A program made the position numbers and the translations under genes. Below, in pieces: positions 1 through 64,000 of a stretch of 64,000 bases of DNA (positions are counted from its first letter, which is position 1; every line of letters begins with the position of its first letter). Origin of the DNA: Paramoeba atlantica (taxonomy: Eukaryota > Protista > Discosea); the NCBI GenBank assembly GCA_977017575.1, contig CDRNVI010000047.1, positions 186,001 through 250,000 of the forward strand, written 5' to 3'. Below the pieces are notes generated by a model. The model saw nothing but the letters and a program-made list of their open reading frames with translations, made no database searches and had not been told where the DNA came from.

Positions 1-24
1 ATATAATTTTTTTTGTTCAAAAGT

Positions 25-99
25 GTCGATGCCGGGAATCGAACCGCGGACATCCAGCGTCAAAATGGAACCCCTTTACCAACTGGACTACTCAAAGGA
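25..99 (-). pseudogene. tRNA-like sequence (tRNA pseudogene or SINE head)
   Basis: Minus strand has an A-box TAGTCCAGTTGG (79-90) and a B-box GGTTCGATTCC (35-45) at tRNA spacing, followed by TTTT. The acceptor and anticodon stems do not pair, so no isotype is assignable. Confidence 0.35.
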
Positions 100-844
100 C
101 TCTCCTTAGTCAACCAGTTTGTCGTATCGCAGACCTTTGCAGACGCACTTTTTTTTACCAAAAGTGTTCTACAATTTGGGAAATGAGGTCGTTGTAGATG
201 ATTTTTCGAGTATTAAAGAGTTCATCTAATGAGCTACTGCTACGTTTTAAAATTTTGAAAAAACTCGATCTCTCGCTTTTTTGAGGGGCATTTTCAAGTT
301 TTGGAATTAACCTTAGTAAGCGAGTTAGATACTCCGTATCTCCCTCAATAATTATTATTAATAGATTATTAATAAATTATTAATAGTTTATTAATAAATT
401 ATTATTGGGCTTTTACACTCAAATTTCTCCCCCTTAATTTTGTACCAAACAGTATTTTCATGCCGAAAAGGAGCATTGATGGAGATCTCCTTATGGAGTC
501 GATGCTGATGCTTCGAGCATCATTATATGCACCTCAACCTACGCGGGAAGTAGGAGCCTACGCCTGACGCAGGTAAATGGGCTGTACCAACAACAACTCC
601 TTGTGGAGTGCTGATATCGAGAGCCGGGAAATGCCAAACTCTGTATTTGTATGATGTGTAGCAACGAAAATGAGCTTTCTGGATCTCCTGGCGGTCTTCC
701 CTGGTGCTGCCATCATACTGCTGCAAATGACGCCGACCATATGTCTACATGCGAGGGGCTCCTCATGTGTCACTCGCAGCCCCTCGTGTAAATGCATATT
801 GAATTATTAATAATATTAATGGTTTGATTTTTTGAATAATAAAT

Positions 845-1790
845 TAGGCTCTTCGTTAAACGCGGTGGTTGTTTTCAACTTAGAAGTCACTCATGCTGCG
901 CGCTTCGCGTTGAAAACTACCGCGGCGTTTAACGAAGAGCCTAAAAAAGAAAATTTAGCCTGGAAAACGGAAAGATTGTAGCCAAAAATAGCCGAATTTC
1001 GGGTAAAAATGGGGTGATTTTCGCGTATTTTTGCTGTCAGAGCACTAAATCCGACATTTGCGCATGGGAAATCACTCGTAGGCATGAATGAAAGCCTACC
1101 GAACGTATTGGGTAGAGAATGCGACTCCAACCATACCAATCTTTCGACACAAAAATGCCCCTTTAGGTCCGAAAAATACTTTTTCACCTTTTTTAGTCAA
1201 AAATGGGTCATTTTGAGGGGCGCACCACGGTTAGAAGAAGGGATACCTTGCGAAAGCAACTGCGGAGAAAGCTAGTGTAGGTCCCAAACTATCAAAATAC
1301 AATAGGGGAAACGATTTTGGAAAAATATTTTTCTTGCCATTTTTTTTGCCAAGTTGAATTTTTTTTCAAAAATTTTTTTCCGAAAAAATCCGAACTTGGC
1401 GGACCCGTCCTGCGGATACGCGGGGGGGTCACCCCCGGGTAGGGGGGTGGAAAATGCGCGCCAAGACCCCGGCTACCCTTTCTGCGTTTTTTTTTCGAAA
1501 ACTAATTTTTTTGAAAAAATTTGCTCGACCATGACCCCCCCCCTGGACCCCCCCCTGGACCCCCCCTCTGGACCCCCCCCCATGGAACCCCCCTGGACCC
1601 CCCCCCTGGACCCCCCCCCATGGACCCCCCTTTTTTTTCAAATTTATTTTTCAGTTTTGGTCCACCGGAGCCCCCTTTTATATTTTTTTCTTCTATTATA
1701 TTACTTTGTTCCCCTTTATATTTTCACTGTTTTTGTTCACCTTTTTTTCAATAATCGAGTGTAGAGCGGTAGTTTTACAACCACCGCAAT
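845..1790 (+). repeat. Rep-A dispersed repeat copy 1 (hairpin-capped, HINE/Helentron-like non-autonomous element)
   Basis: 5' hairpin 845-943 (~35-bp arms TAGGCTCTTCGTTAAACGCGG.. / ..CGTTTAACGAAGAGCCTA), (CCCCCCTGGA)n tract ~1533-1630 and 3' hairpin GCGGTAGTTTTACAACCACCGC 1766-1787. Near-identical sequence at 18213, 27295, 37334 (rc) and 60488 (rc). Confidence 0.85.
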
Positions 1791-1905
1791 AATGATAAAA
1801 TACTTGGTCAATTTTGCCTGAGATTGCCTTTTTGGACCGTTGCATCTTTTGGGTACAGGGGCCCATGTGCGTAGAAAATATTTTTCCCTATCTGCTTGTG
1901 TTCTA

Positions 1906-1917
1906 AACTAACGCTAT
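1906..1917 (+). other. Exact match to nt 1-12 of the kinetoplastid spliced leader (AACTAACGCTAT)
   Basis: 12-nt identity to the conserved SL 5' end, after which the match stops; could be chance. Confidence 0.3.
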
Positions 1918-1996
1918 CCCCACATTTTATTTGAATTCGACATTATGTGCAACCTGTGGAATTGTTCAACTTTGACATAAACGGCCCTGTATTATA

Positions 1997-3335
1997 AACC
2001 CCTGGCCAAAATAAGGCACCCCCCTCTAAAAATTCGATGCTTTGTTTGTTTGAGCTAATTTCAATGGCATTTTGCAGATCTCAGTTCGGGATTTATGTCC
2101 TCCCACACTTGGTCACTAGTCCTATAGCTATTTATAAAGTGGAAACTATTTACCACTATTTTACCTTTTCGCCACCTAGTTCGACGCAGGCCTTCAGTCT
2201 ACGATCGAAACTTAAGATGGTATCATTTATCATCTCAGTCGGTAAAGAACTCCATGTGTTTAGAATACATCTTTGCAGTTCGGAAACTGTAGATGGTAGC
2301 TTTTCATTTACGTCTTGTTGTACCATTGACCATATGTTTTCAATGGGAGAAAGATCGGGAGAATTTGGGGGCCAATTTTTTAGTAGATTAATTTTTCGTT
2401 TGTTCAGGTAATTTATGGTGGCCTTGGCCGTATGAGCGGTGGCACCATCTTGTTGAAATATTCTTTTGCGGGGGAAATAAACATGTTTTAGTGTGTCTAT
2501 GTATGTTTCGTGGATAATAGAGGTCCTGCTGGATAAAATGTTTAAGCATCTCCAGTTAATTCCTATAGCACCCCACACCTGACACTTAGGCGCCCAGCGC
2601 ACCTTTAGTCTCTTTGCAGGGGTCTCTCCTTTTTTTACCCACATTTTCATTCGATTATCGTTTGTAGCAAACACCTTCTCATCTGAGAATATCAATTTCG
2701 ATGTGTCCTCTTTGTAATTTAAAGAAAACTGTACGCGTTTTTCTTTTTGTACAGCGGTGAGCCCTTGTGAAATTGGGCGTGGCCTATATTGATGCCCTGC
2801 TTGCCTCAAATGTCGACGAACAGTTCGAGGGCTTGCAGTAACACCCTTTCTGCACAAAACAACAGAAATACGCTTTGAACTGTTGTACTTTGGCACCCCT
2901 GCCGCATCTTTCTTAGAAATAATGGTTTCAATCCTTTTTTACGAGACTTTATTTTTTTTTTCTGTGGGGATTTCTTTAGGCTTTTTTTCGTCTCAATTTT
3001 GGGGTGATCACGGAGGTATTTTCGAATGTATTTCACGCTTACATTCAATTTATGTGCTATTCGTTTCTTTGGGATGCCATCTTGAAACCTTAAAAGCATG
3101 AGTTCCTTCCCCAGGGGGCTGAGGCCACCTTTCGGAGGCCTGCGGAATGATTTTTTCATAAATCGACCCTAATGTTAAAGTGGTAAAATATTTTTTTATT
3201 TTTTTATTTTTCATGAGCTAAAAACAGCGGGAACGTACAGATCTCAAAATTTTGAACGAAAACATGGTATGAGAACCCTACCATACCCCCTCATGCAAAA
3301 AATAAGGGGGGGTGCCTTATTGGTGGCCAGGGGTT
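1997..3335 (-). mobile_element. Tc1/mariner element (DD35E) with AACC termini
   Basis: TIRs AACCCCTGGCCA(A/CC)AATAAGGCACCCCCC at both ends, with TA at 1995-96 and 3336-37; encodes a Tc1-type transposase. Confidence 0.9.
2156..3159 (-). pseudogene. Tc1-family transposase split by a -1 frameshift
   Basis: The N-terminal HTH ORF (2806-3159) joins the catalytic ORF (FSDEK, VWGAIG, QQDGATAH, WPPNSPDLSPIENIW) at the A6 run 2935-2940. There are 35 residues between the second D and E. Confidence 0.85.
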
Positions 3336-3408
3336 TATTACTGTGTTCCTCTTTATATTTTCACTGTTTTTGTTCACTTTTTTTTCAATAATCGAGGGTG
3401 GAGCGGTT
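3336..3408 (+). repeat. Rep-A 3' fragment
   Basis: TATTACTGTGTTCCTCTTTATATTTTCACTG...AATAATCGAGGGTGGAGCGG matches the 3' part of the other Rep-A copies. Confidence 0.75.
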
Positions 3409-3520
3409 TTTTTTCTTTTTGAACTCCACAAGAAGATCTTCTTTCCTCTGATCATTGTCGAGCTCGGGAGTGAGTTGGGAGGTGTCATCCCCCGGTTCAG
3501 TATTTTCCTCATGAAAAAGG

Positions 3521-3688
3521 TCAGAGAAGAGAGTCTACTATCAGTAGCTCAACATCTTCATCAGCAGCTTCGTCTTCCTCATCATCATCCTCTTCTTCGT
3601 GCTCGTCTTCCTCTTCCTCGACCCCCTCCTCGTCTTCAGAGAACTCTTCTTCAGAGGATTCTTCACGAGTATGGCCCTGATTCGACAT
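3521..3688 (-). other. Short acidic ORF remnant (MSNQGHTREESSEEE...), possibly a transposase N-terminus
   Basis: 55-aa Asp/Glu-rich frame from an ATG at 3688, surrounded by repeat-like sequence; no diagnostic motif. Confidence 0.2.
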
Positions 3689-4395
3689 TGAAAAAGTAAC
3701 ACAGTATTATCCTGAAGAAAGGCTTAACAGAAATAAATATTAAAGAAACAAGAGTGAAATACAGGGTACCAAAAAAAGCTCGGCTTCGCCGAGAAAATCA
3801 GAAGGAGGAGCATGTTATGACCCTATGGTATGACCCTATTTCACTATAACGTGCCGGGGGGCATGTTATGGTGCTATAGGCATGTTAACCCGTGCCCTCG
3901 TTTAGTTTTAACCCGAAGGCATTTTGCCAACCTGCCTACGACTCTTTTGTTGCTACTCATAAAAGAAGAATTCTTCGCATCTTTTTTGGGGAACATACCG
4001 GGGGGTATGTTAAGCCAGACCCCCGTTTAATATCAGAGACAAAGTACATGTACCTATTACAAAGTAATGTACCTATGAGAAATCGCATCTAAAGCTTATT
4101 ACACAAACTACGCAATTCTATTTATATTTTTTCTGCGTGATTCATTCATTTATGCCTAAACGCTGCTGGGTTTTGTTAAAATGGACGGATGAAAATCAAT
4201 CTTTGGCGCACAGACTCCTGTAAATGTGGAAAATGATCACAGGTTCGATCGGGGAGTGAATAGACGAAGATCCCGAGACATTACAAGCTTATTTTGATAG
4301 GTTCATTTACAATAGGTATTAGTTAACCCCCTATCGGAAGCTTCCTGCCCCGATATCCAAGGTGCGGCATACTCCCCATTGTGTAAATAGAACCT

Positions 4396-7300
4396 ATGGA
4401 TAGCAGCTTTCACGGAACAATAACGTGTGTGCGCTGCGCTATCCTGAAGCCTCTACCTTCTTTTCTATGCTCTTTGCTAGAAATTGATGATGAAATGATC
4501 TCTTTCGAATACGACTTCGTTATCGCTACATCAGGATGTGGTGTTAAATACAGTTATCGATACTGTTCGAATATTCCGCTGAGTAGTAGTGGGACCACAG
4601 GACATGAATATATTCAGCCGAGTGTCTCTGGAAGTACGCAAACACAAAATACCCCAATGCAAGCTACTTTTAGCTTTAGCGCCCTTAGCTATTGTTCCTT
4701 TGGCACTCAACCTCTACAGTTATGTGGACTTTCAAATCTTTACATGCCATATGAGAGTGGAATATCTCTGATAGAAATGCCGAAAAGCAATATTTGTGCG
4801 CTAGGTGCTGCTTTTGGGGAACAATGCGTTTTTTTATTTTGCGTTCGTGCACATAAGCGTTGCACAGAAAACGTCGGATCAAATAGTGCAAGCAACATCA
4901 AGTTACTTGTTGACACACTCTACATGGTCGAAATCAGTGATGTGCACATTCCTGGCCGGGTAGTAGCCACTGAGTTCACAACTTCTGTCAATCGTGCGGA
5001 AAAAACTGCTCCACTGCGATTGCTTTCTGTATTTACTTGGGGATCCTGCATCATATTTGACGTGTCTTACGAGGAAGAGAAATTCTCTTTAAGACGTTCG
5101 CGGCACGTGTTTCCGAGCTGCCCGAGTCGGGTTTTCGCAACTGCATCGGTGTCGCTTACAGGAATCGTATTGCTGGGCTCTTTCTTCGGAAATATCTATG
5201 CTTACAACACAGTAGGCCAGGGAATTGAGACGTTGACGGCACTCGAAAATAACGCATCACATCTGCGATGCACGGAGAACGCTCAGAATGCAGTGTGTCC
5301 CATTTATCGGCCTTACGAATCATGGAACAACTCAACTGCTGCAGGGCATACAGGAAGAGTGGAAACTATACGGTGGATAAAACCCGAAAGCGGGACCTTG
5401 GATATGCAAAAAACATTTGCTTCTGGTGCAGACGATCGCAGAATTATAGTGTGGTACTTCAATACCGAGTACGACAATAATAAAGTATTCTCGTGGACAT
5501 CTGGTAATGTACTGGAAGACCCTCACCGTAGTCGCATCTGGGATGTAGTTCTGTTTTGGGTGCAGGCCCACGGTTGTCTTTGTGCGCTGAGTGCAGGAGA
5601 AGACGGTGCAGCAAATTTGTGGGACCTTACTCGTCAGCAAAGGATTCATCGATGGGAAAAACACCGACCACGAGGAATTCGGTCCGTGGATCTCAGCCTT
5701 TCTTTTAACTCTCAGAACGACGTTAATGATGATGTCACGTTTGAAGCTTACTTCTGCACTGCAGGCTTTGACGGGGGACTATATCTTACTGGTATACCAT
5801 GGGCAGTATTTTCCGAAACTCCGTACGTTGGTCTTGAACCATGTGGAGCAAAGCTCTGTGCCATTGATGTGTTTTTATGTCCAGATGAGAAAAGTGACTT
5901 TCAGAGTGATTTACTAAGATGTGAATTCTCCACTTCCCGTTTCGATTTCGCGGTGCATGAAAAAAGTAGTCAAACGAATCTTGTCAAGGCCATGTTATTT
6001 TCCGCGTACTCCAGTACCACAAAAGTCTCTGCTTTGAATGAGAAGAGTGATTCAATAACAATGATTCAGAAGGAAATTACTTGTTTGACAACAATGTGGC
6101 TACACAAGTCGGTTTCCCACGTACGTTTCCTTGGCATTGTTGGGTACTCAAACGGAACAGTGGACGTTATCTCAATATGTGACACTAATCGGGGCAGCGC
6201 ACACCAAAGCTTTCCAACTTCTTCGCTCGACTCGACCAAGGAAAGCGTAGAAGACTGCACCACTCACTCCATACAGCTCCATTGTTTTCCTCTTCTTTCC
6301 CGAAAAGTATGTCGCATGAACGTTTACGACGAGGATAAACTAATGGTGCTAGACCCAATCGATACCGTTGCGTCTTATCAATACGACGAATCCAATACGC
6401 GCAACGATGAACCACGTTTTCCTTCTGCACGCTTCGTCGCTCTATGGTCCATTTCCCTCCGCAAAGGAAGTATTCATGCCGACTGCTACACCAATAATCT
6501 TTTCACAGTTTCTGGAAGAGTGGTGTACATGCTTTGTGTAGGCACCAAAAATGGATCTGTATTTTTTCATGATCTGTGCAACGTGTCGCACGCAAGAAAA
6601 GCTCAGTCCCCTTTACCTTCTACACCTTCTGCTCCAGTATCAAGCTTTTCCCGCATCCACCAAGGGGCCATCAACAGTGTTCGCTATATGTTGGAGCAGA
6701 TTCATCCCGAATGCGACGTAATCCGAGTTGCTATCTGTGGTAGTGACGGTGCCGTAAGTTTAATACAACGAGCTGTGATTCATCACAGAGCGTCGCAATA
6801 TCATGATTCTATACTGCCCTGGGTTTTTCACTCCCGAGTAGAACTAAGTGCTTTGATGTCCTCTGTGTTGCACTTCTCTGATCGCCCTTTGCTAAGGGCG
6901 CCGATGCATTGCGATAATTTTCATCATGAGGGCTGTATTGTGGGAGTCACAGGCAGCCGCATGCAAGTGTATGACTCCCATACATTACGTGAGAGGGCGA
7001 GTCACACTGTAACCAGAAGTTACCGCACTCTACGTACAAAATTTTGCTCAACAGGTTTGTACACCGTAGTGTGTGTTCAAAATGGTAACAAGGCGAGGTT
7101 TATTACACAGGATAGTGGTTCATTGGAAAATATAGGCTCGAACGCAGGGTTCGTTGAGTCTTTCCAGGAGGGCTTTCAAGGACACATGATTCATGATGTT
7201 TGCTGTCTGTCGCAACCTATCCAGTTGCGAGGGTCTCAGAATGTGGAGCTTATGGCATGTGTTAGTGAGGACAGTACCGTAGGTCTTCTTTCGCTGACTG

Positions 7301-8529
7301 AACATTTAGGTAGTCTCCATTTGGAACCCGTTTGTTTACGCTACACAGGGCGCAGTGCCGCATTGTGTGTCACCGCACTTCACTCATACCACCACACCAA
7401 CGCAGACGATAGTTCCACACGGCGACACCTAAGGCACTTTCTTACAGCTGGGGGTCAAGAGCGTGTGCAACTCTGGGAAGTCTGCCTACAAAATACGAAT
7501 GACTTTAAAAATGTGAGCTATGTAGATACAAAACTTGGAACAGACGTTATTAATGCAGTTTCACTGGAGTGCATTCGTAGTTTTACGCTTTCCGGGTCCC
7601 AAGTTTTAAACCGTATTCTTACTCTTTGTGAAATTCCTTCGAAATGCGCAAGCGAGATTTCTCTTAGAATGGGCATTACTTCACCACTCACGTACAAAGC
7701 TATGATAGGAACATCGCAGGGAACTCTTGCAGTGATACGTATATCGCTTTCTCCCGAGGCCGAACCTGAGAAGAATATTTCATGGTCCCGCACTTTTCCT
7801 ACAGGTCCCATACGTTGCACCGCATGCCGTGATCTATACGGAGATAAATCCGTGCTGGGGCATTCAAATGAACTTCAGTCTTACTATTTGGTTGCAGCTG
7901 GAACAGGTAGTGGAAATATTATGTTTTTGATCATGAACGACGTATTCGAAGATATTTCTCTTAGTAAGGTGCGATGGCGTGATTCGTCGAGCATGTTTCC
8001 TTTCCTAACATCTGCAGAGAGCTCCGATATGATACTGTTTTCGGCTCATCGTGGTCCCGTCTTTTCTCTGCAAATTACACAATCTACGTGCCCGGAAAAT
8101 GAGAATGCGTACTATCAAATGATTACAGGCTCCGAGGACGAGACAGTAACGCTCTCCGTGTTTAGTATATCAGTGAAGCCTCTTTACGAAGCAAACACCA
8201 AATGTACCGAGCTAGTTTTTCATCTCCATTTTCACAACACTATGCGACTGTTTCGTATTCATTGTGCGGCAGTACGTAGTGTTGGGTTTCACTCTCCGTG
8301 CGCGGCGTGGTCTGTCGGCGCGGACCGTCGGGTACATGTTTTCACTTTTTGGGGGAATTCTTTGGACAACAATGTCACAAGTCAGCACCACTCCACTCGT
8401 ACACGACTCGTTAACACGAAGTTATGTTGGACGGAAGTAGCACAAGCTCAGGTTGCGGTATTGTCTGAAAAACTTCGACGTCAAACACTTGTTGTAACAG
8501 GACAAGGTGTTGAGGTCCTCCGTTTCTGA
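4396..8529 (+). CDS. WD40-repeat protein, WDR6/Trm734-like
   Basis: 1377-aa ORF. GHTGRVETIRW..FASGADDRRIIVW, HRSRIWDV..SAGEDGAANLWDL, SEDSTV and TAGGQ motifs resemble the WDR6 family. Confidence 0.7.
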   Translation: MDSSFHGTITCVRCAILKPLPSFLCSLLEIDDEMISFEYDFVIATSGCGVKYSYRYCSNIPLSSSGTTGHEYIQPSVSGSTQTQNTPMQATFSFSALSYCSFGTQPLQLCGLSNLYMPYESGISLIEMPKSNICALGAAFGEQCVFLFCVRAHKRCTENVGSNSASNIKLLVDTLYMVEISDVHIPGRVVATEFTTSVNRAEKTAPLRLLSVFTWGSCIIFDVSYEEEKFSLRRSRHVFPSCPSRVFATASVSLTGIVLLGSFFGNIYAYNTVGQGIETLTALENNASHLRCTENAQNAVCPIYRPYESWNNSTAAGHTGRVETIRWIKPESGTLDMQKTFASGADDRRIIVWYFNTEYDNNKVFSWTSGNVLEDPHRSRIWDVVLFWVQAHGCLCALSAGEDGAANLWDLTRQQRIHRWEKHRPRGIRSVDLSLSFNSQNDVNDDVTFEAYFCTAGFDGGLYLTGIPWAVFSETPYVGLEPCGAKLCAIDVFLCPDEKSDFQSDLLRCEFSTSRFDFAVHEKSSQTNLVKAMLFSAYSSTTKVSALNEKSDSITMIQKEITCLTTMWLHKSVSHVRFLGIVGYSNGTVDVISICDTNRGSAHQSFPTSSLDSTKESVEDCTTHSIQLHCFPLLSRKVCRMNVYDEDKLMVLDPIDTVASYQYDESNTRNDEPRFPSARFVALWSISLRKGSIHADCYTNNLFTVSGRVVYMLCVGTKNGSVFFHDLCNVSHARKAQSPLPSTPSAPVSSFSRIHQGAINSVRYMLEQIHPECDVIRVAICGSDGAVSLIQRAVIHHRASQYHDSILPWVFHSRVELSALMSSVLHFSDRPLLRAPMHCDNFHHEGCIVGVTGSRMQVYDSHTLRERASHTVTRSYRTLRTKFCSTGLYTVVCVQNGNKARFITQDSGSLENIGSNAGFVESFQEGFQGHMIHDVCCLSQPIQLRGSQNVELMACVSEDSTVGLLSLTEHLGSLHLEPVCLRYTGRSAALCVTALHSYHHTNADDSSTRRHLRHFLTAGGQERVQLWEVCLQNTNDFKNVSYVDTKLGTDVINAVSLECIRSFTLSGSQVLNRILTLCEIPSKCASEISLRMGITSPLTYKAMIGTSQGTLAVIRISLSPEAEPEKNISWSRTFPTGPIRCTACRDLYGDKSVLGHSNELQSYYLVAAGTGSGNIMFLIMNDVFEDISLSKVRWRDSSSMFPFLTSAESSDMILFSAHRGPVFSLQITQSTCPENENAYYQMITGSEDETVTLSVFSISVKPLYEANTKCTELVFHLHFHNTMRLFRIHCAAVRSVGFHSPCAAWSVGADRRVHVFTFWGNSLDNNVTSQHHSTRTRLVNTKLCWTEVAQAQVAVLSEKLRRQTLVVTGQGVEVLRF

Positions 8530-9215
8530 TTCTTGACCCCTGAATAACAGTTATCCTGCAGATAAGTCAACGAAAAAATGTCCTTACACGTATTTACACA
8601 TGTAAATACGGAGCCGCGGAGCGGTGTAATTTTTCTTCTTCATTTTGTTGGTTTTTGTTATTCTCGTGACTTTTAATTGTACCAGTGCCCGTAGCTAGCC
8701 ATTGTGTCGCATTTACGGCACTGCAACTTTGGACGTCACGGAAGTCACATCACAAAGAGTCACGCGCTGCGTACACAGAATATCTACAGTGGCGATCAGC
8801 GTCTTTGCTCCCCCCCACAGGTCTTGTATTTTTGTCAGATTTTTGGAAATATTTGGTATACCACCGTTTTTCGACTCAATCGTTCCGAATCCGAGCGACC
8901 CCCTACCCCCCCCCCTGAGGGGGTAAGACGCTGATCACCACTGTAATTGCAATGTATTTTTTGTTAGCGGATCTGACTTTCAGCCTACACAGGATATCTA
9001 ACTACGAAGTATTTTTTGTTAATTACGAAGTATTTTTTTATTTAACATCCATATTTAAAATATGGATACTGTGTATTACCATGTCACTCTTTTTTTCTCC
9101 GAGGAGTAGTGGTATCAACTTGAGACATGATATTGAAGGTATCTTTACTATTTTTTACTAGCTAATTAGTTCTCTTTTTTTGTGTTAACGAATCATCAAG
9201 TGTCGAAACGAAATC

Positions 9216-10025
9216 ATGAAATGTGTTTTGGGGTCAGAATTTGGCTCGCTGCGCGGCAAAGTAAGCAATGGCATCTTACCGCCTGAAATTCAGATGCAAA
9301 GAGTGGTACAAAAATTGATTTACGCACCACGTTCGTGGACTTCATCGAAAAGCTTGTCACAATGGGAAGGAATTGGTCTTGATGAAGGCATGAATGTCAT
9401 AGCCATTGATCGAGCATCAAGTGGAATTACAGGGATTCTTTCTTGGGAATTTCTTCCTCATACAATAGAGCGCATAATACTAAGCCGAAACAAGATATCA
9501 GGGAACATAACATTCTGTGCTCTGCCGACTGTCTTGTCACTCCTTTATATTAATGAAAATATGTTCCAAGGAACAATAAGTTGCCAAGATTTCCCAACTG
9601 CCCTGCAAGAGTTCGTAGCCTTTGAAAACACTTTCAAATCTGAAATAGTTCTTGCTCTTTTACCTCAAGGAATATCTAGACTAAATTTAGGCTACAACTC
9701 TCTTCATGGCCATTTAGACCTCACAACCTTGCCAACGAACATATTTTATCTCGCTTTGAATGACAACAAGTTTACGGGAGAACTTCATCTAGACAAGCTT
9801 CCCGACTCGTTGCATGGACTTTATTTGGGAAACAATCGATTTTATGGAAGTTTAAATTTATCACATCTTCCCGCTTCACTGAAACGATTAGATTTACACA
9901 CCAACCTGCTTTCGGGAAGTCTTCACTTGGACCATTTAAGTGATTCGATGGAATGGGTATACTTGGCAGAAAATGAATTCGAACTTGTCACACCTTCACC
10001 ACCACCATGGTTTGTCAGCCTGTAG
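9216..10025 (+). CDS. LRR family protein 1
   Basis: GKVSNGILPPE leader, W..WEGI cap and ~23-aa LPxxLxxLxLxxNxFxG repeats. Confidence 0.85.
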   Translation: MKCVLGSEFGSLRGKVSNGILPPEIQMQRVVQKLIYAPRSWTSSKSLSQWEGIGLDEGMNVIAIDRASSGITGILSWEFLPHTIERIILSRNKISGNITFCALPTVLSLLYINENMFQGTISCQDFPTALQEFVAFENTFKSEIVLALLPQGISRLNLGYNSLHGHLDLTTLPTNIFYLALNDNKFTGELHLDKLPDSLHGLYLGNNRFYGSLNLSHLPASLKRLDLHTNLLSGSLHLDHLSDSMEWVYLAENEFELVTPSPPPWFVSL

Positions 10026-10399
10026 CACTCAGTTGACAGTGCTAATAGTTTCATCCTACAGGACACATTTCGAAAGATAGTACTGACGAAGAAATATCAA
10101 AGCATATTCATACTACATACCTATGTGTTCTATGAACACTTTTTTTTGTTCATTGAACACATAGAACGCATTGAACACTTTTCGGGGAGGTACACATCCC
10201 ACGAACATGTTGATTATTTTTAATAAACCTTTTTTGTTTCGCGCATATCCAAGTGATTACACATGCCCTAGCTATGCAGTATAAGAATACCGCGGTATGA
10301 GGTTCTCTCTTAGTACGCGTGGCAGCTTTTTTTGTACTCGCCGAACGTAATGCATTTCTTATTCCAAAATATTTTATTGTTTGTTGTTGTAAAAAACTA

Positions 10400-11165
10400 G
10401 GTTGAAAGGGCCCAAAAGTGCGCATTTTTCACATTTTTTTAAACTTCACCATTTTATAAAACATTTCACTCTAAACTAACTTCTACATGTCTACAGTACA
10501 TTTGCACTTCCAGCAAGAGTCTACGTAGAGGATGCCCGCAGTGCTCCCCTCGTTTTAATTTCCCGTTCACAACCTCACCACTAAACTTTAAGCGAGCGCT
10601 GCGGGCGTTGTCTTCACTTCCAAGCGTGCCTGTGCCGCGAGTGCGTACTTGCTTTTTAAGGTGTCCATTCATGCACTCAACTGTCTGCGTATGGACTCCT
10701 GTCTCTGGATCGACCCAATGACGTCGATGATTCACGGCTCCGTGACGCAAACCATCACCTCACGCAGCACTTCCTCGCCAACCATCCATCAACGGTCCAT
10801 CAACGGTCCTAGGGCCTACTGCCAAGTCCAGCACTTCGGGATTAGTGGTCACTGCACGACGATCAGCGAGAGAGCTTACAAAGATTTCCTCGGCCTTATG
10901 ATAGCGATTGGTCTTCACGACCACATTAACCCACTGTGAACCATCGGCCCGGAGTCGACGTACACGATTATTACCGCCCCGCTTCGAAGAATAGTAAAAG
11001 CTGATGATAATCTACTAAATTTTTTCGCTGCGCATGTATCATGGTGCGGCGAATACGTATAAAGCACTCTATTTCGCTCGAAAAATGGTCACTTTTCGTC
11101 TTTTGTAAAAAACAGCGGAAAAAATATTTTATGACAAAAATGCGCACTTCTGGTCCCTTTTCTCC
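10400..11165 (-). mobile_element. Degenerate Merlin (IS1016/ISXO2-like) element
   Basis: Minus strand reads DGWRGSAA*GDGLRHGAVNHRRHWVDPETGVHTQTVE, the IS1595/Merlin C-terminal motif. Imperfect TIRs GG..AAAGGG.CC.AAGTGCGCATTTTT; AAAACTA direct repeat at 10393-99 and 11166-72. Confidence 0.8.
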
Positions 11166-11360
11166 AAAACTATTGTTTCCCTCATTTAGTCAAGCATTAC
11201 TGTGATTTCCATGGGGAACCACCCTAATCTATTTCCTTGGGGAACCACCCCAATCTGCTTCCATGGCGCCGAGATGCCAAGTTTGGGGTGCCATAGGAGT
11301 AGGGTGGAAACACTTAAAACCCCCCCGCGCACATTAGTTACATCACTTATTATTGTTCGT

Positions 11361-11912
11361 TCATGCACTTATAGTGCAGGGATTATGCTCACAAAGTCCG
11401 TGCCCGCATACGACGGGTGGATCAAGTGAGGGTTCGCCCTCGCCGGAGGTGTGCGGGTGCAGAGAGCTGGAGTCCCAGGTGCAGAGAGCTCGGTTGTCAT
11501 GTGCAGGTGCAGAGAGCCGGATCCCCATATTACAGTTTCGGGGGCAATCCGGGTGCAGAGAGCTGCGACAGAGCCGAGGTGCAGAGAGCTGGGCGACCCC
11601 CAGGTGCGGAGAGCCGGGAGTCTCGTCGGCGGAGGACACGCCTAGTGGTCCTCAAGGGAGGCCACCGTGACGCATGGCCTCTTCGGAAAGGTAACTGCGA
11701 GAGAAGGGGAAGCCGAGAGAGGGAAGCACACTCACTCCAGGGGAGTGAGTCGGGAAGGGATGAAGGGGTGGAAGCGCGTCCCCTGCTTCAACAATAGAGA
11801 GGGACAGTTCCGGCCTTAGTACCGACCGGCAACGGGCATAAAAATACAGTAAGAGTATGCCCGTTGCCGGGGAAAGAAAGGATTAACTAAGGAAAAAGTA
11901 CCAACAAGGTAC
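11361..11912 (-). repeat. Spliced-leader-linked ~550-bp repeat, copy 1
   Basis: Reverse complement of 58630-59194. Starts GTACCTTGTTG|GTA, has a 14-bp-stem hairpin at 11826-11870 and tandem GTGCAGAGAGC motifs. Confidence 0.8.
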
Positions 11913-12261
11913 GTAGTTACGTATCACTTATTAGTTACATAAAACGATAAAAATCACTTATTAGTTGCGAATCACTTATCAGTTACGTGGAGTAATTAAT
12001 TCGAAAATTCTTTTTTTTGCTTGGAACTTCTTCCCTCTTGGAAATTCGTATTTTCATATTTTATTCTTCTCTTCGCCAAGTACCAATAAGGTACGTAGTT
12101 ACGTATCACTTATTAGTTACATAAAACGATAAAAATCACTTATTAGTTGCGAATCACTTATCAGTTACGTGGAGTAATTAATTCGAAAATTCTTTTTTTG
12201 CTTGGAACTTCTTCCCTCTTGGAAATTCGTATTTTCATATTTTATTCTTCTCTTCGCCAAG
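11897..12261. repeat. Near-perfect 182-bp tandem duplication
   Basis: AGTACCAA(C/T)AAGGTACGTAGTTACG...TCTTCGCCA occurs twice head-to-tail (period 182). Confidence 0.9.
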
Positions 12262-12931
12262 AGATAACAGCCTTAGCCTCTGAGTAACCCGAGGATTTGG
12301 GAACCAATAATACGAATTGAAAAGAAACTACCTTTGCACACCCACACGTAACCCACACCACACCCACAACCAAAGGGGGGCTGATCACCCCCCCTTTTTA
12401 TACCCCCCTTTTAAGATTCACGACCGCACGCCTGACCGTTCAACAGCAATGATTCGCTCTCGCGGGGACGGAGCGGAAGGTTCCTCAGCTTGCTCTTAGG
12501 CGTCCATAGCCCTTGGTTGGCCAAACGGACGTAATACTAACTAACTAACACCCACAACCATGCGAATTATACGAATTGAAAGTGACGACGAAACAATATT
12601 CGAAATGATCGATGAATCACCAAACGAGTGCTGAAGAGAAACTGCAAAATTCATAAATGAAGCGGAATTCTGCAAAGAGAGAGAAACCTGGACCCAAACT
12701 AAAACAGATGTCCAGAATTGTGATATTTATATTGCTAAATGCTGATTACCGTTTAAATTGCACATTTAAAGCAAGAGCGGATGGACAAGGTATCGTTAAA
12801 ACTTCTTCTGTGAAAACTTTTACTCGTAACTAATAAAGTTGGAATTCGACGCTTTGAAAAATCACTTACTAGTTACATATCACCTATTAGTTTCCAAAAT
12901 CCTATGTAACTAATGTGCGCGGGGGGGTTTA

Positions 12932-13190
12932 GTTATTCTGGGCTCTGACTCGTCTATCACAAGCATGTCCTACATAGACACGCTGAAAAAGGTACCTTTC
13001 CCCCAGAATTTTATTTTTCAACAAGATGGGGCTACGGCACACACCGCCCATACCTCTAAGGAGTATATTACAAATAGAACGAAAGATGTATTGAAAAATT
13101 GCCCCCCCCCAATTCACCAGACCTTTCCCCCATAGAAAACGTCTGGTCTATGTTCCAAACAGGGGTCCGAATAACTTTATATATGTAGTT
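12932..13190 (+). pseudogene. Tc1 DD35E transposase C-terminal fragment
   Basis: Reads YIDTLKK..IFQQDGATAHTAHTSKEYI..VLKN.PPNSPDLSPIENVW with frameshifts; homologous to the 2156-2896 ORF. Confidence 0.8.
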
Positions 13191-13194
13191 TATA

Positions 13195-13945
13195 CACTGT
13201 CGTTCAGCTATAAGTACCCCCCCTTTATTTTTCGGTCGCTCGTCCGTTTGACCTAATTCCAGCGGCAAACGAGAGATCTCGATCCCTAGCCTATCTTTGC
13301 CGGTCTTCTTTTTTTGTAAGAACTTAATATACGCTTTTGGCACTCGAAATACTGTTCAAAAATGAGATTTTCCAATGTACAGTCAAATTTTCCCTTTTTT
13401 TCTCATTGACACTACCCTTTTTATACCCATGGTGAGGAACCACAGGCCGAGTTACCTAAACTCGGAGTGTACGACGCTGGCAATGCGCATTTCGTTTGTT
13501 TTTGAACGAAAACGCGGTGCTTCCACCACTTCCATCTATAAAAAATATAAAATTAATAAAAAAACGGTACGAAAATGGGTAAAAATGTACGATGGAAAAA
13601 AAATGTGTCCAGAGTATTTAAAAAGTATGAACAAGGTGTTGGAGAACGGGGGATGGCATATTGGATATTAAGCTTGTCTTTGTGTAATCTTCTATTCCTG
13701 CAGTGATTGTATTTATTGGGTTTTACCCGGTAAATATATCAAAAAATGGATCATTTTTGTAAAAAAATCATTTGTTCGGCTCTTTTTTTCAAAAAATAAT
13801 TCGATCCTAATGTGTCGAGAAAAACCAGTTTAAACAGCGGGAAACGCACCTATGTAAAATTCTCTACACGTTCAAAAAAAAGATGATAAAAAACAGACCT
13901 TTTTTTCAATTTTCGAGGGGGGGGACTTATATCTGATTGCTAGTG
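13195..13945 (+). mobile_element. Internally deleted Tc1-like element
   Basis: TA-flanked imperfect TIRs CACT..C..TCAG.TATAAGT(A)CCCCCC; HTH-like remnant (IYKKYKINKKTVRKWVKMY) in 13375-13671. Confidence 0.65.
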
Positions 13946-13947
13946 TA

Positions 13948-14876
13948 CACTCCCGCCAAAAAGTATTGTCCACAAAAATGGCCGACACAAAAAGTATTGT
14001 ATTTATTAGTATCGACCATTTTTTTGAGTTTTGACCAGAATTTTAGTTTTTTTCTCGAACTTTCCATAAATTTACATAATGAGTTCTGATATACGCGGCC
14101 ACTGAAGGCTCTGTAAAATGACTATGTGTCTCGTCTGTTCGCCCGTAATTCTATTGATACTGCTGTCAAAAAGGCGACCGCCGTGTCGAAGCGTATTTGT
14201 CGTGAAAACAAGGTACTTTTTATTATCCAGGCAATGAATGAACTCCGTGCGCGTCAAGTAACTGCATCTTGGGATGTGACGGAAATTCCTCGTGTCCTCT
14301 TTGGAGAAATTTGTACTCGCACTACGCGATTGGGTTCCTTCAAATCTCTGCTAGAGTCCTCTGATGCAAGCGAGATTGTTGTTACCGTATCTGAAAGCGA
14401 AGAAGAAAACAATTCCCCAAACCTCAATGAAGGAACCTCAGTTGAAAAGAAACGCGGAAGGCCGCGGAAGCTTTCTGCGCAGGAAATTGAGGCACGCAGG
14501 GAAGCCATCGAAAAATCAGAAGCCCGCCGTAAAGAGACACTTGGAATGTCGCGGAAGGCTAAGGCAAGATTTGAACAGGTTTGGAATATGGTTCCTCTCT
14601 CGCACTACTTTAGCGTTGAGTAGTCAAAATAATTGAATTACTAATTCCATGGTGCTATTTTCATTGTGCTAATTTGTGCTATTTCCATGGTGCTAATTTC
14701 CATTCGACCTGTTTTTGTGCTTCACTATACGTTTACAAGGATCCCATATGATAAAGTCCAACTTTTTGGAAGCCAGTAGCAACTCGTGGAAATCGACAAA
14801 AAATATTGTATTTATTAGTATCGACCAAATATTCGTGGTCGATACTAATAAATTACAATACTTTTTGGCGGGGGTG
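13948..14876 (+). mobile_element. TA-flanked TIR element with a passenger ORF (14126-14623)
   Basis: 22-bp TIR CAC(T/C)CCCGCCAAAAAGTATTGT (21/22), inner repeats GTATTGTATTTATTAGTATCGACCA and a 165-codon frame with RGRPRK. Confidence 0.8.
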
Positions 14877-14933
14877 TATATACTAGACAAAGAATTATTA
14901 TAAAAGAATTTAAATACTAGAAAAAGAAATATA

Positions 14934-16429
14934 CGGTAACTAACAAAAGTGTTGAAAAGTTTTCACAAATTTTAATGTTTTTATATTTTACAAAAGAGAT
15001 GCAGAGGATAATGAAGTAGTATATTACAGTAGTGTAGGCTGGAGTAGTGCTTACATTCCCACGTACTTAGACTTCATCAACGATCTTACTATAAAAAACT
15101 ATGAAAGATATAATGCGAGCCCAACACTTGAACACTTTTTTCGCTTTTTTGAGATTATTATTTTTTTGACCAAAACTTTGCCTTATGGAGCCCACGCCGT
15201 GAGCCATCATACACCCCCATACCATGACGGATCCCCCACCGTACTTCACGGTGCTGTGTGTATTTCGCTCTGAAAGTGCTTCCCCAAGGCTCACCCACGC
15301 CCACCGGCTGCCATTCGACTCGAAACGGTAGATCTTACTTTCATCAGTGAAAAGCACACGGCTCCAGTCGGCATTCGTCCAATGCTCGTACTTCTTTGCA
15401 AAAGCAAGACGTAGAGCTTTGTGACGCTTCGTAAGGTGGGGGTTCCGTAATTTCTTCTTCCCCTTCAAACCACGCTTCCGAAGGGAAACCCGAATGGTTT
15501 GGGGTGAAACATCTGCAACCCCCTCATCTCTCAACCGTTTACTGGTCGTGACTGCATCCTTAGTTGCACCGCTGGTGATGAGGCGTCGGACGCGATTGGA
15601 GCATGTCTCTGTAAGCTTGCGAGGGCGACCTGTTTTCGGTTTGTTAACTAAGTTGGGTAGGTACTTTTTCTTAATGTTACTTACATTTCCTACGCTCAAT
15701 TGTAGATCTGACGATACCTTCCGAATTGATAATCCGTTCTTTAGTTTTCCTATAACAAGCCTACGTAGATCACTGGGTGTACTGCGCATAGTGCAATGAA
15801 ACGCAAAGTAAATAAAGAAAATCTTACTCCATTTACTATACTTTTTATGCGCAGTACACCCAGTGATCTATGTAGGCTTGTTATAGAAAAACTCGTTTAC
15901 AAGAATTGTGTGCCCTAGACTGGCCCCCGCAGTCTCCCGATTTAAATCCCATAGAGCACCTATGGGGCGAGCTCAAAAAGTCAACTGCGGATCATCCAGA
16001 TCCTCCCGCAGGAATGTTGGAACTTTGGGAACGCGCCCAAAAAGCGTGGGCAGGCCTTCCTCCGAGTGCATGTCTTCCTCTTGTCCGTAGCATGCCCCGT
16101 CGTTTGAGGGCAGTAATTAGGGCGAAGGGGGGACTTACGAAGTATTAAGTTTTGGTCATTTTGGTTTGGTAAGGGTGAAGTAAGGCAAAGTTTTGGTCAA
16201 AAAAAAAATCTCAAAAAAGTGAAAAAAGTGTTCAAGTGTTGGGCTCGCATTATATCTTTCATAGTTTTTTGTAGTAAGATCGTTGATGAAGTCTATGTAC
16301 GTGGGAATGTAAGCACTACTCCAGCCTACACTACTGTAATATACTACTTCATTATCCTCTGCATCTCTTTTGTAAAATATAAAAACATTAAAATTTGTGA
16401 AAACTTTTCAACACTTTTGTTAGTTACTG
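14934..16429. mobile_element. Rearranged Tc1 element with ~250-bp TIRs; N- and C-terminal transposase parts on opposite strands
   Basis: TIRs 14934-15184 and 16181-16429, TA-flanked. The N-terminus (FTDES, GGGSVMVWG) is on - at 15185-15789; the C-terminus (DWPPQSPDLNPIEHLW..AVIRAKGGLTKY) is on + at ~15893-16148. Confidence 0.85.
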
Positions 16430-16451
16430 TATACTAGAAAAAATAAATATA

Positions 16452-16764
16452 AACCACTGTCCGGGTTAATATTCCTGGTAGGAATATTAAGAGGGTATAG
16501 GAATATTAAGAGGTATAGGAATATTAAAAAAATAGCAGAAAAGGTTTTTGGCTCATTAGGGACTGTGTGCGCGTTGGGCTTACTATTTTGATGAAAAAAT
16601 CATCAAAAAAAGGGAATATTGAAGGATGATTTTTGTGGATCTCGGGCAAAGACAGGGTAGGTGTCGGGGAGAGGGGGGGTAGGAATATTAAGCACCATTG
16701 GGACACTTAATATTCCTGGTAGGAATAATACAAGGGTATAGGAATATTAACCCGAACAGTGGTT
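16452..16764. mobile_element. MITE, AACC termini
   Basis: TIR AACCACTGT(C/T)CGGGTTAATATTCCT, TA flanks, internal AGGAATATTAA repeats. Confidence 0.85.
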
Positions 16765-16954
16765 TAGTTACTATAAAGTACCTATACTACCTTTAAAGCT
16801 TTATGTACCTATATTTTTAGAGGTCGACTTTTTGTGAAATTCGGGTGGGAAATCTGTGCAATCTGGGTGCTCGGGTCGGGGAGAGTAGGCCTTGTTGAAG
16901 GTAATGGTTTTTCTGCTTACCGAAGTATCTCGTATTTCGGTGCACAACTCGGTA

Positions 16955-17428
16955 TCATTTTGAATTTCCGCAGAGGTCTCCAGCGTCAAAGAGTGACTCT
17001 ACAAGAAGCAACTCGTTCGTAGATAGCATATCGTGACTGATAAAGTCTTCAAAGCGGCAATTGTCAATAGAAGCTGGCTGTTCTTCAGAAATAGTAGAAG
17101 AATTGCTCACATCACAATTTGTGACGTCTACAGGTTGCTTTACACGACATCGAATGGCAGTTTCAGCCTCAACAAGTTCAGGCTTCAGTCTTGAGCGAAG
17201 ATCAGAGTGCACAAAGCCTACTGAGCTAAATATGCGCTCACAGGCTGCTTCAGAAGTAACTGCGACCGACAATTTTCGAGCAACGTGTGACAGAAGGGGA
17301 AACGTATGTCGGGTCACAAGATCCGACCAAAATGATTGAAAAGGGCTTTTGTCGTTATATAGACGGATAGTTTCTACTTCATCGTTTTGATGGTCACCAC
17401 AACACCATTTATTCACCTCATCGATCAC
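16955..17428 (-). pseudogene. hAT transposase C-terminal dimerisation-domain fragment
   Basis: FW..FPLLSHVARKLSVAVTSEAACERIFSSVG..RSRLKPE matches the hAT dimerisation consensus. Confidence 0.8.
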
Positions 17429-17785
17429 TTTGTATTAGGAGTTGCCGCTTACGTCGCCTGACAATTAGCACAAAAGGGGGAGACAAATCTCCCGTAGGTT
17501 TCGGATATTTCGAATGTGCATTGACAACCACTCTATCAGCGGAGATAGTATTCCTATAATCACGTGCTCTACCCGCAAAGCACGAATCAAGCGGTCATAT
17601 AAAATGAGTCGGTGGGATGGCTTAGCCTGACTTTGAACTGCTAGCCACATGCGGAGTCCTGCAGCAACTGAACAATGGTCACGCTCCATAATGTAGTATT
17701 GTAGTATTGTAGTATTACTACATGTACCGTCACCCTCCCGGCCCCTCACATATCCTTGCAAAAGTGGAACAAAACGGCCAAAAGC

Positions 17786-18166
17786 GGATATGTCACCTAG
17801 GAGGACAAGTCACCTAGTACCGACTTCGAGTGTGAATATTTTTTCTATTAGTTACTCTCGGCCTGCTATACTAAAGAAAGAGTTAAACGGGGGTCCGGTT
17901 TGGCATACCCCCCCGCCCGGTATGGTATATACGAGGTCACAGGTATGGTAAGTTGTTTGAATAAAAAAGTGTTTACCAGCAAAAATTACCAGTAGAGGTT
18001 AAAAATATCACCAGTAAAAATCATAGAAGTGAAAAAACGCGATAAATAGTAAGGAAAACAAACGAAAAATGCTCCATAGAGTTATGATCTACGTGGGGTC
18101 TTCGTACTAGGTGACATATCCTCTCATCAATCGTAAAAAGAGGATATGTCACCTAGGAGGACAAGT
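17786..18166. repeat. Direct/inverted repeat cluster, probable transposon subterminal region
   Basis: GGATATGTCACCTAGGAGGACAAGT at 17786 and 18142; GTCACCTAGTAC (17809) inverted at 18104. Confidence 0.55.
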
Positions 18167-19273
18167 GAGGGGGGGGTGACGGTATGCAGTGAATTCCCCG
18201 TATTTTCTTTTTTAGGCTCTTCGTTAAACGCGGTGGTTGTTTTCAACTTAGAAGTCACTCATGCTGCGCGCTTCGCGTTGAAAACTACCACCGCGTTTAA
18301 CGAAGAGCCTAAAAAATAAAATTTGGTCTGGAAAGCTGAAGAAAACGGAAAGATTATAGCCAAAAATAGCCGATTTTCGGGAAAAAAATGGGGTCATTTT
18401 TGGGTATTTTTGCTCTCAGAGCACGAAATCCGACATTTGCGCGTGGGAAATCACTCGTAGGCATGAATGAAAGCCTGCCGAACGTATTGGGTAGAGAATA
18501 CGACTTCAACCACACCATTCTTTCGACACAAAAAGGGCCCTTTGGGTCCGAAAAATACTTTTTCACGTTTTTTAGTCAAAAATTGGTCATTTTGGGGAGC
18601 ATGCCACGGCTCGAAGAATGAATACTTTGCGAAAACAACGTCGTAGAAAGGTAGTTTAGGTCCCAAATTTGATATTTGCGTGTGGGAAATGACGCGTAGG
18701 GATGAAGCAACGCCTACCCAAAGTATTGGGTAGAGAATGCGACTCCAACCACACCGTTCTTTCGACACAAAAAGGCCCCTTGGGGTCCGAAAAATACTTT
18801 TTCACCCTTTTTTAGTCAAAAATGGGTCATTTTGGGAGGCCTACCACGGCTCCAAGAAGGGATATCTTGCGAAAACAACGGTGCGGAAACCTAGTATACG
18901 TCCCAAACTATCAAAATACAATAGGGCAAAGGATTTTGAAAAAATATTTTTTTTGCCATTTTTTTCGCCAAGTTGAATTTTTTTTCAAAAACAAATTCCG
19001 AAAAAATCCGAACTTGGCGGACCCGTCCTGCGCATACGAGGGGGGGTCACCCCCAGGTAGGGTGGAAAATACGGTGGGGTGGAAAATACGCGCCAAGACC
19101 CCGGCTACCCCTTCTGAGAGTTTTTTTCGGAAAATATTTTTTTCAAAAAAATTTGCTCGACCATGCCCCCCTCCTGGACCCCTCCATGGAACCCCCCATG
19201 GTCCCCCCATTTTTTTCAATTTTGTTTTTCAATTTTGGACCACCGGAGCCCCCTTTTATATTTTTTTCTTCTA

Positions 19274-19576
19274 AACCATGTTCCAGGATAGCATACCCAT
19301 GCCCACTTAGTACACCTACCCCCCCCTCCCAACAAAAGGAGCGGGAGAAGTCCCTTTTTTAGAAGCGACAGAGCAACTTTTCTAACAATCACACGGTAAG
19401 AAATCGCATTTTAAGGTCAAAACACCATTGTTCTAGCAATTACAGATAAGGAACGCGCCGCGAAGCGACGCAAAATTTTTTTTTTGCTTTTTAGACAAAA
19501 TTTAGTATACCGTACCCACTTAGTTTACCGTACCCACTTAGTATACCTACTAGGTATACTATCCTGGAACATGGTT
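19274..19576. mobile_element. MITE, AACC termini, inserted in Rep-A
   Basis: TIR AACCATGTTCCAGGATAG(C/T)ATACC, TA at 19272-73 and 19577-78. Confidence 0.85.
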
Positions 19577-19581
19577 TATTA

Positions 19582-19842
19582 CTGTGACACCTCCTTTATA
19601 CTTCGCCCATTTTGAGCAGTAACGAAGTATAGAGGGCGGTGGTAAATTTTTTCCCCGCTGTCTTTCTTTTTATATCACCTTCCATTTCTAGAAGGGAAGA
19701 ATTTGAACGTTCTTGTTTTTTTCTAAAAATTTTGAAAAAATACGAAAATTTTAAAAAAATCCTCCCCCCTTCGGGGGGGCACACAAAAAACGAAGTATAA
19801 AGGGGGGGTCTGACCAGCGAAGTATAAAGGGGGAGATCACAG
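19582..19842. mobile_element. MITE, CTGTG termini, inserted in Rep-A
   Basis: Imperfect TIR CTGTGA..CC.CCTTTATACTTCG, TA at 19580-81 and 19843-44. Confidence 0.8.
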
Positions 19843-19948
19843 TATATTACTGTGTTTCTCTTTATATTTTCACTGTTTTTGTTCACTGTTTTTTCAATAA
19901 TCGAGTGTAGAGCGGTAGTTATACAACCCCCGCAATAACTTTTTTATA

Positions 19949-20040
19949 CAGGGGGGTGAACGAAAATATGGGGAGGGTCTAAAAAATGAAAAATTCGTTA
20001 AATTTTTGGAAAGTAGAACCGCATTCGAGAGCTCTCGCAA
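19949..20040 (+). mobile_element. Solo TIR of the CAGGGG Tc1 family
   Basis: TA-CAGGGGGGTG..GGGTCTAAAA..GCATTCGAGAGCTCTCG resembles the TIRs at 37389 and 57073; no partner end found. Confidence 0.55.
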
Positions 20041-20109
20041 AGTTACTTATCATGTGATAATGCGTTTCCCGCATTTTTAAAGTTTGTAAAATATTCTAAA
20101 AAAACTTGA

Positions 20110-21045
20110 GGTGAAAGGGAACCGGTTTTGCGCCAAAAGATATATTTTTTCGAAAAAGAGTCATAATTATTCTAAAGAGTCATTTTGAAGCAAATACATC
20201 AGTTTATCTGATACTTTTCCACCTTTTTGGCTACTTTGGACATAAATTGCCGGCATTGCACTGATTTTTCTTGTACCGACAACTGGTCATACACAGTCTT
20301 GGCAGCGATAAGCGAAACGGACATTATTCAATGGCTATTGGACCACAAGCTTGTATACCAACGTGTAGAGTGTGCTAAAAGCCTTGAGCCATGAGTAAAG
20401 TAGAACATTCAATTAGTGATGAGAAAAGAAGAGGAAAAAGTAAGACTTCTTGGCAATTTTTTAAAGGGGGAGCTCGTTTATTGTTCACTTTCGATTATTG
20501 TTAACAATCAATAAATTCATTTATTGTTAACATTCGATTATTGTTAACAATGAATTAATTTCGGTTTTTTCGTGTGGCTTATGAAGTTTTTTGTTCCTTA
20601 TGGTCATGTTTTATAGCGCTCATGATAGGGAAAATGATGCGCCTAACGATATGCGAAACAATGTTATTCAAACAACAGACTTTCAGTCGCTCGACGATGG
20701 CAGTCTCCAGAGATAAAACGTCGAGAAGGCAAGTAAACGGTACCTCACCCGACATCGTACTTCGATTCGCATAACTCAGTTTTGGATGAAACTGTATGGC
20801 AATTGAAAACTGCGTAGTTCCCTAAAGAGGTGTCATTGGAAAGTCGTTAGTAGCTCCGGCGATTGCCAGAACCTTCAGCGACCTCCAGAGAGTGCCCAAA
20901 TACTCCTCATTGTTAACAATATTCGAACTCTCATTGCAGCTCGTACAATGTTAACATTGGGGGGTAAAAGTTCGATTATTGTTAACAATAAACGAGCCCC
21001 CCCTTTAGATATTTTTTTTTGGCGCAAAACCGGTTCCCTTTGACC
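20110..21045. mobile_element. Merlin-type MITE with 8-bp TSD
   Basis: TIR GGT(G/C)AAAGGGAACCGGTTTTGCGCCAAAA; perfect TSD AAACTTGA at 20102-09 and 21046-53; terminus resembles the 10400 element. Confidence 0.8.
20464..21005. mobile_element. TA-flanked MITE nested in the Merlin-type MITE
   Basis: TIR AAGGGGG(A/G)GCTCGTTTATTGTT; repeated palindrome ATTGTTAACAAT. Confidence 0.7.
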
Positions 21046-21296
21046 AAACTTGAATTTTCAAAGTACAAAATTTCGTAGGTTTTTTCGAAAAAATTGCTTC
21101 TTTTATGAATTTGGTGACTTGTACGACTATGACGCAGAAGAAATCGTGTTCGAACAATAAAAAGGTGTAGAAAAGGAGTAGATTCTGTTATGCGCCTCGT
21201 GGGGAACTGAGATCCTCTCATAGGATTCGTTGATTAATCAACGAAGTAGAGACGTACCCGGAACTCTAATTTGGGGGGATTGGAGAGCAAGTTGCA

Positions 21297-21355
21297 GTTG
21301 TGTCATCAAAAGTCGTGTTAATTTCCGGGATTAACACGACTTTTGTTGACACAAC
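21297..21355. repeat. 26-bp-stem inverted repeat
   Basis: GTTGTGTCATCAAAAGTCGTGTTAAT-TTCCGGG-ATTAACACGACTTTTGTTGACACAAC (1 mismatch). Confidence 0.8.
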
Positions 21356-21572
21356 TTAATCTCTCCCCTGTAGCTTGTTGAAGAACACAGCTGTACGCTT
21401 TTACGAAGGATAAAACTTTTGGAATCTCCCCCCTTTTATTTTATACCTTTTCCGATCTAAACGGTCCAAGCTTATAAAGAGGGTATGAATGTAAAGAGAT
21501 AAACAATTTACATAGAAGGCGAAAACATCCTTTAAAAGCATATTACCCTATTACCGTAAGTATCGCATTTCA

Positions 21573-23243
21573 ATGCCAAAATATACCGCAGTGGGGTGCA
21601 AGCCCCCGGTCCATACGACGGCTACACACTCTTTCGGTACCCTCTTCGCATACTCCAGAGCAACACAAGCCACAAGCACGACAGGGGCCGAGGCGAAAAT
21701 CTCCTTTCCTCTACGTACCTCCGTCGCGAGAGCCTCCTCCAAGTACCTCCCCTACCAGCCTTTCCACCGGTATAATCCCAACACAGCACGGATGGAAACT
21801 CCAAAGAGCTACACGGAGGCGTGTGAGGGACACCCCATGATGTACCGTCACCAAGGGATTGTACGACACGCCGTGTCGTCGTCACACAAGGACGGTACCC
21901 GTGCTGCTCCCCCGGGGGGTCTCACCTACGAGGCCCCATTGTACGACCACCCCCGGGAGATCCCTCCGCGGGAGCTCTCGCACCATCACCTTAACACCAT
22001 GTACTGCATCTCCAACGATGACCTCCGGGGTTACTTCCCCGAGGGGGTGGGGGGGAGACTCGCTCAGCTGTTCGTCCCCGGCCACCCCCGGGGGTTTCTC
22101 TACCGCAAGCAGTCCCACGCGCTGAGGCTGTACGTCGAGAAGGTGGCGCAGAGGAAACCCGAGGTGGCGCGTATGCTCCGAGGGGGGCGCGCCGGGATTG
22201 TGCTGGACGGTCCCACGGGGGTGGGGAAGAGTGCGTTGCTCGCCCAGGCCACGCATTACGCCCGGGCCCATGACGTGCTGACGCTGTACATTCCGGACGC
22301 CGCGGTGTGGTCGCATGGGGAGTACGCCTGGCCTAGCCTCACCCTTCCGGGGTTTTTTGATGTCCCGGATGCCTCACGCCCGATGCTGCAGTACTTTGCT
22401 CGAGCGCATGGGAGTGTGCTGCGTCAGTGTGTGCTTCAAGTCACTCCGCGGGACTTACCACTGGAACGAGGGGAGTCCCCGGTGCGGTGCTTGTATGATT
22501 TGTGTATATGGGGGTGTCACGGAAGTGCCCCAGGCTCCATTGAGAGGCAAAGTATAGCAACGAAATATCTAGTGGATGAGATTCGGGCAATCCGGGATCG
22601 CCCGGTGCTGATTATTGTGGACGGAATTAACTTGCTGGCCATGGACAGTCATTTTCGTTATCCTCATCCGGATTTTCTTCGAAACATTACCAATTTTGAA
22701 GAAGATCGTACAGATATTGACATTTACGTAAAGGAAATGCCGCGAATTCCATGTAGCCGCCTTGCCTTTGTGCGAGGTTTGAACAAACTCACCATGGAGA
22801 TCGCGGAAGGACAGTTGCCGAATCACTCGATTCTAGCCTGTACTACGTACTGGAGAAAACCCAACCGGCACGCTTTGGCATTCAGCGAACGTACCAAAGA
22901 CCGTCGATTTACTGCCCTCGACGAGTATACCCCTTTCCACGTGCACCAAGACACTCTACTTCACCCCATGACTGTAGACCGTTTCGATGAATATGAATAC
23001 CGTGCATTCCTTCGCTTTCTGGTAAACTCTGGGGAGCTCTCGGGGATGGGATGGGGTCCACTGTGGCACCACAGTAGTGATTTCGAACGCAAACTGTATA
23101 AAATTGAGTTCATGTCCGATAGAGTCCCGCAAAGGGTAGTGGAGCACTACCACCAGGAATTTCTATGGGTGTTGGAATACTCCCGGTTACGGCAGAAACA
23201 ATCTCTTACACATGCCAGTGTTTCTTCTAATAATACAACGTAA
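21573..23243 (+). CDS. DAP3: Mitochondrial ribosomal protein mS29 / DAP3
   Basis: P-loop VLDGPTGVGKSALLAQATHYA, YIPDA..W and Walker B PVLIIVDGIN, typical of the DAP3 family. Confidence 0.8.
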   Translation: MPKYTAVGCKPPVHTTATHSFGTLFAYSRATQATSTTGAEAKISFPLRTSVARASSKYLPYQPFHRYNPNTARMETPKSYTEACEGHPMMYRHQGIVRHAVSSSHKDGTRAAPPGGLTYEAPLYDHPREIPPRELSHHHLNTMYCISNDDLRGYFPEGVGGRLAQLFVPGHPRGFLYRKQSHALRLYVEKVAQRKPEVARMLRGGRAGIVLDGPTGVGKSALLAQATHYARAHDVLTLYIPDAAVWSHGEYAWPSLTLPGFFDVPDASRPMLQYFARAHGSVLRQCVLQVTPRDLPLERGESPVRCLYDLCIWGCHGSAPGSIERQSIATKYLVDEIRAIRDRPVLIIVDGINLLAMDSHFRYPHPDFLRNITNFEEDRTDIDIYVKEMPRIPCSRLAFVRGLNKLTMEIAEGQLPNHSILACTTYWRKPNRHALAFSERTKDRRFTALDEYTPFHVHQDTLLHPMTVDRFDEYEYRAFLRFLVNSGELSGMGWGPLWHHSSDFERKLYKIEFMSDRVPQRVVEHYHQEFLWVLEYSRLRQKQSLTHASVSSNNTT

Positions 23244-23549
23244 TAAAGCGATTACATGGAATACATACAGAAACATGCATGTACATGTATGTTGGACCTT
23301 TCTGCTGTATTTCCTTTGTGGCATTCGAGCACAATTGAATAGTGTTCAATTCGATCCCTCTCTTCATCAATTTTCATAAGTGTTTCATTCAGTTGACCTT
23401 TGGGTCTCCCTTGTGAGCATCTCTATTTTAGCGTTTTTGATATTGCATTTTTAGCATTTTTATATAAACGAAAAAAATGCTATTGTTTGTAAACTTTCTG
23501 CTACTTTTCTGATACATTTTCTTCTTTTGGACATTCTCTTCTTTTGCAC

Positions 23550-25250
23550 ATGTCTTGTATATTACAAGCTCGTGATGATCAGCCGCCTCCTACAAAGCGT
23601 CGGAAGCAGCACATAGACACCCCAAGCAGCAGTGATGTTCAGCGTCAATCGGGCCATCCTGGAAAGATACGTGGTACCATTCTCCCCCAAGAATATGAAC
23701 TGGAAAGACTTGTTGCCGAAATATTGAACAAGCATTCATCCTGGACGGTAGCCACACTTTCGTGTAAGTGGGAAGGGGTGGCTTGCAATGGGCAAGGAGA
23801 AGTGACGGAACTAACTTTTGACGCTGAATTAGAACTTGGCTTCAACGGAGAATTTACAGGTCCATTGCATTTAGAGTATCTTCCCAGAACCGTTTTACGA
23901 GTATCTGCCTCGGCAAACTGCTTTTCTGGGTCCGATATTTCAAGCAATTTGCCTCCTGACCTCAAGCAACTTGATCTTGGCTACAATGAATTTTCTGGTA
24001 CTATAAACTTTTCTCACTTTCCATCAACGTTGAGCGTTATTATTCTGGACAGCAACCACTTTGAAGGCGGCGTAGATTTGGGTAGCCTTCCAGCGGATCT
24101 AAACATATTGAAAATAAGCGGAAATTCTTTTTCAGGCGAAATTAATTTGTGTGATTTGCCGAAACGTTTAATAGATTTAGATATAAGTTCCAACGAGTTC
24201 ACAGGCTGTACAGTTCTTCATTCGCCGAGAATTCCGCATATGATCTATTCAACCGACGATCAGTCCGAGCTCGGCTTGGACCTTCGTTCACTTCCGGGTC
24301 ACATGGAAGTATTTGATGCCTCGTGCAACAAATTTTCGGGGAAATTACTCCTCAACAATTTGCCAAGCACTCTTGAACGTCTTTTAGTTCAGGAGAACTC
24401 CCTCACAGGGACATTAGATCTGAAGTATTTATATGTGGCAGACGGACTGGAGGACGTTAATTTTTCAGACAATCGATTTAATGGACCTCTCACACTCAAT
24501 ACACTTCCTGAAGGTCTTGAATCATTTAGAGCGACGAATAACACGTTTACAGGAGGTTTGAGTCTAGACCATTTGCCCGCTGGACTGTACGACTTGGATG
24601 TCAGCGAAAATGCATTTACCGGAGCGTGAATTTTGAGGCATTTACCAGATTATATTGGAGAGATCAATCTATACTGCAACAATTTCACAGGAGACGTCGA
24701 TCTTCGTTATCTTCCTGGTGCACTCACGCGTCTCATATTGGGTGACAATAATTTATCTGGCTCATTGGATCTCGGTGAGGTACCCGGCGAATTAAATGCG
24801 CTCGATATTAGCAAAAATAAGTTTTCTGGTTCGCTAAATTTGGGAAAAATAACAACGTCGGAGATACGGCATTTACGAATAAAACACAATAATTTTGAAG
24901 GGAATCTTGACCTCAGTGCGTTGCCGAAAGATTGCATCGAATTCGACGCCAGCCATAATGAATTTTCGGGGGATATCCTGTTAGAAGGTATACCGGCAAC
25001 GCTTCACAGTCTAGACCTGAGTCATAATCACTTTACTGGTGTTCCTGATCTTTCAGACATACCCGACTGTATATCCGACCGTCTTTGCAAGATTATGGCA
25101 AACGATAACTGTTTAGAGGGAAACATCCAGCTGAATTTGCAATCTACTCCTGGTTTGGTTGTCTCGTTAAGCAATAATCCGGGGCTGCACGGGACCGCGA
25201 AGGGAAGGCAACTTAGCATTGAACAAACTCATATCGTAAGGTTTGAATGA
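23550..25250 (+). pseudogene. LRR family protein 2 (long; in-frame TGA at 24627-29)
   Basis: GKIRGTILPQEYELERLV leader and CKWEGVAC cap. The LRRs continue in the same frame after the stop (FTGA*ILRHLP). Confidence 0.8.
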
Positions 25251-25308
25251 CTGAAGAAAGGGAGATCAAAAAGGAAGATTTCTGTGCCAATTTTTTTACC
25301 CAAACATA

Positions 25309-27000
25309 CAGGGGGGGTGCAGATACTGTGACCCCCCCCTTTAATATGGACAGGGGGTATCCCCCCCCTTTATTATGGACAAATCCGACCGGGCGCCGCG
25401 GAGCGGCGCCAATTTTTTTTCCCACTTTTTCGTTTTTTAGGGCATCTGTAGCTAGCTAATTTCGTCAGCTTTCAAATCACACAAAGGAGAAAAGGGGACG
25501 AACTGAGCTTAATTAACCCCGGCTCACGAAAAGTGACCCCCCACTTTGTTGTACTTTGCAGATCTCATCAAGAGAATTTTGTGCGCCCAGGACGGGATAA
25601 AACAAAGAACAATGAGCTTGTTTAGATTACTATTACTGTGCCCCCCCCACTTATTTGTAGCAGTAGTAGTAACATTGAATTGCTTAATTTAGAAGTAATT
25701 AAATGCAATAGTACGTATTGCCCAGTAACATTGATATATTATCGCCCAGTAACATTGAATGCACGCCCTGTTTATTCTTGTTTTTTTTTTCAGAAATCAT
25801 GAGGAACCCATTGCTTGCTAATATTCCAACGAATCTTCGGGGCGCACGTTGAAATGCTCGCTCATACGCTCTTTGAATTTTATGATGTTATCATGATATG
25901 ACTCAGATGCATATCCGACAAAAGTATCGTACATCACGCACCCTTGGATATACAAAAAACAAGAATGAAATGATATGCGCAGTAGATGCGAAAATGGTCG
26001 TGCTACGCGATAGCTGTCGTGGAAACTTATCTTGTCCAAGAATGAAAGAAATCATGGCCCCCTTGCGTTAGTTAGTTTAACTCGTTAAACTCCTTATCCG
26101 GCTCGTCAGACCACATCCCCCACAGCTCCAACCCTTGTTTCCGAATCTTTCCCTCCACCATCTGCGTGGGCTCGTTGGGCTCGTCTTTCCGACGAAAAAC
26201 CGCACGCACTCTTACCACTGGCCGTTCGCCTGTCGCAATCATCAATTTTTTTTCTAACGACTGTACACAACTGATTTAAAGATTGGGTGGGCAACGGCTC
26301 GGTAGGCGCGAGGTCGTCTGCCCCTGGTGTTAAACTTCGAGAATTCCGCAAGGATCCTTGCCCGCTCTCGTGGCCATGCATTTTACAGTTTAGATATTTT
26401 TTGCCGTATTATGAGAAAACATGGAATTTTTTTTCCACACCCTTTTCATCACCCCCCCCCCTTTATTATGGACAAAAGCTGAAAAAGTGTCCATAATAAA
26501 GGGGGGGGGCCACAGTAAATCTGGGGGGGTCTAAAATTTGTAAAACTTGGCCAATTTTAAAAAATACCGTATACCCCCCAGTGAGGTACCACCCCCAGTA
26601 AGAGAGATTTGGCCCTTTTTGTGCTGACCCCAAGTAAGAGAGATTTGACCCAGGAGCCCCACAGGAGGCGTATAGGGCGTAGGGGGTGAGTGTCCGGATG
26701 TCGGGAGCCTCGGCGGTAACCCAAATAAGCGTTTTAACACGTTTTCAGAAGAAAAAATAGAAACGAATTGTCAAAAAAGTTGGGAGAAAAGAGAAAACTG
26801 ACCAGAAAAGCATACCCCCCAGTAAGAGAGATTTAGGTGGCATCTCCCTTTTTTCCCCCAATTTTAAAAAAGGTAAGGCTCGAAACAGCAGGAAACGATC
26901 TATTTTCTACCAGAGGGAAAGCCGTCCAATGCGCTATCATTTTCTAATATTGGTCAAGTTTTACAACTTTTAGACCCCCCAAGATTTAGCTGCACCCCCA
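25309..27000. mobile_element. Non-autonomous CAGGGG-family element whose left TIR is interrupted by a MITE
   Basis: Removing 25326-26515 and one TA restores CAGGGGGGGTGCAGATAAATCTGGGGGGGTCTAAAA, the inverted match of the end at ~26960-27000. Confidence 0.7.
25326..26515. mobile_element. CTGTG-terminus TIR element
   Basis: TIR CTGTG(A/G)CCCCCCCCTTTA(A/T)TATGGACA, TA at 25324-25 and 26516-17. Confidence 0.75.
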
Positions 27001-27970
27001 TTTTCTATTTTTCCGACGAGCACAAAACACTGCACCCCCACTTAATTGTCATAGCCCCCTCCCCCCTAATTAATTGTCCTTCTTGATAAGGGCTTGAGCA
27101 GGAGACGCCCGATTTTTCCTTTTTACTGCCCGATGTTACTGGTGGCATCCCAAAAAAGGTCAAATCCTTGTTACTGGGAGGTCTATTACAATTGGGGGGA
27201 TCGACGGTAATTTTATAAGGTTTTACGTTTTCGAACGCCTACTTGTGTAAAGGAACACAATTTTCTGCCTATTGTAATATTACATAATCTTTTCTAGGCT
27301 CTTCGTTAAACGCAGTGGTTGTTTTCAACTTAGAAGTCACTCATGCTGCGCGCTTCGCGTTGAAAACTACCACCGCGTTTAACGAAGAGCCTAAAAAATA
27401 AAATTTGGTCTGGAAAGCTGAAGAAAACGGAAAGGTTGTAGCCAAAAATAGCCGATTTTCGGGAAAAAATGGGGTCAATTTTGGGTATTTTTGCTCTCAG
27501 AGCACTAAATCCGACATTTGCGCGTGGGAAATCACTCGTAGGCATGAATGAAAGCCTGCCGAACGTATTGCGTGGGGAATACGACTCCAATCACACCATT
27601 CTTTAGACACAAAAAAGGCCCTTTGGGGCCGAAAAATACTTTTTCACCTTTTTTAGTCAAAAATGAGTCATTTTGAGGGGCGCACCAAGTCTCGAAGAAG
27701 GGATACCTTGCGAAAACAACTGCGTAGAAAGCTAGTATAGGTCCCAAACTCTCACAATACAATAGGGGAAACGATTTTGGAAAAATATTTTTTTTGCCAA
27801 GTTGAATTTTTTTTCAAAAAAAGAATCCGAAAAAATCCGAACCTGGCGAACCCGTCCTGCGGATACGCGGGGGGGTCACCCCCAGGTAGGGGGGTGGAAA
27901 ATGCGCGCCAAGACCCCGGCTACCCCTTCCGAGAGTTTTTTTCGAAAAATATTTTTTTCAAAAAAAATTG

Positions 27971-30900
27971 CAGAGGTCCGTAAAACTACAAAAATGTTAG
28001 TTCCGCCATAGTGACAGCAACTATTGGGTTGAAGAGTCACTAGTGAGTTCTCTATTGAGTTGCACGTATCTGGATTGCTAAAACTCAATAGTGACTGAAG
28101 TGTGTTTCTATTATTGAGTCTGAACTTAATAGTTCCTATGAAACTTGTGTACTATTGAGTCTGAACTTCATACCTAATTTTTTTGTAGTCCAATAATTTT
28201 TTTTGATTTCGTCAAAATCGTTTTCCCAGAAGCGATTTCTAGTACATGTTTGAGAGTTTAAAGCCTCAGCTATTGTACCCTGACTGTTCAAGATGATCAC
28301 TTTACAAGCAAAACTATTGAACCTTCCTGGTACTCTAAAAATCATTTCTAGATTTCTGATTATTTAAGTCATGTCTTGTGAAACGGACCTACTGAACGTC
28401 ATCCAAACAATGGCCAAGGAAAAGAAGCAACTTACGGGAAGCATCAAAAAGCTAGAAACACAAATTGAGGAAATGGAAAAAAGGAACAACGAACTTTCAA
28501 CCACCCTTTCGCGTGTAGTAGCCGAAAATTCGGAGCTTTGTCGGTTCGCTTCTCGCCCAGAAGAAACCACACACGAACGAACAGAAGTGACAAAATATTG
28601 GACGCATTTGCTCGAAACAGGAATGTCTTCACATCAAGTCACGGCATTCGAAGGGCGTACGAAGAATTAAAAACAAAAACTACATGTACTTCCCTTTGGT
28701 TCTTTTCTCCGGAGCCTAGGAGTTCATTGGAAACGTTTTTTACCTTGCCATGGATCATATGGGCGCCCATGCGCCAAGGCGAAAAAGAAAACCTACACTG
28801 TCTTCATTGCAAAGAGCGATTGACTTTCATGAAGCTTTCTCCTGTGCGTCGGATTTTTGATCTTTCGACACCAATGTACTATTTTTGTGAAGTGTATCAA
28901 TGTCGTAGCACTGAGTGTCGTAAGGTAATATCAAGTGATGAAAAGAGCTTAATTTCCAGCCTATCCCACAAGGCACGAAATTCCTTTCCTATTATTAAAA
29001 CTGAGAAATTGGGGATGACTAGACGACTTTCAACGGCCATTATGGCAATAGGAACTAGTGGTTCTAATATGAGTGAATTTCAAGGTATTCTGCAAGAAGT
29101 GTATGCCGTCGATTACCATCAGCGGACGTTGCAGTATCTGAGTAATAAGCGCGATGAAAGACACATTTTTGAATTAAAGCACACGGAAAAATTTGGATTT
29201 CGCTGGGATCCTAATTGCGTGGAAGCGATTTCAAATCGAATTTCACAAGAATGGATGACTCCATCAGTGGATCATTTTCAGGATGTTTTGATTTCATTAC
29301 TCCAGCAGCGCCAGGTGGAGTGTGACAACTATATGTCCGAGCTGACTGGTACAGTGCTTGCAATGGATCATACTTTCGAGACCGCAAAGTGCATTCGACT
29401 GCGTGGGGAAGCACCGTTTCGTTCTCACTTTGTTGTTCACAATGAAATTGGTGAGATTTTGGCTGCCGTATACACTCGAAATGAAAGTTTTGACACTTTG
29501 CACAATGTTCTTTCAAACATAGCATCACGTCCAGGAAGCAAAGCAATGGTTATATATGCTGACAACTGTTGCACAGTACGTTCTAAAATACAACGCCACT
29601 TTCCATCTGCACATATTAAATGCGATTTATGGCATTGGCTGCACCGTTTCGCAGCTGTTATCCCACGCACTTCAGCATCAAATCGGCAGAAAATGTTTTA
29701 CACCGAGCTTTGCCGATCTGTAGTAGAGCCTCTTACTATCGCTTTGTCAAAAAAGGAACATCTTGATGCGCATGAGAAAGTTATTCCACGTCCGGCAAAA
29801 TTGCTTTCTAAAATGGAACTCCTGAAGGAAAAATATTCGGACATCTTTACATGGAACCCCAAGTTAGCTTCTCTCTGGCCGTACGCAATAGCCCACATCG
29901 AGCGGGACTGCCTCAGTGGCCCTACAGATGTGAATTTGACGCGCGTGGATAAGAATATGGTGTATCGTTCCAGCCGAGGAACCAACATTTGTGAAAGTTT
30001 TCATTCTCGTTTGAAAGCTAAAGTGAAGCTTCGCGCGCGTAGCTCAGCAGAAACTGTAGACGCGCTGACAAGGAGCTTTATTTATCGAAGTAATGTGAAA
30101 TGTGCTGTGAGATTCAAATCAGCGCCGGATATGATGTGTTTCGACGCTCTGTTGTTTCGAACCTTGAAAGAAACCTTCTCTTCTCTCTTCCTGGGGGCGG
30201 ACGATGCAAGATTATGTAATAGTCCTTTTGCACTTCTCCCTGTGGCGAAACAACTAACGACTCATGAACTGTTCTTCACACAATATGTTCACCCTGTTCA
30301 ATCTGGGGATGGATATGCACTTATCCCACATTCCTTGTCTGACAATCAGCTGAGTAATGTTCGCAGCTGGGCGCAAAATAAGTTTGGTTGCGAGCCCGTA
30401 TTTCTTGGCAAAGACGATGTGGAATTTAACTTCGCACTTTCGGCTACACCAACTAAGCACGAGGAAAAGGTGCGTTTCCTAGGTGGAGAGTGCACTGCAG
30501 CGTCAATGATGAGCACACTTGAATACTTGTGTGCGGGAGATCCCTGTATTCTGCGGTGCGATACATCGCGGGTGGACAAAGATACGACGTTCGAACGAGT
30601 TCTTGAACACTTGAGCAAGCCCGAGAACGACGTCGAGGAAGTTATAACCAAGGTTTCACACGGGCAATTATTTCTTCCCCTAGTTCGCTCTCTTGCCAAT
30701 GTCATTTCAAGCACTGTACTCGTTTTGCACGAGCTTTCACACGTACCATATCTAGTGGTTCCTTTCGATTCCGTATCACCAACTCCGCAGAGGCACAGAA
30801 TATGCGGTGTTTGCGTACTTGATATCCCTGGTGCAGGAATATTTAAAACTTTTGATACAGATTTTGATGTAGGTTTGGGGGCGCACGAGGAGATCATAAT

Positions 30901-32965
30901 GGTTGATGACTTACCTGTACAACATTTTACCGCGACAGGAAATAGCAACGCATGTCACCTGGCAACACATTTACATGCTCCAAGAATTGATCCTCGCCAA
31001 AGAAACGTGATCGTGAAATTCAATCCCCTTGAAGTGCGCTTGCTCCTGCAATGTGTCATCGATGAAGTGCGCGACAAATCTTCGAGGCACATACCTTGGC
31101 CGAAAGTTTTATCAAGATTCAGCTCCGTGGTCAAAGAAAATGAGGACCAGTATAGATTTCCTCGAGATTTTAATCAGTTACTGGTTGCGTATCAGAACAG
31201 ACTTTGCTACAAGGAATGCGCGGAGGACGTGAAGTCGCATGATGAGATAATGGGCGAGCTTCGCGCAAAAGAGGATGCTAGAAAAAAGAGAGGACGTAAA
31301 TGTCCGAATAGAGATTCGCGAATAGAAGTAGACGGCTTTGAGAATGCGGAAAATGTTCCTCTGTAATCCGTTGAGGCAAAGGAGAATTCGCTTTTTAAGA
31401 AACATTTCGTAAAAACAGTAGTTAAAGGAATACGTAAAGGATAAATTAAAGATTAGGTTCCTAATTTTGTCTTCATAGGTTAAAAAATACGCACGACTCT
31501 GCACCTTCATCAACGCTACACCTCCTCCCTGACTGATCTCCCCCCCCCCCTGAGTTTTCCCTCTTTTTCGGTTTTTGACGTTAAGTCAAAGGGTTGAATT
31601 TCCTCTCTTTGACGTATACCCCATTTTCAGTTTTATGCATAAAAAACGTAAAGTTAGTCACTACTCAGTAAAGTTGGCACTTACTAAAAAACTTAATATA
31701 ACATGTCCTTCCTTTAAGTGCAATCGCAAAAATCATGAATGTCTTCAAAAATTATTAGTAGCACGTCGTTGTCGTTCACCTTTCTGTTGCAATTCCAACT
31801 TTATGTTGCACTTCTCGGCTAAAGAGCATACCAGTTGAGATTTCTTCTCCACCTTTCCCCCCAGAACACTCCTCTCGCGCTTTTATGCTTTCACCCATTC
31901 CCGTCGGTGAACCACATTTTCCTGACCTTCCACCTATCTTCATCCTTCACTTTCATGACCTTCCATCTATGAAATAATGGATTTTTGCTACACCCCACCG
32001 AACTCAATACATAAATCAATACACTTGAACTGTAACCTCTTCTGCCGGCGGAAGTGCCACAAAAATTATTTTATAGTACTATTATAGTACTATAAACTTT
32101 AAAACACTATATATAAAAACTATATTTTTTTAATATTTTTCTTAGTAAATTTTTTCTGAAATTATTGCTTGAAATGCCGACTCGACGCAATTTCTTTTTG
32201 TCACTCCCGTTTTCTTGAAAGATTTCTCACTATTTTTCTCATCATTATGCCCAACAAGCGTCGTGGTCAAGCTCAAATCGTTTTTTCACACTTCGTTGAA
32301 GTCGATGGGGAAGTCGACGTACTTTAATTTCAGATGTGTTCCAGCCCAGACGCCTTGTCTTCTTAGGTCGCCTTTCCTGCCGAAGTATAATGTGTAAATG
32401 TGAAATAGCGGGTAAGTGATTCTTCAAATTTCTTTAAAATATTATGAATTTTGCAGATATTGAATCTTGCAGGCTCTGCGGTGTGTTTTTGTGTTTTATC
32501 TTGCCGTTGAATCCGCCACGTCTAGGATCCAACGAGTGATGTAACGGGAACTCGTTGAAGGATAACTGTAATGCGTTTTGCACGCTACAAGGAAAGAGCA
32601 TTATGGGAAGAACTTGTTGTGAGCTATAGGATCCCGTCTTTTTCCATTTCTGACAAAAACTACTACTCTTTTCACTTTTTTCTACGCGTCAGCGTATCCA
32701 TACCACTTGCTCCACCTAACATCACGTGACCCCTCTAAGCCTCTACACCTCCATCGGCTCTCTCCTGCCCCGCGAAATTCCTCCAGGCCCATCGACCGAT
32801 CTGTCTACCGCGCGCCTTTCTGGACATGAAACACTGATAAACACCATATAGTTTTTATAGTACTATACATGTATAGTGTTTATAGTACTATAAACGAGGT
32901 TTATAGTACTATAAGTTTTCTTGAAACACTATAAACTATCTATAAATAGTTTTAGGGACCTCTGA
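27971..32965 (+). mobile_element. ~5-kb DNA transposon, short TIRs, probable 8-bp TSD, unclassified DDE transposase
   Basis: TIR CAGAGGTCC(G/C)TAAAA (14/15). Flanks AAAAATTG / AAAATTTG versus a single AAAATTTG in uninterrupted Rep-A. Subterminal repeats at both ends. Confidence 0.8.
28371..31366 (+). CDS. DUF6729-like DDE transposase (MULE/hAT/P/Kolobok-type D(2)H motif), -1 frameshift near 28560-28600
   Basis: Cys cluster WAP..CLHC..VRRIFDL..YQC..C..FP..TEK, then MDHTF, IYADNCC, CDLWH and RGTNICESFH. C-terminal Myb/SANT-like segment. The coiled-coil N-terminus is in the adjacent frame. Confidence 0.7.
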
Positions 32966-33243
32966 AAATTTGCTCGACCATGACCCCCCCCTGGACGCCC
33001 CCCATGGACCCCCCATTTTTTTCAATTTTCTTTTTCAATTTTGGACCACCGAAGCCCCCTTTTATATTTTTTTCTTCTATTATATTAATGTGTTCCTCTT
33101 TATATTTTCACTGTTTTTTTTCACTTTTTTTTCAAAAATCGAGGGTAGAGCGGTAGTTATACAACCACCGCAATGACTACAGGTTAAAACGAATATTAAG
33201 AAAAAAATATGTAAACTTTAATTGGGTAGGCATACGCTTCCGA

Positions 33244-33915
33244 ATGGATGTTCATTTCTCTCGAATGGGTAAAACACGTCACGTGAGTTTCTCACCCGAA
33301 TTTTCTCTCTCGCGGCTCGTACAACCATTACAGAACACGCCTCGCAGTTGGGTCTCCAATATTGATGTTTGCAAATGGCGGGGTGTGGATTGCGAAGGAG
33401 GTCATGTCCTCCATCTCTCATGGGCAAACCTAGGACTGCGTGGGGAGTTTAATCTACGTTTTCTTCCGTCAACTATATTGAGTTTTGATGTTTCGTCGAA
33501 TCAGCTCCAAGGTTCTTTTAAGGCGGAAGATGTGCCTACTAGTGTTACCAAAATTTGGTATTCAAAAAATCAACTACAAGATTGTGTCCATCTGCCATTT
33601 TTACATTCGGGTATGGTAAAGCTTTCGCTTGTTTCTAACCGTCTGTACGGTACGTTAAATTTGTTTGAACTTCCGACTGCACTCGAAGTGCTTCTCCTTT
33701 CAAAGAACAAATTTTCTGGTGTCGTCAATCTTACTTCCCTTCCGCATGGTTTGAGGAGCCTGTATCTTAATGAGAATCAATTGCATGGAGCGCTGGATGT
33801 TCGAACTCTTCCCCCTTCAATCAGAGTTATCAATGTCGCCGGAAATCGGTTCTCGGAATTTCTTCCTGAGTTGTCACCAGCTTGCGTGGTACGAGGCGAG
33901 CAGTATCAGAACTAA
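33244..33915 (+). CDS. LRR family protein 3
   Basis: GKTRHVSFSPEFSLSRLV leader, CKWRGVDC cap and LRRs. Confidence 0.85.
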   Translation: MDVHFSRMGKTRHVSFSPEFSLSRLVQPLQNTPRSWVSNIDVCKWRGVDCEGGHVLHLSWANLGLRGEFNLRFLPSTILSFDVSSNQLQGSFKAEDVPTSVTKIWYSKNQLQDCVHLPFLHSGMVKLSLVSNRLYGTLNLFELPTALEVLLLSKNKFSGVVNLTSLPHGLRSLYLNENQLHGALDVRTLPPSIRVINVAGNRFSEFLPELSPACVVRGEQYQN

Positions 33916-34022
33916 GGTTGTAGAAATCAACTTTTCAATTTCAGTTTTGCTTCAAATTTTAGTTTTGCTCGGATCGGTTCAATTAAAGTTTTTTTATCTT
34001 GCGGAATTATAAACGAATATTA

Positions 34023-35715
34023 AACCGGGGGTCAGTTCAATATTAAGGTTAGTTTAATATTAAGATCTACTTTAATATTAAGATTGACACTTTAATATTA
34101 AAATGACACTTTAATATTAAGATTCACTTTAATATTAAGATTCGATTTTTTAAGGATTTTCTTTGGTTCTTTAACTTTTCTGATTTTTTTGATGGACCTT
34201 ATTGCTTCGCAATTAACGGCACTGTCGCCGCGTAGCCACGGAGAGGCAATCAACGAATGTTATAGAGCTGTCGAAGATTATGTTGATGAGGTTTGCTCTC
34301 TTAAGGATGACGAAGGTGTTATGCAACCCTTCGACTTAAACGATTCTCTGCCTTATGAATCTGAAAACTGTAACTCTGAAAGTGGTCCAAGTGACAGTGC
34401 CGAGTCCGAAGAAGATAATGGTTATGAAAGTTCCGAAGAATCGGATGAAAAATCGAATGACAGTGATGTATCACATTCCAGTGATTCAGAGGATTCGGGT
34501 AAACTTTCAAAAAATGGGGGTAGAACTAAAATTTGCCCTTACGAGAAGCGAGCAAAAGATAATGGTGTTCGCGTTCGAGTGGAACCTACGGCAAAAATCA
34601 AACGGGCGATCTCACGTGAGTGGAATAGCTGGAGTGTAGAGAAACAACGCAAGTATGGTTCCATGCAAGTGTTAAACAAATGGATCAAAGACAAATTCCC
34701 AAACTCCCGTATTCATATTAGCAACGAAAATCAGTTGCAAAACTATTCCGAATTAACGCGTGGCATTAAGAAGCGCAAGCGACACGAGCGCAAACAATCA
34801 CAACTGCGCGTGCACAGTGTAAACACAACACTTTTAGTGTTCGATTCTTGTCGGTCGCATGTCAATAAGAGTGTCATTAAATCTTTTGCAACCCAAGCCC
34901 ATTGCTACAGCGCTATCATCCCTGCTGGTACTACGTCGTGGATCTAATGGATAGATGTGTTTTATGCTGCAGCATACAAGCGTGAACAAGAAAAAATATG
35001 GGATCGAGAACAAGATGCACCACGCACCGCTCGTCAAAAGAGGGAATGGATGCACCAAGCTGTGGCTCGTTCACACGAAAGAGTTGCAAACGCTAAAAAT
35101 AGCATGCAAGAATCTTCGAAACCTGCATGTATTAACGTTATTGATGAATTTAATCGTTTAGGATATATTGATCCGCAACTCGCTGTTTGGAATCATTGTG
35201 AGGCTTTGCAAAATTATAAATTTGAAGCTCCCGTAGTAATTGAAGATGATTATGCAGAGCGAATTGAAAATGCGTTTTCCCGCGGGGCTGGAACAAACAA
35301 ATCAAAAAAGGGTCTCGAAAAGTGGATTCCTATGCGAAAATAGTTATTTTTAGGCTATGCGAAATAATATTGCGATAGTCGAAATAACAATAATATATAT
35401 AATGCGAAATGTTTTTTTTGTTTTTACGGAGGGTTTTTTTTCGTGATATCTTAGAGTTCGTCTTGTTTTTCCCTTTCGTAAACGTATTTCTTATAAAATA
35501 CTGTAAATTTATTCTACTGGGTCTACAACCGTTCAAAACGATTCTACAATCTTAATATTATAATGGCGACACTTTAATATTAAGATTCATTTTTTGGACA
35601 ATTTAATATTAAGATGTCACTTTAATATTGAGATTCACTGCCCAATCTTAATATTAGTACCTTTCCAATCTTAATATTAGCATTTTCAATTTTAATATTA
35701 GACTGACCCCCGGTT
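34023..35715 (+). mobile_element. pogo/DDE_1-like element with AACC termini (transposase pseudogene 34189-35343)
   Basis: TIR AACCGGGGGTCAGT, TA flanks, TTAATATTAAGA subterminal repeats. LLVFDSCRSH..IIPAGTTSWI*WIDV resembles the pogo DxxxxH..IPxGxTxxLQPLDV motif. The first-D region appears deleted. Confidence 0.75.
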
Positions 35716-35730
35716 TATTATAAACGAGTA

Positions 35731-36053
35731 CTCCCCCTCTCATTAATAATTATAAACCTCCAAACATCATTAAAGGGATTGTTTATAGAAATTTAATGAG
35801 ATAATAATTCTGAGTCTCACTTTTACAATTATAAACGTCAAATTCTTCATTTTTTATCTAGAAAGACATCTGTACCACATACTTTGCACTAAAAATTGTT
35901 TCCAAGTTGAACGAAGTGTCTCGAAAATCAAGAAATTGAAGTCCATAAAAAAAAATCACTTATCGAATCTCATTAATAATTATAGACTATAACTATAATT
36001 ATAAACTAAAAAGATTTATAGATTAAAATTATAATTATTAATGAGAGGGGGAG
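35731..36053. mobile_element. Stowaway-like MITE
   Basis: Perfect 24-bp TIR CTCCCCCTCTCATTAATAATTATA with TA at 35729-30 and 36054-55. Confidence 0.9.
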
Positions 36054-36312
36054 TAATTTTATCAACGAATACGATTGATCGTAAATTTGAATTGGATTGC
36101 GAGATCTGAAAAGATTGCTGAAAGGAACGTTTCAAAACGCAGAACAAACTATAACGAATTCAGACGTACAGATTCATTTCACGCTGATGAATGTGCCTTC
36201 TGTAGGACTGAACAGATAATCTTCAGGTACGTAATATTCAGGTCACGTTCGATAATATTTTTTGATTAACGTTGACTCCTAAATTCTGACTTTTAAAATT
36301 AGTCGCTTTAAG

Positions 36313-36978
36313 ATGTACGATGTTGCAATGGATCGTATTACGTTGTGTGTTAGTGTCCTTTACCGCGTGACGAAATCGTTACCCGTGTCCTATCATCCCG
36401 ACTTTAAGTTTTCCGACTCAACGGGTGAGCGCCGAAAAGCTGCAAGAGTAAGAGGTGTGCTACTACCCCAAGAGTATGATCTTGAGCGTTTGGTGAGTAA
36501 CATAGTGAATCCACTGCCCTCTTGGAATGCATCCGTACCTGCGCATAAGTGGGAAGGGATTACGTGTTCTGACGAAGGAGAGATTTTAAGGTTTGAAATT
36601 GAACGAAGAAGTTTGTGTGGTATAATTTTGTGGAATGCATTACCAAGGTCTCTACATCGATTCTCAGTATACACTAACCAACTTACGGGGGAAATTGATC
36701 TCGTTGATCTTCCGCCACTTATGTCTTCTCTTGATGCGTCGTACAATCAATTTACGGGAAGTGTTGATCTTTCTCATCTTCCTTCAAGCTTAACTTCCTT
36801 GATATTGTCGGTGAATATGCTAAGTGGTGATGTAACGTTCGGTGATCTTCCTTCTGGACTTATCAGCTTGTCACTTCGCAACAACGCCCAACTTACGGGG
36901 ACATTACATGTACGCATGCTACCGGTAAGCCTGACGTACAAGGCCTTTCAAGAGACCAAAATTCAAATGGTGAGCTGA
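36313..36978 (+). CDS. LRR family protein 4
   Basis: ARVRGVLLPQEYDLERLV leader, WEGITC cap; close paralogue of 59727-60371. Confidence 0.85.
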   Translation: MYDVAMDRITLCVSVLYRVTKSLPVSYHPDFKFSDSTGERRKAARVRGVLLPQEYDLERLVSNIVNPLPSWNASVPAHKWEGITCSDEGEILRFEIERRSLCGIILWNALPRSLHRFSVYTNQLTGEIDLVDLPPLMSSLDASYNQFTGSVDLSHLPSSLTSLILSVNMLSGDVTFGDLPSGLISLSLRNNAQLTGTLHVRMLPVSLTYKAFQETKIQMVS

Positions 36979-37254
36979 TGTGCAGCAAACTTATGATTAG
37001 TATCTTTCTTTTCCTTGAAAAACTCGTTTTTTTCAACTTTTTACAGCCACAGTGAAGCGGCAATAACTTCTTTGTGCCAGAGATTATACACAGATATTAT
37101 TATAAGAGACTATTATAAGAGACTATTATAAGAGACTATTAAATATGTAAATGTATATTTTCAACCTGAGAGTAACCTAGATTATCGAAGTAACTGGAAT
37201 ACTGTGTAGATACAGGGGTGGACAAAAAAATGGGGCGTTAAAATTCGTTTAAGT

Positions 37255-38985
37255 TGACCAATTTTGGAAAATTGGCTATTTTCGGCTTAAATCCTTCAGT
37301 TTTCCTCAGCTTTTCAGGCCAAATTTTCTTTTTTAGTCGCTTCGTTAAACGCGGAGGTACGCGAAGCTCGCACCATGAGTGACTTCTACAGGGGTGTAAA
37401 TTTAGATGTGGGGGGGTCCAAAATTCGTAAAATTTGGCTATTTTTGGAAAATAATAGCGCATTCGAGAGATCTCGAACAGAGCTCATGAACGTGCATATA
37501 CCGTATCCGTGTTAATTAGATTTTCGGATGCACATAAAAAAACTTAGTTTTTTGGAAGACAAAATCCTGCAATTTTCACAATTTTTCTGTTTTTTGCCCT
37601 TATTCATGCCACAACGACGGGATTGTGGACGATCTCCGGAACATAAGCACTCCGAAAGGGCTTATTCCTCGCCTGGGCACATAAAAGCAAGCTGGCGCAT
37701 GCTTCTTGTTGCCGATTACGAAGCAACAGTCTTTTTCCCTAACCGCGCGCAATTTTCAAGTTCATGAAGCTACTGTGAAGCGCTGGGTTGAGCGCTATAG
37801 TGATACTGGAGAAGTAGACTCCAAGAACCAGAAACACGCCCCAACGAACATCGCTGTGACACCTGAACTACGTGAGGCTGCTTTGAAAGCTATAGACGAG
37901 GGTGTTCGAGATCAACCCTATGGCATCAGGAGCTGGAGTGAGCTCCATCGGTTAATGGAAAATCTTGGGTTCACTTGCTCTCGTCAAACTTTGACGACCC
38001 ACATGAAATCACATGGCATCGTCTTGCGCACAGTCCGGAAATCCTCTGCACTTACCTCAGTGCATAAAGAGAAACGAGTACGTTTCTGTGAAGAAATGCT
38101 AACGTGGAGTGACGCGGAACTGTCCAATATCATTTGGATGGATGAAAAAAAAATTACCTGTGGGAAGAGTGGGGGGCACATCACGTACCACTGCCGCAAA
38201 ACTGACGCTCCCAAGGAGCAGCAAGGTGAATTGGATGCATGGCATGGGGGGATTGGTGTTATGGTTTGGATGGCAGCGAGCCTTAAGCATGGGTTTCACC
38301 TTCACGTTTTTCCTTCTGTTCGTTCTCAAGGAAACCGAGGTACAGTGACGGGGGCTATTTTTGATGAAGCCATGAAGAAGCGCGGAGGGTTAATTTCTTA
38401 CCTTAAGCGGCACCGTTCTAGCGTTATTGCAATGGATAACTGTACGGTGCACAATCTGGCCAGGACAAGCTTTCAAGAGACAGGAATTACTGTTCTTCCT
38501 TGGCCAGCAAAATCACCTGATCTCATGCCCGTTGAAAATTTATGGTCCATAATGGACAATTTCAAAAATGGTTTGGCCCCTAGAAATCGTACAGATTTGA
38601 TCATTGCGATCGAAGCAGCGCTTCAAGATCTTCAAACGACACATTCTATAGCCTCTGAAAACGCTATGAAGAGCTTCGTAAGCTTTCGTAAGCGATGCCG
38701 TATTGTGCTTGAAAAGAACGGCGGAAACTGCAATTATTAATTTTTTTTTCTATTTTTTCCCGTGCTTTAGAAAGTTGCAAATCGCATTCGGGGGCCCTTT
38801 GTCGAGGGGGCAATACCCCCTTGTGCCTATCGCGGCCATGTTGCGTTCATGAGCCCTGTTCGAGAGCTCTCGAATGCGCTATTATTTTCCACAATTGGCC
38901 AAGTTTTACGAATTTTAGACCCCCCCACATCCAAATTTACACCCCTGTATGTTGAAAACAACCACCGCGTTTAACGAAGCGATTA
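37255..38985 (-). repeat. Rep-A 5' end (reverse orientation) with a Tc1 inserted in its hairpin loop
   Basis: Hairpin arms at 37334-37355 and 38951-38985. The loop is the reverse complement of the copy-1 loop, and 37255-37333 matches the Rep-A post-hairpin sequence. Confidence 0.8.
37389..38947 (+). mobile_element. Tc1/mariner element (DD32E), 104-bp TIRs; transposase 37606-38740 with one frameshift
   Basis: TIRs 37389-37492 and 38844-38947 with TA TSD. IWMDEKK, AMDNCTVH and WPAKSPDLMPVENLW motifs; frameshift at ~37725. Confidence 0.9.
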
Positions 38986-39361
38986 AAAAAGTAAGGCCCT
39001 AGGTACTCATTTGAGTACCTAAGTACCGTACTCACGAATGCATGGTAAAACTAGTCAAGAATTTGTCTAAGTATTCTCATTTTTGGTACTCAAATGGAGT
39101 TCCACGTTGATACGATTATTCCGAGCCGCATTCTCACTTTCGAAATCACATTCTCATTTTTCCTAGTTGCACGTTGACAGCCGAATTCGGATTTTTAGTG
39201 ATCCTCAGAATTCTTATTTTTACTGTACATGTGAAATACACGAAGCATACAACGTGTATGCTTCGTGTGTAAAATTCATTTAATGGAACGAACCCACTTG
39301 CACACTTACAGAAATTTTTTTCGCATCTACAAATCTAACCCTGCTTGATTTACTCTTTGTT

Positions 39362-40540
39362 ATGAGCGATCACGACGTCGTACTTCAAATGCTTTCCAGC
39401 TCGCGCATTGAGTTACGCAAACGTGCAGTTGACATACTTGCTGTATGTTCTAGTTCTTGTGAACCTGTGACACTTTTTGAAGCTCTGTTGCAACCGGAAA
39501 TCATAGAGAAGCTTCTGCATCTGTTAACACCAGAAAATATGCTGCTTCACGGAACGCTGTTAACTACACTGACCAACCTAACCGCTCACCCGGAGTACTG
39601 CCTTCGTACTGCCCGTATCATTTCCGAATCTCATGGGATCGCGAAGCTTATGCGTTTCTTAGAATTTATATCCAGTCATCAACCAAAAAGTGAAGGTGAT
39701 CTGGACGATTCTCCTGAGAATTCTACAACGAAAAGCTCTTATTCCGACAATGCTTCGTTGTCCCTCATTTTTATGTTACTTAATAATATCACAAGTGTCG
39801 ATGGTGCCTCCGTAGTGCCTTCTTTTCTCCAAGTAACCTCGACTGATCGTCAGGGGCAATATCTTGAGAAATTGTTGCAAGTACTTCTCTGTCTTACTAT
39901 GGAAATGCCGAGCGTGAGATGGGGAATTCAGATTATATCCAATTTAATGTGCGAACGGGTAGGTGTGGACACTCTACTGTCCTATCCCAACGCCCTGATC
40001 CACTTCCATAACCTCCTCAAACTTTGGGCCAAACCTTGCGTGGCCCCTAACCCTCCGGGGATAATGCATTTGCTTCTTCTTTTTCGTAACATAGCACTTC
40101 ACAAACATGAGGGATACCATAGTGCCATGATTGACGCCGCGATTCCAGACTCTGTTTTGGAGTTTCTGCGGCGTGATCTCTACGAGGGTTGGGCGGAGCT
40201 GTGCAGCGCTCAGGTTGAGTTCTTGTTATTTCTATGTACGACCACAAAAGGAATACAATGGATGGAAAGCGTCAATGCAAAAAAAGTTCTCATGGACGAT
40301 GTGTTACAGACTTCGAATGCAGAACAAAGTAGCGTAGTTTTCGCACCTTCACCTGAGAAAACGGAAAATTCAACTTTTCGAAATGGGACCAAATCCCGAA
40401 AACACACGATCTATGACGATGCGTGTCACCATTCCAGGAATATTTTGATAAAGCAAATCCTTCCTATTTTAGACGATATACAGGATGTGGTTGCGCTACA
40501 CGATAAACAGGACGAAAATGTTCATGATACGAAAATCTAA
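39362..40540 (+). CDS. Armadillo-type protein, HGH1 (eEF2 co-chaperone)-like
   Basis: 392 aa, helical. EFLLFLCTTTKGIQWM resembles the HGH1 C-terminal LLLLcTT..GR motif; LTNLT, LNNIT and FRNIAL repeats. Confidence 0.55.
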   Translation: MSDHDVVLQMLSSSRIELRKRAVDILAVCSSSCEPVTLFEALLQPEIIEKLLHLLTPENMLLHGTLLTTLTNLTAHPEYCLRTARIISESHGIAKLMRFLEFISSHQPKSEGDLDDSPENSTTKSSYSDNASLSLIFMLLNNITSVDGASVVPSFLQVTSTDRQGQYLEKLLQVLLCLTMEMPSVRWGIQIISNLMCERVGVDTLLSYPNALIHFHNLLKLWAKPCVAPNPPGIMHLLLLFRNIALHKHEGYHSAMIDAAIPDSVLEFLRRDLYEGWAELCSAQVEFLLFLCTTTKGIQWMESVNAKKVLMDDVLQTSNAEQSSVVFAPSPEKTENSTFRNGTKSRKHTIYDDACHHSRNILIKQILPILDDIQDVVALHDKQDENVHDTKI

Positions 40541-40704
40541 AGCGTTATCTACTTTTCCCGTTTTTGTAGAAATTGCAAAGTTCAATTTATATTTTATGCT
40601 CGCTAAAAACAACTCTTCTTCCATCCATAGAAAATATTCCTTTGAATTCGACTCGTAAAACTTACCCTACCCTACACCTACCGTAGCTCCTTTCCTTCCC
40701 TACC

Positions 40705-42072
40705 ATGTCTGCCTCTGGTCCCAATGAACCCGACTGGGCCACTCTCCGTCAAACCCCTTTCTACACCCAACTACGTCCCTCCCGACCTCTCACCTCACGT
40801 CCCCTCCACCCTACCCCTCCCCCACCACAACACAATAAAGCCACAAAAACAAAAACCCAGAACCCTCCCCCATCACAACCCACTCTCACCCCAACCCCCC
40901 CCCTTTCTCCCACCCTACCCCCCTCATCCCCAACCCCACCACCCCCTCCTCCCCAACGCTCCCCCTCCCCTCCCCCGTCTACCCCCTCCCCCTCCCCCCT
41001 CCCCCCCTCTCGCAAGCACGCCCTGCAGTCGCCGTACTTCACCCCGCCCCCCTGGGCGGCCCTCCCCCCCGCCCCCCCCTCCCCCGCCGCGCCCTCCCTC
41101 GAGGTCTTCCGCTCCGGCTCCCGCGCCCCCGCCCCCCAGCGCGTCGCCACCGTGTCGCTCCACGCCCACCGCACCTACCTGCTCGGGACCCACCCCGCGG
41201 TGTGCGACATCCCGCTGCTCCACCCCAGCTGCTCCCGGGTCCACCTCGCGCTCGTCCACCACCGCGCCGGGGGGGTCTACCTCGTGGACCTGCGCTCCAC
41301 CCACGGCACCTTCGTGAACGGGGTGCGGGTGGCGCCCGCGGTCCCGGTGCTGTGGCCGGAGGGGCAGTGGGTGCGCACCGGCGGGAGTAGCCGGGTGTAC
41401 CGGCTGCGGAGGGGGGGAGGGGGGGGTGGGGGGAGGGGGGTGAGGAGGGAGGTGGAGGGGTTTATAAGGGAGATGGGGGAGGCGGGGGTGGGGAGTGGGG
41501 AGGGAGGGAAGGTGGAGGTGGGAAAAGAGGGAGGTGTGGATTTGGGTGGGGTACCGGGTTCTGTTTTTGAGGTGAAGGAGGAGTCGAACACGGCCCCTGT
41601 TGCTGCAAGCCCTTTGTTGGAGGTTTCACAGCCAGAAAGCTCGTGTACTGTGTTGTTGGCGCCCGAGTCCATGATTACCGGACCTACACGAGTGGGATAC
41701 CACATTCTTCTCAAGCACACCAAAAGTCTGCGCCCCACTTGGGGAGCGCAGCCCGTTACCCGGTCCCCTTTTGAGGCACACTGGCGTCTACAAACCATAC
41801 GGTACAGTTTGATTCAGGATAAAGAGCACTATGCGGATTATGCCTCCCAGTACTCCGAATGTTCGAGTGGGAAAACACAGGGCGGGAAAATGCCTCCCTT
41901 GGAGGCGAAAAGGGAGTATGGTCCCTCGCTCAATATTCTAAGGGATGTTCTGTGGGCGCTTTCCCCAGGGTCGTTGTCAGATGTCGTGGAGACCCCGCTT
42001 GGGGTCCATCTGGTATATTATCCCCCTGAAGTGGAATCGAACGGGAAGGCAAACACGCCGCCGGAAAAGTAG
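40705..42072 (+). CDS. FHA-domain + parvulin peptidyl-prolyl isomerase (kinetoplastid Par42/Par45-like)
   Basis: FHA (HPSCSRVHLAL..DLRSTHGTFVNG) plus parvulin (YHILLKH, SECSS, SDVVETPLGVH); Pro-rich N-terminus. Confidence 0.85.
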   Translation: MSASGPNEPDWATLRQTPFYTQLRPSRPLTSRPLHPTPPPPQHNKATKTKTQNPPPSQPTLTPTPPLSPTLPPSSPTPPPPPPQRSPSPPPSTPSPSPLPPSRKHALQSPYFTPPPWAALPPAPPSPAAPSLEVFRSGSRAPAPQRVATVSLHAHRTYLLGTHPAVCDIPLLHPSCSRVHLALVHHRAGGVYLVDLRSTHGTFVNGVRVAPAVPVLWPEGQWVRTGGSSRVYRLRRGGGGGGGRGVRREVEGFIREMGEAGVGSGEGGKVEVGKEGGVDLGGVPGSVFEVKEESNTAPVAASPLLEVSQPESSCTVLLAPESMITGPTRVGYHILLKHTKSLRPTWGAQPVTRSPFEAHWRLQTIRYSLIQDKEHYADYASQYSECSSGKTQGGKMPPLEAKREYGPSLNILRDVLWALSPGSLSDVVETPLGVHLVYYPPEVESNGKANTPPEK

Positions 42073-42526
42073 CTTCTTAAGAAGAATGGATGGTCTCCGG
42101 AATCGATATTTGAAACACGATTTGGTGTTCGGGACGACATCACAGCTCGAAACGTGGGACGCATTTTCTCCCGATACCACTTTCTTCCGACACCTTTTTT
42201 CTACGTAGATAAAGATCACTTCTCCCCTTTCGTATATGCATACCAAAACAGACCAACGTTGCAAGAACGTATTTGAAGTCAAAATTTAGTGCTGTAGTCG
42301 GTTGCGGGGCTCCAGATCTCCCTTAGGTCGCCTAAGTTACGCGTATTATTCTTCAAGCCTAAGTTTTCTTAAACAGGCAGATTACCCATCCAATTTTAAC
42401 GAAAAATATAAATTTTCGTTGAATTATAGCTCACAAAATATTACCTTACATCTTCTAAATTATTTTTTGTTCTCTAGTTTTCTTTTTTTCTGCATATCAA
42501 ATACATCAAACAGAATACAATATCCT

Positions 42527-45500
42527 ATGAGCTCAGCATGTGACACAAGTTCTCAGGAGGACAGAGCTTGGCAATGGATTGATCTCACTCTTCGTGAGCA
42601 AATTGAATCTTTTGATCAAATACTGGAGTTGGAAAAAACACCCAAATTGGATGACTTTGTGATAAGTCTCCGGACCCGTTTATCACTGCCCAGAGGGGAA
42701 TTGCCGGATCGCAAAAGGGCTGTGAAGTACATTTCGCCAAGGAAAAAGGAAGTGCCTCCTATTGCACGAGAATTACTGGATCAGATACATAGCCTTCAAC
42801 GAGACCCGGACCCCCACACACTCCCAATTTCTCACAAGTACAATCTCCTGCTTCAAATACAGGGTTCGTTGCAAAACCTACTCCTCCTGCAACCTCAATA
42901 CGCGTCTTCGGGCGCGACCTCGTCCCCTGTCGACTCATCACTCAATGGTATTCTTGGAGATGTGGACAAGAGTGTCTCCGAGCTCTGTAGTCTACACACC
43001 TCCATGTGGGACGATGCCTTACGTCATGACCTCCCCCGACTGATTACCGAGCACACCCAACAAGGCGTCATGGCTACCCAACCCCTTGGCAAGGACGGCT
43101 CCACGATTAGCGTTCAGTGCAACCGTGTAGCTGTCGGCATATGTCACCCCTCCCTGGAGACCTCCGCGTGCTACGTTCAATCAATGACAGAAAAGTTTCG
43201 TACCGTGTTTTCGTCTTTAGAGAAGGAGCAGGATCACCTCCGTGCGCTCCAGGAGCGATACACCACACACGTCGGGACACATGTCTCGGTTGAAAAATGC
43301 GATGAGGTACGACAAAACCTGCTGCACGTCACAACGACTTTACAAAACGTGGCAGATCTCCATCAGCAGTGGTCGGACCTAACGACGGCCTTCGAGGCGA
43401 AATCAAATAAGATTTGGTTTGACGCACAGCATCTTTATGCGTGGGATGCGGATACGTATGGACGGTACGAAATCCCCAAACACACACGTGACCCCGCAAC
43501 AGTATACGAACACCTGGTTACGCGACGACACACAGACTGGGGTCAGCTAGTTCGCACATCGGAGACGCTTTATGGGAGTCTGCTGCGTGTAGCCGCTGGC
43601 TATCTCGCTCCCGCACGTCATGTCCGGCTTGGCACTTCCTACCAGGAGCCTCTGTACTGGAGAATTGCGTTTCGCTTTCAGCTACGACGGGACTCCCCTT
43701 TATCGAGTGTACCCCATGCGATCTCGGTTGACTTGGGGATTGACGCAGCGAACGATTCCGAGAGGTTTTTTACTTCCGCCACTGTGGAGCACTCAGAGCG
43801 TGTGGTAGATTCCCAAGGTCACCGCTATCCTACTGAACTGATTCCCCCTAGCGCCTTTTTCTGGATGAAGGCAGGAGAAGTGCCGACTATGGTCGGGAGT
43901 GCCCACTGTGTTCTCACCCACATGAAGGCGTTGGGTATCCCGTGGCGCGAGGCCCAGCACGAGCCGATGCTCGCTGGGGGGTATTTTGTCATCAACGGTT
44001 CAGAAAAAATACTCCGACTGCTCAGTGTCCCGCGTAGCAACACCCCTCTACTTACCCAACGCCCCGGGCTGTGCAAACACGGCGACAACTTCTCCGAGAA
44101 AGCGATCCAGTTCCGCTCCAAGACACGCTCCGGCCGCGTTCTTCCTACTTTTATCCACTACCTGCGCAGTGCCGAGGTGGTTGTCTCTCTTCCCCTGGGT
44201 CGAAAAGTACAATACGTCCCATTTTTGTTGTTGCTGTGTGCTCTACGAGAAGTGACTCATGCGGGGGTGTTCCACATCCTCTCCGCGGGAATTACATCCG
44301 AAATCACGGTGGGCCGTGTGGAGGCACTGCTACGGCACCATCTCGCCCAGACCTACGGCCAAGTCCTAGGGGCTCTTCCGCACACAATGCTGCTCGGCAG
44401 ACTCATCCGCGAGGCTCAGACTCAGCACCGTCGAAAGTTTGGTAATCCGCTGGGCGCGACAACACTGCTGCCGGAGTGTGAGCCCTCTGGGGCCCATGCG
44501 CCTCCACAACACCCGGATGTGTGGTACGGACGCTACGTGCTGCACCGCTATCTGTTCCCCCATTTGAACTCCGAGGATTCGTTTGAGCGCGAGCTTCTTC
44601 CAGACCCCAACGAGGACGTCCTGGCACGTGCATGCGCTGAACGCGAGCGAAAATTTGAGCTCCTCGTCCACCTCCTACGCCAGCTCTACGCCTTCGTGGA
44701 CGACACCCTCCCCAAGGACAACCTCGACCTCCCGAGTCACCAGGAGGTGTTTACATTGGGCAACCTCCTCAGTGGGGTGTTAGAGAGCTGTGTGTTACGT
44801 GGACTCGCCAGTGGGGCGCGAAACGTCGCCGCGGTGTGCTCCTCCCCCCATCTCACCCATCTTCGTGGGCGGGACCGTAAAACAGTGCTGCTCCCGGAGC
44901 TGTCCACCATACTGCGCACCCCGCTACGTGGGGTTCTGAAACCACTGTCCCGGATCTTCACCACTGGGTCCTACACCCCCGACCGCTCCCTCCCCACCCC
45001 TGTGCCCCAAGTCATGGGTCTCTCGGTGAGCTGTGAGCGGTTAAATTTCTATCGTGTCGCGGAACTCCTTCGTGGGGTACACCGCGGTCGGCATATCCTC
45101 GAAATGCGAAGCACAGAGGTCCGACGGTGCCGTACCGAGTCTTGGGGATTCTACTGTGTGGTCCACACCCCGGATGGGGAGGCCTGTGGGGTGCAGAACC
45201 ATCTCACGCTTGGCGCCCGCGTGAGTTTATCGGACAGTACGTCCAATGGGAAACCGGTGGAATACGATGTAGGGGATGCCGTCCAGCAGTTACTGAGAGA
45301 GCATTTGTACCCAACTGAGCTCACACCTGTGTGGCAGCGCTACGAGGGGATGACAACCGTCATGTTGGACGGCGCGCTCTTGGGGTTCGTATCCACCCCC
45401 TCTGTGACTTCGTGTTGTGAGATCCTACGCGGAGAGAAACGACGCCGTGGTTCTCCGCTGTGTCACATTGAGGTGGTCGCCGTCTCCCTCTCCGCCACTT

Positions 45501-47395
45501 TTTCCGTTCTGTACCTCTTCACCACACCGGGGCGTTTGATGCGACCCATCCAACACCTCCCCACCGGAGACAAGCTTCACATCGGGGTATGGGAACAGAC
45601 CTATCTAAACATCGCCTCCGTCTATGCCGATCTCCACGACGCCCGCACGGAGGCCCACACCCACGACTACACCGAGCCCCGTCCCTCCACCCACCTCCTT
45701 AGTCTCACCGCGAGCGTCATCCCGTTCTTTGAACACAACTGTTCCCCGCGTAACCTGTTCCAATGTGGGATTACGAAACAATCCATTGGACCCGCACTCG
45801 CGACCACATCGTACCGCACCGACACCAAGTACTACCACATGGCCTCCACCCACCGCAGCCTCGTGCGTACCTCCGCCTTCGAGACCCACGGGGTAATGGA
45901 CCACAGCAGTGTGTGTCTGAACCCCGTGCTCGGGGTCATGTCCTACTCCGGACAGGACATGGAGGACGCGCTGGTGCTCAGCCAGAGTGCCACCCAGAGT
46001 GGGCTCTTTGCGGTCTACCAAACCCTTTGCCGGGAGGTGGTAGCCGCGGAGAAGGTACGCCTGGGGTCCTCGAATAACAATAATAAAACAGAGGGCGGGG
46101 GACCGCAAATCACCATGGTGTTTCATAATTTGGACCGGTTCAACCAATGTGTGTACCCCGGGGTACGGTTGGATGGGTTACCGGAGACACGCAAGGTGAC
46201 GTTGGATGGGATGGCCGCGGGGAGGAGGGGGGAACCACCGGTAGCTTCACCACCCTCCCTTGATGGGTCGGCTACGACTGCCCCCGGGGCTGCTAGGTCT
46301 TATTCTTCTTCTTCACACGCTGGGGCCCCGGTCTACGCCTCCCACACCCCTGTGTTTGTGATAGCACGAAAAATCCGTCACAGCGACGGCTCCGTGCGGT
46401 ATCTTGACCACAAAGTATTCCCGTGGTCCCATCTGGGAAAGGAGGAGTCTGGGTTTGTCCATGCCGCGGTCCCGACAGAGTTTGACGGCCCGGACCCTAC
46501 GAAATTTCTCCTCATCCTTCGTTTGTGTCGTCCCCCCGTCGTCGGGGATAAGTTCTGTAGTCGGCACGGACAAAAGGGTACGGTCGGGATGGTGATGCCA
46601 CGGGTTGATCTCCCGTTCACCGAGACCGGGGGTATGGTCCCGGATATTCTCATCAACCCTCATGCCTTCCCCAGCCGTATGGCGGTAGGGATGATGCTGG
46701 AGATGATTGCGGGTAAGGCCAGTGCGGTGGGCGGGTCGCTCACCGACGCCTCCCCTTGGGCCCTCACCTCGGATAAGCCACTTAGTGCGCTTAGACTTGG
46801 GGAGCGTCTTGGGGCGCTGGGATACGCCCGGGCCGGTACGGAGGTGTTCTACAACGGAATGACGGGGGAACCCATGGAGGTGGGGCTGTTTGTCGGGGTA
46901 GTGGGCTACCAAAGGTTGCGGCACATGGTCGCAGATAAGTGGCAAGTCCGTGGGCGTACGGATCACACTACCCACCGTGTGGTACAGCGCACCGGGCAAC
47001 CCGTCCACGGACGAAAGCGGCATGGTGGGGTGCGTGTCGGGGAGATGGAACGGGACGCGTTGTTAAGCCACGGGGCCGCGGCACTGGTTCGGGACCGGTT
47101 GCTGTACGCTTCGGACCACACCCGCGCATACGTGTGTCGCCGCTGTGGGGGGATGCTAGCACTGCAGGAGAGGGTATCGACACAACTTGGGACTTGGAAG
47201 GTGTGTATGTTTTGTGAGGCCCAGGCGGGGACGCGAGATGCGCTGGATGCGGCAGGTGAAGGTGAGGAGGGAGGGCCGGGGGCGCAGCCCACCCAAGAGG
47301 GGACGATTCCGTTGATAGATATCCCCCAGGTGCTGCGATTGTTAGTTATGGAGCTCGCGAGCGTGGGGATTCGCACCCGGTTGTATTTGGATTAA
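42527..47395 (+). CDS. RPA2: RNA polymerase I second-largest subunit
   Basis: GGYFVINGSEK, GDKFCSRHGQKG, PDILINPHAFPSRM, YQRLRHMVADKWQVR, GRKRHGGVRVGEMERD and C-terminal Zn CxxC motifs. First ATG at 42527 (1622 aa). Confidence 0.92.
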   Translation: MSSACDTSSQEDRAWQWIDLTLREQIESFDQILELEKTPKLDDFVISLRTRLSLPRGELPDRKRAVKYISPRKKEVPPIARELLDQIHSLQRDPDPHTLPISHKYNLLLQIQGSLQNLLLLQPQYASSGATSSPVDSSLNGILGDVDKSVSELCSLHTSMWDDALRHDLPRLITEHTQQGVMATQPLGKDGSTISVQCNRVAVGICHPSLETSACYVQSMTEKFRTVFSSLEKEQDHLRALQERYTTHVGTHVSVEKCDEVRQNLLHVTTTLQNVADLHQQWSDLTTAFEAKSNKIWFDAQHLYAWDADTYGRYEIPKHTRDPATVYEHLVTRRHTDWGQLVRTSETLYGSLLRVAAGYLAPARHVRLGTSYQEPLYWRIAFRFQLRRDSPLSSVPHAISVDLGIDAANDSERFFTSATVEHSERVVDSQGHRYPTELIPPSAFFWMKAGEVPTMVGSAHCVLTHMKALGIPWREAQHEPMLAGGYFVINGSEKILRLLSVPRSNTPLLTQRPGLCKHGDNFSEKAIQFRSKTRSGRVLPTFIHYLRSAEVVVSLPLGRKVQYVPFLLLLCALREVTHAGVFHILSAGITSEITVGRVEALLRHHLAQTYGQVLGALPHTMLLGRLIREAQTQHRRKFGNPLGATTLLPECEPSGAHAPPQHPDVWYGRYVLHRYLFPHLNSEDSFERELLPDPNEDVLARACAERERKFELLVHLLRQLYAFVDDTLPKDNLDLPSHQEVFTLGNLLSGVLESCVLRGLASGARNVAAVCSSPHLTHLRGRDRKTVLLPELSTILRTPLRGVLKPLSRIFTTGSYTPDRSLPTPVPQVMGLSVSCERLNFYRVAELLRGVHRGRHILEMRSTEVRRCRTESWGFYCVVHTPDGEACGVQNHLTLGARVSLSDSTSNGKPVEYDVGDAVQQLLREHLYPTELTPVWQRYEGMTTVMLDGALLGFVSTPSVTSCCEILRGEKRRRGSPLCHIEVVAVSLSATFSVLYLFTTPGRLMRPIQHLPTGDKLHIGVWEQTYLNIASVYADLHDARTEAHTHDYTEPRPSTHLLSLTASVIPFFEHNCSPRNLFQCGITKQSIGPALATTSYRTDTKYYHMASTHRSLVRTSAFETHGVMDHSSVCLNPVLGVMSYSGQDMEDALVLSQSATQSGLFAVYQTLCREVVAAEKVRLGSSNNNNKTEGGGPQITMVFHNLDRFNQCVYPGVRLDGLPETRKVTLDGMAAGRRGEPPVASPPSLDGSATTAPGAARSYSSSSHAGAPVYASHTPVFVIARKIRHSDGSVRYLDHKVFPWSHLGKEESGFVHAAVPTEFDGPDPTKFLLILRLCRPPVVGDKFCSRHGQKGTVGMVMPRVDLPFTETGGMVPDILINPHAFPSRMAVGMMLEMIAGKASAVGGSLTDASPWALTSDKPLSALRLGERLGALGYARAGTEVFYNGMTGEPMEVGLFVGVVGYQRLRHMVADKWQVRGRTDHTTHRVVQRTGQPVHGRKRHGGVRVGEMERDALLSHGAAALVRDRLLYASDHTRAYVCRRCGGMLALQERVSTQLGTWKVCMFCEAQAGTRDALDAAGEGEEGGPGAQPTQEGTIPLIDIPQVLRLLVMELASVGIRTRLYLD

Positions 47396-47615
47396 AGAGG
47401 TAAAAATAGAAATGCAAGTCGTGAATCTGTCGCGACAGATTTACATTCTTTCGGAGTAAAATCAACATTTTTTTCAGAGTACAGTAGCGTATACAATGGC
47501 GGCAAACACGAGCTTACTTACGCACGTATAAGATTTAGACAGCATTAACGAAAATGTACTTGTGATTTCAAATGAAAACTCTTAGCTTTTATAATTAATT
47601 TATCTCGTCTCCAAC

Positions 47616-48461
47616 ATGTACGTTCCCCCTCACCGTCGCGAGGAGCCTTCCTACGCCCCCAGTATATCCGATCCCTATCACCCTTCGGCCCTACCATCCC
47701 GTGGATACTCCAGCAGAGGCAACCCAGAATGGCGCGGGTCCCACCGAGGAGCTGGCATGCGCCCACCTGCCCACTCTCGTCGTGTGTTCCATGACGGCAG
47801 TCACACCTATGGGGGTCGCGATCGGCGCGCCCAGGAAGACGAGGCCGAAGTCTTGGAACTGTTTCGGACCACAGGAGTGTCCCAAGGAATTAACTTTCAA
47901 CAGTACGCTGCTATTCCTGTCCATACGACCCCTCCCGACGTCGAGCCCCCGATGGAGAACTTCGATGATGTGTCCTTTCCTCCCACCTTACGGGAGAACA
48001 TCCAGCGTTGTGCGTACCAAACTCCCACCCCAGTACAGCAATACACCATTCCGCTCGCTCTCGCAGGCCACGACGTGATGGCCTGTGCACAAACCGGGAG
48101 TGGAAAAACCGCCGCGTTTTTGCTACCCACCATCACGGCGTTGCTTCGTTCCCGTTCCGAGGGGGACACGCCTGCCCCCGTCCCATCCCCCCCCACCCCC
48201 TCCTCCGAGGTCCACGTTGTGCGACCCCACTGCGTCATCCTCGCCCCCACACGGGAGCTTGTCATCCAAATCCACATGGAGGCCCGCAAGTTCTGCTTCC
48301 GCACCCCCCTCCAGGTCGCCGTCGCCTACGGCGGCACCGACATCCACAACCAGCTCCGTTCCCTCCGCCGCGGCTCCGACCTCCTCGTCGCCGCCCCCGG
48401 CCGCCTGCTCGACTACCACCACCGCGCCTCCCTCGCCCTCGACGCCGTCCGTTTCCTCATC

Positions 48462-48497
<36 letters not shown>

Positions 48498-49511
48498 GAG
48501 CCCCAGATGCGCGCCCTCGTGGTGCACTCCGACATGCCCCTCCCGGAGCAGCGCCGCACGCTGATGTTCAGCGCCACCTTCCCGCGTGAGATCCAGGACC
48601 TCGCGAGACGCCTCCTGCGCCCCGCCTTCGTCCGCCTCACCGTCGGGCGCCTCGGTGCCACCACCGCGAGCATCGCCCAGCACCTGCTCGAGCTCGAGCC
48701 CCCGCAGAAGCTGGACCGCCTGTGTGAGGCCCTGCGGGGGGGGGTCTCGGCGTCGGAGCGCGCGCTGGTGTTCATCCAGCGCAAGAGGCACGTCGAGGGG
48801 GTGCGACGGGGGCTGCAGAGCCGGGGGCTGCCCGCGGTGAGTATTCACGGGGATAAGGGCCAGAGCGAGCGGGAGAGGGCGCTGGGGGCGTTTCGCTCCG
48901 GGGCCGTCCCGGTGTTGCTGGCGACGGATGTCGCGAGTCGGGGGTTGGATATCCCGCATGTGGGGCTGGTGGTGCAGTATGACCTCCCCAACACGATTGA
49001 GGACTATGTGCACCGAATTGGGCGTACCGGTCGTGTGGGGAATCAGGGCACGGCGTTGGGGTTTTTTACCCCAACGCAGGATGCGTCGCTGGCGGGGGAA
49101 CTCGCCACGGTGTTGCGTGAGGCGCAGCAAGAGGTGCCGCCGTTCCTGGCACGTCTCGTGGAGGCGAAGGCCGCGAGTCGGCGGTACGGTCGCCGGGGGA
49201 GTGGGGGAAGTAGGGGGGGTGGCTCTCCCACCGGGGAGGGATACGGTGCTTTTCCCCAGTCCCCACACCCGGGGCGGTATTACGGGGGAAAACCCTATGC
49301 TCCCCCGGTCTATGCCACGGGTACGCCAGGGTACGCTCCGAGTGGGGTATACTATGGCCCAGGGACTACCCGGGGCCCCGCATCGGGGTATGCGGAGCGT
49401 GCTGGGGAGTATGGCTACCGGGCCTACCCGCATGAAGCGAATCCAGCGCCCGGGTCTACCGCAGCGATGTACAGTGCCCAACCGTATTACCAATTTCCTT
49501 CACAGAACTAG
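47616..49511 (+). CDS. DEAD-box RNA helicase, DED1/DDX3-like
   Basis: Q motif, MACAQTGSGKTAAF, PTREL, DEADRMLDMGFEPQ, SAT and HRIGRTGRVG motifs; RG- and YG-rich tails. Confidence 0.9.
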
Positions 49512-49956
49512 TTGAGCACGGATGTGTTGCCGTTTACATCAGGCATGAGAATGTTCTCTCGGGTAGTTCATCTAAGATGACGGGTAATACAATTTCTCAT
49601 CTTAGTAGTCCTAGGTTCCCCTCAGTGCTTTTGCTTACTTCACTCGTATGTTTTGATTAGTAAAATTCGTAAACAGACCTTTTTTGATGGGCTTTCTGAA
49701 TTCACCGTTTACGACTTGCGGGTTGCTGTATTTGTGATAATGTACCTGTTTTTGGCGATGGAGAATAACGCATTTTTTAATGAACCATTAATGTAGAAGT
49801 GCCTTCGGCTTTATTTTGGCGAAATAATAAGGGAGCTCTCATCAGGGAAATATATTTTTAAAAATGAAGTATAAAAAGTTCTTTGACATTATGCATTTTA
49901 AAAACTAATGTTAGCGAGTTATGTCTTCTTGATGGCATATTTATTTTCTTAGCAAA

Positions 49957-50747
49957 ATGCTGCAACTCCCGTGTCCCTTATGTTGTTTCTATGTTTGTGA
50001 TTCGGAAGAGTGTCATGTTTCCTCGCCCCATGTTACGTCACCTCCACATCTGAAAACCGGCGCACGTGGAGCCAAAGTGCGTGGTGCTGTTCTTTCTGCA
50101 GAAATTGAGCTCACTCGTTTCATATCGAATATTACGAATACTCATGTCTCTTGGAGTGAGAACATTGACGGATGCACATGGAACGGTGTCAAATGCGATA
50201 GTGATTTGCGAGTGACAACACTGGACTGGAATTCTCTTGCTTTGGTTGGAACTTTCTTGTACCGCCATATGCCGTCTACAACAAAGTCTTTCGTCGCCTG
50301 GGGTATTACGGGGGAAATACCGCTGCAAGAGCTTCCGCCCGGTATTGATATAGAGATCAACCTCTCGACGAACTAAATGCTCGGTCCCCTTTTTCTGGAG
50401 ATGCTGTCTCGAGAGCTTATCGGTTTTTACGCTGCAAAGAATCATTTAAATGGGAAACTGGATCTCACTTTGCTTCCTAGTACACTGACTTCTCTCGTAC
50501 TTCCGTTAGATAAGTTTACAGGGGGTGTGGACTTGCGTTCTCTTCCTGTGGGTCTTCGGTATCTTCAGCTCAACAGCAATCAGCTTAGTGGTGATCTTTA
50601 TCTTAATTCACTACCAGATTCACTTGAAGTACTCTATATATCAATAATAATCAATTCACGGGAGTTCTTGATGAGCGTCTCCTGCCTTCCAGTCTGAAAT
50701 TTCCTTTGTTTAGTAAAAATCAATTTTCAAAGATTATCCCAAGATAA
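49957..50747 (+). pseudogene. LRR family protein 5 (TAA at 50374-76 plus a frameshift at ~50645)
   Basis: AKVRGAVLSAEIELTRFI leader and CTWNGVKC cap. LRRs continue after the stop, and the alternative frame ISNNQFTGVLD continues to 50747. Confidence 0.8.
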
Positions 50748-51010
50748 TGCAAAACGGTTCTATCGCTAATAAACGGGACCCGGGATAATACCCCTGTAGC
50801 ATTGTAACATACCGCGGGTATGTTATCGTCCCCTCTGGATTTCAGAGATTTTGAGTCAAATCTTCCGACTTTTTTTGTAGCTATTGCATACGTTTCGCAT
50901 TTCTTCCTCTTTTCGCATCTTGAGATTTTGTTGAACGTATTTTACATGTGCTTTGTGACATAGCGTTTCGTTATTTCTATTTTTATTTCGTCACCGTGAT
51001 TCAACTGTTC

Positions 51011-51631
51011 ATGAAATTTTCCTTGTATTGTTTTGCAGACGCTCCCCATAGCGAAAAGAACCGACGGCTTGGAAAAGTACATGCTACGACTCTTCCGTTA
51101 GAGTATGAACTTGCCCGTTTTATTGAGGAAGTCGAAAACTCGCCCCCATCATGGAGAGCAGACAATCCTGCAGATCAATGGCGAGGAGTTACGACACCTG
51201 GTGAGAACTGTGTTTCGGAACGACCCGACGAAGGTGTTTCCTTAATGTGGGGTAGTTTAAAGCTTCGAGGTTCTCTTTGCTGGAAGTTTCTGCCGTGCGG
51301 CGTCAATCAGATCTACATAAACCGCAATAAACTGACGGGAGAAATCGATTTAGGGATGTTGCCTTCAAAAATGATGTACCTCAGCGCCGCCGACAATCTT
51401 TTTTGTGGATCTCTTAACTTGACACAGCTCCCTTCAACGCTTAAATATTTATATCTCAACGAGAACAAATTTGAGGGTGAAGTGTGTTTTTCAACGCTTC
51501 CCACATCATTAGCAGTTTTGGATCTTTCAGAAAATGAAGGTCTCGTTGGCAAAGTTTCCCATCCCGAGTTACCACCGGCGTTAAAGCGTCTTGGAGTGGG
51601 AGGTACTCAAATACAATACTTAAAGGCATGA
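51011..51631 (+). CDS. LRR family protein 6
   Basis: GKVHATTLPLEYELARFI leader, WRGV cap and LRRs; first ATG at 51011. Confidence 0.8.
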   Translation: MKFSLYCFADAPHSEKNRRLGKVHATTLPLEYELARFIEEVENSPPSWRADNPADQWRGVTTPGENCVSERPDEGVSLMWGSLKLRGSLCWKFLPCGVNQIYINRNKLTGEIDLGMLPSKMMYLSAADNLFCGSLNLTQLPSTLKYLYLNENKFEGEVCFSTLPTSLAVLDLSENEGLVGKVSHPELPPALKRLGVGGTQIQYLKA

Positions 51632-51748
51632 TACATAATGAAGAAAAATATACTATTTTTGTTGACATTGGTCTACATTTTTTTCAGAAAAAATGATAGG
51701 TCACTCTGATTTCTACCCTGTTGTACTTGTAGTCCCCTGTTGTACATA

Positions 51749-51929
51749 CTGTCCCCCCTCCCCTTAAGCGAACCCGGTCAGACCCTCCCCCGTTTAAGCG
51801 CACACAGAGTTAAGGTACAGACTCCGGCGCCGCGAAGCGTCGCCAATTTTTTTTTATGTAGTGATTCAGCCCCCCCCGTTTAAGCGCACTTTTCATGGAA
51901 AACGAGGTGCGCTTAAACGGGGGGGACAG
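51749..51929. mobile_element. MITE, CTGT termini
   Basis: TA-CTGTCCCCCC..TTAAGCG / CGCTTAAACGGGGGGGACAG-TA; internal CGCCGCGAAGCG motif. Confidence 0.75.
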
Positions 51930-52105
51930 TACTATTTTTACCGTGGTTACCGTGTACCGTGGTTACCACGCGTAGTATTGCTCAAGTCACCATGTTATAA
52001 AGTTTACTTTCACTTTCGTTCCAAAATTTGGGACTTTCATCACGACGTGGCTATAACTTTTGTTGGAAAAAGCAAAGTCAACTTTCTAGCTATGTTGTTT
52101 TAATC

Positions 52106-55100
52106 ATGTATCTTCTGCTGGCGACTTTGATCCAAACAATTTTTCTTTGCAGTTGTGTTTATCCCCATCGAAGTTCAAAAGAAACAGACTTTTCCAATGT
52201 TAACAACCAAGTATTATCTGGCCAGAAATCGCGGCGGATTCCGATTAACGTTTGGAGTTTCCATGACTCTGACCTTGCATTTCATGAGTCGAAGCGTGCA
52301 CAGTCACGTAAGAGCCATAGCGAACGGATTCTCCAGTCGTATTTCGGATCTCCGAAACACACGAACGCACAAAGAAGAACGGGCGAAGCAGCGCGAATCT
52401 CGGCCACGCCAAACAGCACTGAAAGTCGGAAAAAACGGGAGCTGTGCAGTTTTAATGCAGGAAAAATTCGACGACAACTGATCGAGAATAGCACAAGCAT
52501 ATCTCACGTCGAAGGTTACTGCGGGTGGGAAAACTATCTTGGTATAGTACGTATTTATTACCCCTGTAATAACGAGTGCAAAAGACGAGACCCAATGAGC
52601 GAGACGTACCAAAGCAAACTTGAGAATCTCAAGTTGGATTCTTTGGCACATACGAACCCACTTCCCATGACATGCGATTCGGGCTCTCCTGGCCTAGTTC
52701 GACCCTGTTTACCTTGCCCCTCCCTACCTTCCTCGGGGGCGTTTTGTACGCTATACCGCCCAAAGCCCCAGGGAGTGTCCATGACGCGAGAGGTACAAAA
52801 CAACGTTCATGTTCCCGGGACTTGTGCACCACAACTTGTACAGTGTGTCTCCCCGTGTGAGTATCCCGTCAGCGGTTCCCCCGTGCCGGTGTGTCGCACC
52901 GTGTCGGGGCACCTCCCTAGTGAGGACAGCTTCCCTGCGGAAGAGTGCTTTCCCTGTGGCCTGGCCGGGGATGTCCCGAACAAAGTCCGCAGCACTCTCG
53001 GGAGTGCATGGGAGGAAGAGGGGCTTCCAGTCTACCGTGCGTCGCTGGACCCCGCCTCGATGCAACTACGTAAGCAGATTACACGCTACTTGGGTGTCTC
53101 TCGCATCCGAAACACTTCCCACTCTAGCAGTGCAGTAGCCTCTCCCTCAGCTCCTGTATTGCCCCATCCGAGAAATCACAGCGAAGGTTTACCCTCCGAG
53201 ATTGTCCCCACAGCCCCTCTCCCCGACGCGGACACCACCGAATTGTATTTCACCCCCTCCGACACACATATTCCTCACCCACTCCCCGAAACCTCCCTAC
53301 CCCGTCACTCCCCCATCTCCCTCAAAGGCAGCAGTGCCCACTACCTCAACTCCTCCCCACGTTCCTCCACCCCCTCCCCCCTTTCCTCCCCTCCCCACCC
53401 CCTCTCCCAACCCCTTCCCACCTACTGGGATGAACCCTCCCGTACCCCCCCTCCTCCCACCTCCTACTGTGCCCTTGGACTGGACGGACTCTACGCGGCA
53501 TGTATTGGCCATTGCCGCATCCACCATCCCACCAATTCGTTTAACGGGTCTCTTTCCGATTCGCCCAACCGTTCAGGTTCTCTCACCAGTGCCTCCTCTA
53601 CCCCTATGGGCGATTCCCCTACGCCTGTCTCCACCCCCTTTGCCTCTCCCCCTCCCTCTCCCCCTCCCCCCACCTGTCTCTGGGGTCCCCTCCCCCACGG
53701 CCACGGCTACCTCCCCTGTCTCCCCTGTCCCTTCCAACACAACCCTGCGGTCCCCTCCTGTGCCTCGACCCATTCCCCCTTCTCTTCCTCTTCCTCCTCT
53801 TCTTCTTCCTCCTCTTCCCCTCTCTACGCCTCTCCGTTCTCTCACAGCTCTCTCTACGCCTCTTCTTCCTCTTCTTCCTCTTCTCACTCGCCTGTGTCTC
53901 CCCTACGCTGTGTCTCCGTGTGTGGGTACGGCCCCACGATGGAGTCCACACCGTACTGTGAGACCCGGCACGGGATGACCACAGAGCGGAAGGGGTGTGG
54001 GAGCTGCGTGAGGGAGAGGGGACCCAGGGGGTGGGGAGGGGAGAGGGGAGGGGAGAGGGGAGGGGAGGGGCCGGGTACGGTCGTGAGGACGGTGGGGGTG
54101 AGAGGGTACCTGTACCACGCGGATGGGATACGGCATGGGGTGTGGATTCCGGTGAGGAATCCGACGGTGGGGGAGGAGACCGCGGCGTGGTGGGGGGCGT
54201 TTCCGGGGGATTGGGAGGGGGGTGGGGAAAGGATGGTGGGGTTGTTATCGCCGTCGTCCTCATCATCGTCTTCGAATTTTCCCATGGCGGTTTCCGAACG
54301 TGTCCTGCCGGTGCTGCCTCGGAGTTGTGTGGCACTGGACAGAGCTGGGGAGCAGGATGATGTGCATCGGTACTATTGTGGCGCAGAGAGGGAAGGAGGG
54401 GGGTCTTTTCCCCGATCTTACCACTGTGTGAGTCCGTGTGAAGTACTGGTGCTCCCGGAGCAGCGTGAGGCGGCGGGGTTTCGGCAACACGTTTCGCGTA
54501 CCCTCGCGTTCGGGGAGCCCTCCTGTGTGTGTAGCGACGGGAAGCGACGTCTGTGTAACCGATGTCTGCATCAGGGAATCAAGGCACCAGCACAATCCGC
54601 AGCCCCGGTGTATAGTCTGTGGGATCTGTTTATCTTGCAGTGGGGTCGTTGGGGACGAAACCATACGTGTCTGAGCCCATGCATGTATCCGGATGTTGGG
54701 GGTTCCTTTCCCACTTGCGTGGTTTCGTATCGGTTGAGTGCATCGCTGCCACGGTGGACGTGGCACTTTGCAGAGTGCATACCCAATTACTACGCGAACC
54801 GTTTTGAAAACCCCAGAGCATCAAAGAGTAGCCCCTTGGACGAAAAACAAGAATACACCGCTCATGAGGCAGATTCACTCCCTGATGAACGCAAAACTAT
54901 TAAATCCGAAGATTCGGGGAAAGAAAAAGTAGCATTCGCTCACCTCGCCTCACGCCCCAGTCTCCAAGCACTGGACAACGCCTCCTACTGCGGCGTCTCC
55001 CCGCGTGGTGACACAACCTACTACACCCCTTGTCTCACCTCGTGTTCGGTTTCCCCTTTTTCTTCTTTCTCTTTTTTCCCTTCTTTTTCAACACCCCACC

Positions 55101-55702
55101 TCCTCTCCCGGGTACCCAACCCCGGAAACCCCACCTGTGTCACCACCTATGGGATTACCATGTCCTGTGTCCCCTGTGAGCCCACCTACCGTACCGATGC
55201 GATTGCCTATGTCGTGGGCGATGTCCCCTCCTCGGGGTCGGTCCTTACCCGAACCCTGGCCCTGGACTGGGGACTCCCGCTGCCTTCCTTTATGCTCCAC
55301 CCCGCGCTCTACGTGTGTCTCACCCCCTGTGTGTACCCCAGCGCGGGGTCGTGTCACCCGACATGTGAGATTCGACCTGCCAGTCGGTGGAGGACCGCAC
55401 GCAGGGGGCGTTGCTCCGCCCACGCGGGGAAGGTTTTACTCTACTCGCAAGAGGCGGGGTGCGTCGACCGGGATTCATCGGAAATTCCGACATTTGTGTA
55501 TAACACCGAGCGTGGCACATTCCAGCGTGTGCATCATGAGTTGTGGGATCGTGAGGAGACAGAGAGACAACGAAAGAAGGCGGAAATGGCCGCGCGTTGT
55601 TCTCCTGGAAAAGACACGGAGAGGCGTCGATCTCGTCATGGTGTGAAAAAGGAACTGGAAGCCAGCACGTATCTAATGAATTTTTTTGATAAGGAAGCGT
55701 AA
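52106..55702 (+). CDS. Putative secreted Cys-rich repeat protein with Ser/Pro/Thr inserts
   Basis: 1198 aa from an ATG at 52106; hydrophobic N-terminus MYLLLATLIQTIFLCSC; about 8 modules of type C..CxxxC..PxC..CxxC. Confidence 0.7.
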   Translation: MYLLLATLIQTIFLCSCVYPHRSSKETDFSNVNNQVLSGQKSRRIPINVWSFHDSDLAFHESKRAQSRKSHSERILQSYFGSPKHTNAQRRTGEAARISATPNSTESRKKRELCSFNAGKIRRQLIENSTSISHVEGYCGWENYLGIVRIYYPCNNECKRRDPMSETYQSKLENLKLDSLAHTNPLPMTCDSGSPGLVRPCLPCPSLPSSGAFCTLYRPKPQGVSMTREVQNNVHVPGTCAPQLVQCVSPCEYPVSGSPVPVCRTVSGHLPSEDSFPAEECFPCGLAGDVPNKVRSTLGSAWEEEGLPVYRASLDPASMQLRKQITRYLGVSRIRNTSHSSSAVASPSAPVLPHPRNHSEGLPSEIVPTAPLPDADTTELYFTPSDTHIPHPLPETSLPRHSPISLKGSSAHYLNSSPRSSTPSPLSSPPHPLSQPLPTYWDEPSRTPPPPTSYCALGLDGLYAACIGHCRIHHPTNSFNGSLSDSPNRSGSLTSASSTPMGDSPTPVSTPFASPPPSPPPPTCLWGPLPHGHGYLPCLPCPFQHNPAVPSCASTHSPFSSSSSSSSSSSSPLYASPFSHSSLYASSSSSSSSHSPVSPLRCVSVCGYGPTMESTPYCETRHGMTTERKGCGSCVRERGPRGWGGERGGERGGEGPGTVVRTVGVRGYLYHADGIRHGVWIPVRNPTVGEETAAWWGAFPGDWEGGGERMVGLLSPSSSSSSSNFPMAVSERVLPVLPRSCVALDRAGEQDDVHRYYCGAEREGGGSFPRSYHCVSPCEVLVLPEQREAAGFRQHVSRTLAFGEPSCVCSDGKRRLCNRCLHQGIKAPAQSAAPVYSLWDLFILQWGRWGRNHTCLSPCMYPDVGGSFPTCVVSYRLSASLPRWTWHFAECIPNYYANRFENPRASKSSPLDEKQEYTAHEADSLPDERKTIKSEDSGKEKVAFAHLASRPSLQALDNASYCGVSPRGDTTYYTPCLTSCSVSPFSSFSFFPSFSTPHLLSRVPNPGNPTCVTTYGITMSCVPCEPTYRTDAIAYVVGDVPSSGSVLTRTLALDWGLPLPSFMLHPALYVCLTPCVYPSAGSCHPTCEIRPASRWRTARRGRCSAHAGKVLLYSQEAGCVDRDSSEIPTFVYNTERGTFQRVHHELWDREETERQRKKAEMAARCSPGKDTERRRSRHGVKKELEASTYLMNFFDKEA

Positions 55703-55920
55703 TTTTAAAGACGTGGTACCAATCTGATGGCATAAATTTTCAGAAAGAGTGTAGCACGGAAGGTAGAAAATGAATGTACATACAGTGTATTTAAAACATG
55801 TATTTATGAAAAAATGTAAATTTCATGACATTTTACAGAGGCATGTTGTGGTCCGGTAAGAATAGCAATACCCGCTTTGCCCTTGTGATACCATTTATAT
55901 ACAAATTTTACATAATTTTA

Positions 55921-56664
55921 ATGTACACAACGCACGGGATTTATACCGCAGACAACTGTCCAGCATCCAAACGACGTAAACTACAACCGAGCTCGCCGGT
56001 AAAATCCAGTGGAGATCGGAATACCGGAACAGTGAAAAGAACGGGAGGAAAGACTCGGAATGTCCCCCTTCCACAAGAGTACGATCTCGCAAGATTTGTT
56101 CAAGATATTGAGGAACTTCCTTCTTCGTGGAGCACGGAAACCCCTGCGTGCGAATGGGAAGGTGTGACATGTTTCAAAAAAGTGGTTGCGCATGTCTATG
56201 CGCGACATTCACTCGAAGGCTTTCTTCAATGGGACTATTTCCCTCGTACGGTTAAGTGGGTGAACCTGTCGGACAACACATTGGAGGGAGAAATTGATTT
56301 CTGTACTCTTCCTCCCCCGCTCTATTTTTTTGATCTTCGATACAATTGCTTTTCTGGTAGAGTTGACTTAACCTCACTCCCACAAGAGATGCAAGAGTTG
56401 CACTTGTCCGACAATGAGTTTTCCGGGCCAATCGATTTGTCTCGTCTTCCGATTTCACTCGTAACGTTATCGTTAGATCAGAATGAGTTTAGTGGTGAAG
56501 TGGATTTGAGTAATATAGAGGATACTGGACTTGCAATGTTATATCTGAATGAAAATGCAGAGCTGCGAGGTGAACTTGATGCAGAAAAAATGCGGGAACG
56601 TTTCGATGATGTTATGTGGTGTGGAACGCAGATACGTGAGTTGCAAATCAATGAGGTGAACTGA
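55921..56664 (+). CDS. LRR family protein 7
   Basis: PASKRRK, GKTRNVPLPQEYDLARFV leader and CEWEGVTC cap; an upstream in-frame ATG at 55825 is an alternative start. Confidence 0.85.
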   Translation: MYTTHGIYTADNCPASKRRKLQPSSPVKSSGDRNTGTVKRTGGKTRNVPLPQEYDLARFVQDIEELPSSWSTETPACEWEGVTCFKKVVAHVYARHSLEGFLQWDYFPRTVKWVNLSDNTLEGEIDFCTLPPPLYFFDLRYNCFSGRVDLTSLPQEMQELHLSDNEFSGPIDLSRLPISLVTLSLDQNEFSGEVDLSNIEDTGLAMLYLNENAELRGELDAEKMRERFDDVMWCGTQIRELQINEVN

Positions 56665-56894
56665 TCGCATCATTAGTGGTACAGTGCACACAATTACTAG
56701 TCCCCCTCCTGTAATTTGTAAAAAAAAGAATTAGCAATTTTTTAATTAGTAAATAGGACTTCTTTTTTAATTCTTCCGATATTCTATAATTATAATTAGT
56801 AAAAGTTTTTCCTAAAAAATCAGCCTTTTTCACCGATGCCGCTATTCGGGCGTACGCAGAGTGATTGGTAAAATCAACCTTTTTCACCGATACA

Positions 56895-58640
56895 ATGGCG
56901 TAAACTACACTCTGTCGTCGTCTTAGATTTATTCTCTACTTACATTCTACGTCCTCTTTGCATCACGTGTGTAATTCTGTTCGTACTGCGGACGTTTCAG
57001 AAATACAGGTCGCTTCACGCACACGTACGGCAAGGGTGAGCGCCTCGAACCTTCCTCAAGAATATGAACTTACAGGGGTGCGAATCTAAAGGTGGGGAGG
57101 GGGTCTAAAATTCGTAAAAGTTGTCCAATTTTGGAAAATAATAGCGCATTGGATAGCTCTCACAGAGTTGTATGTTTTAGGATAGGTAGCTTCCGGGGTT
57201 TGGGGGGTACCCCCCTTTCATGTAAGGGTCAAAAATCACATATTGCAATACTTTAGTGGTGTCAATAATTTCTGTAATTTGGATTGCAAAAGACGATTAG
57301 TAACCACAGTGCCCCCCGTTCCGACTAATAACAATTTTACAACGCTTCCTGAAACTCTTCAACGTTTTCTGAACCGTTGCAGAGTGAGTCTGTTTCAATT
57401 TAAGGAAAGACCCCTCAATAGCGGCTTCCAGTTGCTGTCGATTTCGGTGTCGAAGAAGATTTTTGTCTGTGTCCATCACAGACCAGAAGACCGCTCCAGC
57501 TCTCTACGCCGTAAACAAGGTCATACCCCTCGTCGACAAGCTTAAGAGCCACATCCAGGAACGCAGGGGTAACCACCGTCGAGACACGCTCTCGGGATGC
57601 CGTTAACACGTCACCCGTAAGGGTAAAACGTTCAACCCAACGTTTTACAGTGTTCTCATGAACACCAAAGTGCTGTGCCGTAGCGGAGTACGATCCTGTG
57701 CGCTCGTATTCCGCCACCAAAAGCATGCGGTGGCTCTCTTTGACGGGGGCGGGGGAAGAATACGATCTATCGCTCAGTACTCCACGGGAAGTCCTCGAGC
57801 GAGCGCCCTTTTGGGGCATTTTCTAGTAAAAAATGTATTTTCTGCAAGGGAAAAAAGCGAAATATGGTATCAAAAAATATGTACGTTAAAATCGCAGGAT
57901 TTTAATGCGCCTAAAACATACAACTCTGTGAGAGCTACCCAATGCGCTATTATTTTCCAAAATTGGACAACTTTTACGAATTTTATACCCCCCCCCCACC
58001 TTTAAACCCGCACCCCTGTATGTTACTCATTGCCGATGTAGAAACAAAGCACCGCTCACGGAGTACGGACTTCTCGGCGTGCCAGTGGAAGGGTGTGGAA
58101 TGTAACAAATGTGGGGACATCCAAAAAATACAATGGGAGGGTATACAAGCGTCAGGCTCACTGCGTTTTGGTCATCTTTCTCGGACTCTTAAATCTTTTT
58201 TTTTTTCAAAACTCTCTTTCAGGTGAAGTGCCTCTAGATATTCTCCCGCTTAATCTTTTAACTTTTATCGTAAACTTCAACAGGTTTAGCGGGACCTTGA
58301 ATCTTACGTCTCTTCCGGTTAATTTACAATGGCTAGCTCTGAACAACAATAAATTTACCGGAGAAGTTTGTCTGACAAAGCTTCCAGATAATCTTTTCGG
58401 GCTATACCTCAGCAATAATCATTTATCGGGTCAAGTGTGTTTGACCAAACTACCAAAGACAATGAAATATATTGCCCTGGATCACAACTTATTCTCGGGA
58501 AATGTAGCTTTTGATTCTCTTTCTCCACTTTTACGATCACTACGGTTGTCGCACAACAAAGATCTATGCGGTGAAATATACCAAGAATTTTTACCAGAGC
58601 ATTTGCGTAAATTAAGTTTCTGTACAGTACAGTTTCTGTA
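56895..58640 (+). pseudogene. LRR family protein 8, interrupted by a Tc1-derived element and frameshifted
   Basis: Removing 57073-58018 and one TA restores ARVSASNLPQEYELMLLIADVE..CQWKGVEC. There is a frameshift in the T-run at ~58197-58206, and the 3' end runs into the SL-linked repeat. Confidence 0.8.
57073..58018 (-). mobile_element. Internally deleted Tc1 element of the CAGGGG/DD32E family
   Basis: ~110-bp TIRs with TA TSD. The N-terminal HTH (MLLVAEYERTG..VHENTVKRW) and C-terminal tail (SFRKRCKIVISRNGGHCGY) are homologous to 37606-38740; the catalytic core is absent. Confidence 0.85.
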
Positions 58641-59194
58641 CCTTGTTGGTACTTTTTCCTTAGTTCATCCTTTCTTTCCCCGGCAACGGGCATACTCTTA
58701 CTGTATTTTCATGCCCGTTGCCGGCCGGCACTAAGGTCGGAACTGTCCCTCTTGTCGCTGAAGCAGGGGACGCGCTTTCACCACTTCACCCCTCCCCGAC
58801 TCACTCCCCTGGAGTGAGTGTGCTTCCCCCTCTCGGCTTTTTTTCGACTTGTCTTTTTCCTCTCCGAGAGGGTCATGCGTCACGGTGGCCTCCCTTGAGG
58901 ACCACTAGACGTGTCCTCCGCCGACGAGACTCGGCTCTCTGCACCTGGCGGTCGCCCAGCTCTCCGCACCTCGGCTCTGTCGCAGCTCTCTGCACCCGGA
59001 TTGCCCCCGAAACTGTAATATGGGGATTACGCATCCGGCTCTCTGCACCTGCACATGACAACCGAGCTCTCTGCACCTGGGACGCCAGCTCTCCGCACCC
59101 GCACACCTCCGGCGAGGACGAAACCTCACATGATCCACCCGTCGTATGCGGGATAAGGACATGGTGAGCAAATCTCTGCACTATAAGTGCATGA
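58630..59194 (+). repeat. Spliced-leader-linked ~560-bp repeat, copy 2
   Basis: Begins CAGTTTCTGTACCTTGTTG|GTA (17/19 to the SL consensus CAGTTTCTGTACTTTATTG, plus the GTA donor); hairpin at 58680-58724; reverse complement of 11361-11912. Confidence 0.8.
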
Positions 59195-59726
59195 TAAAAC
59201 CTAGTAGCGGCAAAAAAGTTGTAGAAATTGAAGAGACTAAGATAATATTTAAAACTGCGTAATAATAACTCCGTTTTTTTCACCAAAACGAATTGGTTGG
59301 TGCCGTCGACTTGAAGCTACGAATTGGTTTGTAATTGCAGAACGTAACTGTAAAGCAATCAAATGTAATGGATACAACTGTAAAATATCCTTTGATCATC
59401 TAGCTTTCTCTTTGAGGGGGGCATGTTAAGTTGGACTGGTGTATTGTTTTCCCATATTTTCTCTTGATGGCAACAATGCTGGATATTTCATGTGACAAAA
59501 CATATTTTGAGGAAATGTCTAGCGAACTATACTCCCTATCCTAGCGTTGCTTTTTACTAGAATCGGATAACGCTAGGAGAGGTGAAAGTATGTGAGCTAA
59601 GAATACGAAAAGGAAAAGTAGACAGTCGCCTTTGTCTTCCGAAATCTACTTTTATTTTGATCGAAAATAGGCACTCCTGGGAATCTTATCCGCAAATGCT
59701 ATCTTCAAGTAAAATTAATCTTTAAT

Positions 59727-60371
59727 ATGTACAGTGTTATAATGGATTGTACGTCGAAATGGCCACATTTTTCTTCTCATCCTGGAAAATTTAAGTTTTC
59801 CGACTCAACGGGTGAGAATCGAAAGGCTGGAAAAGTAAGAGGTGTGCTATTACCCCAAGAGTATGATCTTGAGCGTTTGGTAAGTAACATAGTGAATCCA
59901 CTTCCCTCTTGGAATACATCTGTACCTGCGAATAAGTGGGAAGGGGTCGAATGTTCTGACGAAGGGGCAATTCTATCGTTCGAAGTGGAGAATGAAAAAC
60001 TGGTTGGCAGTTTTCGTTGGAGTACTCTTCCAAGGTCATTAACCCGATTCTCAGTGTATAAAAATAGACTTAGTGGGGAACTCGATCTCGTAGACCTTCC
60101 ACCACTTTTATTTTCTTTTGACGCGTCGTTCAATCAATTTACGGGTAGTATTGATATTTGTCATCTTCCTTCGACATTAACTTCGCTGATAGTGTCGGCG
60201 AATAACTTACGTGGTCATGTAACGTTTACCAATCTGCCTTCTGGAATGAAATACCTACCGCTCCGTAGCAACGCCAAACTTACAGGGACCCTACATGAGC
60301 ACATGCTACCGGCAGGCCTTTTGTACAAGGCCTTTCAAGAGACTGAAATTGAAATTGTATCACTAACTTAA
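59727..60371 (+). CDS. LRR family protein 9
   Basis: GKVRGVLLPQEYDLERLV leader; close paralogue of 36313-36978. Confidence 0.85.
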   Translation: MYSVIMDCTSKWPHFSSHPGKFKFSDSTGENRKAGKVRGVLLPQEYDLERLVSNIVNPLPSWNTSVPANKWEGVECSDEGAILSFEVENEKLVGSFRWSTLPRSLTRFSVYKNRLSGELDLVDLPPLLFSFDASFNQFTGSIDICHLPSTLTSLIVSANNLRGHVTFTNLPSGMKYLPLRSNAKLTGTLHEHMLPAGLLYKAFQETEIEIVSLT

Positions 60372-60487
60372 ACCCCCTTCACACTATTATTTACAACCCC
60401 GTTCTGGCTATTTTGCAGCCGTATTCTACTGATTCGTTGTCGATTTATCGCTGAAAAAATGTTGTAAATGCATCAATTAGTGTGAAT

Positions 60488-60584
60488 CCTTCGTCGTTAA
60501 ACGCGGCGGTAGTTTTCAACGCGAAGATCGCAGCATGAGTGACTTTTAAGTTGAAAACAACCACCACATTTAACGAAGAGACTA
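60488..60584 (-). repeat. Solo, diverged Rep-A 5' hairpin
   Basis: CGTTAAACGCGGCGGTAGTTTTCAAC-GCGAAG..ATGAGTGACTTTTAA-GTTGAAAACAACCACC..TTTAACGAAG. Confidence 0.75.
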
Positions 60585-60730
60585 AAATTAAAAATACACT
60601 AATTTTTACGAGCACTGCACAAGAACACATATTGAAAGAATCTTTGAAACTTCTCTCTATTGGTAAGAATTATCGCTCAGCACCTACCTCTTTCTTTTTC
60701 GTTCCTAAAACACTACCCTATATTTCAGCC

Positions 60731-62170
60731 ATGACAAGCGTGGTCCCACGCAGGGAGAAATCTGTCTCCTTCTTTTCTCCTTATGACAGCCGCAAGCTCT
60801 CCTCCTTTCCTCCTTCCACCGACTCCCTTTCGGCGGATCTCAACCTACCCTCTCACTTCGCGCCTCCCTCCCCTCGAGAGCGACCACCTCCCAGTCCCTG
60901 TAATCGACCCACATCCTTCACTTCCCCCTCCCCATATCGTACAACATCCATGCCACGCGCTACACCGCATCAGAACCTACCCCACGCCTGGAGTGGGATA
61001 TCCACTCAGAGCGGTCGACCGGACGGCACACCCCGCCGGCACGGCCCCTTACCCCACGCCACCCCCACACTCCACACAGACGTGTTCTTCCTTCACCGCT
61101 ATCTCACCCAATCCTCCGTGCCGAATCCCACCTCCTCCTCTGCCCCCTCCCCCCATTCCCACAACCCCATACCCCTCTCCCCCCGTACCACGGCCTCACG
61201 TCCTACTCTCCCCGAGCCCTCTGCCCCCCGGCCCTTCCCCGCAGCCCCATCCCTGTCCCGACCTCGTGCCCCCTCGTCGTTGTTTCCTCCTCGACCCTCG
61301 GAGTCGCGTACCACACCCTCTGCTGCTCCCTCGTTATCCTCCTCCTCCTTATTCTCTCTACCCCGTGCTCCCTCTCTCCTACGTGAGTCCTCCAGCAGCA
61401 CCTCCACATCCCAAGCCCACCTCTCTCTCCCCACACTCTCCGAGCCGCGAGTCCGAGCCCCCAGTCGTCGTCCTCTTCCACAACCCCCGCAAGACGTCTC
61501 CCCCTCCCCCACGATGGATTACAAATCCATGGGGCCGGCTCCACGAGCCACACCCAACCCCTCCGCCTCCACCGCTCGTGAGCGTGGGGCTCGAGGAGGG
61601 TCGATGGCACCGGGGCCATGGGGTTCTTCTTCTTCTTTTTTAAATTCGTCTTCTTCTTCTTCTCTCTTCCCCAATGCCCCTACCCCGTATGAACGAAACC
61701 GGCTGCCCCCTCCCTCCCTGTCACAGCCTCGTTTGACTTCCTCAGTTCAACCCGCCCCCTCGTTGTTTCCCCCTTCCGGGAAACCATTAGAGGGTTGTGG
61801 GGAAACCAACGAGCAGGCCCGTGACAGGGGGGTGAGTGCGGGGAGAAGAAGAGAGGGCACCGCCCCCGTATGGGGGTTACCAGGGGGGAGAGGGAGAGGG
61901 GAGAATGCCACGAGTCAGGGTGTCGCCTCGAAGAGGGGACAACCGTGGTATGAAAACCCCCCCTCGCAGCGAGACGGGGTTGGTCGGAGACAGGACCAGC
62001 ACGGGGGGGAGTTTGCGACCCCGGCGGAGAGGTGGGGAGAGGAAACGGAATCCGCCGTGGGGGGTAAGGGCTTGGCCACGGATTCGACGTCGTTAAAAGT
62101 GGCACGTGTGTTGGGGAGTTATGGAAAGTCTATTTTGTTGGGTTTACTTGGGATTCCGCAGAACGGGTGA
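60731..62170 (+). CDS. Hypothetical Ser/Pro-rich low-complexity protein
   Basis: Long open frame. Likely start MTSVVP at 60731 just after TTTCAG; the upstream part of the tracked ORF overlaps a repeat. No recognisable domain. Confidence 0.55.
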   Translation: MTSVVPRREKSVSFFSPYDSRKLSSFPPSTDSLSADLNLPSHFAPPSPRERPPPSPCNRPTSFTSPSPYRTTSMPRATPHQNLPHAWSGISTQSGRPDGTPRRHGPLPHATPTLHTDVFFLHRYLTQSSVPNPTSSSAPSPHSHNPIPLSPRTTASRPTLPEPSAPRPFPAAPSLSRPRAPSSLFPPRPSESRTTPSAAPSLSSSSLFSLPRAPSLLRESSSSTSTSQAHLSLPTLSEPRVRAPSRRPLPQPPQDVSPSPTMDYKSMGPAPRATPNPSASTARERGARGGSMAPGPWGSSSSFLNSSSSSSLFPNAPTPYERNRLPPPSLSQPRLTSSVQPAPSLFPPSGKPLEGCGETNEQARDRGVSAGRRREGTAPVWGLPGGRGRGENATSQGVASKRGQPWYENPPSQRDGVGRRQDQHGGEFATPAERWGEETESAVGGKGLATDSTSLKVARVLGSYGKSILLGLLGIPQNG

Positions 62171-62390
62171 GTGGTTCACAGAGTGTGTATTTTTGGTGAA
62201 TGGGTAAAACTATTGAATGTCAATAACACGAGAGGTGGGAGGGGGTTCAGACGTTGAGAAAGGGTATCGTATAATTTCAAAGTAGATCTCAGTGTGCGAG
62301 GGCGTACACTGTGCGTTTTGCGTATCTAAAACTTTAAGCTCTTTTGATAAAAATATTCCTTTTGTACTCCGTTCAAGATTGATCGCACTC

Positions 62391-63233
62391 ATGCAAACAA
62401 ACGTCATGTCTTCGACTCCTGCTTCAGATTCAACAGGAGGGACACGGTTGCGAAAGGTCCATCTAACTCTTCTACCCCCTGAAATGGAACTTGATCGTTT
62501 TCTATCACGCACAACTGGACGTCATCACAGTTGGAGCACTGAAAATGACGCTTGCAAATTGTGGGATGGCGTGAAATGTGAGGATCAAAAAGTTGTAGAG
62601 CTTAGCTGGACTTCTTTTGGACTATCCGGTAGTGTGGAGTGGAGGTTTCTTCCTCGCACTGTGCGACACGTCGATCTTGGACGCTTATATGACGTGTCCA
62701 ACAAACTGACAGGACGCATTCAGACCTGTGATCTCCCTGATTCTCTAGAGTGCCTTATCGTTGATCGAAACAGTTTTTGTGGTGAACTCGAAACTCAGAC
62801 ATTCCCGTCGGCGATGCGGAATTTTGAAGCCCGTGAAAATTGTCTCGAAGGCAGTGTAGATCTGACGGCACTTCCTTGCGGTCAGTCAACGCTTGACTTG
62901 AACAACAATGATTTAAGTGGTCGCATTTTCTTGGACTCGTTGCCACCTCAGCTTCGCTACCTGTACCTGTCCCATAATAGATTGAGCGGTGAGGTAAACT
63001 TAACCACGCTACCAGAGATGCTTCTGGAACTTACGGCAACCGGTAATCTACTTATTGGAGATCTGGATCTCTCACGTTTGCCCCAGAGCTTAAGGTTGTT
63101 ACATCTCAGTGGAAACAAATTTGATGGGACGCTAAATTGCCGGAATCTACCCGAAAAAGCCCAGATATATGTAAGAACAATGAATATTCGATCCTCCGAG
63201 CCTGACCCCTTACCACCACGAGTAAACGTATGA
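62391..63233 (+). CDS. LRR family protein 10
   Basis: RKVHLTLLPPEMELDRFL leader, WDGVKC cap and LRRs. Confidence 0.85.
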   Translation: MQTNVMSSTPASDSTGGTRLRKVHLTLLPPEMELDRFLSRTTGRHHSWSTENDACKLWDGVKCEDQKVVELSWTSFGLSGSVEWRFLPRTVRHVDLGRLYDVSNKLTGRIQTCDLPDSLECLIVDRNSFCGELETQTFPSAMRNFEARENCLEGSVDLTALPCGQSTLDLNNNDLSGRIFLDSLPPQLRYLYLSHNRLSGEVNLTTLPEMLLELTATGNLLIGDLDLSRLPQSLRLLHLSGNKFDGTLNCRNLPEKAQIYVRTMNIRSSEPDPLPPRVNV

Positions 63234-63451
63234 AAACTAATCCAACAAATTTCAATTAAATGAACATGTTCACTAGCTTTAAATGAAGTATCAAACAGTG
63301 CTTGTACAGTAGCTTGTATATGAGCTTAGACATTTTTATTCAAAGAAACGCGTAAATGTGCATCTACAGGGTTGGTACGGAATTTATGAACAATTCTCGA
63401 ATCATAATCTTTCTTAAATCTTTTTTTAAGTGCTCTATACCTGATTACCCG

Positions 63452-63763
63452 ATGCCCCGCCCTGATTATTTCCAACTAGACCACACACAACGTGAGCAAG
63501 CCAGACAGCTTATTGCGAAACTTCAGCCAAAGATACAATACAGTGAGAAGTACTATGACGACACGCATGAGTACCGACACGTCATTTTGCCCCGGGATTT
63601 AGGAAAACTAGTCCCAAAACGTTTGATGTCGGATCCAGAGTGGCGACAACTTGGGGTGCAGCAATCTCTTGGATGGGAACATTATATGATACATAAACCT
63701 GAGCCGCATATTTTACTCTTTCGACGAGCCAAAGGGTATCAGCCCCCGACTGCAACACGGTAG
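63452..63763 (+). CDS. CKS1: Cyclin-dependent kinase regulatory subunit
   Basis: [49 protein letters not shown]. The N-terminal DYFQLD..LIAKLQ extension resembles kinetoplastid p12cks1. Confidence 0.95.
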
Positions 63764-64000
63764 ATATAGCAAATGATGCGTCGTGCACTTTTTCTATGAG
63801 TAAAAGGAGATGAAAAATATCACACCTCTGTATTGAATACTCTCGATGTCCTCACTCTACCTTGTTGATCACACGACGACGCATTTGGTTGTGTATAATT
63901 GGCAATATCACTTCTTATCACATGATATTTTGGAAAACGGGTATAAATTACACAATGCCACTTTTATTTAAACTTACTTGACGTTCCTACCCGTTTTAGC

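Follow-up and report, generated by a model that had tools for sequence, protein, structure and literature searches.

Each of ten leucine-rich repeat (LRR) genes in the window, by which we mean the whole 64,000-nucleotide stretch of DNA analysed here, carries a similar leader near its start, and the question raised by this locus is whether that leader is a delivery signal, as an earlier note on this DNA proposed, or part of the fold behind it. We conclude that the ten genes are probably members of a lineage-specific, massively expanded family of small LRR proteins, in which most of the leader is the helix of an LRRNT_2-type cap. The host of this family is a kinetoplastid related to Perkinsela and to free-living Prokinetoplastina; the family is among the largest in Perkinsela-type kinetoplastids. 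With the cap helix identified, the tempting comparison with parasite export signals proves mistaken, and the question narrows to two testable oddities: a conserved basic flank outside the fold, and a plant-type cysteine pair in proteins of which most have no secretory signal.

The LRR copies and their family

All ten copies lie on the + strand of the window (Table 1), with copy starts and trans-splice sites predicted from DNA alone. We confirmed that each is an LRR gene in which the motif precedes a plant-type W..C.W.GV.C cap and repeats of 23 residues; the period of 23 aa, given earlier as approximate, is exact in 36 of 46 N-x-x-x-G spacings, which bears it out. The leader is common to all ten, but not as literally written: the original pattern matches four copies (c2, c6, c7 and c9), whereas a relaxed pattern (G also as A/R, L as F/M, E/D as S/Q) matches 10 of 10, with no match in 50 block-shuffled windows. 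Nor do the copies sit singly, as had been stated, since c5 and c6 are adjacent, as are c7, c8 and c9. The array runs beyond the window, with four further copies within the next 15 kb, giving at least 14 LRR copies in roughly 80 kb (window plus downstream).

Table 1 Coordinates of the ten LRR copies and of two elements at c8 (window positions)
Feature	Positions	Strand	Description
c1	9216-10025	+	Intact, 269 aa; leader 9255-9302; both cap cysteines lost
c2	23550-25250	+	Long, ~17 repeats; leader 23661-23708
c3	33244-33915	+	Intact, 223 aa; leader 33268-33315, 8 residues after first Met
c4	36313-36978	+	Intact, 221 aa; leader 36442-36489
c5	49957-50709	+	Broken by one stop; leader 50071-50118
c6	51011-51631	+	Intact from first ATG, 206 aa; leader 51071-51118; both cap cysteines lost
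c7	55825/55921-56664	+	Intact; ATGs 55825, 55843, 55921; leader 56047-56094
c8	57030-58613	+	Broken; leader piece 57030-57071, cap and LRRs again from 58016
Tc1/mariner-like non-autonomous insert in c8	57074-58015	.	942 bp; short inverted ends, TA flanks
Spliced-leader-headed SINE	58614-59194	+	Truncates c8
c9	59727-60371	+	Intact, 214 aa; leader 59829-59876
c10	62391-63233	+	Intact from first ATG, 280 aa; leader 62451-62498

Family proteins are roughly 200-570 aa long, have LRRs only, and share one layout: the N-terminal tail is short, variable and for the most part hydrophilic, and behind it come a basic flank, an LRRNT_2-type cap and 4 to ~17 repeats. The cap comprises a helix from L-P-x-E-Y-x-L-x-R-[LF]-[IV] and ends at S-W...C-x-W-x-G-V-x-C, and the 23-residue repeat consensus is L-x-x-L-x-L-x-x-N-x-F-x-G-x-I-D-L-x-x-L-P-x-x. 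The same assembly holds at least ~90 diverged leader-bearing members, and a profile of the leader searched against 1.84 billion representatives returned 2417 matches at E ≤ 1e-3 (573 at ≤ 1e-10). Among the best 150 matches, ~87 are short proteins that cover the whole leader and are at most 50% identical to each other, and 63 are giant multi-cap proteins that cover the cap half only; the six matches that we looked up, short or long, were all ENA-only singletons. The number of short representatives, together with the copy density in and downstream of the window, is that of a Perkinsela-type family with hundreds of small paralogues.

The cap helix and the basic flank

From L-P-x-E onward, roughly two thirds of its length, the leader is, by sequence and models alike, the N-cap helix of an LRRNT_2-type cap. 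A phmmer search of the PDB found plant LRR receptor ectodomains (E about 1e-16), and hhalign of 24 leader-plus-cap sequences against 12 plant LRRNT_2 sequences gave 98% probability (E 1.9e-13), placing columns 15-63 on plant columns 10-63 and Y-D-L-A-R-F-V on the plant x-A-L-L-x-F-K helix, while columns 1-14 stayed unaligned. Pfam LRRNT_2 (PF08263) scores above its 20.7-bit cut-off in c3 (21.5), c5 (22.1) and c7 (23.9, or 26.9 for the N-terminal piece alone), is sub-threshold in c2 and c10, and has no match in c1, c4, c6 and c9; these matches span profile positions 11/19-41 only.

The AlphaFold2 model of c7 (mean pLDDT 82.8) has its helix at residues 52-59 (Q-E-Y-D-L-A-R-F), with a pLDDT of ~95 from residue 51, ~69 for the G-K-T-R-N-V-P block and disorder over residues 1-40. 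Its best Foldseek matches are the ectodomains of SERK, BIR, SOBIR1, PRK and SRF6 (E about 1e-7), and VIA-align superposes it on plant ectodomains with Z of 19-20, over a range that begins at residues 48-52, opposite the residues at which the plant caps are first resolved. The model of a Perkinsela homologue, P0016, places the helix at 26-33 (pLDDT in blocks of 37/54/89/89), and its structural alignments, PGIP included, start at residues 19-25 and reach Z of 25. Taken together, the hhalign result, the two AlphaFold models and the structural alignments, which set in at the L-P residue (Z 19-25), show an N-cap helix followed by S-W and C-x-W-x-G-V-x-C and packed on the first repeat. Structure prediction, named as a check in the earlier note, puts L-P-x-E onward in an N-cap helix of ordinary LRRNT_2 type; as in plant LRR ectodomains, this helix shields the first repeat's hydrophobic core. 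We also considered an F-box-LRR identity and rejected it: six N-terminal pieces gave no F-box match even at E ≤ 10, and the structures match plant caps rather than Skp2-like proteins.

The cap helix leaves one part of the leader uncovered. In a logo built from 88 family representatives, a basic flank of 7-9 residues, R-x-[GAS]-[KR]-[VI]-[RS]-G-x-x, lies directly before the helix and equals the cap core in conservation (K/R 95%, V/I 92%), and AlphaFold predicts that it lies just at the fold's edge. The core of this flank, R-x-[GAS]-[KR]-[VI]-[RS]-G, is peculiar to the family and no part of the plant cap; it may dock the tail onto the cap, or serve as a short binding or processing motif.

Turnover, selection and alternative readings

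A dispersed repertoire with turnover, as described earlier, is what we see: there are broken copies, a sample-variable insertion, transposon neighbours and copies past the window. The count of three pseudogenes in ten also holds. c2 has a single in-frame TGA (24627-24629) and c5 a single in-frame TAA (50374-50376), with LRRs going on in frame beyond the first and ~110 more in-frame LRR residues beyond the second; c8 has two insertions and one frame change, the latter at a T11 run (58195-58206). Contigs from two further runs of this organism do not have the Tc1/mariner-like insert, and the SINE has a reverse copy at 11361-11912 (90% identity).

Such decay, with 3 of 10 copies broken, would fit selfish passengers without cellular function that spread with the surrounding transposons, as would the GC3 of the LRR genes (0.36-0.45), which is at transposon level and far below that of conserved core genes (0.61-0.75). 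We nevertheless regard this as extremely improbable. Reading frames are intact in 7 of 10 copies, and c4 and c9, close paralogues at 71% aa and 79% nt identity, are similar at the nucleotide level over the CDS only, the similarity stopping at its ends with no shared mobile flanks seen; moreover, expression is reported for many of the Perkinsela members (PMC5601477, Supplementary Note 1.4). For c4, c9 and a pair of paralogues downstream, Nei-Gojobori dN/dS is 0.22-0.34 overall, with 0.12 at the repeat scaffold, 0.21 in the helix and 0.47 at the concave x positions. These rough values of 0.2-0.3, with none above 1 in a counting method on four sequences, do not support positive selection, for which the earlier note had proposed a test on LRR positions; they indicate purifying selection, with episodic positive selection possible in so small a test. 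Duplication and loss would drive the family's evolution, with purifying selection acting overall and looser constraint on the concave repeat face.

The export reading rested on a likeness to the RxLR motif of oomycetes and the PEXEL motif of Plasmodium, which are also short, conserved and N-terminal in large families with fast turnover. In RxLR and PEXEL proteins the motif follows a signal peptide, at much the same distance each time, and sits in a disordered segment apart from the folded domain. Here, in contrast, the motif stands 6-102 aa from the N-terminus (median 28; 88 representatives), most members have no hydrophobic stretch upstream, and L-P-x-E-Y-x-L-x-R-L-V is predicted in a folded cap helix (pLDDT ~90-95), the flank alone being poorly ordered; the R-x-L-R or R-x-L-x-E/Q/D spacing is lacking from leader and flank alike. 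Given the cap helix, the variable distance and the lack of any dN/dS value above 1, the leader as a whole does not qualify as such a signal, and the grounds for refutation that the earlier note itself had set out largely hold. A narrower version, in which the flank, either alone or together with the variable tail, acts as a signal for sorting or processing and the family is a delivered repertoire as the earlier note proposed, is unlikely. Its variants are nuclear import together with K-R-R-K, a protease recognition site and an unconventional export route. The flank is 88-95% conserved per position among 88 members otherwise at most ~50% identical, is kept as G-R-L in the Perkinsela-type subfamily and, as for a linear motif, is poorly ordered in AlphaFold (pLDDT ~55-70); motifs resembling K-R-R-K are seen in 14-15 of the 88 members, and the relative Perkinsela resides inside an amoeba (PMC5601477). 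However, the flank runs straight into the cap helix and varies in its distance to the N-terminus, most members lack the upstream signal peptide that RxLR and PEXEL both need, and, judged by mS29 identity, the named relatives nearest to this organism are free-living. That the flank, from this organism to Perkinsela, is a recognition element for unconventional export of disulfide-bonded LRR binders without a signal peptide strikes us as very improbable; were it true, the family would be a delivered repertoire whose leader, fused to a cap, is of a new kind, and the proteins would go to the host cytoplasm if the organism is, like Perkinsela, an endosymbiont.

On the preferred reading of a small-LRR family with a cap helix, the proteins would be soluble intracellular binding modules, some of them perhaps nuclear via K-R-R-K. 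The NLS-like PxxKRRK reported for copies 2 and 7 is indeed there, as P-P-T-K-R-R-K upstream of the leader in c2 and as P-A-S-K-R-R-K in c7, the copy modelled with AlphaFold2, and P-x-x-K-R-R-K recurs in P0003 as a putative NLS. Counting against an intracellular location is the cap cysteine pair, whose two positions are conserved in 92% and 99% of members; this would be unusual if the proteins are cytosolic. In plant ectodomains this pair forms a disulfide, and the family or a subset of it might likewise be disulfide-bonded and secreted or surface-displayed via short, atypical hydrophobic N-termini. When N-termini of predicted gene models were scored by hydropathy, 32 of 88 had a hydrophobic stretch (at least 12 residues in nine), and about a third begin with a short hydrophobic segment and then a small-residue-Asp site, with A-A-D, T-A-D and F-A-D recurrent; a TARA homologue, P0006, has a signal-like segment at its start. 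We hold secretion to be decidedly doubtful all the same, since the pair is kept equally in members without a hydrophobic N-terminus (51 of 56) and in the rest (30 of 32), most stretches are only 6-10 residues long, several members have an NLS-like K-R-R-K right behind the Asp site, a poor fit to ER entry, and some hydrophobic N-termini may be gene calls over-extended into pyrimidine-rich upstream DNA; Perkinsela members are negative with SignalP and TargetP in published tables (PMC5601477). The earlier statement that the proteins have no obvious signal peptide or transmembrane segment stands for most members: by hydropathy, 56 of 88 representatives have no hydrophobic stretch at the N-terminus, and 9 of 10 window copies have none that reaches 12 residues. 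c7 gains a 17-residue hydrophobic stretch if read from the ATG at 55825.

Comparison with known systems

Plant LRRNT_2 ectodomains (SERK/BAK1, BIR, SOBIR1, PRK, SRF6, PGIP and LRX) resemble the family in fold from the first cap residue (Z 19-25), in the cap helix, S-W and C-x-W-x-G-V-x-C, and, for small SERK-like members, in size. Unlike them, most family members have no signal peptide, and the family lacks the C-terminal Cys cap, transmembrane segment and kinase and has the basic pre-helix flank added. Whereas plant repeats have 24 residues with I-P-x-x-L-G, those of the family have 23 with L-P-x-x; the family repeat is thus a variant of the plant-specific class that does not follow the 24-residue consensus L-x-x-L-x-L-x-x-N-x-L-S-G-x-I-P-x-x-L-G-x-L-x-x. 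Bodo saltans has neighbouring plant-like LRR ORFs of 948 and 483 bp (Jackson et al. 2008, PMC2621209, Table 2), whose best matches are plant receptor kinases and for which no signal peptide or transmembrane segment is tabulated (PMC2621209); we liken them to the family by their published description, not by sequence.

The closest likeness is to the 'leucine-rich proteins' of Perkinsela sp. CCAP 1560/4, of which there are 462 or more, of unclear significance (Tanifuji et al. 2017, PMC5601477, Supplementary Note 1.4), many with RNA-seq support and one tabulated as cytosolic, with all targeting predictors negative (PMC5601477). The genome paper (PMC5601477) describes neither motif nor cap. The leader of the Perkinsela type differs (G-R-L-D-Y-x-S-L-S-Q-x-A-L-M-E-M-L-I, ~15 residues from Met), and S-W and both cap cysteines have been lost. 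Perkinsela P0016 nevertheless matches the family profile at E 1.3e-56, and P0008 matches c7 alone at E 1.1e-8; both groups are small LRR-only proteins with a 23-residue repeat, hundreds of copies and no predicted targeting signal, and both have flank, helix and W-x-G-V in the same order.

Leucine-rich repeat genes and their turnover

The window genes of this spliced-leader protist lie on the forward strand amid Tc1/mariner, hAT and MULE-like transposons, and ten of them (c1–c10) encode leucine-rich repeats (LRRs). That all ten share a leader motif, a cap and repeats of about 23 amino acids, as the earlier note had it, is confirmed: its pattern matches four of the ten copies in literal form and all ten once relaxed by conservative replacements, with no occurrence in 50 block-shuffled windows. 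The motif stands within an open frame in nine copies; in the tenth, c8, an insert of 942 bp lies between the piece A-R-V-S-A-S-N-L-P-Q-E-Y-E-L and the remainder of the cap. The repeat period is 23 residues, with the consensus L-x-x-L-x-L-x-x-N-x-F-x-G-x-I-D-L-x-x-L-P-x-x. The copies had been described as all single between core genes, which does not hold, as c5–c6 and c7–c8–c9 adjoin. Four more leader-bearing copies lie within 15 kb past the window end on an overlapping public contig (L005, which begins at window position 63510), interspersed with 6PF2K, TruD and a reverse-transcriptase ORF, so that the cluster comprises at least 14 copies.

Coordinates of LRR copies, lesions and related features (window positions unless marked L005)
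Feature	Position	Remark
Four further leader-bearing LRR copies	L005:5717, 10055, 11087, 14618	past window end
c2 in-frame stop	24627–24629	
c5 in-frame stop	50374–50376	
c8 motif piece	57030–57071	
c8 insert	57074–58015	Tc1/mariner-like, non-autonomous; short inverted ends, TA flanks
c8 frame change	58195–58206	T11 run
SINE, spliced-leader-headed	58614–59194	truncates c8 behind L-x-x-L codon group
SINE copy	11361–11912	reverse

Three of the ten copies are broken, in agreement with the earlier count: c2 and c5 by one stop each and c8 by three lesions (see table), and we kept them as such without joining their pieces. In-frame LRRs go on downstream of the stops in both c2 and c5; stop-codon reassignment was rejected as their cause, since under the standard code the window's long conserved genes stay open. 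Contigs from two other sequencing runs of the same organism pass from 57073 to 58016 without the c8 insert, with 17 other letters at the joint, and the insertion is therefore young and polymorphic. The SINE that truncates c8 is 90% identical to its reverse copy in the window, and the same element interrupts a paralogue elsewhere in the assembly (P0020). A contig of one run (X2) connects 58206 with 59407 across 8 other letters, a 1.2-kb deletion that takes out the remainder of c8 together with the SINE and whose left edge coincides with the T11 run. With broken copies and a polymorphic insertion, the proposed LRR repertoire with turnover is real. Self-BLAST found no pair alignable at the DNA level among the window copies besides c4–c9, and as the similarity of these two is limited to the coding sequence, we rejected the idea that the LRR genes are transposon cargo.

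Composition, selection and relatives

The GC3 of the LRR genes (0.36–0.45) equals that of the transposons and is far under the 0.61–0.75 of conserved core genes, such as those for a DEAD-box helicase, an RNA polymerase subunit, an FHA-PPIase and mS29 (contrast, for example, 47616–49511 with 59727–60371); a few other genes (WD40, CKS) fall with the LRR genes and transposons in the range 0.36–0.49. Nei–Gojobori counts over four sequences (c4, c9 and two downstream paralogues), a small and crude test, gave an overall dN/dS of 0.22–0.34 for most pairs and 0.74 for the youngest. By position class, dN/dS was 0.12 for the repeat scaffold, 0.21 for the cap helix, 0.47 for the concave x positions and 0.97 for seven flank codons with very few changes. 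No class exceeded 1 in these four sequences, and the positive selection for which the earlier note would have had the LRR positions checked did not appear.

Word and profile searches recovered paralogues bearing the same leader in the ENA assembly ERZ24900291; Perkinsela sp. CCAP 1560/4 and another ENA sample yielded a second subfamily, whose leader G-R-L-D-Y-x-S-L-S-Q-x-A-L-M-E-M-L-I falls residue for residue on G-K-V-R-G-x-x-L-P-Q-E-Y-x-L-E-R-L-V in a MAFFT alignment. An exhaustive search with a 63-column leader-plus-cap profile against 1.84 billion representatives gave 2417 matches at E ≤ 1 × 10−3, 573 of them at E ≤ 1 × 10−10. Among the best 150 of the 2417, roughly 87 are short proteins covering the whole profile and 63 are giant proteins that match its cap half only, many times over, and carry a helix type of their own (A-A-L-x-A-L-Y-x-A-T-x-G). 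Three proteins from ENA contigs outside the window (P0123, P0124 and P0127) are 1600–2900 aa long; each of their 9–20 units combines a separate cap (A-A-L-x-A-L-Y-x-A-T-x-G...W-x-G-V) with a few LRRs, and their match to the leader profile is confined to its cap half. Ten matches that we looked up (six short, four long) were all ENA-only, nine as singletons and one with two members. In the ESM Atlas, the neighbours of c7 are clusters of 61, 433, 75 and 88 small LRR proteins that bear the labels Euglenozoa or Discosea. The window's mitoribosomal protein mS29, an approximate guide to the organism, shares 61% identity with that of Prokinetoplastina sp. PhF-6, 57% with PhM-4, 60–62% with two ENA relatives and roughly 51% with trypanosomatids.

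The main text of the Perkinsela genome paper is silent on the family; its Supplementary Note 1.4 reports 462 predicted leucine-rich proteins and hundreds more by tBLASTn, many supported by RNA-seq, unrelated to bodonins and of a significance its authors called unclear; in a supplementary table, a member starting with the G-R-L-D-Y leader is given as cytosolic, with all targeting predictors negative (PMC5601477). A 2008 survey of Bodo saltans lists two neighbouring small LRR ORFs, possible members of the family, whose best matches are plant receptor kinases and for which neither a signal peptide nor a transmembrane (TM) segment is given (PMC2621209). Beyond the Perkinsela supplement (PMC5601477) and the Bodo table (PMC2621209), we found no literature on the motif or on LRRNT-type caps in kinetoplastids.

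The leader and the plant-type cap

The Pfam LRRNT_2 match covers only the S-W...C-x-W-x-G-V-x-C half of the leader-plus-cap region. Between a profile of 24 leader-plus-cap sequences and one built from 12 LRRNT_2 domains of plants, the alignment has a probability of 98% (E = 1.9 × 10−13) and places family columns 15–63 on plant columns 10–63, with Y-D-L-A-R-F-V-Q-D-I opposite the plant helix x-A-L-L-x-F-K-x-x-I and the first 14 family columns unaligned. In an AlphaFold2 model of c7 read from Met 33, the helix spans residues 52–59, residues from 51 onward have a pLDDT of about 95, the G-K-T-R-N-V-P block has one of about 69, and disorder covers the first 40 residues. Foldseek and VIA-align match this model to small plant ectodomains (SERK, BIR, SOBIR1, PRK, SRF6 and LRX; Z 19–20), the aligned range starting at residues 48–52, opposite the first resolved residues of the plant caps. 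The Perkinsela homologue P0016 is modelled with a helix at 26–33 and high confidence from Tyr 21, and its structural alignments start at 19–25 with Z up to 25. By the profile alignment and the two models, the cap helix and its N-terminal turn are thus made up of L-P-x-E-Y-x-L-x-R-[LF]-[IV], and nothing but the preceding residues is extra. The Perkinsela variant L-S-Q-x-A-L-M-E-M-L-I resembles the start of an F-box, but Pfam gave no F-box match in six N-terminal pieces with the limit set as loosely as E ≤ 10. The structures, which match plant caps, also speak against an F-box.

In a logo over 88 diverged members with the leader (position 0, the L of L-P), the basic flank comprises R at −9 (0.60), G/A/S at −7 (0.93), K/R at −6 (0.95), V/I at −5 (0.92), R/S at −4 (0.88) and G at −3 (0.62). 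The motif continues with L at 0 (0.88), P at +1 (0.94), E at +3 (0.98), Y at +4 (0.86) and L at +6 (0.99), and the cap has W at +20 (0.99), C at +27 (0.92), W at +29 (0.99) and C at +34 (0.99). The basic flank is conserved as strongly as the fold core, yet it lies at the fold edge in the AlphaFold models. The plant-type pair C-x-W-x-G-V-x-C (for example, c7 56146–56169) retains its cysteines in 92% and 99% of the 88 members; the pair persists in 51 of the 56 members that lack a hydrophobic N terminus and likewise in 30 of the 32 others, and both cysteines are lost in c1, c6 and the Perkinsela-type subfamily. In the c4/c9 subfamily, 13 residues ahead of the leader (F-K-F-S-D-S-T-G-E-x-R-K-A) are likewise conserved (36403–36489 compared to 59790–59876, and the L005 paralogues), and dS is 0.17–0.46 over the 5′ part against 0.66–0.80 over the repeats, which could reflect gene conversion or constraint at the nucleotide level.

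N termini and known export signals

Hydropathy agrees, for nine of the ten window copies, with the earlier statement that no signal peptide or TM segment is obvious. The exception is c7, which if started at its first ATG has the only hydrophobic stretch of at least 12 residues in the window; beyond it, no window copy has a TM-like segment. Across the 88 representatives, the N terminus is free of hydrophobic stretches in 56, contains a short one in 23 and one of at least 12 residues in 9. The NLS-like K-R-R-K motifs reported for c2 and c7 are present in both, and similar ones occur in 14–15 of the 88. The N termini of c5, c6, c7 and many paralogues (for example, 51011–51046) consist of Met, 6–18 hydrophobic and often Cys-containing residues, and a small residue with Asp (F-A-D-A-P, Y-T-A-D, A-A-D-V), followed in a subset by P-P-x-K-R-R-K; in some other paralogues Met immediately precedes the Asp. 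Such an N terminus may represent a degenerate signal or a site of acylation, or else result from a gene call over-extended into pyrimidine-rich upstream DNA. If the small-residue–Asp site were a trans-splice acceptor mistaken for protein, c2, c6 and c7 would be left without an in-frame start ahead of the leader; the mapping of pyrimidine tracts and AG spoke clearly neither for nor against this reading. For expression, the only candidate run (X5), whose RNA origin is a guess, includes a contig identical to c7 at 56079–56526 and one paralogue-like match.

The earlier note had proposed that the leader could be an export signal if the organism is a symbiont or parasite, and named folding as an integral part of the cap as refutation; by the alignments and models, two thirds of the motif is cap helix, and for this part the proposal falls, which leaves the small, well-defined basic flank. 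A leader of the RxLR or PEXEL kind depends on a signal peptide, on a set distance and on disordered surroundings. The family, in contrast, mostly lacks a hydrophobic N terminus, its tail ahead of the leader varies from 6 to 102 residues (median 28 in the 88 representatives), the spacing of PEXEL and RxLR is absent from the motif, and the motif lies largely in the cap helix. The leader tail and N-terminal features thus do not fit RxLR or PEXEL.
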